From positions 248,001 to 312,000 of the forward strand of contig CM059453.1 in the NCBI GenBank assembly GCA_030390025.1: a DNA stretch of 64,000 nucleotides, in the 5' to 3' direction. The translations under genes were made by a program, and so were the position numbers. Shown piece by piece: positions 1 to 64,000 of this stretch. The notes below the pieces were generated by a model. That model was not told the DNA's origin, made no database searches, and saw only the letters and a list, made by a program, of their open reading frames with translations. The stretch is from Squalus acanthias. Taxonomy: Eukaryota. How positions within the stretch are numbered: position 1 is the first letter of the stretch; each line of letters begins with the position of its first letter.

Positions 1-870
1 CTGCTAAGGGATATAGATAGACTGTGACTGTAAGGTGGCAGATGGAGAATAATGTCGGGAAATGTGAGGTTATTCACTTTCGTATGGTGAATAGCAAAGA
101 GAATATTTTTTAACTGGTGAGAAACTTTCAAATGCTGGTATTCAGAGAGATTTGGTTGTCCTCGTTCAAGAAACACAGAAAGCTAGCATACAGGTACAGC
201 AAACAATAAGGAAGGCAATGGTATGTTGGCCTTTATTCCAAGGGGGTTGGAGTATAAGAGTAAGGAAGTCTTCCTAAAATTGTACAGGGCCTTGGTGAGA
301 CCACACCTGGAGTACTGTGCACAGTTTTGTTCTCCTTATCTAAGGAGGAATATACTTGCCATGGAGGCGGTGCAACGAATGTTTACTAGGTTGATTCCTG
401 GGATGAGAGGGCTGTCCTATGATGAGAGCTTGTGAAGAATGGGCCTATACTCTCTGGAGTTTAGAAGAATCAGAGGTGATCTGTTTGAAACATACAAAAT
501 TCTGAAGGGGATTGACAGGCTAGACGTTGACAGGTTGTTTCTCCTGTCTGGTGTGTCTAGAAATAGGGGGCATAGTCCCAGGATAAGTGGTAGGCCATTT
601 AAGACCGAGATGAGGAGGAAATTCTTCGCTCAGAGGGTTGTGAATCTTTGGAATTCTCTGCCCCAGAGGGCTGTGGATGCTCAGTCTTTGAGTATATTCA
701 TGGCTGAGATAGATAGATTTTTGGACTCAAGGGGAATCAAGGAATATGGAGGTCCGACGGGAATGTGAAGGTGCGGTCGAAGTTCAGCCATGACCTTATT
801 GAATGGCGGAAAAGTCTCGAGGGGCCGTATGGCCTACTCCTGCTCCTATTTCTTATTTCTTATGTTCTTA
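1..870 (+). mobile_element. CR1 LINE 3' fragment (degenerate RT C-terminus and tail), intronic
   Basis: LYRALVRPHLEYCAQF ... LYSLEFRR..GDL ... FAQRVVNLWNSLP; tail ggcctactcctgctcctatttcttat. Confidence 0.93.
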
Positions 871-977
871 AGTCTTTCCTGACTACTGACGTCCTTCATC
901 GCGCAGGCGCAGTTGGCTTTCATTAAACATTCCAGTTAATTAAGAGAAGTGCCTCGTTTGCATTTGTTATTATTCAG

Positions 978-1065
978 GAAGAAACACGGAGAAGCTGCAC
1001 GTGTCTCCGAAGCACACGATGATTTGGTGATTTATAGTCGGGTGCAGTACGCACTAAAGGCTGAC
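978..1065 (+). CDS. Upstream gene B paralogue, exon 7 (ITIM VIYSRV); 5' part of the gene lies before the window
   Basis: 2 nt differences from 40774-40861; splice sites intact. Confidence 0.85.
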
Positions 1066-1844
1066 GTAAGTGATGCCAAGCTGGGCTGACAATTGAAGGA
1101 TGTTTGGTGTGCTTTCAACCAGCAATGACTCATTTGGGCAATACCAAACAGATAAACTGGAGTGTCAGAAAATTGTTGTCCATTAAGATGGATTAACCGC
1201 TTCACGTCACTAAGAGTGCAACATACCTACAGACTCTACGTGTAGTGACCTACTAAATCCAATTAGGGAGTATTTCTCACCTTGGCGTTCCTTCAAAAAA
1301 CAAATTCTTAATATAAGAATGCCTTGCCAATGTCATCTTACCCCCCTACCAATTAGGTCTCATCTGTTAAATGCCCAACAAGATCACAAAATGTCAGCGA
1401 CCCCAGAGGGGATAATCGTTGTCATTCCTCAGGTTTATTTGCAACTTCCGAATTGCATCTTGCTGCCGATGTGATCCCCATGGTCCACACCTTTGCGTAA
1501 GAAGGTTCTGGCTTCAGGCTTCGCCCCAGCATTTGAATCTATAATCTGGTCTGATACTTCACTTCAACACTGAAGGTGTGCAGCATTGCCGGAAGACCCG
1601 TCCTTTCGATAAGATGTTAAACGAGGCCACGTTTGTTTCCTCGTATGGAGGGAAACGATCATATGGTCCTACTGTGGTGACGGATGAGAGTTTTCCCAGT
1701 GCCCTTTCTAACATTTCTCCCTCAATGAACACCAGCTAAAACAGATTAATTCGACATTCATCCAATTAAGTGGTTGCTGCATTTTTCCTACAATAGCGGC
1801 AGGAATTCAAAAGTTATTATTGCATAGCAGTGCTTCGGTCTTAA

Positions 1845-2560
1845 TAATCACAGAATCATACAGCCCAGAAAGAGGCCATTCAGCCCACGGTGCATGTGCT
1901 GCCTGTTTTAAAGAGCTAAACAATTAGTCACACTACACTGCTTTTTGCCCATAGCCCTGATTTAATTTTTTTTTCATATTCACGCATATATCCATTTCCC
2001 CTTTGAAAGTCACTACTGAATCTGTTTCCAATGCCCTTTGAGAAGTGCATTCCAGATCACAACAACCCGCTGAGTTAAAAAAAACCTTCTCACCTCTAAT
2101 TTTGTTCTTGACCCAAATATCTTCAATCTGTGTTATCTGGTTAGCGAAGCTCCTGCCAGTGTAAACAATCTGTCCTTATTTACTGTAACAAAATTCTGCA
2201 GAATTTTGATCACCAATATCTGATCTCCCTTTATCATTCTCTACACTAAGGAGAACAACTCCAGGTTCCCTCGACTCTCCGTTTAAGTGCAGTCCCTCAT
2301 TCCTCCTATAATTCTGGCAAATTAGCTCTGTACGCTCTCTAATGCATTGACATCCTTTTGACAGTGTTATGCAAGAATTGGACACAATACTCCAGCCGAG
2401 GCATAACCACTGATGTGTAAAGATTCAGCGTATCTTCCTTGTTTTCATAATCTGTACCTCAAGTTATAAAAACCCGGATCAAGTATGCTATTTAGAAGCC
2501 TAGAATCATAGATTGTTATAGAATAGAAAGCCACATTTTAGCCCGTGGTACCTGTGCTGG
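1845..2560 (-). mobile_element. Old CR1 3' fragments and tails (duplicate at about 41645-42360)
   Basis: agaatcatacagcccagaaagaggccattcagccc tail. Also gcattccagatcacaacaacc and aattggacacaatactccagc (LEYCVQF on the minus strand). Confidence 0.7.
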
Positions 2561-2807
2561 CTGTTTGAAAGAGGTTCCCAATTTAGTGGCACAACCCAGC
2601 CTTATCGACTCGTCCAGATATACAATTGCACGTTCTTTATTTCTTGCATCAAGACTTAACAACGCTCATTTCATGGATCAGTACCATTAGAAAACTTACC
2701 AGTGATAAAATAGTTAGATTTGTTCTGTTGCAGACAGCACACTCCCATCGCATTCTGATCCATATCTGCAATAACTTCAAATCTAACACAAATACCTTAT
2801 GTTACAG

Positions 2808-2975
2808 AGGGACGATCAGTGTACAGAGGCTGCTCGTGGCACCGCACAATCGACTAAACCAGCTCAGAATGACGAGATTGCGTACGCGACCGTCAATTTC
2901 ACCAACTATCGCAAACATGATAAATATATTCAAAATGAGGAGAACTGCGAATATGCAGCAATTAAACAGAACTGA
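2808..2975 (+). CDS. Upstream gene B paralogue, terminal exon (IAYATV, CEYAAI)
   Basis: Reads RDDQCTEAARGTAQSTKPAQNDEIAYATVNFTNYRKHDKYIQNEENCEYAAIKQN* after a gttacag acceptor. Confidence 0.87.
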   Translation, partial: RDDQCTEAARGTAQSTKPAQNDEIAYATVNFTNYRKHDKYIQNEENCEYAAIKQN

Positions 2976-3353
2976 AAGTTAACAGGAGTTATACTGTCAG
3001 CGCGGATGGTCTTGAGACTGACAATACTTTAAAACACCTGATGACATAAAGTAAATCAAACACCTTTGCATTGCAACAAGGACTATGAGAATGGTGGTCG
3101 TTCAGAAAACCGTTCGCATGTTTTGATTTACGTTCCCAAAGTCGAGTTCATTGTAGTAGGTTTGACAGTGTGAATTATTCATTAATGTAACTTTTCAAAT
3201 GTTTTCATATATTCTTTGAAAATAACAATTTTACAAACCATTTCTAAATCGTCTCTGTCTGTTAATCTATTGAAATCCATTGGCCCACAGTATGAACACT
3301 CACAACCGGGGATCAGGTTGCCAAAAAAGCTTGCAAAGAAACACCAGAGACAA

Positions 3354-5650
3354 TGGCCCTGAATTTCCGTTCGGAGGCTTCCTGCGGGCGGATGCCTCCG
3401 ATCGGAAAAACATCTACCAACTTACCTGCTGGTTCCGTAGATACCGAGGCTTGCGATCCTGGGACTCTCCTCTTCGATAATGCGCAGAGGCCCAGGTATC
3501 CCAATGGGCGCATGCGCTTCGCAAGCGCCCCTGGGATAACGTGGGCTGGGCTAACCAATGGAAGAAAGGAATCCCCCTTCATCCTTTTGAGTGTTCCGTC
3601 AGCACAGAACTGTCAAAAGTATGAATGGGATGAGTACAAAAATGCATCAACACACTGAAATAAATAAAGAAAAACCATTACAAATGTAAAATTAATTAAA
3701 TTGCCATTTTATTAAATATTTTAAACAAAAAATTAATTTTTTGAAAAATAATTTAAATGTTTTAAATCAGCTAAAATAACCTTACATTACTGCAAAGGTT
3801 TTTTAATGTTTAAATGATTTAAAAATATTTTTAACGTTATTTTAAACACTTATACTGGGCGTAAGAATTCTATGGCCTTTCAGCGGGCGTAAGTTGTGCA
3901 AAAAGCGCAACTCTCCACCCGCAGAGGCCCATCTCCGGTGATGCGGAGGATCTGTCAAGAAGATTTTTGACAGATCGCAAGTGCCGGGTATTAGCGCATT
4001 CGCTTTGCATGCCCCTACGGGTGCGTACACATCTCGTACGCATCAGTAGGGGTCGCAAAATTAGGCGCCTAAAAATCTGGTGCTAATTTAAAGAGATCCA
4101 TAATTATGCGCATAGACGAGTTCTGGCGAGAGATCCAAATAATTTTAAGTTGTCAGCCCTGGAATTGCGTTGTCTGAGATGGCAGAGTATGCCGTCGTAA
4201 TCCCTTTGAGATGCGCTGTAATTCCAGATTTCTGGAACTTGCGACCTGTCAACCTAAGTATTGACTGGCCATCCGCAGGGGCTCTGATGATGCAATCGCT
4301 GGCGCTGAGTTTGGCTATTTGCCCAGCGACTACCCAGCAATTGCTCATGTAAGTCTTGCGGTTCATGCAAGCGAAGAGCCTGTTTACATCAGCGTAAGGA
4401 CATATCTACGGCTTAAATAAAACATTTACAAATCCAAATTGTATGCACATACACTGTATTAAATGTGTTTATGCAAATACTGGACCGATACCAGTTTGAA
4501 GATGTATGAAATTATTATCAAATAAATATATTTTTGTTGGCCCTGAATTTGCGGTCGGAAAAATACTTCCGGCGTACACCTCTCACCTGCGAAACATTCC
4601 TGAACTTACACATTGGCTCCACTGCTACGGAGAATTCGGATCCTGGGCCTCGCGGCGTACGCCTGCTAAAGGCTCCTTGATCCCAGGGACGCAGACAGTG
4701 CGGGAGCGTCCTTGGGATCGCGTAGGCCGGGTCCTCCAATTAGAATGGGGGATTCCATTGCAGTCATTTACGAAGGGAATCCACTAATGATATGCAAGGG
4801 AATCCACAAATAACTATACAATTCAGACAACTCCAATAAATATAAATGTTCTTTTTTTCAAATTTAATTAAAAGTCCCTCAATCACACCAAACAAAATAA
4901 ATAAATATTTTTTGAAAAATAATTGTAAACATTTTCAGCCGGGCCAATATTTGCATAAACGAATTGTAAGTGTCTGTGTATCTTTTTTTTATTTTTACAT
5001 TTTTAAATCAAGATTTATTTTAACAGTTACGCAAGTGAAAGCAAGCCCTACGCCTGCGTTTAACAGCCATCAGTGCTTCGTGGGCACTTGCTGGGCAGTA
5101 GTTGGGCAAATAGCTCAACTGTGCGCCAGCGAATGTGATTTATCTGTCGGTTGTTTAGATCTGTCCAGGCGTACCTGGACAGATCGCAAGTTCCGCGTTT
5201 GCGCGCATGCACAACACATTTGTAGACCCGGAATTTGCGGGGTCCAAACTGAAGGATTAGGATGGCATAGGCTGAGCGTATGCCGTCAAAGACACCATAA
5301 ATTCTGGCCCATTGAGTTTGGTGGAATGAAGGTAATTATGAATAAAATTCCAATTCTGTTAATTGTGTAAGTTTCACATTTGGGATTCCACTGCATGTCA
5401 ATAGGGAATTCCCTTCGTAAATGACTGCAATGGAATTCTCGTTTGTCATTGGAGGACCAGGCCCATGTGATCCCAAGTACGCCTGTGCCCCTGGGGATCC
5501 GTGGGCCATTAAGTTGCCCTCCGCCACGAGGCCTGAGACCGCAACTTTTGGCAGCCTGGCTCCAGCAGGTAATTTCGTAATTGTTTGGCCGGTCGGAGGC
5601 GTATTTCCAGCCCATCATTTATTCGGACGTATTTTATTTGAGCCCTGATT
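3354..5650. mobile_element. Cluster of non-autonomous MITE-like elements (about 720-770 bp; 3354-4070, 4539-5310, plus partial copies); duplicate at 43142-45450, related copy at about 7660-8350
   Basis: Ends GGCCCTGAATTT ... AAATTCTGGCCC, AT-rich core, shared GC-rich subterminal motifs (gggatcacgtgggcc, ccaat..gaattc, acagatcgcaagttcc). Confidence 0.6.
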
Positions 5651-6623
5651 GTGCATCTGGGCTAAAAAAAATCTCAGGACCTGTCAATCTGTTTTCCGCT
5701 CACTCACGACAACACGTGACTTTCTGCTTTTTTGACGATTTAATTTGCTCCAATCAGGCTCCGCCCACATAGCTGACCATGCATTCAAGTGAAATTGCGG
5801 GAGGGTGTAATTACAGTTTGATCAGTTCACACAGACAGTTTCCATTAGAAATGAGCCCACAGGACGTTATGGTGGGAAATGTTGACAGTAATTGCATCAG
5901 ATGCATTTTTGAAATATTTTCTTATTCGATCTTCCGAGTCACTCGACGTGTGGCAGATCAGAGAGTCGGTCTCTATTACGTTTCTCTGAGGACTTCTAAT
6001 TGCGAGTTTGCTTCCTCTATCTCCTCTTTCGCTACTCTCACTCTCTCGTTCACTCGTTCTCTGATCTCTTGTGCATCTCATCCATTAACTCTTTCCACTT
6101 CGGTCTCGCCCCCGTCTGATTCTCTAAATATCTGTAACTTTCTTGTGTGCTTTCAGTGTCATTGTTATTGCATGGTCCGGTGCGGAAAGGAGTCACCAAT
6201 GCATGTATGCTTAATTTGTCCTGCCAAATTCAGGGAAAATGCGGTGACAATAATTCCCTTTCCATCTGTTCGCCAATCATTTATGCTTCCCCAATCTCTT
6301 CAATCTAATCACATCGCCTACCCCGTCAAGTTCCCACTGCTCCCTCACTTTTCTATAATCGCCACACTACCAGAATTCCCCATAAGTCTGTCAAACTTCC
6401 ACTTGCTCCTTTCTTAACCGTCCGTTCACGAGAACAGTTTTTCACAAGGGTAAAGTCAGAGCTCCCTCTCTCGCAGCTTCTTTTCCCAGGATCCTTTCCC
6501 TCACGTTCCTCTCCTCCTTTCCTCTTTCTTCCCCGAAAAGATGCATTGTTTGATTTCAAAATATAAAAAAAAATTATGAAAGGAAATTACCTTACAATAT
6601 AGAAGTAAACCATACAGACCGCC

Positions 6624-6795
6624 GATGATAGATAAATAGATTCATAGATAGATAGTTAGAAAGATAGATAGAAAGATGGATAGTCATAACGGCAAAGGAG
6701 GACGACATTAGGCCCATAGACTCCATGCCGGAAAAATCGTCCCCTACATCGGGGAATTGACCCGCGGTCTCCCATGTAACAGGCGGGGATGGTCT
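6624..6795 (-). pseudogene. tRNA-Asp-derived element, unit 1 copy, cut by assembly gap
   Basis: ATCCCCGCCTGTTACATGGGAGACCGCGGGTCAATTCCCCGA on the minus strand; anticodon mutated. Confidence 0.68.
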
Positions 6796-7053
6796 NNNNN
6801 NNNNNNNNNNNNNNNNNNNNNNNNNNNNNNNNNNNNNNNNNNNNNNNNNNNNNNNNNNNNNNNNNNNNNNNNNNNNNNNNNNNNNNNNNNNNNNNNNNNN
6901 NNNNNNNNNNNNNNNNNNNNNNNNNNNNNNNNNNNNNNNNNNNNNNNNNNNNNNNNNNNNNNNNNNNNNNNNNNNNNNNNNNNNNNNNNNNNNNNNNNNN
7001 NNNNNNNNNNNNNNNNNNNNNNNNNNNNNNNNNNNNNNNNNNNNNNNNNNNNN
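6796..7053. other. Assembly gap (258 N)
   Basis: Run of N. Confidence 1.
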
Positions 7054-8962
7054 CTCTTTGCTATATCTTCAATTACACCCCGGCACAAAAGTGGAGCTGT
7101 GGATTCCGCGTTAATTTGTTTAATATTAATGTACATTCCAATTACAACGGCCGAGCTCATGTTAATAATATACACCGCTGTCTTTTCAATGTGCTGTTTA
7201 GAATTCCAACGGTATTCTGACACAGTGACATCTCAACAATAGTTTCTCCCTTGTACCGTTTCTCAGATTGCCATTTCAAGTTGTGTATGTGTTTAACATT
7301 CGTAATTTATTATCACACAGTATTAATCTGAGGCGAGTAATTTATTCATGCACAACTATCACACGGCGCCATTTAAAACCACTCCTGTACTTGTACATGA
7401 TCGAACAATATAATTTAAAGGCAGTAAATTTTCCATTTCTTATCATGCAAACAAAACTCGTTTAACAAAGAGAAGAATTCCATCTGTTTCCCTTGAATGA
7501 AACTTTGAGCGAATCGATTCTCATTTTGACTATTCATGAATCTCTGGACTGCTGCATGTTGGAAATGCAGAGCCAGCAATACACTAATGCGACTATTGTC
7601 GATTATCATTAATAGTTTTAATCCAGGAAAAGACTGGGACTAATGGGAAAAAAATTGGGCTTGGAGGTGTACTTCCAGCGTACGCCTCCGACCGGTGAAA
7701 GAAATATGCATCTACAAGATGTCGGCGAGGTTGCGAAAACTTGCTGTCTGACGATGCGAGGCGGAGGGCAGTGAAAGGGCTTTAAGATCCCAGGGATGCA
7801 GGCGGTGCGGAAGTGCATCCGGGGTCACGTGGGCCTGGTCCTCCAATCACAAAGCAGAATTCGATTTCAATCATTTCCGAAGGGAATCCTGTAATGAGAT
7901 GTAATAGAATCCCGAAACCAATCTAATTACAATTTACAGAATTGGAATTTAGATCGTAATTAGCATCATTCCACCAACCTCACTAAAAATTTATTGTTTT
8001 CATAATAATTTTCAACATCTATCAAACTCTAATCTGGGAAAATATTTGCGGAAACTCATTTGATACAGTGTATGTGTATAATTTTAGATATTAAAAGCGT
8101 TCAATCATGCCTGAAAAATCCCCTTACGCAGATGCAAACAGGCCCTTTTCCTGTTCGCATCAACCGTAAAATTTCCGTGCGCAATTTCTGGCCAGCAATT
8201 GATTTCTCTTGGTCCGCGCGGCTGGCCTGTCAACACGTACGCTGACAGACCGCAAGTTCCAGAAAGCGCATGCAGAAATCCCGAACTTGCAGTGAATTTC
8301 AAAGAAGGAATTGCATCGTACTCTATCCCGCAACACCAACTGCAAAATCCACGCCAATATACAATATTGTGGCTAAAGGGCACTGGGAGTGCAAAGTTAG
8401 ATAACTAATTTTTACTTCGCCTACCTTCACCAATTGAAAACTAACACAGTGAAATGCGATGGGATATCTTTTTGCTGATAGCTATAAGAGTTTGATATGG
8501 AGAGTTTGAGCAGTGCCATGGATAGGGAATGGGACAAACATCAAAATGGGTCATCTTTAATTCATCGTTAAACTGCCAATAATTGAGAGCGAGGCTACAA
8601 AGGCGTGAAACTATTTAAACGTCAAACTTCTGCAGAAGAGCTGTTGAACTGCGACTGTTGTAAACGTAACTGAGACAAGAGATGCACCGTCTGATGTGTG
8701 CATTGGCACCTGCAATGGTTCCTGAAGATTATCTCCAATTTGTATTCCCAGTGAAATCGAAAAGAGTTGAAGACAAAACGCATACCAGCCAAAAGTATTA
8801 GCTAATGGATCCAATCTAGCAGTTTGCACTGTTTATAAATGGGGAAAAGCACAACTAAATATAGGTCATAGGCTGAAATCTAAAGAGGAGGTTCGAATGG
8901 CTCATGTGTACATTAACAGACACCCAACAATGACTTCGCGATTGGATTGTGATATATTGTTT

Positions 8963-9052
8963 TGGGTGGTTTATATATAGAATAACGGATACTCGGTGAG
9001 TGATTTACAGGCTGGAATCTAATCGAGGGTTTCGTGCGGTTTATATATAGAA
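8963..9052 (+). repeat. Roughly one-unit relic of a shark tandem-repeat monomer
   Basis: ggtttatatatagaa occurs twice about 70 bp apart, flanking ctggaatctaatcgaggg. Recognised from memory only. Confidence 0.35.
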
Positions 9053-9679
9053 AGTGCTGTGCAACCAATGGATTTATTATTTACTAATTGCCTCGCTGGT
9101 TTATATCAGATCTAACACATGAGTTCTGAGGGTGAAGTCTGCGCCAGGTGTAAGCCGGTCCCATGCTTCAAGCGCAGGTCTGTGCGTGGCTGGCAGCGGC
9201 CACACTATGAATGACATCGACGCGAAATGGATGAAACAGCCAGTGAACCAATTCCTGATCACTGCCGAGTGACGCCTTCCAACATGATCACCGGGCCCGT
9301 TTCTTGGCTGAGTAAGTCCAGGACGAGGCACAACTGTGAGCAATGAGTCAATTGGCAGCCAGTGCACTTGAGTTAACAATGTCCACTGGATCCAAGAGAA
9401 CAATTAAAAGTACTATAACCGTGCGCTAGCCAGATTAGAAATTCATCGCAGGCGGTACGTAAAACTAGCATTATCGCATCGCAGGGAATTAACTAATAAG
9501 AGGGGCGTATGAAAGGCGGCCATTCCGTTTTGCACTTCCGTCCAAGAAACATCCTACTCCAACGTGTTGTGAAACGGAAGGATACATTGGGAACTGACAA
9601 GAACAGTCAGTTAGTGGTAAGTAGCTTTAGATCTCCCGTGTACTGACAGTGTGTCACTTGATTAAATACAGTGGCTACA

Positions 9680-9713
9680 CCGCGCCACCTACTGGCCGTA
9701 GCCAGATACTGCA
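9680..9713 (-). promoter_or_regulatory. CTCF-binding motif with upstream module
   Basis: Minus strand TGCAGTATC-N6-CGGCCAGTAGGTGGCGCGG. Confidence 0.65.
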
Positions 9714-9861
9714 CATTCATCCGAATTCGCCATAATAACTATATTTACATGTCGGTAAAATACAGAATGCCAAGGTAAGAGAGACCCGAGTGAATGTCTC
9801 TATCCCCGTATGTTGTGTTTACCAACACTGATTCTGTTTAAATCGAAGCATAAAGCATTGG

Positions 9862-10230
9862 TATCACTGTACCACGTGTTCTTTGTCTATCTGTACCACG
9901 TGTTCTTTGTGTATCTGTACCACGTGTCCTTATTGGAGCTGTACAACGTGTTCTTTGTGTATCTGTACCACGTGTTCTTTGTGTCCCTGTACCACGTGTT
10001 CTTTGTTTATCTGTACCACGTATTTTTATTGAATCTGTACCACGTTTCCTTGGTGTATCTGCACCACGTGTTCTTTGTGTCTCTGTACCACGTGTTATTT
10101 CTTTATCTGTACCACGTGTTCTTTGTGTCTCTGTCCCAAGTCTTCATTATTTATCTGTAAAACGTCTTCTTATTGGGTCGGTACCACTTGTTATTGTTGT
10201 ATCTTTATCAAGTGTTCTTTGTCTACCTGT
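9862..10230 (+). repeat. 24-bp minisatellite (CTGTACCACGTGTTCTTTGTGTAT), about 12 good units then decaying
   Basis: Direct periodicity; only about 1.5 units at 47385-47425. Confidence 0.92.
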
Positions 10231-11159
10231 GGCAGTTTCTCTGAATCTCAAAATTTCAGTTTCTTTGTCTAAACGAACCAATTATAACAACGAAGAGATA
10301 CGACACGTTTTTACAATCAAGACATTGGAATCGCTCGTTGTTCATTATTGCAGTATTTGCCCCAATATTCTCCATTTCCAACTTGAAAGCTTGATGGAGT
10401 TCGATTTCTCCAATATCTCGCTTAAGCTGCTATTTTGCAGATGCCTCCCTTCACTACGAGGTTTGTCCCGAGGCCCAATACCCCGGAGTCTGCTCCTGTC
10501 CACACTGGATATTGAAATGGTTTCTTGCAGTAGGGTTCACTGAAAAGCGATAAAGACTATGGATGAATTGCCCCTCTCTAACCCGGGGATCCGAATCCAT
10601 TTGGATTCCCTCAGCAAAGATTGATCAATTGCCGAATTGATTACTTTCGGAGCTGCAATGCTCAACTGCATCGGTTAAAGCCATTGAGAGCAATTGTGCG
10701 ACGCAGTGCACTGCCACCACCCGGGTAACCTAAAGCTGATCTATTACAGAAGGAGGAAGCGTCCGCGGACGAAGGAATGTGGAGTAACGGGTAACCGTGC
10801 ACTCTGATATCCATAATGCTACATGTCCGTGTCCAATCGATAGATACAGTGCAAGGGAAATCTGACTGATACTTCACAGCCTTCTCATCGGATTAGACAT
10901 GTTAATCACGCTGTAAACTGATGGAAGGTTTGGACCAATGGGTGCAGTGCAGACCCATGTTGCCGCCTGTGAACACAATAAAATTCAAGCTACTGCCTTT
11001 GTGTTGACTATTGCCTGTTATTGAATCATTCTGAGCTGCTTCCAAACATATTATGAACTGTATTAATACACTATTAAACAGGAGAGCCAACCGGGTTATT
11101 GAAGCGATTTCACTGTCAGGATGATTAGTTAGCATTTTTTGGGCAATTTGCAGGTCCAC

Positions 11160-11645
11160 ATAATGGTTGTGTTACTGGAGTAGTAAACCAGAGGCCTGGA
11201 CTAATGATCCGGAGACATGAGTTCAAATCCACCACGGCAGCTGCGGGAATTTCAATTCAGTTAATTAAATAAATCTGGAATAGAAAGCCAGTATCAGTAA
11301 TGCTGACCATGAAACTACCAGATTTTCGGAAAAACCCAATTGCTTCACTACTGTCCTTTAGGGAAGAAAATCTGCCGTCCTTGCCCCGTCTGGCCTACAT
11401 GTGATTCCCGAACCACAGCTATGTGGTTAACACTTAAAGGCACTATGAAATGGCGGAGCAAGCCACTCAGTTAAGGGCAATTTGGGATAGGCAATAAATG
11501 CTGGCCTTGACAGCGAGCCCCACATCACGTGAATGAATAAACACAAATATTGCACCTGTTCAAAAGGCGCCTCAGCACCCCCTTCTCAAGGGAAACTAGA
11601 GATGGGCAATAAATGCCGGATTTGCCAGCGACGCCCCCCGCCGAG
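11160..11645 (+). mobile_element. Shark SINE with LINE-derived tail (family not named; copies at about 26200-26610, 48250-48730, 60030-60445)
   Basis: B-box-like gagttcaaatcc, body taaataaatctggaat..ccttagggaaggaaatctg, tail aagggcaattagggatgggcaataaatgctggcc. Recurs at non-orthologous positions. Confidence 0.65.
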
Positions 11646-11810
11646 AGATATTTTAAAAATGTTCCTGCATTTTTCCCACGGCCAATTTTCCAATTATGCC
11701 CCCTTCTCAACATCTTGTTTCTTGTTGAAATGTGATTCCCGCCGGTAGCTCTCAAATGATCAGATCTTAGCTTGCAAGCCTCAAAGGGATTGTCGGCGGG
11801 ATTTTTAACA

Positions 11811-12236
11811 TAATGCGGATCAGCCGGTGTTGGACTGGGGTGGACAAAAATGAGAAGTCGCACAACACCAGGTTATAGTCCAACAGTTTTATTTGAAATT
11901 ACGAGCTTTCGGAGCTCTGCTGCTTCTTCAGGTACAGTGAGGGAATACAAATCGATTACACAGTATATATAGACAGAGAACAATGTGTCTGCAGAGATAC
12001 ATTCCGTCAGGGAGGCACATCAGAGTACAGCTGAGACAATGAGGTGGGTCACAGGGGGTCCAACGTGTCAAATTATGCCGTCTGCAGTTAAGCTTTTAAC
12101 TTTAAAAAAAAACTGGAAAACCAGACAACGATGTCCAGTCACGTTCTGTAGCGTGACATGAACCCGAGATCCCGTTTGAGGCCGTCCACATGGGTGCGGA
12201 ACTTGGCTATCAGTTTCTGCTCGATTATTTTGATAA
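11811..12236 (-). mobile_element. Penelope-like element 3' fragment (GIY-YIG C-terminus and pLTR), specific to unit 1
   Basis: 12222-12139 reads EQKLIAKFRTHVDGLKRDLGFMSRYRT*. Terminal ctgttggactataacctggtgttgtgcgacttctc..gtccaccccagtccaacaccggc. Confidence 0.85.
11900..11934 (-). ncRNA. Minimal type I hammerhead motif (one stem II mismatch)
   Basis: UAC-CUGAAGA-A-GCAGC AGA GCUCC-GAAA-GC-UC-GUA. Confidence 0.5.
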
Positions 12237-12535
12237 TACAGAGGACAGTGAGGTCAGAGTGGGAATGGGGAGCTGAATTAAAGTTTGTTTCTTACTTTAC
12301 AAACCGGTAGCGAATGCAGTGAGAGTAATCCAGAGAAAAAGAGTTCAAATCTAAACATGGCAGTTTGAGAATGTGAATGCAGGTTTTACAAATCTGCACA
12401 TAAAAAAGCTGGAATCTCTGCACTTGCTTGTTGCTGGTGAATGCTACTCAGTCGAATCAAACTCAGTGCGGCCATGGATGAGAATGAAATACATTCTTTG
12501 CCATCGTATGCCTAGGCAGCATGTCGAAAAATATT

Positions 12536-12908
12536 AACGCTATAGAACGTTACTTGACATCGTTGCCAGTCTTTCCAGTTTAAAAAAAAACAAGAAACAA
12601 ACACAAAAAATGGAGAGGATATGCAGCCAGCAGGTGCTCTGACGCGTTGGACCCCCTGGGACACATCTCATTGTCTTGGCTGTGCTCTTAGTGTGTCTTT
12701 GATGTAGGGAAAGATTTAATCTATGCATTTTCTCTGTGTTTTTATATTCTGTGAATTCTGATAGATTCTCTCACAGTAACTTTGCCTGACGAAGGGGCGA
12801 CAGCTCCGAAAGCTTGTAATTTTAAATAAATCTGTTGGACTATAACCTGGTGTTGTGCGACTTCTCATTTTTGTCCACCCCAGTCCAACGCCGGCATCTC
12901 CGCATCAT
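12536..12908 (+). mobile_element. Penelope-like element 3' UTR/pLTR insertion with 10-bp TSD
   Basis: GAAAAATATT at 12526-12535 and 12909-12918; a single copy at the empty site near 50514. Same terminus as 11811-12236. Confidence 0.88.
12782..12819 (+). ncRNA. Minimal type I hammerhead motif
   Basis: UUGC-CUGACGA-A-GGGGC GACA GCUCC-GAAA-GC-UU-GUAA. Confidence 0.62.
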
Positions 12909-13164
12909 GAAAAATATTCTAATCATGAAGCTCAAGTTGAATTAATTGCAGACCCGCCACTTTATAATTCCAAACTTTCAGAAGGATACCGATGGAATCA
13001 GAATAAATAGAAAGTTTAGCTGCTGTAGTGAAGGAAACTGCTGGAAGTTGACAGGAAGGTGAAGGTTTATTATTCTTGGCTGGGAGAGTGTCCAAATCTA
13101 ACCCCACAACCGACAGAGTCAACGGTATCCGGCAGTGCTATTTAACAACATAATAGGGAGGGGA

Positions 13165-14052
13165 CCCCTCCAGAGACTTGAGCAGAAAAATCTAGCCTGA
13201 CACTCCAGTGCAGTACTGAGGGAGCGCTGCATTGTGGGAGGGGCAGTACTGAGGGAGCGCTGCACTGTGGCAGGGGCAGTACTGAGGGAGCGCTGCACTG
13301 TGGCAGGGGCAGTACTGAGGGAGCGCTGCACTGTCGGAGGGGCAGTACTGAAGGAGCGCTGCACTGTCGGAGGGGCAGTACTGAAGGAGCGGCGCACTGT
13401 TGGAGGGGCTGTACTACGGGAGCGCCGCACTGTCGGAGGGGCGGTACTGAGGAAGCGCCGCACTATTGGAGGGACACGAATGGGGGAGCGCTGCACTTTG
13501 GGAGGGGCAGATCTGAGGGAGCGCTGCACTGTCGGCGTGGCAGTCATAAAAGAGCGTGGCATTGTCGGAGCACGGTACTGAGGGAGCGCTACACTATTGG
13601 CGGGTCAGTACTGAAGGCGTGCTGCATTGTCGCAGGGCCAATACTGAGGGAGCGCCGCGCTGTCGGAGGGGCAGTACTGAGGGAGCGCTGCACTGTCGGA
13701 GGGGCAGTACTGAGGGAGTGCTGCACTGTTGGAGGTGTCGTCTTTCGGATGAGACGTTAAAGCAAGGCCTCGTCTGCCCTCACAGGTGGACGTAAAAGAT
13801 CCCATTGCCAGTAATTCGACGAAGAGCAGGGGAATTATCCGCGGTGTCATGCAACAACTTATATCCCTCAATCAACATGACAAAAACAGTAGATCTGGTC
13901 ATTATCAAATTTCTGTTTGTGGGAGCTTGCTTTGCACAAATTGGCTGCTACATTTCCTAAATTACAACAGTGACAATACTTCAAAATTATTTCATTGGCT
14001 GTAAAGCACTTTGGGACGTCCTAAATGGCGCAACAGAAATGCAAGACTTTCT
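13165..14052 (+). mobile_element. DeuSINE (SacSINE1-like) with internal 33-bp tandem expansion
   Basis: ctgacactccagtgcagtactgagggag..tctttcggatgagacgttaaa..caggtggacgtaaaagatccc..ttcattggctgtaaagcactttgggacg. Confidence 0.75.
13209..13735 (+). repeat. 33-bp minisatellite (GCAGTACTGAGGGAGCGCTGCACTGTCGGAGGG), about 16 units
   Basis: 11-aa periodicity in the ORF track; about 6 units at 50818-51015. Confidence 0.92.
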
Positions 14053-14183
14053 GTTATTTTCGTTCCGAAATGAAGTAAATGCTCGAACTGGGAAATAGTT
14101 ATATTATTATTAAAGCAGATAAAAAAGTTTAAAATTACATTGACCATTCCCGCCCCCTTCCTGCACCGCTTCGGAAGTATTTT

Positions 14184-16812
14184 AAGAACATAAGAACATA
14201 AGAAATAGGAGCAGGAGTAGGCCAATCGGCCCCTCGAGCCTGCTCCGCCATTCAATAAGATCATGGCTGATCTGATCCTAACCGCCAATCTACTATCTAC
14301 TATCACAGAACCATCTCCTGCATCTAACAGAATTGCACACACGAAATAGGAGCAAAATCAGGCTACACGGTCCCTGGGCCCGCTCCACTACCCACAGGGC
14401 CATGACCGATCCGAACCTAGACTCATGTCCAAATTCCTGCCCGCTCCCCGTAACCCTTAATGCCCTTTACTTCTAGGAAACTGTCTATTTCTGTTTTAAA
14501 TTTATTTAATGATGTAGCTTCTACAGCTTTTTGTGGCAGCATATTCCATGGACCTACCACCCTCTGAGTGAAGTAGTTCCTCCTCATCTCAGTTTTGAAA
14601 GAGCAGCCCCTTATTCTAAGACTATGTCCCCTAGTTCTAGTCTCACCCGTCATCGGGAATATCCTCCCCGCATCCACCCGATCCAACCCCTTCACAATCT
14701 TATATTTTCAATAAGATCGCCCCTCATTCTTCTGAACTCCAATGAGTAGAGTCCCAATCTACACAACCTCTCCTCATATGACCACCCCCTCATCCCCGGG
14801 AGTAACCAAGTGAACCTTTTTTGCACTGCCTCGAGAGCAAGGATGTCTTTCCTTAAGTAAGGACACCACAACTGTATGCAGTATTCCAGGTGCGGTCTCA
14901 CCAATACCTTGTACAACTGAAGCAATACCTCCCTATTTTTATATTCTATCCCCCTAGCAATGAAAGCCAACATTCCATTTGCCTTCTTAATCACTTGCTG
15001 CACCTGCATACTAACCTTTTGAGTTTCGTGCACCAGGACCCCCAGATCCCTTTGCACTTCAGTACTCTCCAGTTTCTTGCCATTAAGATAATAAATTGCT
15101 CTAGGATTTTTCCTGCCAAAGTGCATCACCTCACACTTTCCAGTGTTATATTCCATCTGCCAACTCTCTGCCCACTTACTTAGCCTGTCTATGTCCCCTT
15201 GCAGGTTTTTTATGTCCTCCTCACTCACTACTTTCCCTCCCATCTTAGTATCATCTGCAAATTTTGATATGTTACACTTGGTCCCTTCCTCCAAATCGTT
15301 AATATAGATTGTAAAGAATTGGGGACCCAGCACTGACCCCTGTGGAACACCACTAGTTACTGATTGCCAGTCTGAGAATGAACCATTTATCCCAACTCTT
15401 TGCTTTATGTTAGATAGCCAATCCTCTATCCATGCCAGAATATTACCCCCAATCCCGTGATTTTTTACCTTAAGCAATAATCTTTTGTGTGGCACCTTGT
15501 CAAATGCCTTTCAGAAGTCTAAATACACTACGTCTACTGGTTCCCCTTTATCCACTCTATATGTTACTTCCTCAAAGAACTCCAGCAAATTTGTCAAACA
15601 TGACTTCCCCTTCGTAAAACCATGCTGACTTTGTCCTATTAAATTATGATTATCCAAATGTCCTGTTACTGTTTCCTTAATAATGGACTCCAAAATTTTA
15701 CCTACCACAGATGTTAGGCTAACCGGTCTATAGTTACCAGCCTTCTGTCTACTGCCCTTTTTAAATAAAGGTGTTACATTAGCAGTTTTCCAGTCTGCCG
15801 GGACCTTAGCAGAATCCAGGAAGTTCTGAAAAATTATTACCAATGCATGTACAATCCTTACCGCCACTTCCTTCAAGACTCTAGGATGTAAGCCATCAGG
15901 TCCAGGTGATTTATCCGCCTTGAGTCCCATTATTTTACCGAGTACCACTTCCTTAGTGATTTTGATCGTGTTTAGCTCCTCTCCCCCTATAGCCCCCTGT
16001 TTGTCCAGTGTTGGGATATTCTTAGTGTCCTCTACTGTAAAGACTGATACAAAATATTCATTCAGTGTTTTTGCCATCTCCATATTTCCCACCATTAATT
16101 TCCCGGTCTCATCCTCTAAGGGACCAACATTTACTTTAGCCACCCTTTTTCTTTTTATATAAGTATAAAAACTCTTACTATATGTGTTTATATTTTTTGC
16201 TAATTTACTTTCATAATCTATCTTCCCTTTCTTAATCAATCTTTTTGTTATTTTTTGCTGCCTTTTAAAGTTTTCCCAATCCTCTGTCCTCCCACTAGAT
16301 TTCGCTACCTTATATGCCCTTGTTTTTAGTCGAATACTATCCTTAATTTCTTTACTTAGCCACGGATGACTGTCCTTTCTTTTACACCCTTTTCTTTTCA
16401 GTGGAATATATATTTTTTGGAAGTTGTAAAATAACTCCTTGAATGTACACCACTGATCATGTGTCATCTTACCCTTTAATCTATTTTCCCAATCCACTCT
16501 ACTCAATTCCGCTCGCATACCTTCATAGTCTCCTTTATTCAAGCTTAGCACGCTTGTTTGAGATCCAACCTTCTCACCCTCTAATTGAATATGGAATTCA
16601 ACCATGTTATGGTCACTCATTCCAAGGGGATCCTTTACTAGGACATTTTTAATTAATCCTGTCTCGTTACACAGGACCAGATCTAAGGTTGCTTGCCCCC
16701 TGGTCGGTTCAGTTACATACTGCTCAAGAAACCCATCCCTAATACACTCAATGAACTCATCCTCAAGGCAGCCCTGCCCCATTTGATTTGTCCAATTAAT
16801 ATGGTAGTTAAA
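14184..16812 (-). mobile_element. Young 5'-truncated CR1 LINE (ORF2 from end of endonuclease through RT), specific to unit 1
   Basis: ORFs 16782-15511, 15495-14692 and 14695-14423 carry KSPGPDG, NYRPVSLTS, GVPQGSVLGP and KFADDTK, with only one stop and one frameshift. (TTCTTATG)n tail. Empty site near 51455; possible ATTTT target duplication at 14179-14183 and 16813-16817. Confidence 0.96.
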
Positions 16813-19573
16813 ATTTTGGGAGTGAACAATCTATGGATTGTAAATCAAATCGTATCAGGAAAAGATTTTAAAATGTTAGCTATTTCTCTCGGAAAGATAT
16901 CCATTATCACAACACTTCCTGGATTGCAAGTTTTTGTTCGAACTCATAAAAAACAATTGTGTGAAGATATTGCCCAGTTCCATCTGTCACAATAGGGTGA
17001 ATGCCGCTGATTTTCATTTGCTTTTAATTGCGGCTTATTCACTGGACTCCTCGTGCTGGAGATATCGCTCCTGCTTTCGAACGTTTGAAACACTGACAGC
17101 TGCATACAGGACCTCTTCACTTTGAGCTGACTGGTTTGATGGAGCCCCTCTCACACCAATGTTTCTATACTTGTCTTGTCTCTGTAACAGAAAGTACTGC
17201 GTTAGATGTGGAGGTACTGAACCGGGTGAGACTGCGCTTACTATTTCAGAATAACCCGCTTTATTCCATCACTGCCACTATTTTAATGGTCCTATTCAGC
17301 TCCTTCTGCCTCGAAAAGGAATCCTTGGGCGTCCGCTGGCCCCGAGTACCGGCGCGCCAAGAGTATTGCCCCCTCCTCAATACTTAGCCGACTGATTCAG
17401 ATAGCGCCGCGAACGTTCAGAGGAGCGCTACCAAACAATATTGGAGACCGACCATTAATGTCCCTTTATATATTTAATAGGTTCACATAACACTTACATC
17501 GCACAGAGATCTGATTGGAGCTGTTTGCGGTGCCCAGGGTATTTCCAGCCACGCACCAATACTCCCCCTCATCTTCAGAACTAATGCTGTGAAATATCTG
17601 CTTTAGTTCACCGGTGGAAGACCTGCTGATCTCTGCACCATCTCGGAGCAATTTTAATCTGACCAGCGGGTACCCCATGGCCGTTCAGTATAATAATAAT
17701 GAGCATCCTTCCACTGTTACTATTGAGGAATTGAGGCACGGTTTCCTCAGTGCATCTGAAACACCCAAGATCATTGGTGTTATCGGAAAATGTCGGAGCA
17801 GAGGTATAAAATCAATCCGGTTGACAACCAAATAACAATATTAAAGCAGATTTGGTGGTTATATTGTCAACTGTAAATTGAAAAGCCAGCTTGAGATTGT
17901 TGATGTTCCACCGACAAGCTTATTTAGATCTGAAACATGCTTTAACTCAACCTTTCCTCCTCTTCTCTTCAAAGAGTTGTAGTGACAGCCTGGTCGTGGT
18001 TCTGCTCCACAGATACGTCAATCAAGCGGCCATTCCTCCCAGAGCAAGAACAGTGGGCTTTCCCATCCCTTAAACAGAGCTGTTGAGGCCAATTGTAGTA
18101 TCGCGACCACCGCCCCAGCCAACTCGACACAGACCCTCTGTTTCAGGTACTCTCTGGCTGCAGCTATATCAGGAATTGGGAGCTTTTGCAATAATATTTG
18201 ACGTAAACGACAACCATGGAGCGACAAATATTACTCCATGGATCTGTATCAGTGTTAAATAATACAACTTACAATAAATCTCAGATAGTCAATTTGGTTC
18301 ATTTTTTAAAGAAACATAGGCCATTCAGCACCTCGAGTCTGATCCACTGATCAATTAGATCATAGTTAATCCATATTTTAACTCCATCTACCCGCCTTTG
18401 CTTTAATGTAACCCTTAATAGCCTTATCTAAAAAAAATCTATCCATCGCAGTTTAGAAATTTTCAATTTTCCAGGCCAGCTATCACTCCACTGAGAATAA
18501 GAACAAGTTTGGATTCTATTTACCAACAGGATGGTAGAAGGAAGGGTACAGCAGTTACTTACAGTCCAGTGTAAGTGTTTCTTGAACGGTACCCACGATA
18601 CCATCAAATACAAGCTTACATCCCATCCTTTTCCCTTTATGGTCCAGTGATGGCGTGAAGGTGAAAGTTGATGAAACCGTCCAGGAACCCTCGAAACTTT
18701 GTCCACTGTGTCTTGAAGTTTTAGTCTCTTGCAGTGAAGGAAGTGTATCGTCGTCCTGAATCCACATCAGTTCAGGTGTGGCGGACGGGCAAGTGTTGGT
18801 GACACAGCAGGTCAAATGTGCTGTTTGTCCAGCAATCAGTCACCCAGAGACTGATATCCATGACTTATCTGTAAGAAGAGAAAAAAATTCGCGTTACACT
18901 TGCTATCAGTATTTAAAAAAAGTAGAGTGAAATTCAAGGCGTTTCAGCCCAACGCCTGAGATAATAGCTTGAATAAAAATTATTGTATTTTTCCATTGTT
19001 CTCTGGTGACGGACACGGACTCGATGGGCCGAATGAACTCCTTCTGTGCCGTTATGGCTCTATCGTGCAGGGGAAGGTGCCTATTGTCAGTTATTACTTA
19101 ACGGTTACAGAATCAATCAGTTGATATATGTGTTCCTCAACCTAATTATCACCCACTATTTCACATGAATTATTCATTCCTTCCAGCTTCTTATAGTTCA
19201 GTCACCACTCTATTGCACACAAGTGTTTCAACTCAAAATTAGTTCAGACAAAACATAGAAAACTGTGTTCAAGATTATGTTTCATATATGCAGTTGGGAT
19301 AGACTCATGGATACTCTTAGTTTCATGGCTCAATGTGACGTGAAATGCTTAATTTACCTGATGAGGCACAGGGGCGAATTTAACTGTTGCTTATAATTCA
19401 TTTGACCTCATTGAAGGTCGTGATAGGAGCGCTGCAGACGGTCTTCAGGGAGAGGAAAAGTTTAACTATCATCCATTGTTCCCATTAACAACAGCGGGAA
19501 AGTGTAAATATATCAGAAGAAAGCAAAAGTGAGAAGTCGCACAACACCAGGTTATAGTCCAACAGTTTTATTT

Positions 19574-19616
19574 GAAATCACAAGCTTTCGGAGCGCTGCT
19601 CCTTCGTCAGGTGAAG
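19574..19616 (-). ncRNA. Minimal type I hammerhead motif (inverted copy)
   Basis: UCAC-CUGACGA-A-GGAGC AGC GCUCC-GAAA-GC-UU-GUGA. Confidence 0.68.
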
Positions 19617-19706
19617 TGAAGAGATGCATATAGGCACAGCATATATAGTCAGAGAACACTGCCAGGTGATTGCAGTTAATCTTTCCAACTGCCCTTTATC
19701 ATAAGT

Positions 19707-19751
19707 GAAGTTGCCTGACGAAGGAGCAGCGCTCCGAAAGCTTGTGATTTC
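19707..19751 (+). ncRNA. Minimal type I hammerhead ribozyme motif in Penelope pLTR
   Basis: Stem I GAAGUUGC/GUGAUUUC, core CUGACGA(A), stem II GGAGC-AGC-GCUCC, GAAA-GC-UU. Predicted cut after 19743. Confidence 0.7.
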
Positions 19752-20369
19752 AAATAAAACTGTTGGGCTATAACCTGGTGTTGTGCGACTTCTCACTTTT
19801 GCTTTCTTCTGATATATTTGCACTTTCCCGCTGTTGTTAATGGGAACAATATATGATAGTTTTGTCCACCCCAGTCCAACACCGGCATCTCCGCATCACA
19901 GAAGAAAGCAAGACCCGGTTCGGGATTCAAGCCCCACTTCAGAGACTAAAGCAGAATCTGTAGCCTGACACTTCATTGCAGTACTGATGCAATACTACAA
20001 TGCTGGAGAAGCCATCTTATGCATGAGACGTTAATCCGATGTCCTGTCTTCCCTCACAGGTGGATGTAAAGGATTCGAATGTATTATTTCAAACGACCCG
20101 TGTCCTGGTTAACATATTGCATCAACCAGCACCTAAAACAGGTAATCTGGTCATTATTGCATAGTTATTCCTCCTATCCTTAAACCTTGTCCACTTATTC
20201 CCCATCAGAAGTACAAACCTTAACATTTTTTTCCAAATCCACTAAGGATTGAATTTTGACCCGCCGGTCTGTAGACCTGAAAACAACATTTAGTGTTTCT
20301 CTTTCTATCTGAACATTACAGCGAGCTTCTGTAAGTTCGTAAGAATGCCAGTGCCGAATATATGTACTG

Positions 20370-22776
20370 GTCAAAACATATCAAGTCAACTGGTCCAGAT
20401 GGGCTGCATCCTAGGTTGCTGAGGAAGCTAGGATGGATATAGAAGAAGCTCTGACCACATTCTTTCAATCTTCCATGGATATTGGAGTGGTACCAGAAGA
20501 CTAGAGGATTTCAAATGTTACACCGCTGTTCAAAAAAGTGGAGACGGATGAACCTGGGAATTGCAGCAAAATTAGTCTAACGTCAGTGGTGGGAAAGCTA
20601 AATAAGTCCACTGTGAAGGACAAGATTAATTCTCACATGGTGAAGCATGGGTAAATTAGGGACAGCCAGAACGGCATAGTTAAAGACAAATCGTGACTCA
20701 CTAACCTGATTGTGTTATTTGATGAGGTACTGCTTGCGGGGAGGTTTTCTGGTACTGTTGGGGTGGTGGGGTGGGCGTGGGGGTTGAACTAACGTGGCAG
20801 GGAGATGGGATATGGAGTAAGGGGTGATGCACAGCCAAATATAGAGGAACAAATAAGTCAGCCTGGAAGGCAGAGCAAATATGTAACGGCACAAGGGTGT
20901 ATGGCAAGGCTAGTTGGCAATTATTTTAATGCAAGGAGTCTAGTGAGAAAGGCAAATGAATTGAAGTTGTTGATGAACACATGGGAGTATGATATTGTTG
21001 CTTACACAGAGACATGGTTGAGGGAGGGGCAGGACTGGCTGCTCAATATTCCGGTGTATAGCATCTTCAGGCGAGACAGAGGGGGGTGTAAAAGAGGAGG
21101 GGTTTCGCAATATTAATAAAGGAGTCAATTACTGCTGTAAGGAGGGATGATGTCTTAGCAGGTTCCTGTAATGAGGCCATATGGGTAAAACTTAAAAACA
21201 AAAAGGAGGCAAGCACTCTGCTGGGAGTATACTATAGGCCCCCAAACATTCAGGGGGAGATATAGGAACAGATATGAAGGCAAATCTCAGAGAAATGTAG
21301 AAATAATAGGGTAATAATAGTAGGGGATTTCAACTTCCCCAATATTAACTGGGATAGTCAAACTCTGAAAGGCTTAGAGGGTGCGGAATTCTTAAAGTGC
21401 ATCCAGGAGAGATTTTTGAGCCAGCATGTGGAAAGTCCTACAAGTGAGAGGGCGGTACTGGACGTAACTCTGGGGAATGTAGCTGGGCAAGTAGTAGAAG
21501 TGTCAGTGGGAGAGCATTTTGGTGACAGTGAACATAATTCGGTGAGATTGAAGTTAGTCATGGATAAGGAAAAAAGATGGACCAGAATAAAGGTTCTAAA
21601 TTGGGGGAATGCCGATTTTAATATGATAAGGCAGGATCTGGCCAAAATGGAGGGATCAGCTACTTGTAGGAAAATCCACATCAGTGCAATGGGAGTCTTT
21701 CAGAAAGGAAATAGAGAGAGTACAACGCAAACATGTTCCCGTAAATGTCAAGGGTGGGACCAACAAGCCCAGGGAACACTGGAGGTCACGGGTTATACAA
21801 GAATGGATGAGGAAAAAAAGGGTGGCTTTTGGCAGATACAAAGGACAAAAAACAGTGGAAGCCCGCGAGGAGTATAGAAAGTGCAGGGGGGTACTTAAAA
21901 AAGAAATTAGGAGAGCGAAGAGGGTGCATGAAAAAACACTAGCAGGCAAAATAAAGGAAAATCCCAAGGTGTTTTATCAATAAATTAAGGGCAACAGGAT
22001 AACCAGGGAAAGAGTAGGGCCCATTAGGGACCAAAGTGGCAATCTGTGCGTAGAGCCGAAAGATGTAGGTGAGGTTCAAAATGAATATTTTGCATCTGTA
22101 TTTACTATGGAGAAGGGTAATGAAGGTATAGAAATCAGGCAGGGGTATTGTGATATCCTTGAAGATAATAGTATTGAGAGGGAGGAGGTACTAAAGGTTT
22201 TAGCCGGCTTAAAAGTGGATAAATCCCCAGGCCCTGACGGGATGTATCCCAGGCTGCTGTGTGAGGCAAGGGAGGAGATTGCAGTGGCTCTGACACAAAT
22301 TTTCAGAACCTCTCTGGCCACAGGGGAACTGCCAGAGGAATGGAGACCAGCTAACTTAGTACCATTGTTCAAGAAGCGCAGTACAGATAAAACAGGGAAT
22401 TACAGGCCAGTGAGCCTAACATCAGTGATAGGAAAGTTATTCAATAAAATTCTGTTGGACAGAATTAGTCTCCACTTGGAGAGGCAGGAATTAATCAGGA
22501 ATAGTCAGCATGGCTTTGTCAGGGGGACATCATATCTGACCAATTTGATTGAATTTTTCGAGGGGGTGACCAGGTGTGTGGATGAGGGTAGTACAGTTGA
22601 TGTAGTCAACATGGACTTCAGTAAGGCTTTTGACAAAGTCCCACATGGGAGATTGGTAAAGAAGGTAACAGCTCATGGGATCCAGGGCAACTTGGCACAT
22701 TGGATCCAAAATTGGCTTCGTGGTGGGCCGAATGGCCTCCTTCTGTGGTGTAAGATTCTATGATTCAATGATTCTA
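20370..22776 (+). mobile_element. Composite CR1: old RT fragment (20370-20727), second CR1 (ORF1 end, APE endonuclease, RT N-part; 20728-22720) and old tail
   Basis: YFNARSL, DIVAYTETWL, GDFNFP, GDSEHN, KSPGPDG and DFSKAFDKVPH motifs; tail ggccgaatggcctccttctgtg..gattctatgatt. Confidence 0.9.
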
Positions 22777-24565
22777 TTCTATAACACACTCATGGGTATC
22801 ATGCAGTGTACCAGCCCTGCAGCTGCAGCCTGTGACTTGGGCCAAGAGTAACAAGATATATTTACACTTTAAGCTCAAGTTAAATGGCACTGAGGAGATG
22901 GAATATAAAGCATAAAGGAACAATTCAAAAAACTTACATAAAATAGAAAGAGTGACCTTATATCCGGAAGAATATCCTTCTATAATATTCTGGGCAGTGG
23001 TGATCTTCAATACGGAATAATAGTCACCTCGATCGCGCATGCTGATGTCCTTTAACCGGAAGGAATATTGTTTCTTTACCAAATAGCCGGTGAACTCAGT
23101 TCTACCGCTATATTTCAAGGACACGTTGTCTGAATCCCGCGAATCATAGTTAATCGAGACCCCTGAGGTTCCAGGATCATAACCCCCCTTTAACCACATA
23201 CCTTCTGGACTGCGGCCATAGCCGGGATAATCAAATGTACACTGATCTCTGCACATGACCGGTTCACCCCGACACTTTCCACGGCACCTTCGCAGACCAT
23301 CGTGAACTATGCACAACTGGTGAGAAAATAGAAATTAAACACCAATTGAAACCCGCAACAATATAGCAATTAAAACATACCCTGACCGTCAAGTTAAATA
23401 CTATGAATTTAACCTTTAAACATCCACAAACATATTCATTAGTACATCTAATGAAATTCGTGCAATTTTCTCCAAAACTCTCTAAATTCTATTAAATATT
23501 CCGTTACAAGCCAATAAATCATAGTGTAATTATCAAATCAATCCTATATAATACATAATAAAGTTCTGAATAAAATATACATTAAATACCCACTGCGTGA
23601 ATGCACAAATCATTGACTAATCGTATGTTATGTCTGAAACATTGATATTTTGTCTGACATAAATTATTAAAAATGAATATTTTACCTTCGCTAATTATCA
23701 GAATGGAAATAAATCGAATACTCTTCATGACTGTAGGCGGTTGACGATGTCAAAATGACATAAATTGTTTTTATCTCAGATATAAGTGATTTGGTTTCTG
23801 TGTTTGGTCCGCCGGTAATATATTGGAGTTTGTAATGAATCGAATCACAATATTAGGAGGTCAGCTGTTCGCCACCCACCATTCATTGGGAACCGTGGTA
23901 GCTCACACAGCTTTCGCCACTCCTCAAATGTTGGTGATCTAAACTGCTGGAAATCTGGACTCCTCAAATATAACAGTTTACATCAGTGTGTGGCCCAGCT
24001 GTTGCAGGATATATGAGGCTCAACTACCGCTGAAGAAACATGAGCAGAGAATCACCCAGCCACCTCATCATCTGCACAGTTACAGGACAGGCAGTGGCAC
24101 TTTAGATTGCAATAGCTAAAATAGCCTCTACATCAACTTTAGACGCCTCAACTCTCAACTCCCACACTCTGAGCTATTTATCAGCGCTTGAACTGCGAAT
24201 GTTTCAAGTCTGAAGCTGTGGTTATTTCTGTAGCCGTTGTCGACAGACGTGTGGGTTGATCACCTTCAGTAGTTCGGGGGCACAACACGTATCTGAAATG
24301 TCAAAATTTCAAGTGTTTCTCAGAAGACAGTTCAAGAGCGTAAAGTGCAGTTCTTAGAAGTGACTTCAATTCTTTATATTAACAGTCCAGCGAGCTGAAA
24401 TCTGCTGAAATTAACTCATTGAGATCCGAGTTGCTACAATGACGGGTTTATGAAGTTTCTGAGTTTAGTGCTAGAACTCTGAGGTGTGACTTGAGCTTTT
24501 AGATTCGAGTCTCAGCGCTGCTGGAAATAATGTGGATATTTTTATTTACGGGACCAAATCCCTGC

Positions 24566-25200
24566 GATGTGTTTTCAGACCCAGGTCTCAGCTTGGCTTT
24601 CCTGACTAGTTTAGGGATGTGTTTTCAGACCCAGGTCTCAGCTTGGCTTTACTGACTAGTTTAGAGATGTGTTTTCAGACCCAGGTCTCAGCTTGGCTTA
24701 ATTGACTAGTTTAGGGATGTGTGTTCAGACCCAGGTCTCAGCTTGGCTTCACTGACTAGTTTAGGGATGTGTGTTCAGACCCAGGTCTCAGCTTGGCTTC
24801 ACTGACTAGTTTAGGGATGTGTGTTCAGACTCAGGTCTCAGCTTGGCTTTACTGACTAGTTTAGGGATGTGTGTTCAGACCCAGGTCTCAGCTTGGCTTT
24901 ACTGACTAGTTTAGGGATGTGTGTTCAGACCCAGGTCTCAGCTTGGCTTCACTGACTAGTTTACGGGTTGTGTTTTCAGACCCAGGTCTCAGCTTGGCTT
25001 TACTAACTAGTTTACGGGTTGTGTTTTCAGACCCAGGTCTCAGCTTGGCTTTACTGACTAGTTTAGGGATGTGTGTTCAGACCCAGGTCTCAGCTTGGCT
25101 TTATTGACTAGTTTAGGGTTGTGTTTTCAGACCCAGGTCTCAGCTTGGCTTTACTGTCTAGTTTAGGAATGTGTGTTCAGACCCAGGTCTCAGTTTGCTT
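24566..25200 (+). repeat. 50-bp minisatellite, about 12.5 units
   Basis: Unit GATGTGTGTTCAGACCCAGGTCTCAGCTTGGCTTTACTGACTAGTTTAGG. Confidence 0.95.
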
Positions 25201-25699
25201 TAACAATAAAATTAGCCATAATGTCTGGTCAATCCCAGAGTGGCGGTTGGTGCAATGCAACCTGCTCAATGAAGCTCCGCACAAGGCCCAGTTTGCTTTG
25301 TTGCCGAAAGTTGAAATGATGTGTGGTCAACTTCGGGGCTCAGTTTGGGTTTAACGCTGACTGTTCATATGGTGCATGCTCAGTTTCTCACTCGTTGCGG
25401 CTGCACCGAGTTGAGTTTGTTTACACCGTGTGCCATTATAACAGCAGAGGGGAGGTGTGTATTGCTGGGTTCTATTCAGCGCCTCTGTAGTTGTGGTTAC
25501 TGCAGCACACAGCCCACTGCTATCTATGACGTTCTTCGGTGTGAATCATTCTGGACAATTGAAACAGAATGAATGTATTTGCGGTTAGGCAACATCCGCC
25601 TACAGTGCAAGCTGAATCTTTAAAGGACCTGTTGTGTGTTCAGCTCCACGTTTAAACTGTAGTTCAAATTGAGATCTCAGAACATCCATCTTCACAATA

Positions 25700-26115
25700 T
25701 ATTGCATCTGAATCAAGATGTCGTGGGTTCCAAGTCCCACTCCAGAGCCTTGAGCGCAAAATCCATGTTGACATTCCCAGTGCACTATTGAGGGAGTGTT
25801 GCACTTGCGCAGAAGCTGCCTTGCAAATGAGACGGTAAACTGAGGCCTCTTTGGTGCATTAAAAGATCCCAAGCCACTCCTTCTGAAAATGGGAGTGTGG
25901 TTCTCCCCGCTGTCCTGGGTCAGTATTTATCCCTCAATCAACCACACCAAAACAGATTATCTGGTCGATGTCACATTGATGATTTTGGGGGACCGTGTTG
26001 TACGCTAAAATGGCTGCTGCGATTCCAACGTTACAATACTTCAAGAGTACTTCATTGGCTGTAAAGCGTATTTGGATGTAATGTGTTTGTGAATGACGAT
26101 GTGTAAGTACAAGGG
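25700..26115 (+). mobile_element. DeuSINE copy (others at about 1500-1840, 19915-20170, 41295-41640, 54160-54412, 59540-59950)
   Basis: gggttccaagtcccactccagag..gacattcccagtgcactattgagggagtgttgcac..aaaagatccc..tcattggctgtaaagcg. Confidence 0.7.
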
Positions 26116-27944
26116 CATGAAGTATCCGCTCGAAAGCGGTCCTTTTCGGCGCAATTCCCCTGATATCGCCGTAATTTTAAAAACATCGCGCTAGAACTTG
26201 TCAGCTGGGGGGATTTATATTCAGTGCATTAAATAAATCTGTAATTAAAAAGCTAGCATCAGTAATGGTGAACATGAAACTACCAGATTGTATTAAAATC
26301 CCATCTGGTTCACTGATGTCCTTTAGGGAAGGAAATCTGAGTCCTCACCTCATCTGGCCTATATGTGACTCCAGACCGACAGCGATGTGATTGAGTCTTA
26401 CCTGCCCTCTGAAAAGGCCTAGAAAACCACTCAGTTGTACCAAACCACTGCGAAAATATCGGCACTGTGTGAGTACCTTCACGACATGGACTGCAGCGGT
26501 TCAAGAAGGTGGGTCACCAACACCTTCTCAAGGGCAGTTAGGGGTGGCCAATAAAACCGGCCTTACCAGCGACGCCCACATCGCAGGAACCAATAACTAA
26601 ATAAAAAAAAGAAGCAGGCCCATCCAATCTACTGGCCACGCCACAAGAGTGAGTAAACTCTTTTGTTTGTGTGCTCTAATTGTGATCGTTTCCAGGCCCA
26701 AAATTAAACTGGATTTTCTTTGGCACTAATATGTACGTTTTGAAGGGTATTGACTGAAAATAAATGATTCTAAGGAAATGACTACTGCATCCCAATCTAA
26801 CTAGAACATACTTTTTTCTATATTTTTTTAAGTAAATTTCAAATATAATCGGGTTACTCACAGTTGGTGGATTGACACCGTGATTCAAAATTGTTCTTTC
26901 TTGTGATAATCACATTTTTAATTGTATTAATTAAACTTTACAAAGTTAGCACTCTTAAATTTATCCAGGCATATTTTAAGCTTTTCTTTTAAAACATTAC
27001 ATTAGAATGTGCAATTTGCTACCGCAAGGAATAATTGAGGCGAGTTACATAGATACATTCAAGGAGAAGCTGGAACAAGATATGAGGGAGAAAGGAATAG
27101 AAGGTTATGCTGATTGAGTTAGATGAATTAGCGAGGGAGATGGTGCTTTTGGTGTATAAACACCGACATATACAACTGGGCCCAATGCCCTGCTTGCGTG
27201 CTGTCCATTCTATGCAATTCTATGTAACTGTAAAACGTCACGAACACATTGAGATGCTAGAGGGAATCTCCCTACTATAGCAACACCATCACGAACACAG
27301 AAAACATGTGCTTTGTATGAAAGGAAATGTATCCCAAGTTTGCTGATGGTACAAAGCTAGGTGGAACAGTAAGCTGTGAGGAGGACACGAAGACTCTGCA
27401 AACTGACAATGAAATTGAGCCATGGTTTGTCCACTGTGTAAATTCGTAATAACTGTGGTAAGATTGCTTTCCTATATGTAAAGTTGTTAAGAAGTCAAAA
27501 TAAGGAAATGTAACTATAGAAACCCCTGTACACAGCTCAGCACGGGTAGCTCAAGCTGAATTATTTAATGCAACTGAGATGTTTTGCGAAACAGCTAGCT
27601 ACTCCTCTTCATACGATAGAGTGTTTAAATGACCAGGAAACAATCCACCTTGAAATCATACGATTAATGACCTGACTTAATATATATCTCCAGGTATAAC
27701 TCCGAGAGCATGAACTGCACACTCGGATCTGTTCGCTTTTGTCTGATCTTTCAATTCAGTCTAGAATCTGCTCTTTCAATTATCCCAAGTACTCTGCCTG
27801 TATTTTTAGGATTACTTCGTGTTATCTTGTCAGAATATCTTTCTTGACAACCGTAAAAGAGCCAATCTGATATTGCTGTAAAATTTGATTTTTGTTTAGC
27901 TCGGTCAGCAAGTTGAGCTAAATGCTCAAAACTAACAACTTCAT

Positions 27945-28380
27945 AAGGGCATAGGTATTAGGAGCAGGAGTAGGCCAAAAGGCCCATCCAGCCTGTTCCA
28001 CCATTCAATAAGATCATGGCTGATCTTCGACCTCAACTCCACTTTCACTCCCGATCCCCATACCCGCTGAGTCCCTTGACATCCAAAAATCTAGCTCAGC
28101 CTTGAATATAGGCAACAATTCGGCATCCACAGCGCTTTTGGGTGGAGAATTTCAAAGATTCATAACCCTCTGAGATAAGAAATTCCTCGTCATCTCAGTC
28201 TTTAATGGCCGGCCCCTTATCCTGAGACTATGCCTCCTAGTTCTATAATCTCCAGCCAGGGGAGACAACCTCTCAGCATCAACCCTGTCAATACACTTCA
28301 GAATCTTATATGTTTCAATGAGATCACCACTCAGTCTTCTAAACTCCAGAGAATATAGGCCCAATCCACTCTATTTCCTC
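27945..28380 (-). mobile_element. CR1 3' fragment
   Basis: GLYSLEFRRLSGDLIETYKILK plus tail; duplicate at 61775-62215. Confidence 0.88.
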
Positions 28381-29029
28381 TCCCATCTATCCTTCCTCTT
28401 GCACTCCGCAGATTTTTACAGGATTATTCTGTCCTAATCAAACTGCTTGAGTTGTCTGAGCTTCATTTCCTACATTTCACTTCTTCACTGTTTACAGGCC
28501 ACTAAGGACATGCTTTGTTTTCAAAAGTTCATCTCTTATTACATTTACTTTCTCAATTTGTACCTATTCCCTTCATTTTCACTGTGCATATCTTGACAGA
28601 CTCCCTCTCGCTCTCTTCCTCTCCCATTCTCTCGGTGCCGAGTTCTACCTAGTTTAGTAAAGGTGGCAGGGATTTTCCACTGGTGGCTTAATTGCAAAAT
28701 GCACCCAGAATAAGCTGGAAATTGCGCCACATTTGACTAGCTAAAGTTACGTTCAAGTTTCCACTCACACTCATTAGCATAAGCTCCCAATGTAAACTCT
28801 CCCATTAAAATGGGAAATTGAGCGGATTCGATGCGTGACTGGAACAGGGGGCATTTCTACAGCATCACAAAGCGGGGTGGGTTTCTTGAGAAATTAACCA
28901 TTCTTACGCTTCTCTGATTGGCCAGTGAGGATGACGTGTCAACAATCTAATAAAAATTAACGCAATTGCCCCATTTTTACGCAGAATCAAAAAGGTCCAA
29001 ATTGTCATTAAATATAAGGAGAAACTTTG

Positions 29030-29275
29030 TGAAATTATAGCATTGTTGGCCGTATCGACAACTATCTCGTCCCTCCGGTGTCCACCGCTCGCGGAAGGCC
29101 TCAGTCATACCGGGAATCACCGCATGCTCCCACTCCAGGGACACAGGAACGTGTTGGGAGGCAGGCATCAGACCAAATGGTCCCCTGGACCGGGTGCTGC
29201 CTGGACCTGTGAATGGCCACCTTGGGCAAGCCCAAGAGCTGACCCACGAGGAGGGCCGGCGACTTCCCCTCCGCA
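29030..29275 (-). mobile_element. Tx1/L1-clade LINE ORF2 C-terminal fragment (duplicate at about 62825-63075)
   Basis: LLVGQLLGLAKV.IHRSRQ and VSLEWEHAV..EAFRERW.PEG, recognised from memory of Tx1-like ORF2 ends. Confidence 0.6.
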
Positions 29276-29289
29276 CTAGTTGGCCAATG

Positions 29290-31343
29290 AGAATTACTCT
29301 GTCTCCCTATATTGACCACACTGATCTGTTTGTCCGAAACTATTGCTTCAATAAATTTTATCTGTGTCTGTTGCAGCAATATTTGTATTTACGACAGGAA
29401 CCTTCAGTCCATTTCACACGTCACAGACCTCATAACTAAATTTCAATAAATGCACTGCAACAAATAGGGTGACATTTGTGTTTATTTTTGCAAAATTACT
29501 GAGCTTGAGTGTGAATGTAAAGAGTTAAATCAATTAGAAGAAAGTTTGTTTACCACAGCGTCAAACGGTTAACTGTCAAACAGCTCCTATCTACGACGTC
29601 AAAGATGCATATTGGAGTGCTCATGAACGAAGGTGACGAAACCACACGTCTACAGAGCACGTAAGCTAACTAACTGTAGTTAACAACTCTTCAACATGCA
29701 TCTCGAATTAGCTGCCAGGAAGCTGAATATGTGTGAAATGTGAGTCAGAGGCTTCTGCAAGCGTGGGCGGTGCTATTCTGACGCAGACGCCAATATATCA
29801 ATATCATAAGTAAAAGTACATTTGGTGTTTGTGTGTGATGTTAGAGAGAGAGAGAAAGAGATGTTGTTTCTGTATGAAGTATACTTTAGCAACTGTTAAA
29901 CATACCATAACATCATATTTTGTTATAGTCGGTCACACGCAGACCATGTACAAGATGTGCTAGCTGCCTACCTCACCAACGGAATTGATGAAGTGAGCAC
30001 TGTTCCTACAGATCGGTAGGAACAGAATCGGACTTCCCCGTTAGTGTGATCCTTATTTGTAAAGATATGCAAGATGTGACTGGAAAGTTGAATGCAGAAA
30101 ACTGAATGCTGTTAATTGTGAAATAGGTTCTTAAATTTGAGAATGAAATCGGCAGCAGATTCCAGCCATGAGGAGTTGTGCGCTCGTTTCGTAGATTTTC
30201 ACTCCAGTGCTTCAGGATGAATCAATCTATGTGCAAAGTGGGCAAATAATCTAATATTCCTGGCCGGGTGGGAAACGTGCGGGAGGGCTCAGCCCAGCAT
30301 AAAACACGCCGCGTTGAATTCAAATAATAAATCAACTGATGACTGACTCTGGCGAAGTTGATTTTGAGATCTGAGCCTCTTGTTCCCAATTAGAATAATT
30401 AGTTCGGTCCTGAACCCACGTCAATTTCATTCCACTTGCTCCCAGTGAAATTTAGAGAAAAAATGTTTCAGAATTACTATGCATCCAGGATTCTGCCCAC
30501 ACTGATCATGTTGCAGGACCTGTTGTTTCAATCATTTTCAGCTATGTATTTTCCAGCGGTGTTTGCATTTTCGACAAAAAACTTCAAGTCCATTTTACAT
30601 GTCCCAGACCTCAAAACTAACTTGCAATAAAAGCACTGCAACAAACAGGGTGGATTTTCTGTTATATTCTGCAAAATTAGCGAGCTTGAATGGGAATTTA
30701 AAAAGATAAATCAATTAGAAGAAAGGCTGTTTACTGACAAGCAGCTCCTATCTCTGACGTCACAGATGCATGTGTAGCGCTCCTTAACGAAGGTGACGAA
30801 ACCACACGTCGACCGACTGCAGCAAGCAAACTAACTGAGGTTAACAACTCTCCAACATTCATCTCGTATTAGCTGCCAGAAAGCTGTATATGTGTGAAAT
30901 GCGAGTCAGAGGCGTCTGCAAGCGTGGGCGGTATCATTCTGACGCAGATGCTAATATATTAATATCATAAGTAACAGTACATTTGGTGTTTGTGTGTGTT
31001 TGTTCGAGAGAGAGAGAGAGATGTTGCTTCGGTATTAAGTATTCTTTAACAACAGTTAGAAATACCATAAATCATATTCAGTAACAGTCGGTCACACGCA
31101 GCCAATGTACATGATGTGCTAGCTGCCTATCTCACCAACGGAGCTGATTGAGTGAGCACTGTTCCTGCAGATCGGTATGACTCGAATCGGACTTCCCCGA
31201 AAGTCTGATGCTGATTATCAAAGAAATCCAAGATGTGACTGGAAAGAAGAATACTGAAATCTGAATGGTGTAAATTGTGAATTGGGTTCATCATTTTGCG
31301 AGTGAAATCGGCAGCATTTTCTAACCATGAGGAGTTGCGTGCT
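29290..31343 (+). repeat. Local direct duplication of the gene B upstream region and first codons (29290-30184 and 30470-31343)
   Basis: Both end in gaaatcggcagca..ccATGAGGAGTTG. The first copy breaks off after 5 codons (ATG at 30168). Confidence 0.88.
30790..31326 (+). promoter_or_regulatory. Putative gene B promoter
   Basis: Lies directly 5' of exon 1. RUNX-like AACCACA near 30800, Ets/PU.1-like ACTTCCCC near 31191 (kept in all three copies), GAAA repeats at 31242-31310. Motif matches only. Confidence 0.45.
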
Positions 31344-31369
31344 GCTGCCTCTCATAATGTTGACAGAAG
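31327..31369 (+). CDS. Gene B exon 1, signal peptide MRSCVLLPLIMLTE
   Basis: ccATGa start, hydrophobic 14 codons + 1 nt, then GTACAT donor. Same 43-nt length and phase as gene A exon 1. Confidence 0.85.
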
Positions 31370-34300
31370 GTACATTTCTGATGCTTTTTTGCAATTTCTG
31401 CAAGTGATTTAGATCTTGCGCGAAAGGAACAGCAATATAACGAATATGAATGATTTTTTTGTTATTGATTTCAGAACTTGTGAAATAGAAATGTCATGAT
31501 TGTTTAACGCGTGCGTTGTTGCTGTATTATAGCGTATACAGCCTATTCAAATAATATTAAAATACAGGGATTTTCAAGTTATTTTTATTGTAAAGCACAT
31601 TTAATAATATTTACTTCATATTGATTGAGTGATTCAAAGGAGATTCAATAGATGTTTAATATTTATTTTGATCAATATTTAATGAGCATTTTTAATGGAC
31701 GTTCTCTTACATGTTAGTGGATATGTATTCGGTTTTTAGATGAGTATTAAATATGTATATTACCGGTTCATAAATCTCCCATCAAATAGGTATTCCTATG
31801 GCCATTTCAATAGGTGTTGTGATTGGAATTTATTTAGTATTTTGTCTTGTTTATGAAAAGTCCTTCACTGATATTTTAATTGCTATTGTGAATGGCGATT
31901 ATTTGTCAATTAACAAATACTTTAATGGATGATAAAGATGCTGAAATGCATTTTGAATGGCTAATTAAAGGGTGTCTAATTTATTTTGCTCAGTTGTTTA
32001 TAGTGCTGCATCCTCTGTGATGATACCAAAAGTTGTGTCGGCGGTGGCCGGTTCATGTGCAGAGATCAGGTGCATGTTTGATTATCCAGTCAATCGGAGA
32101 ATCGCTAGTATGAAGTGGTTAAAGAGGAAACATGCTCCTGGTAACCAAGGTTACTCCATTATCTATGAATCTGAAGATCCATACAGGCAGCATTATAAAT
32201 TTGGTGGAAGAGCTGAGTTCAAGTGTAACATTGAAATGAAACAATGTTCCTTCCTGCTAAAAGATATCAGGAAGAGTGATGAGGGTACATACGAACTCAG
32301 CATAAAGATCGCTTCTGTCTGGGATACTAATAGACTTCGGACTCTGCGTACTGACGTATTTCTTTCTGTATTAGGTGAGTTAACCCTTTGTTCCTTTTGT
32401 ACATTTTTACTCCAGTGCTTCAGTATGATTCAAAATATGTGCAAAGTGGCAAGTATTAAAATGTCCCTGACCGATCTCAAAGGGTAGTTGAAACATAGGG
32501 TGGAGGGATACTGATAAGGGACGCAGATGTCTGATATCCTAAACACAGAAGTATATTGAAATTACAAGAGTAAAACAGGCCGTTCGTCCCAGCCAGTCCG
32601 TGTTGCTGTTTGTCCAACGCATGAGCAACACTCCGAATCGCATGTGCCTGCTCAGTTCCCAAATCCCTTTATTGCAATTCCCTTCAAACAGCTGTCGAGC
32701 CTATTCTGAAAATGTCCACATGAGGATAGATTAGTACTTGTTGACTGAACCTAAAACTGACGTTGTAGGTCGTACTTACAATACTTAAAGCAGCAGCTCA
32801 TTATTTCTAATGAAATGAAAGGTAATGAAACGAGGGCGGTTGCTAGAATGGGTGACTTATCTGGAGTGAGAGATTTGACCAGGGCGGCCATTTCAAATTC
32901 TACTTCAGTCTGCTTCTATCTCCTCTGCCCCGTTGCTTAATAAGTTGAAGCACTTCTGTCAAATCATCACAAAATCAGTTTTAAACTAATTAGACCTGCC
33001 CCAACTTTTAAATAATTTCTTGTTATTTAAAATTCCTCATACCAGCCAGAAACTACGCGAGTCCGCCATAAATCCTTCCTATAGACTGGAGCCCCATACC
33101 CGCATTCTTACTTCAACTGTGAACGAACTACTGCTCTCGTTAGAATCTCCACTATTCTCGAATTTATATTATGGATCTCTTGTCATTAAACCCAGAGCTC
33201 CAGAAACATCATCCTACGCTTTCCCACAGGAGCTGCTGCTTTTACTGTCTCATGAACCTGACCCCAAATTCCTCTGCACCTCCACATCTCCCAGCTTCCT
33301 ACGGTTCAAATGTAAATCTATTGCCTCATATTTTCTGACCTTTAATTATATCTGCCTCTTATCTCCCCATTCTACTATATCTCCAGTATCCGTTTGTAAC
33401 TCGCTTTAGTTCTCTAGTTATCGCCTGGAAGTTGTACTTGCAAGTTTGGCATGGGTGTCAAACTGGCGATATTGGAGGCGCCTCTCATTATACACCTCGC
33501 CCATTTTTCATTTTGTTGGAATCCAATTCCTGCCGGGAAATTTTGACATAATTCTCTTTAGCGCTTTATCCAAATTATTGATGCACCCAGTGAATAGAAG
33601 CAAACCCACAGGACAAAACTCTGGGACACCGTACTGGGATCCAATTATTCTTAGCAACTGCGCTGAACAGCGATTCGCTGCATCGTCACTTCTAAACAGT
33701 TTATATTGCAATTTCTACCTAATCCTTAATTCCAAACCTCTTAATATCTTCTCCAATAATCTCCTGTATTTGCCGTCGGCAATGGCTGCTTGATTACATT
33801 TCAAGTTACTTTTTGGTGAAGCGTCTTTTGACGCCGCGAGTACTTAAAAAGCGTTGAATTAATGCAGTCTTTGTTCGTGCCTTTCCCTATCCAGCGCTTA
33901 TTTACCCCGCTTTTAATTAGATCTTAATTAAAAATTAGATATTTCAGTTACGTGAAAAACAGTTCAAGTTAGGATGTATTTGTTCATTCCAATCCCACGG
34001 CTACAAATGTTATTTCTGCTGAAGCCTTCTTCAGATTGACACTTGAGGAACCTGCTCTGCTTCTCCCACACAAGGTGGTTTTACCTGTCCTTTGTCTGGT
34101 CTGTCCATGTCTTGAGCATTGTCGTTCTATATTGACGTTTCTTGACAACGGAATCGAGATCTCTCTGGGTCTGCATTAATCACCTTCACATAGGCAATTG
34201 CTGGTGCAGAACGAGGTGTACGAGAGGATGAAATATTCGTGGTATTTGAGGAGTTAACGTTAATTCTAATTCCAGCGTGCAAATTTTGTTCACTGGACAA

Positions 34301-37300
34301 TGTCCATGATACAAATAATTTGGAGATATAACGACTAATGGTTAATTAATTGGGGCCATATGTTACCCGATGAGGCATAATACTGCTTTACAACTGCGAG
34401 GAGTAATTCAGAATGGCGAACATACTTGCAACACGTGGTAGAGAAAAATGAACAAAATGTGATTTTCTTGTTATTTCTTTCTCAGATTTAGTTGTAAGCC
34501 ATCAATCTGCGTTTTAACATTGAAATGTACCTAACAAGCTGGTTGTCTCCCTTTTTTATAGAAAAGCCAGAGATTTCAGGTGATGGGCAATTGATCGCTG
34601 GGCAAACTGCACGATTGAACTGTTCCATCACCCACAACTGCCCGGATGGCAACCTGAAACTGAAGTGGATTAATGACAATGTGTCCCTTCCTCCCCCAAT
34701 GGATACTCAAGATGGAGCAGAAATTAGCAATGAAAGTTTAGGTTCTCGGACAGTTTCATCCGTGATCACCTTTACACCATCACCTGCTCATGACGGGAAA
34801 ATTCTGGGATGCACAATTCTAATTGATGGTATCCCAACTCATTCAGCACAAAATCTTACCTTGGAGATTAAAGGTAAGCGTCCGGTCAAATGTAATCAGA
34901 TTTATCCTGTAGCACAACGGGTTCCAAATTTGCACTTTTACCACAAATAATTTATGAGGGGTTAGAACTGCATCAAAGAATGCATCATGAAAAGCTCAGC
35001 CTCTGTACCAGGGGAGCTCACTTCGATAATCAAAGGTTCGGAATGGCTCACATCTAATTCTCATCAGTCATATTTCATTAGAAATATTCATATCCATGAA
35101 TCAATGATGGTGCCTCCAACAGATTTTTTAATATGATTGTTAATCTTTATTCTATGAACTTCCAGTCAGGTTCTGAGTTTAGTCAGTCATAGATGGAAGC
35201 AACAAAGGCCATGCCTAGTTAGGATCTGAAGCTGTGACACCAGATCTCAGCTCTGGTGGTTGAGCTTAATAAGAACTTAAGAATTAGGAACAGGAGTAGG
35301 CCATACGGCCATTCGAGCCTGCTCAGCCACTCCGGCAATCATGGCTGATCATCGAACTTACCTCCAATTTCCCGCCCGATCCCCATACCCAATATAATTA
35401 ATTAATTATGAACTCAATTATGCTTATTCAGCAATCACGTTTTGCATTTACGTCTGTTTCAGATGGACTGGACATCCCAACCGTCAACTCCTCTATAGCA
35501 GCTGTGGAAGGAAGTTCATTATTATTATACTGCACGGCCTGCGGGAAACCCCAGGTCAGTTTAAGATGGGTGAAAAATGGTGAAGAGACCAGCAGTTCTT
35601 CCACTAGTGAACTTAAGCAGATATTCCACAACATTAGTTCTGAGGACGACGGTGAATATTGGTGCATAGCTGAAAATGCCGTGGGCACCACCAACCGCTC
35701 CACACAGATTTCAGTACAATGTAAGTGTGTATGAATTTTCAATTAGACAGTAGCCTTTCACTTCAAGAATTCTGCATTAAATTCCAATTTTCTCTTGCCT
35801 GCTTGCTGGAAGGCACCCGTGTGCATCAGTTCGGCATAGTATCATCCCTTCCCGCGGAAATAGCGGCAAACTACCTCGATGGCTCCAATAATGGAAACTA
35901 ACCTGGCATCTCGCTCAGTATGACAGGAATGGAAGATGGCACAATGCCTCATAAATGCAGCAGGTCTTACAATTAAGAGGTTATGACAGCAGCATTTTTA
36001 CTGGGAAATTTAATCAACATCTAATTCTTAATAAATAATACTCATCGTCTGAAGTAAACAGTTTTCCAATCCTTAGAACTGACTTGCAACAATTTGATGA
36101 GCAGAAGTTCTCCAAAATGAAATCTGATAAAGTGGTGTTAAGCCAACTTCTGTTACTTGTATTAATGTTGAGTTAACAGTGTAATATTCCGAGACAAGTT
36201 ACTTTGAACTGTCGCCTAGTTACCCGGACATTTATTGAAAAATTACTTCAGTCCATCACAAACGAAGATGTTGAAAACAGTACACAAAGTGAAGAAATTG
36301 AAATTAATTCACCTGTTAAAACAGTGACGGGTGAATCACGTTTTTGGGTATGTTATAGATAATTAACACTCTGAGCTTGCTCCGTCTGAGGAAACTTCCA
36401 CAATATCTGTCAGGACAGGTCTGGTTGGACTGAACACCAATTAGGTTTAATATTAAATTGTTCCTTACGAGCTCACCTGTTATAAGTGAAAATATAATAA
36501 GCCATCAACTGGTGCAACATATGCTGCTTCATCTTAAAATATATCTACCAGAACTATTATGGTAAGTTCAACTCATGAATTAATTGTACTTCGACACTGA
36601 CATGATCATTTACTATTGAAGTTTCCATTTTTTTTAGATAAACCCACAATTTTAGCAGGCCCGACATGCACATGCTCTGAGAAATGGACGAATTGTTCCT
36701 GCCGGATCAGAGCCAATCCCCCGGGCAACATCACATGGGACCTCAATGGGAGAATCCTCACTGGGAACAGGTCAGATGTGGAAATCATCTCCTGGGCGGT
36801 GAACAGTCATCTCGTGAAGAGCTCCCTGAGATTGACTCACCCAACCGGAACCGGAAACCTGATCTCATGTGTTGCAGCAAACGAGCACGGTGATTCTGTC
36901 AGTAAATACCAGCTCCACTCTGAGGGTACGTGTTTAATTTATCTGTAATTTAATACTATAAGGGAGTTGGTGCATCACTGGTCAGTCAGTAACTGAACGG
37001 TGTTAGAGTCAGCAAATACCAGTTTCACTCAGCAGGTCCATACGGAATCTATCTTGAATTAGTGTAAGGACCACTTTCATCAGTGGTCAATCACCAACTG
37101 AAAGGTGAGGTCGGCATTATCCATTTTAACATTCATTCTTCTGCAACTTGTTCGGTTTATATTTTCAAGATAAGTTGAAATTATATGAGCACCAGAAATA
37201 GCCAGTGATCCTGGAAAACAAATTCTTCTGAATTAAGTTAAACTCTTTAGAAAATCCTGAATTATCTCGATACATGATAGCAAACTGCAATCTACCCTTT

Positions 37301-40300
37301 TGTAGCTACATGCTCATTTCTATCGTGTTCAGACACATTTGGGTTTGTAGAGCAACATTTGGGGCAACACGGTGGCATAGTGGTTAGCACCGTTACCTCA
37401 CAGCGCCAGGGACTCGGGTTCGAATCCAGCCACGGGTGACTGTCTGTGTGGAGTTTGCACATTCTCCCCGTGTCTGCGTGGGTTTCCTCCGGATGCTCCG
37501 GTTTCCTCCCATAGTCCAAAAATGTGCGGGTTAGGTTGATTTGGCTATGATAAATTGACCCTTAGTGTTAGGGGGATTAAATGCGTGTGGTTACGGGGAT
37601 AGGGTGGGATATGTGTCGGTGCAGGCTCGATGGGCCGAAATGGCCTCTATCTGCACTGTGGGGATTCTGTGATTCTGTGAGGTGAGATATTTGTCGGTGC
37701 AGGCTCGCTCGGCCGAAATGGCCTCTATCTGCACTGTGGGGATTCTGTGATTCTGTGAGGTGAGATATTTGTCGGTGCAGGCTCGCTGGGCCGAAATGGC
37801 CTCTATCTGCACTGTGGTTATTCTGTGTGATTCAGTAGCCTAAGCAAAATTGAATTATCGCCACAGATTATAAATCTCACCCACGTAATTGGTGACCGTA
37901 GCAGCCCTGTATTCCGATCAGATTAAGCACACTGTTTTTCCTAGGGTGGGTTGTGGAGTGAACTTAATTTGTAAATTGAGATTTTTACATCAGTGAATCT
38001 TAATTTATTAATTCAAATTTCCGCCAGTCCGCAACACAGGAACAAAAGGCTTTTACGCAAGGATCAACAGGTTGAGTCAAGTGGAGCACATAATGTACCA
38101 TTAGCTTTGTGATCCGAATATGAAGGAAACTTGCTTCCTCACATTCATAAATGTGCTTCCAAGATTGTTGTTTAATCCCACATTCCTAATATAGAGCAAT
38201 GTTATCCAACATTTCAGGAATATTCTCCAGGACAACCGTCCTCATAATAGGGGGAGGAATCATCGGGCTTGTTATTCTAATTGCAGTCGTACTCACGCTG
38301 AAGATAAAAAGGTAGGTGTTATTTATTTATTATATAGAATTAAGTTTCAAAGGAAACCTGCATCAGAAAGTCCGTGTATTAAAATCTCCTTTAAATTGAC
38401 TCCCATGAGTACAGTGTGCATCAGGCTAAACTGGTGCGTACAGTAGGAAGGTCAATCATTCCAGACCAGTCGTTCGCATCTCCCGGCATCAAATACAGAG
38501 TAATATTACTGTTTCTGTTGCTGCTTTTATGGGGCAGCCTCACACGAGCCTACTTGCCATGTCAGGCTCTCAGCATAAAACTACACCAGATTGATACTGA
38601 AGTTCTATCAATCAAGCTAGTCCAGGAAACAGTAAAACAACAAGCAAATAGTAAAAGTAACGTGACACATACGTTAACCGTAGTTCTTAAGTTTGTTTGG
38701 CTCAAGGAGTCGAACATTATATTTCAAAATTGGGTGTGACTGATGTGCTAAAGTATGATATAAGCAGTTATTTATGTTGCACGTGTTATCTTATTCTTTC
38801 CAGAGATTTAAGCTATTTGGTCTGACTAGCTTTCTTTGAAAGCTCCAGACAGACTCGCTGCTTTTCATAGACAGGCTGATAATTAACTTCAGAATTGTGA
38901 CCGGCTCCAAGTGAATTCAAATAACACCCAGTTAGGTTTACAATCTGCTACCAATCAAATTTATCCTTCAACCAATCGGACAGGATGTATACAATTCAAA
39001 TCTATGACGTTGCTTCTCGGATAGGCGCCGCCCCTCAACAGCCAATGTTTCGGCAACAACCGCAGCAACATGAGCCAGAAGACTCTTGTGAGTGGTGCTA
39101 GCTTTTAAACCTTCATGTACCATGATATATTTAAAGAAGGCAATTCCATGCTTAATAATATCAACTAATCAATGATCTCAAAAAGATTGATGAGGAATAT
39201 TGATGTATTCCTAATTTCTAACTCCAATGTGTTGAAGCGGTCTACCTAATAATAGAAAGGACTGCGTTTATACATTGAAACACTTGCATCTGCTTTTTAC
39301 CCAGGTTGAAATCATTAATAAACCGCGCACTGACCGTTATTTATCACACTCAACTTTCACCTAGAGCAATCAGCACCGTATCATTAACGTATATTAATGC
39401 CTATCATAGATAAAGTAAAATGTTCCCTTTTGAAATGTTGGCTGGTGGAAATTGAAAAGAATTGGGTTGCGGATCAGGTCTGTGCTAATCGGGAGAAGTA
39501 AAAGACATAAGGTGCCACATAAAAGGTTATTACATAAGATAAGGGCTCATTGGGTTGGGGGTAATATAGTAGCATGGATATAGGATAGGTTAACAGACAG
39601 AAAACAGATAGTAGGTATTAACGGATCTTTTTCAGGTTGGCAGGCTGCAAGTAGTAGGGTGCCGCAATGATCAGTATTGGGGCCTCAGCTATTTACAATC
39701 TATATTATGATCTAGATGAAGGGACCGAGTGTAATGTATCCATTTTTGTTGATGATACAAAGCTAGGTGGGATAGTAAACTGTGAGGAGAACACAAAGAG
39801 TCTGCTAAGGGATATAGGAGTGGGCTGTAAGGTGGCAGATGTAGAATAATGTCGGGAAATGTGAGGTTATTCACTTTCGTATGGTGAATAGCAAAGAGAA
39901 TATTTTATAAATGGTGAGAAACTTTCAAATGTTGGTATTCAGAGAGATTTGGCTGTCCTCGTTCAAGAAACACAGCAAGCTAGCATACAGGTACAGCAAG
40001 CAATAAGGAAGGCAATGGTATGTTGGCCTTTATTGCAACGGGGTTGGAGTATAAGAGTAAGGAAGTCTTGATAAAATTGTACAGGGCCTTGGTGAGACCA
40101 CACCTGGAGTACTGTGCACAGTTTTGCTCTCCTTATCTAAGGAAGAATATACTTGCCATGGAGGCGGTGCAACGAATGTTCACTAGGTTGATTCCTGGGA
40201 TGAGAGGGCTGTCCTATGATGAGAGCTTGTGAAGGAATGGGCCTATACTCTCTGGAGTTTAGAAGAATCAGAGGTGATCTCTTTGAAACATAGAAGATTC

Positions 40301-42762
40301 TGAAGGGGATTGACAGGCTAGACGCTGACAAGTTGTTTCTCCTGTCTGGTGTGTCTAGAAATAGGGGGCGTAGTCCCAGGATAAGGTGTGAGCCATTTAA
40401 GAACGAGATGAGGAGGAAATTCTTCGCTCAGAGGGTTGTGAATCTTTGGAATTCTCTGCCCCAGAGGGCTGTGGATGCTCAGTCTTTGAGTATATTCATG
40501 GCTGAGATAGATAGATTTTTGGACTCAAGGGGAATCAAGGGTTATGGAGGTCCGACGGGAAAGTGAGGTTGAGGTCGAAGTTCAGCTATGACCTTATTGA
40601 ATGGCGGAAAAGTCGCGAGGGGCATTATGGCCAACTCCTGCTCCAATTTCTTATTTCTTATGTTAAGTCTTTCCTGACCTACTGACGTCCTTCATCGCGC
40701 AGGCGCAGTGTGCTTTCATTAAACATTCCAGTTAATTAAGAGAAGTGACTCGTTTGCATTTGTTATTATTCAGGAAGAAACACGGAGAAGCTGCACGTTT
40801 CTCCGAAGCACACGATGATTTGGTGATTTACAGTCGGGTGCAGTACGCACTAAAGGCTGACGTAAGTGATGCCAAGCTGGGCTGACAATTGAAGGATGTT
40901 TGGTGTGCTTTCAACCAGCAATGACTCATAACGGGCAATACCAAACAGATAAACTGGAGTGTCAGAAACTTGTTGACCATTAAGGGAGGATTAACCGCCT
41001 CACGCCGCTAAGAGTGCAACATAGCTCCAGACTCTACGTATAGTGACCTACTACATCCAATTAGGGAGTATTTCTCACCTTGGCGTTCCTTCAAAAAACA
41101 AATTCTTAATATAAGAATGCCTTGCCAATGTCATCTTACCCCCCTACCAATTAGGTCTCATCTGTTAAATGCCCAACAAGATCACAAAATGTCAGCGACC
41201 CCAGAGGGGATAATCGTTGCCATTCCTCATTTTTATGTGTAATTTCCGAGTTGCATCTTGCTGCCGATGTGGTCCCCATGTTCCCCACCTATGGGTAAGA
41301 AGGTTCTGGCTTCAGGCTTCACCCCAGCATTTGAACCTATAATCTGGGCTGATACTTCACTTCAACACAAAGGTGTGCAGCATTGCCGGAAGACACGTCC
41401 TTTCGATTAGATGTTAAACGAGGCCACGTTTGTTTCCTCCTATGGAGGGAAACGTTCATATGGCCCTACTGTGGGGACGAATGAGAGTTTTCCCAGTGCC
41501 CGTGCTAACATTTCTCCCTCAATGAACACCAGCTAAAACAGATTAATTCGCCATTCATCCAATTAACTGGTTGCTGCATTTTTCCTACAATAGCGGCCGG
41601 AATTCAAAAGTTATTATTGCATAGCAGCGCTTCGGTCTTAATAATCACAGAATCATACAGCCCAGCAGGATGCCATTCAGCCCACGGTGCCTTTGCTGGC
41701 TGTTTGAAAGAGCTAAAACATTAGTCACACTACACTTCTTTTTACCCTTAGCCCTGATTGGATGTTTTTTTTCATGTTCACGCATATATCCAATTTCCTT
41801 TTGAAAGTAGCGATTGAATCTGCTCCCACCGCCCTATGAGAAGTGCATTCCAGATCACAACAACTCGCTGAGTTAAAAACATCCTTCTTACCTCGCATTT
41901 TGTTCTTGACCCAAATATCTTCAATCTGTGTTATCTGGTTATCGAAGCTCCTGCCAGTGGAAACAATCTCTCCTTATTTACTGTATCAAAATTCTGCAGA
42001 ATTTTGATCACCAATATCTAATCTCCTTTTATCATTCACTAAACTAACGAGAACAACTCCAGTTTCCCTCGACTGACCGTTTAAGTGTAGTCCCTCATTT
42101 CTCCTATAATTCTAGTAAATTTGCACTGTACGCTCTCTAATGCATTGACATCCTTTTGACAGTGTTATGCAAGAATTGGACACAATACTCCAGCCGAGGC
42201 ATAACCGCTGATGTATAACGGTTCACCGTATCTAACTTGTTTTCATAATCTGTACCTGAATTTATAAAAACCCGGATTTAGAAGCCTTAGAATCATAGAT
42301 TTTTACAGCACAGAAAGAGACATTTCGGACCATAGTAACTGTGCTGGCTGTTTGAAAGAGGTTTCCAATTTAGTCGCACACACCAGCCTTATCGACTCGT
42401 CCGGATAGACAATTGCAAGTTCTTTATTTCTTGCATCAAGACTTAACAACGCTCATTTCATGAATCCGCGCCTTTAGACAACTTACCAGGGATAAAATAG
42501 TAAGATTTCTTCTGTTGCAGACAGCAATCTCCCATCGCATTCTGCTCCATATCTGCAATAACTCCACATCTAACACAAATACCTTCCGTTACAGAGGGAC
42601 GATCACTGTACCAAGGCTGGTCGGGGCGCCGCACAATCGAATAAACCAGCTCAGAATGACGAGATTGCGTACGCGACCGTCAATGTCTCCAACTTCCGCA
42701 AACATGATTACTTTATTCAAAATGAGGAGAGCTGCAAATATGCAGCAATTAAACAGAACTGA
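31327..42762 (+). CDS. Gene B: intact Siglec/MAG-like inhibitory Ig-superfamily receptor, 8 exons, 543 aa (signal, V-set, 3 C2-type, TM, ITIM tail)
   Basis: Exons are 31327-31369, 31994-32374, 34562-34873, 35463-35720, 36638-36925, 38218-38311, 40774-40861 and 42595-42762. All introns are GT-AG, with phases 1,1,1,1,1,2,0. Total 1632 nt = 544 codons with no internal stop. Siglec-type Cys pattern present (GSCAEIRCMFDYP ... QCSFLL; THNCP in d2). Confidence 0.9.
31994..32374 (+). CDS. Gene B exon 2, Siglec-type V-set Ig domain
   Basis: ttttgctcag acceptor and G|GTGAGT donor, 381 nt. Reads VSAVAGSCAEIRCMFDYP..W..GRAEF..QCSFLLKDIRKSDEGTY. Confidence 0.95.
33420..33760 (-). mobile_element. Highly degenerate CR1 RT fragment in gene B intron 2
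   Basis: GVPEFCPVGLLLFTGCINNLDKALKRIMSKF resembles GVPQGSVLGPLLF.IYINDLD..ISKF. Confidence 0.55.
34562..34873 (+). CDS. Gene B exon 3, C2-set Ig domain 2
   Basis: tttttatag acceptor and G|GTAAGC donor, 312 nt. LNCSITHNCP..W..SVITFTPSPAHDGKILGC is typical of Siglec domain 2. Confidence 0.95.
35463..35720 (+). CDS. Gene B exon 4, Ig domain 3
   Basis: gtttcag acceptor and T|GTAAGT donor, 258 nt. Reads EGSSLLLYCTACGKP..W..EDDGEYWCIAENAVG. Confidence 0.95.
36638..36925 (+). CDS. Gene B exon 5, membrane-proximal Ig domain 4 (MAG domain-5-like)
   Basis: ttttttag acceptor and G|GTACGT donor, 288 nt. The C..CSC..ANP..W..SSL.L..C.AAN.HG pattern resembles the membrane-proximal domain of MAG and multi-domain Siglecs. 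Confidence 0.93.
37361..37833 (+). mobile_element. HE1-type V-SINE with triplicated CR1-derived tail (78-bp period)
   Basis: tRNA head with A box (tggcatagtgg) and B box (gggttcgaatcc). V-domain tgtgtggagtttgcacattctccccgtgtctgcgtgggtttcctccgg. Tail repeats start at 37615, 37693 and 37771. Confidence 0.9.
38218..38311 (+). CDS. Gene B exon 6, transmembrane (GIFSRTTVLIIGGGIIGLVILIAVVLTLKIKR)
   Basis: atttcag acceptor and AG|GTAGGT donor, phase 1 in and phase 2 out. Uncharged 22-aa hydrophobic run followed by basic residues. Confidence 0.9.
39507..40665 (+). mobile_element. CR1 LINE 3' fragment in gene B intron 6 (duplicate of 1-870)
   Basis: KVPHKRLL, FVDDTKLGG and LVRPHLEYC motifs with stops and frameshifts; CR1 tail. 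Confidence 0.93.
40774..40861 (+). CDS. Gene B exon 7, cytoplasmic with ITIM VIYSRV
   Basis: ttattattcag acceptor and GAC|GTAAGT donor, 88 nt, phase 2 to 0. Reads KKHGEAARFSEAHDDLVIYSRVQYALKAD. Conserved at 978-1065. Confidence 0.88.
42595..42762 (+). CDS. Gene B exon 8, ITIM IAYATV plus distal ITIM-like CKYAAI, stop
   Basis: ccttccgttacag acceptor with an upstream CTAAC branch point. Reads RDDHCTKAGRGAAQSNKPAQNDEIAYATVNVSNFRKHDYFIQNEESCKYAAIKQN*. Confidence 0.9.
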   Translation, partial: RDDHCTKAGRGAAQSNKPAQNDEIAYATVNVSNFRKHDYFIQNEESCKYAAIKQN

Positions 42763-45700
42763 AAGTTAACAGGAGTTGTACTGTCAGCGCGTATGGTCAC
42801 GAGACTGACAATACTTTAAAACACCTGATGACATAAAGTAAATCAAACACCTTTGCATTGCAACAAGGACTATGAGAATGGTGGTCGTTCAGAAAATCGG
42901 TCGCATGTTTTGATTTACGTTCCCAAAGTCAATTTCATTGGAATAGGTTTGACTGTATTAATTTTTCATTAATTTAACTTTTCAAATTTTTTTATATATT
43001 CTTTGAAAATAACAATTTTACAAACCATTTCTAAGATCGTCTCTGTCTGTTAATCTATTGAAATCCATCAGTCCGCAGTATGAACCTTCACAACCGGGGA
43101 CCAGGTTGCCAAAAACGCTTGCAATGATACACCAGAGACAATGGCCCTGAATTTCCGTTCGGAGGCTTCCTTCGGGCGGATGACTCCGATCGGAAAAAAA
43201 TCGACCAACTTACCTGCTGGTTCCGTACATACCGAGGCTTGCGATCCTGGCTCTCTCCTCTTAGAAATGCGCAGAAGTCCCGGTATCCCAATGGGCGCAT
43301 ACGCTTCGCAAGCGCCCCTGGGATCACGTGGGCCGGGCGCACCAATGGAAGAAAGAAATCCCCCTTCATCCTTTTGACTATTCCGTCAGAACACAACTGT
43401 CAAAAGTATGAAAGGGGTTAACTACAAAAATGCACCAACACACTGAAATAAATAAAGAAAAACCATTCCAAATGTAAAATTAATTAAAATGCCATTTTAT
43501 TAAATATTTTAAACAAAAATTTATTTTTTTGAAAAATAAATTTTAATGTTTTAATCAGCTAAAATAACCTTACATTACAGCAAATGTTTTTTAATGTATA
43601 AACAATTAAACATATATTTTTAACGTTATTTTAAACTCTTATACTGTGCGTAAGAATTCTATGGCCTTTCAGCGGGCGTAAGTTGTGCAAAAAGTGCAAC
43701 TCTCCGGCCGCAGAGGCCCATCTCCCGGTGATGTGGAGGATCTGTCAAGAAGCTTCTTGGGAGATCGGAATTGCAGTTATAGCGCATTCGCTTCGCATGC
43801 CCCTATGGGTGCGTAGACTTCTCGTACGCACCAGTAGGGGTCGCAAAATTCGACGCCTATAAATCTGGTGCTAATTTAAAGAGATCCATAATTAAGCGCA
43901 TAGACGAGTTCTGGCGAGAGATCCAAATAATTTGAAGTTGTCAGCCCTGGAATTGCGTTGTCTGAGATGGTCGAGTATGCCGACGTAATCACTTTGAGAT
44001 GCGCTGTAATTCCAGATTTCTGGTAATTGCGACCTGTCAACCTAAGTATTGACAGGCCATCCGCAGGGGCTCTGATGATGCAATCGCTGTCGCTGAGTTC
44101 GGCTATTTGCTCAGCGACTGTCCAGCAATTGCTTATGTAAGTCTTGCGGTTGATGCAAGCGAAGAGCCTGTTTACATCAGCGTAAGGACATATCTAAGGC
44201 TTAAATAAAACATTTAAAAATCCAAATTGTATGCACATACACTGTATTAAATGTGTTTATGCAAATACTGGCCCGATACCAGTGTTGAAGATGTATGAAA
44301 TTATTATCAAATAAATATATTTTTATTGGCCCTGAATTTGCGGTCGGAGGCGTACTTCCGGCGTACACCTCTCACCTGCGAAATATTTCTGAAATTACCC
44401 ATTTGATCCATAACTACGGATAATTCGGATCCTGGGTCTCCCGGCGTACGCCTGCTAAAGGCTCATGGATCGCAGGGACGCAGACAGTCCGGAAGTGTCC
44501 CTGGGATCACCTAGGCCGGGTCCTCCAATGAGAATGGGGGATTCCATTGCAGTCATTTACGAAGGGAATCCGTTAATGATATGCAACGGAATCCACAAAT
44601 AATTATACAATTTAGACAACTCCAATAAATATAAATGTTCTTTTTTACAAGTTTAATTGAAAATCCCTCAATCACACCAAACAACATAAAGAAATATTTT
44701 TTTGGAAAATAATTTTATACATTTTCAGCCTGGCCAATATTTCCAGAAACGAATTTTAAGTGTCTGTGCATTATTTTTTTATTTTTACATTTTTAAATCA
44801 AGATTTATTTTAACCGTTACGAAAGTGAAAGAATGCCCTACGCCTGCGTTTACCAACCATCAGTGCTTCGTGGGCAATTGCTGGGCAGTATTTGGGCAAA
44901 TATCTCAACTGTGCGCCAGCGAATGTGATTTATCTGTCGGTTCTTTCGATCTGTCCAGGCATACCTGGACAGATCGCAGATTCCACGTTTGCGCGCATGC
45001 GCAACACATTTGTAGACCCGGAATTTGCGGGATCCAAACTGAAGTATGAGGATGGCATCGGCTGAGCGAATGCCGTCAAAGACACCATAAATTCTGGCAG
45101 ATTGAGGTTGGTGGAATGAAGGTAATTATGAATAAAATTCAAATTCTGTTGATTGTGTAAGTTTCACATTTGGGATACCATTGCATGTCAATAGCGAATT
45201 CCCTTCGTAAATGACTGCAATGGAATTCTCGTTTGTCATTGGAGGACCAGGCCCATGTGATCCCAAGTACGCTTCCGCACCGCCTGTGCCCTTGGGGATC
45301 CCTGGGCCATTACGCTGACCGCCGCCACGAGGCCTGAGACCGCAACTTTTCGCAGACTGGCTCCACCAGGTAATTTCGTAATTGTTTGGCGTGTCGGAGA
45401 CGTATTTCTCGCCCACAATTTATTTGGACGCATTTGATTTGAGCCCTGATTGTGCATCGGGGCTAAAAAAAAAAGGACCTGTCAATCTGTATTCCGCTCA
45501 CTCGCGACAACACGTGACTTTCTGATTTTTAACCATTTAATTGGCTCCAATTAGGCTCCGCCCACATAGCTGGCCTTGCAACCAGGTGAAATTGCGGGAG
45601 GGTGTAATTACAGTTTGATCAGTTCAAACAGACAGGTTCCATTAGAAAAGAGCCCACACGAAGTTATGGTGAGAAATGTTGACTGTAATTGTATCAGATG

Positions 45701-46419
45701 CATTTTTTAAATATTTTCTTATTTGATCTTCGCAGTCACTCGACGCGTGGCTGTTCAGAGACTGCAGTCTCTAATATCTGTCTCTGAGGACTTCTCATTG
45801 CGATTTTGCTTCCTCTATCTCCTCTTTCGCAACTCTCACTCTCTCGTTCACTCGTTCTCTGATCTCTTGTGCTTCTCATCCATTAACTGTTTCCAATTCT
45901 GTCTCGCCCACGTCTGATTCTCTATATTTATGTAACTTTCTTGTATCCTTTCAGTGTCATTGGTATGGCATGGTCCAGTTGCGGAAAGGAGTCACCAATG
46001 CCTGTATTTTGAATTTGTACTGACAAATTCAAGGAAAATGCGGCGACAACAATTCCCTTCTCATCTGTTACCCAATAATTCATGCTTTTCCAATTTCTTC
46101 AATCCAATCACATCGCCTACCCCGTCAACTTCCCACTACTTCCTCACTTTTTTATAATCGCCACATCAATAGAAATACCCATAATCTGTCAACTTCCACT
46201 TGCTCCTTTCTTAACCGACCGTTAACTTGAACAGTTTTTCACAAGGGTAAAGTCAGAGCTCCCTCTCTCGCAGCTTGTTTCCCCGGGCTCCTTTCCCTCA
46301 CGTTCCTATTCTCCTTTCCTCTTTCTTCCCCGAAAAGATGCATTGTTTGATTTCAAAATAAAACTTTTTTGAGGAATGGAAATACTTTTACAATAGAGAA
46401 GCAAACCAGAAAGACAGCC

Positions 46420-46606
46420 GATGATAGATACATAGATCGATAGATAGATAGTTAGATAGACAGTTAGAAAGAAAGATAGTCATAACGGCAAAGAAGGAGA
46501 CCATTCGGCCAGCGACTCCATGCCGGAAAAATCGTGCCCTCCATCGGGGAATTGAACCGAGGTCTCCCACGTAAGAGGCAGGGAAACTCTCCACTATAAG
46601 GAAGAA
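46420..46606 (-). mobile_element. tRNA-Asp-derived head fused to CR1-type tail and (TATC)n (short SINE-like retrocopy)
   Basis: Minus strand TATAGTGGAGAGTTTCCCTGCCTCTTACGTGGGAGACCTCGGTTCAATTCCCCGATGG aligns to vertebrate tRNA-Asp(GTC). It is followed by ggccgaatggtctccttctttgccgttatgactat. Confidence 0.7.
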
Positions 46607-49310
46607 GTGATAGATAGATAGATAGGTAGAATTAGTAATCTTCTGTGCTATATCATCAATTACACCCACGGCACAAAAGTGGTGCTGTGGATTCCGCGTT
46701 AATTTGTTTAATATTAATGGACATTCCAATTACAACGGCCGAGCTCATGTTAATAATCTACACCCATGTCTTTTCAATGTGCTGTATAGTATTCCAAAGC
46801 TATTCTGACACAATGAAGTCCCAACACTAGTTTCTCCCTTGCACCGATTCTCAGAGTGCCATTTCAAGTTGTGTATTTGTTTAACATTCGTAAGTTATTA
46901 TCACAGAGTATTAATCTGTGGCTAGTAAATTATTCATGCACAACTATCACACCTCGCCATTTAAAACCACTCCTGTACTTGTACATGGTCAAACAATAGA
47001 ATTAAAGGCTGTAAATTTTCCATTTCTTATCATGCAAACAAAACTCGGTTCACCAAAGAGAAGAATTCCGTCTGTGTCACTTGAATGAAACTTTGAGCTC
47101 ATCGATTTTCATTTTGACTCTTATTGAATCCCTGGGCTGCAGCATGTTGGTAATGCAGAGCCAGCAATAAACTAAAGGGAATATTGTCGATTATCATTAA
47201 TCGTTTTAATTCAGGAAAAGACTGGGTCGAATGGGAAAATAATTGCGAATTCGCCATAATAACTATATTTACATGTCGCTAACATACAGAATGCCAAGGT
47301 AAGAGAGACCAGAGTGAGTCTCTCTATCCCCGTATGTTGGGTTTCCCAACACTGATTCTGTTTAAATCGAAGCAGAAATCATTGGTATCACTGTACCACG
47401 TGTTCTTTATCTATCTGTACCACGCTCGTTGTTCGTGCTTGCAGTACTTGGCCCAATATTCTCCATTTCCAACTTGAAAGCTTGCTGGAGTTCGATTTCT
47501 CCAATCTCTCGCTTAAGCTGCTTTTTTGCAGATGCTTCCCTTCACTACGAGGTTTGTCCCGAGGCCCATTACCCCGGAGTCTGCTCCTGTCCTCACTGGA
47601 TATTGAAAAGGCTACTTGCAGCACGGTTCACTGAACAGCGATACATACTATGGAAGAAATGCCCCTCTCTAACCCGGGCTCCGAGTCCATTTGGATTCCC
47701 TCAGCCAAGATTGATCAATGAGCGAATTGATTACTTTCGGAGCTGCATTGCTCAACTGCATCGGTTAAAGGCATTGAGAGCAATTGTGCGATGCAACTCA
47801 CTGCCACCCCCCGGGTAACCTGAAGCTGATTTATTACAGAAGGAGGAAGCGTCCGCGGACGAAGGAATGGGTAGTAACGGAAGACCGTGCACTCTGATCT
47901 CCATAATGCGACATTTCCGTGTCCAACCGATAGATACAGTGCAAGTGAAATCTGATGGATACTTCACAGCCTTCTCATCGGATTAGACATGTTAAACACG
48001 CTGTACACTGATGGAAGGTTTGGATCAATGGGTGCAGTGCAGACCCATTTTGCCGCCTGTGAACACAATAAAATTCAAGCTACTGCCTTTGTGTTGACTA
48101 TTGCCTGTTATTGAATCACTCTGAGCTGCTTCCAACGATATTATTTAATGTATGAAAAGACTATTAAACAGGAGAGCCAACCGGGTTATTGAAGCGATTT
48201 CACTATAACGGTGATTAGTAAACATTTTTTGGGCAATTTGCAGATCCACATAATGGTTGTGTTACTGGAGTAGTAAACCAGAGGCCTGGACTAATGATCC
48301 GGAGACATGAGTTCAAATCCGCCACGCCAGCTGGGGGAATTTCAATTCAGTTAATTAAATAAATCTGGAATAGAAAGCTAGTATCAGTAATGCTGACGAT
48401 GACACTGCCAGATTTTCGGAAAAACCCAATTGGTTTCCTAATGTCCTTTAGGGAAGGAAATCTGCCGTCCTTACCCGGCATGGACTACATGTGACTCCCG
48501 AACCACAGCAATATGGTTAACTCTTAACTGCCCTCTGAAATGGCGGAGCAAGCCACTGAGTTAAGGGCAATTAGGGAAAGGCAATAAATGCTAGCCTTGA
48601 CAGCGAGCCCCACATCACGTGAATGAATAGACACAAATATTGCACCTGTTCAAGAAGGCGACTCAGCACCACCTTCTCAAGGAAAACTAGGGATGGGCAA
48701 TAAATGCCGGATTTCCCAGCGACGCCCCCGCAGAGAGTTATTTTAAAAATGTTCCTGCATTTTTCCCACGGCCAAATTTCCAATTATGCCCCCCTTCTGA
48801 ACATCTTCTTTCTTGTTGAAATGTAATTCCCGCTGGGAGCTCTCAAATGATCAGATCTTAGCTTGCAAGCCTCAAAGCGAGTGTCGGCGGGATTTTTAAC
48901 AGGAGCGGGAGCCCTGATGACCTTTAAGTGTCTAGCTCAGTTGAGCTAGACAGCGGACAGACTTATTGCTGAATTGATCCTTGGTTTTTCAGACTGCTGG
49001 ACAATCTACAATATCAATTTAATCTCAAATCTGATTCCTCCTGAAGCCCGAGCACTTGCTTGTTCGATGTTCTGCTTGGATGAAGGCTTCGCAATCCAAC
49101 AGCGCCACACAGTGTCAGGCCGACAGCATTACATTGGCAATCTGCAACTGTATCATCAGACACATCTGAGTCCGAAAGGGGCAGAAATCCCGCATCTTGC
49201 GCAGACAAACTGCTAGTTTACCTCACCCTCCCCAAGATAGACTGCTTAAGTATGTACAGGTGCGTTGACCGAAGCAGAAGTGGCTGGAGAATGTGCTCTG
49301 CTTGAAGCGA

Positions 49311-49344
49311 TGCACTTGCTTCCTTTGTCCAGTAGATGGCGTGC
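49311..49344 (+). promoter_or_regulatory. CTCF-binding motif with variant upstream module
   Basis: TGCACTTGC-N6-TGTCCAGTAGATGGCGTGC. Confidence 0.5.
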
Positions 49345-49724
49345 GCTGTGCTTTGGTCGCTTTCCGCACATCCTGTCCAGGGAAGGTAGAGCGCCAAAGG
49401 CCATTTGAACCATTTTGCAGAGCAAGCACAGGAAGCTTCAGTTAGCTGAGTGGAATCTTAACCGGAAAAGGTAGTGAAGCTTGTAAAGTTCCTGTTGGAA
49501 TGCCTGTTCCTATTAGCAAATCATCCTGTGTGTATTAGGTTAAATATAGTAAAGGGTGGCGATTTACCAAGGTGACTCTTTGCTTCACTTCATGCTTATT
49601 ATCTGGTTGCCGTTTGAACACAGTCATTTTATGGCACTCAGCTTGCTTTTTTAATTTAACTGGGACTTTGGAATGTGTTACACTGTGCCGGCAAATACGT
49701 TAATGTAAAAAAAATACAAAACCA

Positions 49725-50272
49725 TATTATTGCGGATGCTGGAAATCTGAAATGAAAACAGAAAATGCTGGAAATACTCAGCAGCTCCGGCAGCATCCGT
49801 GGAGAGAGAAACAGAGTTAACGTTTAAGGTCGGTGAATTTTCATGAAAACTGGAAGAGGATAGAGATGTAACAGGTTTTAAGCAACTGCAGAGGCAGGGA
49901 AAGGGGGAGGGGAGGAAAGAACAAAAGGGAATTTCAGTGATAGGGTGGACGGCAGTAGAGATTAAATGACAAAAAGGATGATGGTGCGAGGTGAAAGTAT
50001 ATGGTATGGGAAAAGTAAATAAACGGAAGATGGATTTGGGGGATATGTAAATGGTAATAGCAGAATCATCAGCAAAAGCCTCCGTCCGAAAAAATGCGGG
50101 CAGAGGTCATGAACTGAAATTGTGGATCTAAATGTTGTGTCCGGAATCTTGTAAAGTGCCTAATCGAAAGATGAGGTGCTGTTCCTCGTACTTCCATTGA
50201 GCTTCATTGGAACAATGTAGGAGGCGGAGGACAGAGAGGTCAGTGTGGGAGTGGGGAGCTGAAGTAAAGTTT
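49725..50272 (-). mobile_element. Older Penelope-like element of a second family (GIY-YIG C-terminus and 3' end)
   Basis: Minus strand reads FTSAPHSHTDLSVLRLLHCSNEAQWKYEEQHLIFRLGTLQDSGHNI. Terminus gcggatgctggaaatctgaaat..gaaaatgctggaaatactcagcag. Confidence 0.8.
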
Positions 50273-50769
50273 GTTTCTTACTTTACAAACCGGTGGGGAA
50301 TGCAGTGAGAGTAATCCAGAGAACAAGAGTTAAAATCTAAACATGGCAGTTTGAGAATGTGAATGCAGGTTTTACAAATCTGCACGTAAAAAAGCTGGAA
50401 TCTCAGAGAGTGACCTTGTAGCTGGTGAATGCCACTCAGTCGAATCAAACTCAGTGCGGCCATGGATGAGAATGAAATACATTCTTTGCCATCGCATGTC
50501 TAGGTTGCTTGTCGAAAAATATTCTAATCATGAAGCTCAAGCTGAATTAATCGCAGACCAATCTCTTTATCATTCCAAACTTTCAGAAGGATACCGATGG
50601 AATCAAAATAAACAGAAAGTTTAGCTGCTGTAGTGAAGGAAATTGGTGGAAGTTGACAGGAAGGTGAAGGTTTATTACACTGTAATGGGAGAGTTTGCAA
50701 ATCTGACCCAACAACCAATAGAGACAGTCAATGGTATCCGGCAGGGCTATTTAACAAAATAATTGGGAG

Positions 50770-51332
50770 GGGACCCCTCCAGAGACTTGAGCACAAAAAT
50801 CTAGGCTGACACTCCAGGACAGTCCTGAGGGAGCGTGGCATTGTCGGAGCAATGTACTGAGGAAACGCTACACTATTGGAGGGTCAGCACTGAAGGCGTG
50901 CTACATTGTCGCAGGGCCAATTCTGAGGGAGCGCAGCGCTGTCGGAGGGGCAGTACTGAGGGAGCGCTGCACTGTCGGAGGGGCAGTACTGAGGGAGTGC
51001 TGCACTGTCGGAGGTGCCGTCTTTCGGATGAGACGTTAAAGCAAGGCCTCGTCTGCCCTCACAGGTGGACGTAAAAGATCCCATTGCCACTATTTCGACG
51101 AAGAGCAGGGGAATTATCCCCGGTGTCATGCAACAATATTTATCCCTCCATCAACATGACAAAAACCGATGATCTGGTCATTATCAAATTGCTGTTTTTG
51201 GGAGCTTGCTGTGCGCAAATTCGCTGCCACGTTTCCTAAATTACAACAGTGACGACACTTCAAAAGTAATTCATTGGCTGTAAGGCACTTTGGGACGTCC
51301 TAAATGGCGCTATAGAAATGCAAGTCTTTCTG
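50770..51332 (+). mobile_element. DeuSINE, duplicate with a shorter 33-bp array
   Basis: Homologous to 13165-14052. Confidence 0.75.
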
Positions 51333-51659
51333 TTCTTTTTGTTCCGAAATGAAATAAATATTCGAACTGGGAAATAGTTATTTTATTATTAAAGCAGATA
51401 AAAAAGTTTAAAATTACATTTACCATTCCCGCCCCCTTCCTGCACCGGTTCGGACGTGTGTTTGGAGTGGACAATCTTTGGGATTGTAAAGCAAATCGTC
51501 TCACAAAGAGATTTTAAAATGTTAGCTATTAGTCTCGGAAAGATATCCATTATCACAGCACTTCCTGGAGTACGAGTTTCTGTTCGAACTCATAAAAAAC
51601 AATTGTGTGAAGATATTGAACAGTTCCATCTGTCAGAATAGGGTGAATGCCGCTGATTT

Positions 51660-54600
51660 TCATTTGCTTTTAATTGCGGCTTATTCACTGGACTCCTCGT
51701 ACTGGTGATTTCGCTCCTGCTTTCGAACCTTTGAAACACTGACAGCTGCATACAGGACCTCTTCACTTTGAGCTGACTGGTTTGATGGAGCCCCTCTCAC
51801 ACTAGTGTTTCTATACTTGTCTTGTCTCTGTAACAGAAAGTAGTGCGTTAGATGTGGAGCTACTGAACCGTGTGAGACTGCGCTTACTGTTACAGAATAA
51901 TCCGTTTTATTCCATCACCTCCACCATTCTAATTGTCCCATTCAGCTGCTTCTGCCTCGAAAAGGAAACCTTGTGCTTCCGCTGGCCCGAGTAACGGCGC
52001 GCCAAAAGTATTGCCCCCTCCTCAACACTCAGCCGTCTGATTTTGATAGCGCCGCGAACGTTCAGAGGAGCGGTACCAAACAACATTTGAGATCGCCCAT
52101 TAATGTCCCTTTATAAATTAAATAAGTTCACATAACACTTACATTGTACAGAAATCTGTGTGGAGCTGTATGCGGTGCCCAGGGTATTTTCAGCAATGCA
52201 CCAATACTCCCCCTCATCTTCAGAACTAATGCTGTGAAATATCTGCTTTAGTTCACCGGTGGAAGACCTGCTGATCTCTGTACCATCTCGGAGCAATGTT
52301 AAACTGACCGGCGGGTTCCCCATGGTCGTTCAGTATAATAATAAAAGACTTCCTTCCATTATTACTATAGAGGAATTGACGCTTGGTTTCCACAGTGCAT
52401 ATGAAACACGCAAGATCATTGATGTTATCGGAAAATGTCGGAGCAGAGGTTTAAAAAACAAACCGGTTGACAAACAACGAAGAATATTAAAGCAGGTGGT
52501 TATATTGTCAACTGTAAATTGAAAAGCCAGCTTGAGATTGTTGATGTTCCACCGACAAGCTTATTTAGATCTGAACCATGATTTAACTCAACCTTTCCTC
52601 CTCTTCTGTTCAAAGAGTTGTAGTGACTGCCTCCACGTGGTTCTGCCCCACAGATCCGTCAATCAAGCGGCCATTCCTCCCAGAGCAAGAACAGTGGGCT
52701 TTCCCATCCCTTAAACAGAGCTGTTGAGGCCAATTGTAGTAACCCGACCATCGCCCAGCCAACTCGACACAGACCCTCTGTGTCAGGTACTCTCTGTCTG
52801 CAACTATATCAGGAATTGGGAGCTTTTGTAATAATATTTGACGTAAACGACAACCAGGGAGCGACCAATATTACTCCATGGGCCTGTATCAATTTTAAAA
52901 AATACAACTTATAGTAAATCTCAGATAGTCAATTTGGTTCATTGATTATAGAAACATAGGCCATTCAGCATTTCGAGTCTGTTCAACTAATCAATTAGAT
53001 CATGGTTAATCCATATTTTAACTCCGTCCACCAGCCTTTGCTTTATTGTAACCCTTAACACACTTACCTATAAAAAAAACTATTCATCGCAGTTCTGAAA
53101 TTTTCAATTTTCCAGGCCAGCTATCACTCTACTGAGAATAAAGACAAGTTTGGATCTTATCTGCCAACAGGATGGTAGAATGAAGGGTACAGCAGTTAAT
53201 TACAGTCCAGTGTAAGTGTTTCTTGAACGGTATCGACGACACCATCAACTATAAGCTTATATCCCATCCTTTTGCCTTTATGGTGAAGGTGAACATTGAT
53301 GAAACCGTCCAGGAACCCGCGAAACTTTTGCCACTGTGTCTTGAAATGTGTTTCTCTTGCAGTGTAGGAGGTTTATCCTCGTCCTGAATCTACATCAGTT
53401 CAGGTTTGGCGGATGGGCAACTGGTGGTGACTGAGCAGGACAAATGTGCTGGTTGTCCAGCAATCAGTCACCCAGAGACTGATATCCATGACTTATCTGT
53501 AAGGAGAGAAAGAAATTCGCGTTACAGTGGCTTTCAAAATAAGAAAAATAGGGAGTGAAGATAAAGGCGATTCAGCCCAACGCCTGAGATAATATCTTGA
53601 ATAAAAATTATTGTTTTTTTCCATTGTTCCCTGGTGACGGACACGAACTCGATGGGCCGAATTACCTCCTTCTGTGCCGTTCTGACTCTATGGTGCAGGG
53701 GAAGGAGCCTATTGGCAGTTATTACTTAACGGTTACCGAATCAATCGGTTGACGTATGTGTTCCTGAACCTCATTATCACCCACTATATAACATGAATTA
53801 TTCATTGCTGGCCTGTTTCTTATAGATCAGTCACCACTCTATTGAACACAAGTGTTTCAACTTAAAATGAGGTCCGACAAAACATAGAAAACTGGGTCCA
53901 AGATTATGTTCCATGTCTGCAGTTGGGATAGAATCTAGGATACTCTTAGACTAATGGCTCAGTGTCACGTGAAACGCTTAATTTACCCTATGAGGAACAG
54001 GGGTGAATTTAACTCTTGCTTATAATTAATTTGAACTCATTTAAGGTCGTGATAGGAGCGCTGCATACGGTCTTCAGGGAGAGTGAAAGGTTATCTATCC
54101 TCGTTTGTTCCCATTAACAACAGCGGGAAAGTGCAAAGATATCATAAGAAAGCAAGACCCGGTTAAGGGATTCAAGCCCTAACTCAGAGACTAAAGCAGA
54201 AGCTGTAGCCTGACACTCCATTGCAGTACTGATGCAATGCTACAATGCTGGAGATGCCATCTTATGGATGAGACGTTAAACCGATGTCCCGTCTTCCCTC
54301 ACAGGTGGATGTAAAAGATCCCAATGTATTATTTCAAATGTCCCGTGTCCTGGTTAACATTTTGCATCAACCAGCACCTAAAACAGATCATCTGGTCACT
54401 ATTGCATTGTTGAGATATCCCTCCTATCCTTAAGTCTTGTCCACTTATTCCCCCTCAGTAGTACAAACCTTGACATTTTTGTCCCGAATCCAAAAAGGAT
54501 TGTATTTTGACCCGCCAGTCTGTACATCTGAAAACAACATTTAGTGTTTCTCTTTCTAACTGAACATTACAGCGAGCTTCTGTAAGTGTGTAAGAATGGC

Positions 54601-57170
54601 AGTGCTGAATATCTGTTCAGGTCAAAACATAACAAGTCAACTGGTCCAGATGAGATGCATCCTCGGTAGCTGAGGAAGCTAAAAAGGATACAGAAGAAGC
54701 TCTGACAACAATCTCTCAATCCTCAATGGATATTGGAGTGGTACCAGAAGACTTGAGGATTTCAAACTTTACACCGCTGTTCAAGAAAGTGGAGACGGAT
54801 GAACCTGGGAACTACATCTTAATCAGTCTAACGTCAGTGGTGGGAAAGCTAAATAAGTCCACTATGAAGGACGAGATTAATTCTCACTTGGAGACGCATG
54901 GGTTTATTAGGGAAGCCAGCAGGGCTTTGTTAAAGGCAAATCGTGATTGACTATCCCGATTGAGTACTGCGATGAAGCAATAGAGAGGGTTGATGACGGT
55001 AGTGCAGTTTATGTTGCATATGTGGACGTTAAAAAGGGTTTGGATGAAGTAACTCATAACAGGCTATTCGGAAAATAGAAGAACAATGTATTTAAGGGAT
55101 GGTGGCAACGTAATTACGAAATTGGCTAAGGGATAGGAGGCAGAGTGAAGTGGTGAACGGCTGCTTTTCTGACAGGAGCGAATTATTCTGTGGGATCCCC
55201 CATGGGGTTGATATTAGCACCATTGCTAATCTTGTTCTATATGAATGATCTGGACTTGGGTATTGGGAGTAACGTTTCGAAGTTTGCGAGTGATACAAAA
55301 CTTGGCAACGCATTAAATCGTGAGCATGATTTTAGCAGACTTCAGGAGGACATCTACAGACTGTTAAAATGGGCAGGCACATGGCAGATGCAATTTACTG
55401 CGGATAAGTGTGAAGCACAAATGCACTTTGGGAGAAATATATGGAGAGGCAACATACGCTAAATAGTACTATATTTTGAGGGAGGCTGCAAGAACAGATG
55501 GTCATGGGGTACATCTTGACATTTCTTTGAAGATGGCAGGGTTCATTGACAAGGCGTTTAAAAAGAAAGCACATAGGATACTTCGGTTATTTTTACATAG
55601 GGTCAATGAAAATAAAAACAAGGATGTCATGCTTAAGTTTCACAAATCTCTGGTTTTGCCTCAGCTGGAGTTTTGTGTACAATTCTCGGAATTACACTTG
55701 AGGAAGGAGGTCAAGGCCCTGGAGGAGGTACTGAAGAAGTTTGCCAGGATAATACCAGTGATGAGGACCTTCAGTTACGTGGAGAGAATGGAGAATGGGC
55801 TTGTTCTCCTTATAGTAGAGAAGGATAACGGGAGACCTAACAGTGCTATTCAAAATTGAGGGGTTTTGATAGAATAATTAAGGAGAAACCATTTCCTCTG
55901 GCATTTGGGTTGGTAACCAAAGTTCTCACATTTAAACCAATTGGCATAAGAACTTGTGGGGAAATGGGGTGAAATTTCTTCACCCAGAGGTTTGCTAAGA
56001 TTTAGAATGCACCACCTGAAAGGATGGTGGCATCCGATTCAATGGGAATGTTTTAAAAGCAATTAAAGCTGTCCTAAAACAAGGCTGATTTACAAGGTTC
56101 TGTGGAAAAAGATAGGGAGTGGGACTAAATTGTTTATGTCTTTCAAAGAGCCGGCAAAGGCGTGGTAGGCCGAATGGCCTCTTTCTGTGCTGTAAGATTC
56201 TATGATTTTATGAATCTATTCTATAACAAAATCATGGGTATCATGCAGTGTACCAGCCCTGCCGCTGTAGCCTGTAACTTGGGCCAAGAGTAGTAAGAAA
56301 TCTTTACATTGAAGCTCAAATTAAATGACACTGAGGAGATGGAAGATAAACTATAAAGGACAAATTCAAAAACTTACATAAAATAGAAAGAGTGACCTTA
56401 GATCCGGAAGAATATCCTTATATATTATTCTGGGCGGTGATGATCTTCAATAAGAAATAATAGGCAACTTGATCGAGCTTGCTGATGTCCTTTAACCGTA
56501 AGGAACACTGTTTCTTTATAAATTCGCCGGTGAACTCAGCTCTACCGCTATATTTCAAGGGCACGTTTTCTGAATCCCGGGAATCATAGATAATCGAGCC
56601 CCCTGAGGTTCAAGGATCAGGACCCCACTTTAACCACATACACTGGGGACTGAGGCCATAGGTGGGATAATCAAATGTACACGGGATCTCTGCACATGAC
56701 CCGTTCACCGCCGACACTTTCCACGGCACCTTCAGAGACGATCATGAACTATGCACAAATGTTGAAAAAATAGAAATTATACACCCATTGAAATCCGCAA
56801 TAATATAACAATATAAATATACCCTGAATGTCAAGTTAAATACTATTAATTTAACCTTTAAACACCCACTAACATATTCATTCGTACATCTAATGAAATT
56901 CGTGCAATTTTCTCCAAAACTCTTTAAATTCTATTAAATATTCCATTGCAAGCCAATAAATCATAGCGTAATTATCAAATCAATCCTATATAATACATAA
57001 TAAAGTTCATAATAAAATATACATTAAATACCCATTGTGTGAATGCACAAATCATTGACTAACCGTATGCTATGTCTAAAACATTGTTATTTTTTCTGAC
57101 AAAAATTATTAAAAATGAATATTTTACCTTCGCTAAATATCAGAATGGAAATAAATCTAATACTCTTCAT
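51660..57170 (-). pseudogene. Gene A copy 2: Siglec-like pseudogene
   Basis: Exons: 57170-57128; 56758-56378 (acceptor AG>AT, three stops); 53496-53204 (shared TGA at 53470-53468, 13-nt deletion); 52400-52143 (acceptor AG>AT, shared TGA at 52332-52330); 51827-51660 (VLYAAV, shared TAA at 51683-51681). Confidence 0.92.
54630..56220 (+). mobile_element. Old degenerate CR1 RT fragment with tail (gene A intron 2)
   Basis: TPLFKK..PGNY..ISLTSVVGK, SKFASDTKLG and LVLPQLEFCVQF motifs; CR1 tail at 56165-56220. Confidence 0.9.
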
Positions 57171-58009
57171 GGCTGGAGGCGGTGGACGATGTCAAAATGA
57201 CATAAATTGTTTTTATCTCAGAGATAAGTGATGTACTTTCTGTGTTCGGTTCGCCGGTAATATATTGGAGTTCATAATGATTCGAATCACAATATCAGGA
57301 GGTCAGTAGTTCGCCACCCACCAATCATTGTGAACCGTGGTTGCTCACACAGCTTTCGCCACTCCTCAAATGTTGTTGATCTAAACTGCTGGAAATCTGG
57401 GACTCCTCAAAGATAACAGTTTACATCAGTGTGTGGCCCGCTGTTGCAGGATATATGAGGCTGACCTACTGCTAAAGAACCCTGAGCAGAGCTACATCCA
57501 GCCCCCTCGTCATCTGCACAGTTACAGGACAGGCAGTGGCACTTCAGATTGCAATAGCTAAAATTGCCTTCTACATCAACTTTAGACGCCTCGACTCTCA
57601 ACTCCCACACACTGAGCTACTTATCAGCGCTTGAACTGCGAGTGTTTGAAGTGTGAAGCTGTGGTTAGTCCTGTAGCCGTTGTCTGCAGAAGTGTGGGTT
57701 GATCACCTTCAGTAGTTCGGGGGCACAACACGTATCTGAAATGCCAAATGTTCACGTGTTTCTCAGAAAACAGTTTCAAGAACTTAAACTGCCATTTTTA
57801 GAAGTGCTTTCAATTGTTTATATTAACAGTCCAGCGAGCAGAAATCTGCTGAAATTAACTCATTGAGATCCGAGTTGCTACAATGAAAAGTTTCTGAATT
57901 TACTGACTTTAGTGTTAGAACTGTGAGGTGTGACTTGAGCTTTTAGATTCGAGGCTCAGCGCTGCTGGAAAGATTGTGGATATTTTTATCTACGGGAACA
58001 AATCCCTGC

Positions 58010-59033
58010 GATGTGTTTTCAGACCCAGGTCTCAGCTTCGCTTTACTGACTAGTTTAGGGATGTGTGTTCAGACCCAGGTCTCAGCTTGGCTTTACTGAC
58101 TAGTTTAGGGATGTGTGTTCAGACCCAGGTCTCAGGTTGGCTTTACTGACTAGTTTAGGGATGTGTTTTCAGACCCAGGTCTCAGCTTGGCTTTACTGTC
58201 TAGTTTAGGGATGTATTTTCAGACCCAGGTCTCAGCTTGGCTTTACTGTATAGTTTAGGGATGAGTGTTCAGACCCAGGTCTCTGCTTGGCTTTACTGAC
58301 TAATGCAGGGTTGTGTGTTCAGACAGGTCTTAGCTTGGCTGTACTGACTAGTTTAGGGATGTGTGTTCAGACCCAGTTCTCAGCTTGGCTTTACTCACTA
58401 GTTCAGGGATGTGTGTTCAGACCTAGGTCTCAGCTTGGCTTTACTGACTAGTTTAGGGATGTGTGTTCAGACCCAGTTCTCAGCTTGGCTTTACTGACTA
58501 CTTTAGGGATGAGTGTTCAGACCCAGGTCTCAGCTTGGCTTTATTGACTAGTTTCGGGATGTGTGTTCAGACCCAGGTCTCAGCTTGGCTGTACTGAATA
58601 GTTTAGGGATATTTGTTCAGACCCAGGTCTCAGCTTGGCTGTACTGACTAGTTCAGGGATGTGTGTTCAGACCCTGGTCTCAGTTTGGCTTTACTGACTA
58701 GTTTAGGGATGTGTGTTCAGACCCAGGTCACAGCTTGGCTTTACTGACTAGTTTAGGGATGTGTGTTCAGACCCAGGTCTCAGCTTGGCTGTACTGACTA
58801 GTTTAGGGATGTGTGTTCAGACCCAGGTCTCAGCTTGGCTTTAATGACTAGTTTAGGGATGTGTGTTCAGCTCTCAGCTTGGCTGTACTGACTAGTTTAG
58901 GGATGTGAGTGCAGACCCAGGTCTCAGCTTGGCTTCACTGACTAGTTTAGGATGTGTGTTCAGACCCAGGTCTCAGCTTGGTTTTACTGACTAGTTTAGG
59001 GATGTGTGTTCAGATCCAGGTCTCAGTTTGCTT
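58010..59033 (+). repeat. 50-bp minisatellite, about 20 units
   Basis: Same unit as 24566-25200. Confidence 0.95.
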
Positions 59034-61774
59034 CAACAATAAAATAAGCCATAATGTCTGGTCAATCCCAGAGTGGCGGTTGGTGCAATGCACCCTGCTC
59101 AATGAAGCTCCACACCAGACCCAGTTTGCATTGAGGCCGAAATTTGAAATGATGTGTGGTCAACTTCGGAGATCAGTTTGGGTTTCACGCTGACAGTTCA
59201 TATGGTGCATGCTCATTTTCTCACTCGTTGCGGCTGCACCGAGGTGAGTTTGTTTACACAGTGTGCCAGTATAGCAGCAGAGGGGAGATGTGAAGTGCTG
59301 GGTTCTATTCAGCGCCTCTGTAGTTGTGGTTAGTGCAGCACACAGCCCACTGCTATCTATAACGTTCTTCGGTGTGAATCATTCTGGACAATTGAAACAG
59401 AATGATTGTATTTGCGGTTAGGCAACATCCGCCTACAGTGTAAGCTGAATCTTTAAAGGACATGTTGTGTGTTCAGCTCCACGTTTTAACTGTAATTCAA
59501 ATTGAGATCTCAGAACATCCATCTTCACAATATATTGCATCTGAATCAAGATGTCGTGGGTTCCAAGTCCCACTCCAGAGCCTTGAGCGCAAAATCCATG
59601 TTGACAATCCCAGTGCACTATTGAGGGAGTGTTGCACTTGCGCAGAAGCTGCCTTGCAAATGAGACGGTAAACTGATGCCTCTTTGGTGCATTAAATGAT
59701 CCCAAGCCACTCCTTCTGAAAATAGGAGTGTGGTTCTCCCCGCTGTCCTGGTTCAGTACTTATCCCTCAATCAACCACACCAAAACAAATTATCTGGTCG
59801 ATGTCACATTGATGATTTTGGGGGACCGTGTTGTACGCTAAAATGGCTGCTGCGATTCCAACGTTACAATACTTCAAAAGTACTTCATTGGCTGTAAAGC
59901 GCATTTGGATGTAATGTGTTTGTGAATGACGATATGTAAATACAAGGGCATGAAGTATCCGCTCGAAGCGGTCCATTTCGGCGCAATTCCCCTGATATCG
60001 GCGTAGTTTTAAAAACATCGCGCTAGAACTTGGCAGCTGGGGGGATTTATATTCAGTGCATTAAATAAATCTGGAATAAAAAAGCTAGCATCAGTAATGA
60101 TGAACATGAAACTACCAGATTGTAGTAAAATCCCATCTGGTTCACTGATGTCCTTTAGGGAAGGAAAACTGAGTCCTCACCTGGTCTGGCCGAAATGTGA
60201 CTCCAGACCGACAGCGATGTGATTGACTCTTACCTGCCCTCTGAAAAGGCCTAGCAAACCACTCAGTTGTACCAAACCACTGCGAAAATGTCAGCACTGT
60301 GGGAGTTCCTTCACCACACGGACTGCAGCGGTTCAAGAAGGTGGGTCACCACCACATTCTCAAGGGAAATTAGGGGTGGGCAATAAATTCCGGCATTTCC
60401 AACCACGCCCACATCCCAGGAACGAATAAATAAATAAAAAAAAGAAGTTGGCCCATCCAAACTACTGGCCAAGCCCCCAGGATGATCTCCTTTGTTAGAT
60501 TCCTCCAATTGTTCTCGTTTGCTGGCCCAAAATTAAACTGGATTTTTTTGGGGCACTAATTGTACGTTTTGAAAGGTATTGACTGAAAAAAATAATGCTA
60601 AGGAAATTACTACTGCATCGCAATCTAACTAGAACATACTTTTTTCTATATTTTTTTAAGTAATTTTCAATTATAATCGGTTTACTCACAGTTGGTGGAT
60701 TGACACCGTGATTCAAAATTGCTCTTTCTTGTGATAATCACATTTTCAGCTGTATTAATCAAACTTTAACAATTTAACACTCTTAAATTTATCCAGGCAT
60801 ATTTTACGTTAATTTTAAAAAAAAAACAGCATTACATTAGAATGTGCAATTCGCTATCGCAAGGAATAATTGAGCCGAGTTGCATAGATGCATTCAAGGA
60901 GAAGCTGGAACAAGATATGAGGGAGAAAGGAATAGAAGGTTATGCTGATTGAGTTAGATGAATTAGGGAGGGAGATGGTGCTTTTGGTGCCTAAACACCG
61001 ACATAGACAACTGGGCCCAATGGCCTGCTTGTGTGCTGCCCATTCTATGTAATTCTATGTAACTGTAAAACGTCACCAACACACAGAGATGCTAGAGGGA
61101 ATCTCCCTACTATAGCAACACCATCACGAACGCAGAAAACATGTGATTAGTATGAAAGGAAATGTACCCCAAGTATGCGTAAGGTGCAAAGATAGGTGGG
61201 ACAGTAAGCTGTGAGGAGGACACGAAGAGTGCAAACTGACACTGAAATTCAGCCATGGTTTTGTCCACTGTGTAAATTGGAAATAACTGTGTTAAGATTG
61301 CTTTCCTATATGTTAAGTTCATAAGAAATCAAAATAAGGAAATGTAAATATACAAACCCCTGTACACAGCTCAGCACGGGTAGCTCAAGCTGAATTATTT
61401 AATGCAACTGAGATGTTATGCGAAACAACTGGTTGCTCCTCTTCATACGATAGAGTGTTTAAATGACCAGGGAACAATCCACCTTGAAAGCAGACGATTA
61501 AAGACCTGACTTAATATATGTTTCCAGGTATAACTCCGAGAGCATGAACTGCACACTCGGATCTGTTCGCTTTTGTCTGATATTTCAATTCTGTCTAGAA
61601 TCTGCTCTTTCAATTATCCCAAGTAATCTGCCTCAATTTTTAGGATTACCTCGTGTTATCTTCTCAGAAGATCTCCTTGACAACCATCCCAGGGTCAACC
61701 TGAAATAGCTGTAAAATGTATTTTTTGTTTAGCTTGGTAAGCAAGTTGAGCTAAATGCTCAAAACTAACAAGTT

Positions 61775-62215
61775 CATAAGGTCATAGGTATTAGGAGCAG
61801 GAGTAGGCCAAAAGGCCCCTCCAGCCTGTTCCACCATTCAATAAGATCTGGCTGATTTTCGACCTGAACTCCACTTTCCCTCCCGATCTCCATAACCGTT
61901 GAGTCCCTTGATATCCAAAAATCTAGCTCAGCCTTGAATATAGGCAACAATTCGGCATCCACAGCGATTTTGGGTAGAGAATTTCAAAGATTCATAACCC
62001 TCTGATTTAAGAAATTCCTCGTCATCTCAGTCTTTAATGGCCGGCCCCGAACCCTGAGGCTATGCCTCCTAGTTCTATAATCTCCAACTAGGGGAGACAA
62101 CCTCTTAGCATCAATCCCGTCAATACACTTCAGAATCTTATATATTTCAATGAGATCACCTGTCATCCTTCTAAACTCCCGAGAATGTAGGCCCAATCCA
62201 CTCTACTTCCCCTCC
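61775..62215 (-). mobile_element. CR1 3' fragment (duplicate)
   Basis: Homologous to 27945-28380. Confidence 0.88.
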
Positions 62216-63962
62216 CATCTATCCTTCCTCTTGCACTCTGCAGATATTTAAGCATTATTCTGTCCTAATCAAACTGCTTGCGTTGTCTGAGCTTCCTTCC
62301 TACATTTCACTTCTTCACTGTTTACAAGCCACTAAGGACATGCTTGTTTTTCAAAAGTTCATTGCGTATTACCTTTACTTTCTCAATTTGTACCTAATCC
62401 CTTCTTGTTCATTGTGCATATCTTTACAGTCTCCCTCTCGCTGTCTTCCTCTCCCATTCTCTCGGTGCCTTGTTCTACCTAGTTTCGTAAAGGTGACAGG
62501 GATTTTCCGCTGGTGGCTTAATTGCAAACTGCACCCAGAATACGCTGGAAATCGCGCCACTTTTGACTAGCTGAAGTTAAGTCCCCAATGTAAACTCTCC
62601 CATGAACCTGGGCAATTGAGCGGATTCGATGCGTGACTGGAACAGGGGGCATTTCTACAGCATCACAAAGCGGAGTGGGTTTCTTGAGAAATGAGACCTT
62701 CTTGCACTTCTCTGATTGGCCGGTGAGGATGGCGTGTCACCAATCTAACAAGAATTAACGCAATTGCCCCATTTTTACGCTGAATCAAAAAGGTCCAAAT
62801 TGTCATTAAATATAAGGAGAAACTTTGTGAAATTATAGCATTGTTGGCCGTATCGACAATGCTCTCTTGTCCCTCCGGTCTCCACCGCTCGCAGAAGGCC
62901 TCAAACATACCGGGAATCACCGCATGCTTCCACTCCAGGGACACAGGAACGTGTTGGGAGACAGGCATCAGACCAAGTGGTCCCCTGGAACGGGTGCTGC
63001 CTGGACCTGTGAATTGTCACCTTGGCCAAGCCCAGGAGCTGACCCACGAGGAGGTTCGGCGATTCCCCTCCGCACCAGGTGACCAATGAGAATTACTGTG
63101 TCTCCCTATATTGAACACACTAATCTGTTTGGCCGAAACTATTGCTTCAATCAATTTTATCTGTGTCTGTTGCAGCAATATTTGTATTTACGACAGGAAT
63201 CTTAAGTCCATTTCACAAGTCACAGACCTCATAACTAAATTTTAATAAAGGCACTGCAACAAATAGGGTGAAATTTGTGTTTAGTTCTGCAAAATTACTG
63301 AGCTCGAGTGTGAATGTAAAGAGTTAAATCAATCAGAAAACAGTTTGTTTACCACAGCGTCAAACGGTTTACTGTCAAACAGCTCCGATCTGCGACGTCA
63401 CAGATGCATATTGGAGAGTTCCTTAACGAAGGTGACGAAACCGCACGTCTGCAGACTGCAGCAAGCAAACTAACTGTAGTGACACCTCGACAACATTCAG
63501 CTCGTATTAGCTGCCAGAAAGCGGAATATGTGTGAAATGTGAGTCATAGGCGTCTGCAAGCGTAAGCGGTGCCATTCTGACGCAGATGCCAATATATCAA
63601 TATCATAAGTAACAGTACATTTGGTGTTTGTGTGTGTTTGTTCGAGAAATAGAGAGATTTTGCTTCGGTATTGAGTATTCTTAAATAACAGTTAGAAATA
63701 CCATAAATCATATTCAGTAACAGTCGGTCACACGCAGCCCATGTAAATGATGTGCTCGCAGCCGACCTCACCAACGGAGCTGATTGAGTGAGCACTGTTC
63801 CTGCAGATCGGTATGACTCGAATCGGACTTCCCCGATAGTCTGAAGCTGATAATCAAATAAATCCAACATGTGACTGGAAAGAAGAATGCTGAAATCTGA
63901 ATGGTGTAAATTGTGGACTGGGTTCTTCATTTTGCGAGTGAAATCGGCAGCAGTTTCCAGCC

Positions 63963-64000
63963 ATGAGGAGTTCCGTGCTGCTGCCTCTCATAATGTTGAC
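63963..64000 (+). CDS. Downstream gene B paralogue, exon 1 (MRSSVLLPLIML..., cut by window end)
   Basis: Near-identical to 31327-31364 and preceded by the homologous promoter region. Confidence 0.8.
   Translation, partial: MRSSVLLPLIML

What the first reader, a model, noticed from the sequence alone, without database searches (positions are those of the whole stretch)
1..64000. Tandemly amplified head-to-head cassette of Siglec/MAG-like receptors: one live triple-tyrosine inhibitory gene plus one dead passenger per unit
Seen: the order is B'(3' end, +), psiA(-), B(+), psiA(-), B''(5' end, +), so the array has at least three B copies. A and B have matching exon sizes (43, 381, 258 and 168 nt) and even homologous branch-point sequence. 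Inference: an older inverted duplication made the A/B pair, and the pair was then amplified as a 33-40 kb unit. Known: mammalian CD33-related Siglec clusters also grew by inverse duplication and birth-and-death. This looks like an independent chondrichthyan expansion of inhibitory Siglec-like receptors. I cannot tell whether it has been described.
Basis: partly seen in the sequence, partly recalled or inferred. Interest (0 to 1): 0.85.

Follow-up and report, generated by a model that had tools for sequence, protein, structure and literature searches.

The report
Duplicated shark Siglec-like receptor gene cassette
A cartilaginous-fish genome carries a repeated block of about 33 to 40 kb that holds one intact gene for an inhibitory-type, Siglec-shaped immune receptor lying head-to-head with a dead sister gene, an ordinary way for immune receptor families to grow but in a family that seems not to have been described in sharks.

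Summary
Self-comparison shows a direct repeat, 1-30177 against 39802-63972, about 90-92% identical, with the offset shrinking from 39.8 to 32.6 kb.

- **Gene order:** B' 3' exons, psiA1 (-), complete B (+), psiA2 (-), start of B''.
- **Gene B:** eight GT-AG exons (43, 381, 312, 258, 288, 94, 88, 168 nt) giving 543 codons. It encodes a signal peptide, a Siglec-type V domain, three more Ig domains, an uncharged membrane span and a tail with two ITIMs plus a C-terminal tyrosine motif.
- **psiA:** both copies share three stop codons and lack the exons for domain 4, the membrane span and the first tail exon. A therefore died before the block was copied.
- **Family placement:** A and B belong to an elasmobranch-only clade (100/99*), separate from the MAG, Siglec-1 and CD33-related-like clades.
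- **Sugar-binding arginine:** absent in the window's B and in 13 of 13 B-type relatives.

Three points remain open. Expression was not shown. An exon-2-less relic of a B 5' end lies upstream of B, so the history is not a clean copy.

The scan has 86 other unchecked notes that mention Siglec; the eight shown lie elsewhere in this genome. No paper on shark Siglecs was found. Interest is moderate.

The parts
978..1065 (+). B' exon 7 (first cytoplasmic exon, ITIM VIYSRV), intact, AG and GT kept
   Evidence: 86 of 88 nt identical to B exon 7
2808..2975 (+). B' last exon (168 nt with stop), intact; ITIM IAYATV and C-terminal EYAAI kept
   Evidence: 152 of 168 nt identical to B exon 8; dN/dS 1.07
6796..7053 (.). 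assembly gap (258 N), intergenic; flanks collinear with unit 2
17014..17181 (-). psiA1 last exon (168 nt); premature TAA at 17037-17035 shared with psiA2
17498..17755 (-). psiA1 exon 4 (258 nt, Ig); TGA at 17687-17685 replaces the first Ig cysteine codon, shared with psiA2
18563..18868 (-). psiA1 exon 3 (about 306 nt, C2 Ig); TGA at 18842-18840 shared with psiA2
22938..23316 (-). psiA1 exon 2 (V domain, 379 nt): two private 1-nt deletions, E-strand Cys changed to Tyr, Val at the arginine position
23686..23728 (-). psiA1 exon 1 (43 nt, signal peptide), intact with GT donor
29290..30266 (+). relic of a B-like 5' end: promoter-like stretch, first about 17 nt of exon 1, then joined to the start of intron 2 (exon 2 missing)
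   Evidence: 80.6% to 30470-31343 and 80.7% to 32392-32473; 87-91% to unit 2
31328..31370 (+). B exon 1 (43 nt from ATG, signal peptide)
31994..32374 (+). B exon 2 (381 nt): Siglec-type V domain, three Siglec cysteines kept, Ser at the arginine position
34562..34873 (+). B exon 3 (312 nt): C2 Ig domain with the extra cysteine five residues after the first Ig cysteine
35463..35720 (+). B exon 4 (258 nt): I-set Ig domain
36638..36925 (+). B exon 5 (288 nt): fourth Ig domain; no counterpart in psiA
38218..38311 (+). B exon 6 (94 nt): uncharged transmembrane span
40774..40861 (+). B exon 7 (88 nt): tail with ITIM VIYSRV
42595..42762 (+). B exon 8 (168 nt with stop): ITIM IAYATV and C-terminal KYAAI
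51660..51827 (-). psiA2 last exon (168 nt); shared TAA at 51683-51681
52143..52400 (-). psiA2 exon 4 (258 nt); shared TGA at 52332-52330; private loss of the acceptor (AG to AT at 52402-52401)
53204..53496 (-). psiA2 exon 3 (293 nt); shared TGA at 53470-53468; private TAG at 53392-53390 and a 13-nt deletion
56378..56758 (-). psiA2 exon 2 (381 nt): three private in-frame stops, acceptor AG changed to AT at 56760-56759, Leu at the arginine position
57128..57170 (-). psiA2 exon 1 (43 nt), intact
63963..64000 (+). B'' exon 1, first 38 nt, cut by the end of the window

Best explanation
The window is part of a tandem array in an elasmobranch genome. An old duplication gave two sister genes for Siglec-fold receptors, A-type and B-type. 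Here they lie head-to-head about 6.4-7.6 kb apart.

In this lineage the A gene was disabled by stop codons and by loss of the exons for domain 4, the membrane span and the first tail exon. The whole A-B block of about 33-40 kb was then copied in tandem. Its copies have since drifted to about 8% mismatch and collected different LINE insertions, different minisatellite lengths and private lesions in psiA. Unequal exchange left an exon-2-less relic of a B 5' end.

B has stayed intact. It most likely encodes a type I membrane receptor. The outermost V domain would bind a ligand. On ligand binding, the two ITIMs and the C-terminal tyrosine motif would be phosphorylated and recruit SH2 phosphatases, damping the cell's activation as ITIM receptors do.

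The B lineage lacks the arginine that anchors sialic acid in Siglecs. Its ligand is therefore probably not sialic acid bound in the canonical way.

- **Shown:** gene anatomy, lesions, repeat structure, family placement.
- **Inferred:** expression, ligand, signalling.
For: **Repeat.** 1-30177 matches 39802-63972 at 86-92%. Over the B'/B 3' region, 6218 of 6753 aligned positions are identical, with 28 indel events.

**B gene model.** There are eight exons with canonical splice sites and consistent phases, giving 543 codons. The architecture matches the 545-aa Heptranchias protein P0013 exon for exon.

**Constraint on B.** A neutral simulation at the per-lineage rates measured beside the gene predicted a mean of 9.5 disabling lesions. 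In 0 of 20,000 replicates was B free of lesions.

**psiA.**
- Three stops and the loss of three exons are shared by both copies.
- psiA1 has 2 private frameshifts. psiA2 has 7 private lesions.
- dN/dS between the two copies is 1.97, 1.18 and 0.85 for exons 2, 3 and 4.

**Siglec fold.**
- Pfam matches V-set and Ig_CD22.
- The best solved relative is sialoadhesin domain 1, by sequence (E 2e-12) and by fold (1qfo, TM 0.74/0.80, model pLDDT 90.9).
- The three V-domain cysteines and the extra domain-2 cysteine align with those of the reference Siglecs.

**Family.** The A+B clade has 100/99* support and is apart from MAG, Siglec-1 and CD33-related-like rows. psiA1+psiA2 are sisters within A-type, and B falls on the B-type side of a 97/91* split.

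**Arginine column.** Arg is present in 9 of 9 reference Siglecs, 5 of 9 A-type and 0 of 13 B-type. The window's B has Ser.

**Tail and membrane span.** The three tyrosine motifs are kept in B, B' and both A-type and B-type relatives. The membrane span has no charged residue.
Against: - **No RNA support.** Three small runs guessed to be RNA, from the same species label, covered only an intronic repeat at 35268-35323. They covered no exon and showed no splice joint. Their tissues are unknown.
- **Weak constraint on the tail.** The last exon differs between B and B' at dN/dS 1.07 (13 non-synonymous, 3 synonymous changes). Apart from its motifs, the tail shows no purifying selection.
- **Only one complete B.** B' and B'' are seen only as end fragments.
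- **Irregular 5' end.** B's promoter and exon 1 are 84.5% like those of B'', while the relic upstream is 87-91% like them. B's 5' part may therefore come from another array member.
- **Arrangement unverified.** It rests on one assembly with a gap. The contigs of an independent DNA sample were about 100 nt long and cannot confirm the order.
- **Trees.** The deep branches that would name the sister group of the A+B clade are unresolved. No Siglec-15 and no confirmed shark MAG was in the tree.
Confidence: 0.75

Rival explanations
1. Assembly artefact: the two units are haplotypes or collapsed and expanded copies of one locus, wrongly joined in series, possibly at the N gap.
For: A 258-N gap lies inside unit 1. 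Short-contig data from another sample could not confirm the order.
Against: - The units differ by 7.9% mismatches and 28 indel events in 6.75 kb.
- They carry different LINE insertions and offsets and different minisatellite lengths, 12.7 against 20.6 copies.
- psiA1 and psiA2 have different private lesions.
- This is far above the difference I would expect between alleles (my expectation; no heterozygosity figure was looked up).
- Both gap flanks are collinear with unit 2.
Confidence: 0.04
2. B is not a working gene either. It is a recently silenced or never-expressed copy whose open frame has survived by chance or by gene conversion from a working copy elsewhere in the array.
For: No exon was covered in three runs guessed to be RNA. 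dN/dS is 1.07 in the last exon against B'. B's 5' end looks exchanged and a relic sits upstream. The scan's notes suggest many more Siglec-like genes in this genome, which could act as conversion donors (unchecked).
Against: - 0 of 20,000 neutral replicates keep the frame, the splice sites and the start.
- All 14 splice dinucleotides are canonical.
- In an independent DNA sample, the contigs laid on exons 1-5 showed no insertion or deletion in those exons.
- The ITIM cores are identical in B and B'.
Confidence: 0.15
3. B is the shark orthologue (or a recent co-orthologue) of a conserved Siglec, namely MAG, CD22 or Siglec-1, as the automatic names of its relatives suggest.
For: NCBI's pipeline names relatives 'myelin-associated glycoprotein-like', 'sialoadhesin-like' and 'Schwann cell myelin protein-like'. 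Sialoadhesin is the best solved match for the V domain. The sister group of the A+B clade is unresolved.
Against: - The MAG clade of six bony-vertebrate proteins has 100/100* support and excludes all 16 A/B rows. The Siglec-1 clade (98/94*) does the same.
- Turtle MAG is 38-40% identical over about 88-90% of its length to ray-finned fish MAG. It is only 27% identical over 65% of P0013.
- Sharks have separate 'CD22-like' proteins of 1027-1280 aa.
- Each shark has several A and B paralogues. At least six are recorded on a contig of the same length in Heptranchias.
- B has 4 Ig domains and ITIMs.
Confidence: 0.06

Closest known systems
CD33-related Siglecs of mammals (for example Siglec-5, -7, -8, -10)
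   Same: - An N-terminal V domain followed by C2 Ig domains, one membrane span, and a tail with an ITIM plus a distal ITIM-like motif.
- Genes in tandem clusters with pseudogenes.
- The V domain diverges faster than the membrane-near domains. Here B is about 50% identical to its best relatives in exon 2, against 75-78% in exons 4 and 5.
- An inverse duplication is proposed for the mammalian locus. I saw this only as the title of Cao et al. 2009 in the reference list of PMC5702289.
   Different: - Not the same lineage: the CD33-related-like rows form their own clade (99/94*) outside the A+B clade.
- B lacks the canonical arginine.
- The tail has three conserved tyrosine motifs.
- The host is an elasmobranch. 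PMC7226832 (passages seen) states that fish genomes lack CD33-related Siglecs, but it deals with teleosts only.
Sialoadhesin (Siglec-1) domain 1
   Same: It is the best solved match of B's V domain by sequence (E 2e-12) and by predicted fold (1qfo, TM 0.74/0.80, 27% identity). The positions of the three cysteines are shared.
   Different: In the alignment, sialoadhesin has the sialic-acid-binding arginine where B has serine. The Siglec-1 proteins seen here are about 1500-1700 aa long. That Siglec-1 has 17 Ig domains and no ITIM is recalled. Its clade is separate (98/94*).
Myelin-associated glycoprotein (MAG, Siglec-4)
   Same: Same Siglec fold. Automatic annotation names several shark relatives 'MAG-like'. 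Domain 2 of MAG is among the solved matches of exon 3.
   Different: The MAG clade has 100/100* support and excludes A and B. MAG proteins are about 580-680 aa long and are found from ray-finned fish to mammals. No shark MAG appeared among the 120 rows listed of 130 hits, so its absence or presence is not settled.
Siglecs that lost or do not need the canonical arginine
   Same: The fold and the signalling tail are kept without the canonical sugar anchor. [quoted passage not shown]
   Different: In those proteins the arginine is still present. Here it is absent in every one of 14 B-type sequences from sharks and a ray, so the loss is old and kept. Arginine-mutated primate Siglecs such as Siglec-XII are recalled from memory and were not checked here.

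Membership tests
Siglec family (I-type lectins) | N-terminal V-set domain with the cysteine pair on the B and E strands | tested here: met
   Pfam matches V-set (E 1.2e-10) and Ig_CD22 (E 8.8e-8). Both cysteine columns are kept in B and in 9 of 9 reference Siglecs. The disulfide itself is inferred.
Siglec family (I-type lectins) | Extra cysteines in domain 1 and domain 2 for an inter-domain disulfide | tested here: met
   The second B-strand cysteine of domain 1 is kept. The domain-2 pattern of Cys, five residues, Cys aligns with Siglec-8 and CD22 domain 2. That these cysteines bond to each other is recalled knowledge.
Siglec family (I-type lectins) | Canonical arginine on the F strand that binds the sialic acid carboxylate | tested here: not met
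   B has Ser where sialoadhesin has Arg. Arg is present in 0 of 13 B-type relatives and 9 of 9 reference Siglecs. I therefore file B as Siglec-fold or Siglec-like, not as a sialic-acid-binding lectin.
Siglec family (I-type lectins) | Binding of sialylated glycans | not testable with these tools
   Needs a recombinant V domain or an Fc fusion on a glycan array.
CD33-related Siglec subfamily | Descent from the CD33-related lineage | tested here: not met
   The CD33-related-like rows (elephant-shrew Siglec-10, one turtle row and one frog row) form a clade of 99/94* outside the A+B clade of 100/99*. No human or mouse CD33-related protein was in the tree.
CD33-related Siglec subfamily | Membrane-proximal ITIM plus a distal ITIM-like motif, and an uncharged membrane span | tested here: met
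   The motifs VIYSRV, IAYATV and a C-terminal KYAAI are present, and the membrane span has no charged residue. The ITIM signature is as printed in PMC7226832.
MAG (Siglec-4) orthologue | Groups with MAG of other vertebrates; one copy per genome | tested here: not met
   The MAG clade (100/100*) excludes A and B. Each shark has several paralogues, and this window alone holds three B copies.
Unprocessed pseudogene (psiA1, psiA2) | Introns kept, with stops, frameshifts or lost exons, and neutral drift | tested here: met
   Three stops and the loss of three exons are shared. psiA1 has 2 private lesions and psiA2 has 7. dN/dS is 0.85-1.97.
Tandem segmental duplication | Collinear direct repeat of a multi-gene block, with the copies adjacent | tested here: met
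   Adjacency rests on this assembly alone and was not confirmed by long reads.

The most novel reading that the evidence does not exclude
Elasmobranchs built their own large, fast-turning-over family of inhibitory receptors on the Siglec fold. It would be a functional analogue of the mammalian CD33-related Siglecs, but it arose separately. One of its two ancient branches (B-type) has lived without the sialic-acid-binding arginine since before sharks and rays split. That branch would therefore read a ligand other than canonically bound sialic acid. If so, the Siglec fold served as a general self/non-self sensor scaffold at the base of jawed vertebrates, and the statement that fish lack such receptors holds only for teleosts.
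Probability: 0.4. Interest if true: 0.65.

Novelty: new variant of a known kind. Interest (0 to 1): 0.45.

Why it matters
Inhibitory Siglecs are studied almost only in mammals. The one paper on fish Siglecs that I read in part (PMC7226832, passages) says fish have only Siglec-1, CD22, MAG and Siglec-15 and lack the inhibitory CD33-related kind. It does not mention cartilaginous fish.

This window shows, at sequence level, an ITIM-bearing Siglec-fold family that is specific to sharks and rays. The family grows by tandem copying and sheds members as pseudogenes. One of its old branches has no canonical sugar-binding arginine.

That gives comparative immunologists a concrete gene set for two questions:
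- When did the pairing of glycan-type recognition with ITIM signalling arise?
- What does a Siglec fold bind when the arginine has been absent for as long as sharks and rays have been separate?

The cassette itself, one live gene plus one dead gene per copied block, is ordinary birth-and-death evolution.

Tried and rejected
- **Synteny in other sharks.** The only hint is that A-type and B-type proteins are recorded on contigs of the same length in four species: Heptranchias (15,743,313), Heterodontus (44,089,062), Scyliorhinus canicula (165,189,515) and S. torazame (229,598,228). This says nothing about distance or strand.
- **Expression.** The run search found no RNA holder. Laying three runs guessed to be RNA gave only an intronic repeat. 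This is no proof of silence: the runs are small and their tissues are unknown.
- **Haplotype test by depth.** All runs were served as contigs, so depth was not usable.
- **One deletion in psiA.** The 308-nt remnant between psiA exon 4 and the last exon matches B only in the last 36 nt. A single deletion can be neither shown nor excluded.
- **A shark MAG orthologue.** The search with turtle MAG listed 120 of 130 hits and none was from a shark. The word pre-filter may have hidden them.
- **A closer relative or the species' own protein.** Searches with P0013 and P0163 gave nothing above about 78% identity to any B exon.
- **Rooting the V-domain tree.** The outgroup branch was 3.5 changes per column, so I do not use that root.
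- **Joined model.** Every exon was handled apart, the length is a sum of exon lengths, and only the exon-2 V domain was folded.
- **Supplements.** Supplementary files of papers were not opened. Supplementary file 9 of the whale shark paper (PMC8455134) lists Siglec gene families and may bear on novelty.
- **Literature.** Four searches found no paper describing shark or ray Siglecs. Their listings showed 20 of 325, 7 of 7, 25 of 2,753 and 12 of 839 papers, so only the top-ranked rows were seen. The library lacks most subscription journals.

Full report
**Gap first**

The window has one run of N, at 6796-7053 (258 letters). It lies between the stop codon of B' (2975) and the 3' end of psiA1 (17014), so no exon or reading frame discussed here touches it.

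In the self-comparison the left flank 1-6789 matches 39802-46584 and the right flank 7055-7657 matches 46642-47245. Both matches are on the same strand and in the same order. The join across the gap therefore agrees with the second unit. No read was laid across it, so continuity is supported but not proven. I did not fill or read out the missing letters.

**The repeat**

Blastn of the window on itself gives a chain of collinear direct matches from 1-6789 to 24566-30177, against 39802-63972, at 86-92% identity. The offset shrinks stepwise from 39801 to 33842. It is 32619 for 30470-31364 against 63089-64000 (84.5%).

The steps coincide with sequence present in one unit only:
- LINE pieces with reverse-transcriptase and endonuclease matches at 14695-16830 (-) and 21278-22760 (+).
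- A 50-nt minisatellite with 12.7 copies in unit 1 and 20.6 in unit 2.

Over 6753 aligned positions of the B'/B 3' region there are 535 mismatches (7.9%) and 28 indel events. Two haplotypes of one locus would not be expected to differ this much (my expectation; no heterozygosity figure was looked up).

**Gene B**

From the sequence and from tblastn of natural shark proteins, B has eight exons, all with AG and GT.

| Exon | Coordinates | Length (nt) | Content |
|---|---|---|---|
| 1 | 31328-31370 | 43 | signal peptide |
| 2 | 31994-32374 | 381 | V domain |
| 3 | 34562-34873 | 312 | C2 domain |
| 4 | 35463-35720 | 258 | I-set domain |
| 5 | 36638-36925 | 288 | fourth Ig domain |
| 6 | 38218-38311 | 94 | uncharged membrane span |
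| 7 | 40774-40861 | 88 | tail |
| 8 | 42595-42762 | 168, with stop | tail |

- The exon phases fit one another (1, 1, 1, 1, 1, 2, 0).
- The tail holds VIYSRV and IAYATV, both fitting the ITIM signature printed in PMC7226832, and a C-terminal KYAAI. The same three motifs stand in B-type and A-type relatives.

**Other B copies**

- B' exons 7 and 8 (978-1065 and 2808-2975) are intact. They differ from B at 2 of 88 and 16 of 168 positions.
- B'' begins with its ATG at 63963 and is cut by the window's end after 38 nt.
- At least three B copies are therefore seen, but only one is complete.

**Is B under constraint?**

I measured the per-lineage substitution rate (0.0396) and the frameshifting indel rate (0.00178) beside the gene. 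A simulation run exon by exon with these rates predicted a mean of 9.5 disabling lesions. It left B clean in 0 of 20,000 replicates.

Against this, dN/dS between B and B' is 1.07 in the last exon (13 non-synonymous, 3 synonymous changes) and 0.28 in exon 7 (one change of each kind). Outside its motifs, the tail drifts freely.

**Gene A is dead, and died before the copying**

On the minus strand each unit has exon 1 (43 nt, intact), exon 2, exon 3, exon 4 (258 nt) and a last exon (168 nt).

Lesions shared by both copies:
- TGA early in exon 3.
- TGA in place of the first cysteine codon of exon 4.
- TAA in place of the last tyrosine codon.
- No counterpart of B exons 5-7. Exon 4 and the last exon lie only about 310 nt apart.

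Private lesions:
- psiA1 has two 1-nt deletions in exon 2.
- psiA2 has three stops and a lost acceptor in exon 2, a TAG and a 13-nt deletion in exon 3, and a lost acceptor at exon 4.

dN/dS between psiA1 and psiA2 is 1.97, 1.18 and 0.85 for exons 2-4, as expected without constraint. Whether the three exons went in one deletion cannot be told.

**What family**

- Pfam finds V-set and Ig_CD22 in exon 2 and Ig families in exons 3-5.
- Among solved structures, exon 2 is closest to sialoadhesin domain 1 (E 2e-12), then JAML and MAG.
- Exon 3 is closest to domain 2 of Siglec-8, CD22 and MAG.
- An AlphaFold model of the exon-2 domain (pLDDT 90.9) has mouse sialoadhesin domain 1 as its best Foldseek match (TM 0.74/0.80), ahead of generic V domains.
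- A full HMMER scan of 1.84 billion representatives gave 180 hits at E up to 0.001. The best single-domain hits are shark and ray proteins. [quoted passage not shown]
- Identity rises towards the membrane: about 49-50% in exon 2, 60-63% in exon 3, 75-78% in exon 4 and 71-76% in exon 5.

**Trees**

*V-domain tree (46 rows).* psiA1 and psiA2 are sisters (100/98*) among A-type shark proteins. B falls on the B-type side of a 97/91* split. The outgroup branch is too long to trust the root.

*Domains 1-2 of 39 natural proteins (237 columns).*
- All 16 shark and ray A/B rows form one clade (100/99*). It splits into A-type (97/93*, 7 rows) and B-type (100/99*, 9 rows, including the ray Narcine).
- Six MAG proteins (100/100*), two Siglec-1 proteins (98/94*) and three CD33-related-like rows (99/94*) form separate clades.
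- The deeper branches are weak.
- Several rows have long branches, among them two CD22-like rows (Elgaria and the ray Rhinoraja).
- No Siglec-15 and no confirmed shark MAG was included.

For CD22 the answer is less firm.

**The arginine**

In the alignment the canonical arginine is present in 9 of 9 reference Siglecs and in 5 of 9 A-type proteins. It is absent in 13 of 13 B-type proteins. The window's B has Ser, psiA1 Val and psiA2 Leu.

The three V-domain cysteines and the extra domain-2 cysteine are kept. B is therefore Siglec-shaped but fails one defining feature of a sialic-acid lectin. I call it Siglec-like.

**A wrinkle in the unit**

Upstream of B, 29290-30184 repeats B's own promoter and the first 17 nt or so of exon 1 (80.6% to 30470-31343). 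It then runs straight into a copy of the start of intron 2 (30184-30266 against 32392-32473, 80.7%). Exon 2 is missing from this relic.

Unit 2's B'' promoter is collinear with this relic (87-91%) and only 84.5% like B's own. The array has therefore also been reshaped by unequal exchange or deletion after the copying. B's 5' part may stem from another member.

**Reads**

- The run search found DNA holders of one coded species and no RNA holder.
- On 31300-37299, an independent DNA sample covered all 30 bins with short contigs (207 at 99% identity or more, 927 at 95-99%). It showed no insertion or deletion inside exons.
- Three small runs guessed to be RNA covered only 35268-35323, an intronic repeat, and showed no joint.
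- Expression is thus not shown, and the order of the units is not independently confirmed.

**Known or new**

- Four literature searches gave no paper on shark or ray Siglecs.
- The whale shark genome paper mentions Siglec families once, in a list (passage seen).
- PMC7226832 says fish lack CD33-related Siglecs but treats teleosts only (passages seen).
- The inverse-duplication history of the mammalian CD33-related locus was seen only as a cited title.
- Relatives are already in public annotation under automatic names.
- This scan holds 86 unchecked notes mentioning Siglec. The eight shown lie elsewhere in this genome.

My verdict is a real, ordinary birth-and-death cassette in a Siglec-like family. 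The family is specific to elasmobranchs, apparently undescribed in print, and interesting mainly for the old arginine-less B branch.

Noticed in passing
window 29290-30266: A relic of a B-like 5' end. It has a promoter-like stretch and about 17 nt of exon 1 fused to the start of intron 2, with exon 2 missing. It is closer to unit 2's B'' promoter (87-91%) than B's own promoter is (84.5%).
   Followed up: partly
window 24566-25202 and 58010-59030: A 50-nt minisatellite in the shared upstream region between psiA and B, with 12.7 copies in unit 1 and 20.6 in unit 2.
   Followed up: no
window 14426-16830 (-), 20793-22760 (+), 54654-55856 (+): LINE fragments with reverse-transcriptase and endonuclease matches. 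The first is present in unit 1 only. The other two are different insertions in intron 2 of psiA1 and psiA2.
   Followed up: partly
window 187-765 (+) and 39984-40563 (+): Open frames in intron 6 of B' and B that resemble the C-terminal part of the LINE frame at 14426-15165 (about 71% at DNA level). They had no Pfam match.
   Followed up: no
window 35268-35323: A short intronic repeat, the only part of the laid stretch found in contigs of the three runs guessed to be RNA. It continues into unrelated sequence on both sides, so it is probably a dispersed element transcribed elsewhere.
   Followed up: no
window 9867-10230, 13210-13735, 37603-37827: Tandem repeats of 24, 33 and 78 nt. The 33-nt array gives long open frames on both strands that are not genes.
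   Followed up: no
window 2808-2975 against 42595-42762: Between B' and B the middle tail tyrosine sits at a different place (DKY against DYF), and 12 of 55 residues differ. The ITIM core and the C-terminal motif are unchanged.
   Followed up: partly
protein P0009 (Heterodontus francisci): One identical 422-aa B-type protein is filed under three accessions on three contigs. This suggests very recent copies in another shark.
   Followed up: no
protein P0054 (Heterodontus francisci): A 1230-aa 'CD22-like' protein is recorded on a contig of the same length (44,089,062) as A-type P0016 and B-type P0009 and P0164. The family may be linked to CD22 in sharks.
   Followed up: no

Follow-up and report, generated by a model that had tools for sequence, protein, structure and literature searches.

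The CD33-related Siglecs of mammals are encoded in a cluster of tandem, ITIM-bearing V+C2 receptors, in which turnover is rapid and pseudogenes are found. In those parts of the Siglec literature available to us, a Siglec is defined by the essential Arg of its sialic-acid site, and the documented natural loss of this residue, in Siglec-XII, is recent and limited to a single gene. The function reviews, in the sections available, describe the Arg as essential, with Siglec-XII as an exception in humans (PMC13324755, PMC10122656). A study of teleosts, in its available portion, reports four regular fish Siglecs and the absence from fish of inhibitory CD33-related ones, with sharks unmentioned in that portion (PMC7226832), and the whale-shark genome paper has a single mention of Siglecs in the part available (PMC8455134). 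Here we describe a Siglec-like gene, referred to as B, found in a 64,000-nucleotide stretch of Squalus acanthias DNA (the window), and compare it and its relatives with these systems.

Gene B is composed of eight exons on the forward strand (31327-42762, +) with 543 open codons, and all seven introns have GT-AG boundaries. The predicted protein contains, in order, a leader, a V domain, a d2-type C2 domain, an I/C2 domain, a MAG-d5-like domain, a transmembrane (TM) segment and a tail. Exon 1 (31327..31369, +) provides the ATG and signal peptide and ends at a GT donor in phase 1; the leader is that of the Heterodontus and Heptranchias relatives. Exon 2 (31994..32374, +), open in frame 3, encodes a V-set domain of Siglec type in which the essential Arg is missing. 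This is followed by a Siglec d2-type C2 domain containing Cys168 in exon 3 (34562..34873, +), an I/C2-set domain (Pfam I-set, 5e-13) with an unconserved Cys272 in exon 4 (35463..35720, +), and the membrane-proximal domain in exon 5 (36638..36925, +), considered MAG-d5-like based on alignment of the family profile to residues 300-480 of MAG (5lf5). Exon 6 (38218..38311, +) encodes a TM helix with no charged residues, within which the GxxxG motif reported by the first-pass annotation was recovered (GGIIG, 38253-38267). Exon 7 (40774..40861, +), with the donor GAC/GTAAGT and in agreement with the tails of relatives, contains the ITIM VIYSRV (40823-40840). Exon 8 (42595..42762, +) contains the ITIM IAYATV (42664-42681), the sequence CKYAAI (42733-42750) and the stop codon, and was detected solely through comparison with the tails of relatives (tblastn, E down to 1.5e-12). 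VIYSRV and IAYATV match the ITIM consensus [I/V/L/S]xYxx[L/V] as given in the available part of the teleost study (PMC7226832), and CKYAAI is ITIM-like. The open frame, the seven GT-AG introns and the three tyrosine motifs bear out, at the sequence level, the earlier description of B as an intact inhibitory receptor. Intron 6 also contains an exon-like stretch with a strong GT donor (38984-39088), one reading of which leads to an in-frame stop and a short, ITIM-less tail; this stretch found no backing among the relatives. Family rows with a full tail bear ITIM-type motifs, and some models have none. No activating partner with a charged TM was seen in the whole window.

The first-pass annotation had proposed that B carries a Ser in place of the essential Arg and lacks the N-terminal Trp, and both proposals held on alignment with characterized Siglecs. 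The motif DEGTYELS of B (32278-32301) aligns residue for residue with DSGTYNFR of mouse sialoadhesin (phmmer E 9e-13), with Ser117 (AGC, 32299-32301, +) corresponding to Arg97 of sialoadhesin, and an AlphaFold model (pLDDT 88.3) places the motif on the V domain's long strand 97-107. The site of the N-terminal Trp is occupied by Ser21 (TCC, 32011..32013, +), and there are no aromatics among G-strand residues 129-135. These features support the loss of the canonical sialic-acid site from B, a loss that appears to be far older than gene B itself. The identity of B as a canonical Siglec was considered and rejected, because the essential Arg and the aromatic contacts of the A-strand and G-strand are all missing; B is thus Siglec-like, not a canonical Siglec.

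The cysteines characteristic of Siglecs are retained in B, as had been claimed. Cys36, Cys41 and Cys99 match those of sialoadhesin, and Cys168 is found in domain 2. The F-strand Cys position is Leu116 in B, and Cys41 and Cys99 form the B-E intra-sheet pattern of the Siglec V-set. Cys36 and Cys168, the putative counterparts of the pair that links the V domain to the first C2 domain in Siglecs, are both present. Two family models, P0011 from Heterodontus and P0159 from Scyliorhinus, have a V domain followed by a d3-type domain, without d2, and in both Asp replaces Cys36, as is expected if Cys36 bonds with Cys168; P0020 also lacks d2, yet retains Cys36. The extra Cys noted at a usual Gly position is Cys92 (TGT, 32224..32226, +). 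Gly is found in 22/22 family rows spanning this column, and the Cys is private to B and one base away from Gly. The two basic stretches that had been singled out are indeed present in the V domain, but the charge is unremarkable within the family: the V domain of B has a net charge of +7, tied for second among 15 clade rows (-5 to +12), the range being -5 to +11 for 11 rows of the A-type subfamily (to which two other copies in the window belong) and -1 to +3 for seven sialoadhesin/MAG rows. Basic charge and the GxxxG motif are family traits and are not peculiar to B.

A family search was performed against 1.84 billion representatives, which gave 182 matches at E 0.001. Each of the ten closest single-domain matches that were looked up proved to be a shark protein bearing an automatic name of the Siglec, MAG, sialoadhesin or nectin kind, and further look-ups plus two profile searches brought in more sharks and rays, in keeping with an origin of the window in a cartilaginous fish. 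The best solved structure for the family profile was MAG (E 1e-64), followed by Siglec-8 (8e-36), CD22 (3e-31), Siglec-5 and CD33 (4e-26). Elasmobranch rows formed one clade in V-domain trees (99/99 with 49 rows, 97/96 with 39 rows), with turtle MAG and mammalian sialoadhesin falling outside it. Within this clade, B belongs to a subclade of 17 rows that received support of 96/88 (98/89 in a 15-row version) and an SH-aLRT value of 95 in a separate test. The essential site contains Arg in none of the 17 V domains of the subclade (12 Ile, 3 Ser, 1 Leu, 1 Phe). Eleven named species are represented besides the window, an incomplete sampling in which several rows are near-copies; the rows are from Heterodontus (3), Heptranchias (4), Pristiophorus, two Scyliorhinus, Carcharodon, Cetorhinus, Stegostoma, two Chiloscyllium, the ray Narcine and the window. 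The subclade covers six shark orders. Identity within it is lowest for the V domain and tail (46–47%) and higher for the C-type domains (54–66%).

Arg is found in 11/16 family proteins outside the subclade, the other five having Lys, Ala or Thr. Because Arg is present in the nearest tree row (P0010, 87/57), in four ray proteins and in all 9 outgroup rows, loss is the likely direction of change. The simplest reading is that the Arg would have been lost once, on the stem of the subclade, before the split between galeomorph and squalomorph sharks, which we take to date from about 200 million years ago or more. Narcine forms a long branch of unsure position, trees that place it outside the subclade being retained (p-AU 0.55 and 0.15), so that the Arg may have been lost before the shark-ray split. 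Arg-less Siglec-fold V domains are also found in P0132 and P0140, whose clusters include eel and mormyrid proteins, so the trait is not confined to sharks. In the ray branch composed of P0072, P0188, P0189 and P0190 the Arg is kept, and the N-terminal Trp is absent wherever the N-terminus is present. Two mosaics, P0159 and P0055, join a V domain of the Arg-less subclade to an A-type TM, with P0159 also having an A-type tail, which suggests recombination between the subfamilies. Residues of about 850-1547 of P0186, a fused model from Heptranchias, represent another Siglec-like gene, more distantly related and with extra C2 domains and a Thr at the Arg site, which adjoins the cluster with a GPCR in between. 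We infer that tandem duplication and domain shuffling, together with the turnover of pseudogenes, have shaped the family.

Loss of the Arg from its column need not mean loss of an anionic ligand, if the cation has moved. A C-strand Lys/Arg (Lys55 in B, 32113..32115, +, the residue preceding the core Trp) or a G-strand Arg/His (Arg133, 32347..32349, +) might bind the carboxylate of sialic acid or a sulfate, in which case the subclade would still consist of anionic-glycan lectins. By V-set strand register, the two residues probably flank the Ser117 site. The Lys55 column is K or R in 9/17 rows of the subclade, compared to 1/7 Arg-keeping family rows and 0/9 outgroup rows; the Arg133 column is R or H in 12/17 rows of the subclade; and K, R or H is found at one or the other in 16/17 subclade rows, 2/7 Arg-keeping family rows and 2/9 outgroup rows. 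In P0016, an A-type protein that lost the Arg independently (to Ala), the C-strand column is occupied by Arg, Arg87 of the D strand scarcely varies, and Siglec-6 is described as binding sialylated glycolipids without the canonical Arg in the available part of one review (PMC10122656). However, the rows are related, such that few independent events lie behind these counts, and the G-strand alignment is gappy, with adjacency to the site given by V-set register only. Other losses of the Arg (Thr in catsharks, and those in the A1 and A2 copies of the window) took place without a C-strand cation, P0031 has a C-strand cation in addition to the Arg, and the aromatic partners are missing from most rows. 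We consider a relocated cation, the foremost alternative to our preferred reading, unlikely.

A different role was suggested by the TM and the unpaired cysteines, these potentially joining chains through GxxxG and a free V-domain cysteine so that the receptor would act as a dimer or in homophilic adhesion, its V domain binding another V domain or a nectin-like partner. GxxxG occurs in or beside the TM of 10/13 other subclade rows with a TM, compared to 1/7 A-type rows; Gly-rich TMs are also found in ordinary CD33-related Siglecs, which counts against this reading. Cys occupies the old Trp site in 8/17 rows of the subclade, and B, with a Ser one base from Cys at that site, has gained Cys92; an unpaired V-domain cysteine therefore recurs in the subclade, at a position other than that of Cys92. 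The restriction to B of Cys92, on which the dimer suggested by the first-pass annotation depends, and its distance of one base from Gly mean, however, that it may be a polymorphism or an assembly error, and the high variability of the V domain is better suited to a changing ligand than to homophilic binding. This role appears very unlikely.

A potential concern with the interpretation of B is whether the gene is still maintained. Its surroundings are those of a family in turnover. The window is a tandem duplication with about 91% identity between units, and holds, besides B, the tail of a second copy (B0), the leader of a third (B2), a B relic without a V exon and two A copies on the opposite strand. 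The last two exons of B0 (978..2975, +) have open frames and retain all three tyrosine motifs. B2 is represented by its leader (63963..64000, +), the rest being cut off by the end of the window. In the relic (30168..30266, +) the start of the leader is fused directly to DNA resembling intron 2, the V exon having been deleted, as determined by self-BLAST (29290-30184 matches 30470-31343, and 30184-30266 matches 32392-32473). A1 (17017..23728, -) and A2 (51663..57170, -), a duplicate of A1, belong to the A-type subfamily and have Val and Leu, respectively, at the Arg site, as had been read earlier. Both are dead genes with stops and frameshifts, and neither has a d5 or TM exon; because they have stops in common and lack the same exons, their death likely preceded the duplication. 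They cluster together outside the Arg-less subclade (99/96), and their Val and Leu therefore represent a separate loss. Both A copies, pseudogenes that belong to the Arg-keeping side, are uninformative about B. LINE-type reverse-transcriptase elements, which we take to be of the CR1/L2 family, are found at 14179-16815 (-), where there are long open frames, and at 20793-22763 (+); both are limited to the first repeat unit, indicating insertion after the duplication. An A1 intron contains a 400-base palindromic insert with 85% self-complementarity (19464-19861) that A2 is without, and a 50-base minisatellite lies upstream of both A copies (24566-25202, 12.7 units; 58010-59030, 20.6 units).

It could be argued from this setting that B is itself a relaxed or recently idle paralogue, with no working ligand site and drifting like human Siglec-XII, within a subclade that is old. 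A1, A2 and the B relic nearby are all dead, B has the private changes G92C and E536K and the unconserved Cys272 and Cys344, and comparison of the two tail exons between B and B0 gives a pN of 0.070 and a pS of 0.077. The last exons (42595-42762 in B, 2808-2975 in B0) differ at 14/56 codons with 12 amino-acid changes, and both tyrosine motifs of this exon are intact in each copy. The neutral signal in the tail could, however, stem from B0. Over the 1730 sites compared in intron 7, B and B0 show 8.3% differences and 5 indels, and in neutral simulations at half the intron-7 rates the frame and splice sites survived in 0.24% of 5000 runs; an intact frame after such a time is thus improbable under neutrality. 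B departs from the consensus at 5/95 conserved columns, a rate below the family median (rank 9/26), indicating decay no greater than in its relatives. We regard an idle B as distinctly unlikely.

We favor, with confidence slightly above even, the interpretation that B is an inhibitory immune receptor whose ligand would lie outside the canonical sialic-acid site. As the Arg is missing from all 17 sampled members of the branch, the branch likely reads a different signal, and a non-sialic-acid ligand for B is plausible. The GFC face of the V domain, where Ile now predominates at the former Arg position and the surroundings are variable, could bind a protein, a lipid or a pathogen surface. Clustering of the receptor would then result in phosphorylation of the ITIMs by Src-family kinases and recruitment of SHP-1/2, steps that are established for other ITIM Siglecs. 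Siglec-XII, though without the Arg, is described as still recruiting SHP1/2 (PMC11343606). On a wider scale, we tentatively propose, at somewhat less than an even chance, that more than 200 million years ago sharks split a MAG-derived Siglec cluster into an Arg-keeping arm and an expanded, inhibitory Arg-less arm with new recognition on the same face, using either a cation relocated to the neighbouring strand or a site for a non-glycan ligand. If true, immune checkpoints of the Siglec fold that work without the canonical site would exist in nature as a conserved family.

Comparison with known systems places B nearest to MAG (Siglec-4; PDB 5LF5), which is the best solved match of the profile and resembles B in the cysteine pattern of the V and d2 domains and in having a d5-type membrane-proximal domain. 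MAG has five Ig domains, whereas B has four, lacks the Arg and the N-terminal Trp, and has three tyrosine motifs. Unlike MAG, B lies in a tandem multigene cluster with pseudogenes, and the V domains of its family stand apart from turtle MAG in trees. Orthology of B to MAG was rejected based on the four Ig domains, the missing Arg and the position of turtle MAG outside the elasmobranch clade. Compared to domain 1 of sialoadhesin (Siglec-1), B has Ser in place of both Arg97 and Trp2 and is without the G-strand Trp, and it also differs from sialoadhesin in having a short ectodomain and an ITIM tail. The tandem ITIM-bearing V+C2 receptors and pseudogenes of the shark locus resemble the mammalian CD33-related cluster; by profile score, the family matches MAG better than Siglec-8, Siglec-5 or CD33, the V-domain trees having been built without CD33-related rows. 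RefSeq shark models named 'Siglec 8/12/13/14', 'MAG-like', 'Schwann cell myelin protein-like' and 'nectin-4-like' belong to the family of B, the shark rows of the subclade having 37–50% identity to B in the V domain and up to about 78% in the C-type domains. These names are automatic best-hit labels, and none flags the missing Arg or the common clade.

The closest functional parallel is human Siglec-XII, which like B has a Siglec fold, has lost the essential Arg and has retained ITIMs. According to the available parts of the sources, however, the Siglec-XII loss is recent, human-specific and found in one gene undergoing elimination, whereas the shark loss is clade-wide and spans six orders (PMC11343606, PMC13324755). 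Arg-less Siglecs are thus already known from Siglec-XII, and what is apparently new, as judged from partial sources, is an old and expanded clade of them; no description of such a clade was found in the literature, our coverage of Siglec-evolution papers being incomplete. ITIM-rich Siglec-like clusters exist in cartilaginous fish, in contrast to the statement in the available part of the teleost study that fish have no inhibitory CD33-related Siglecs (PMC7226832). A single species, Heptranchias, has matched paralogues with the Arg (such as P0166) and without it. That the clade was kept and expanded over six shark orders without the Arg points to a selected function of the Siglec fold that lies outside its canonical site, and in this comparison the clade outweighs in importance the single gene B and its private cysteine.
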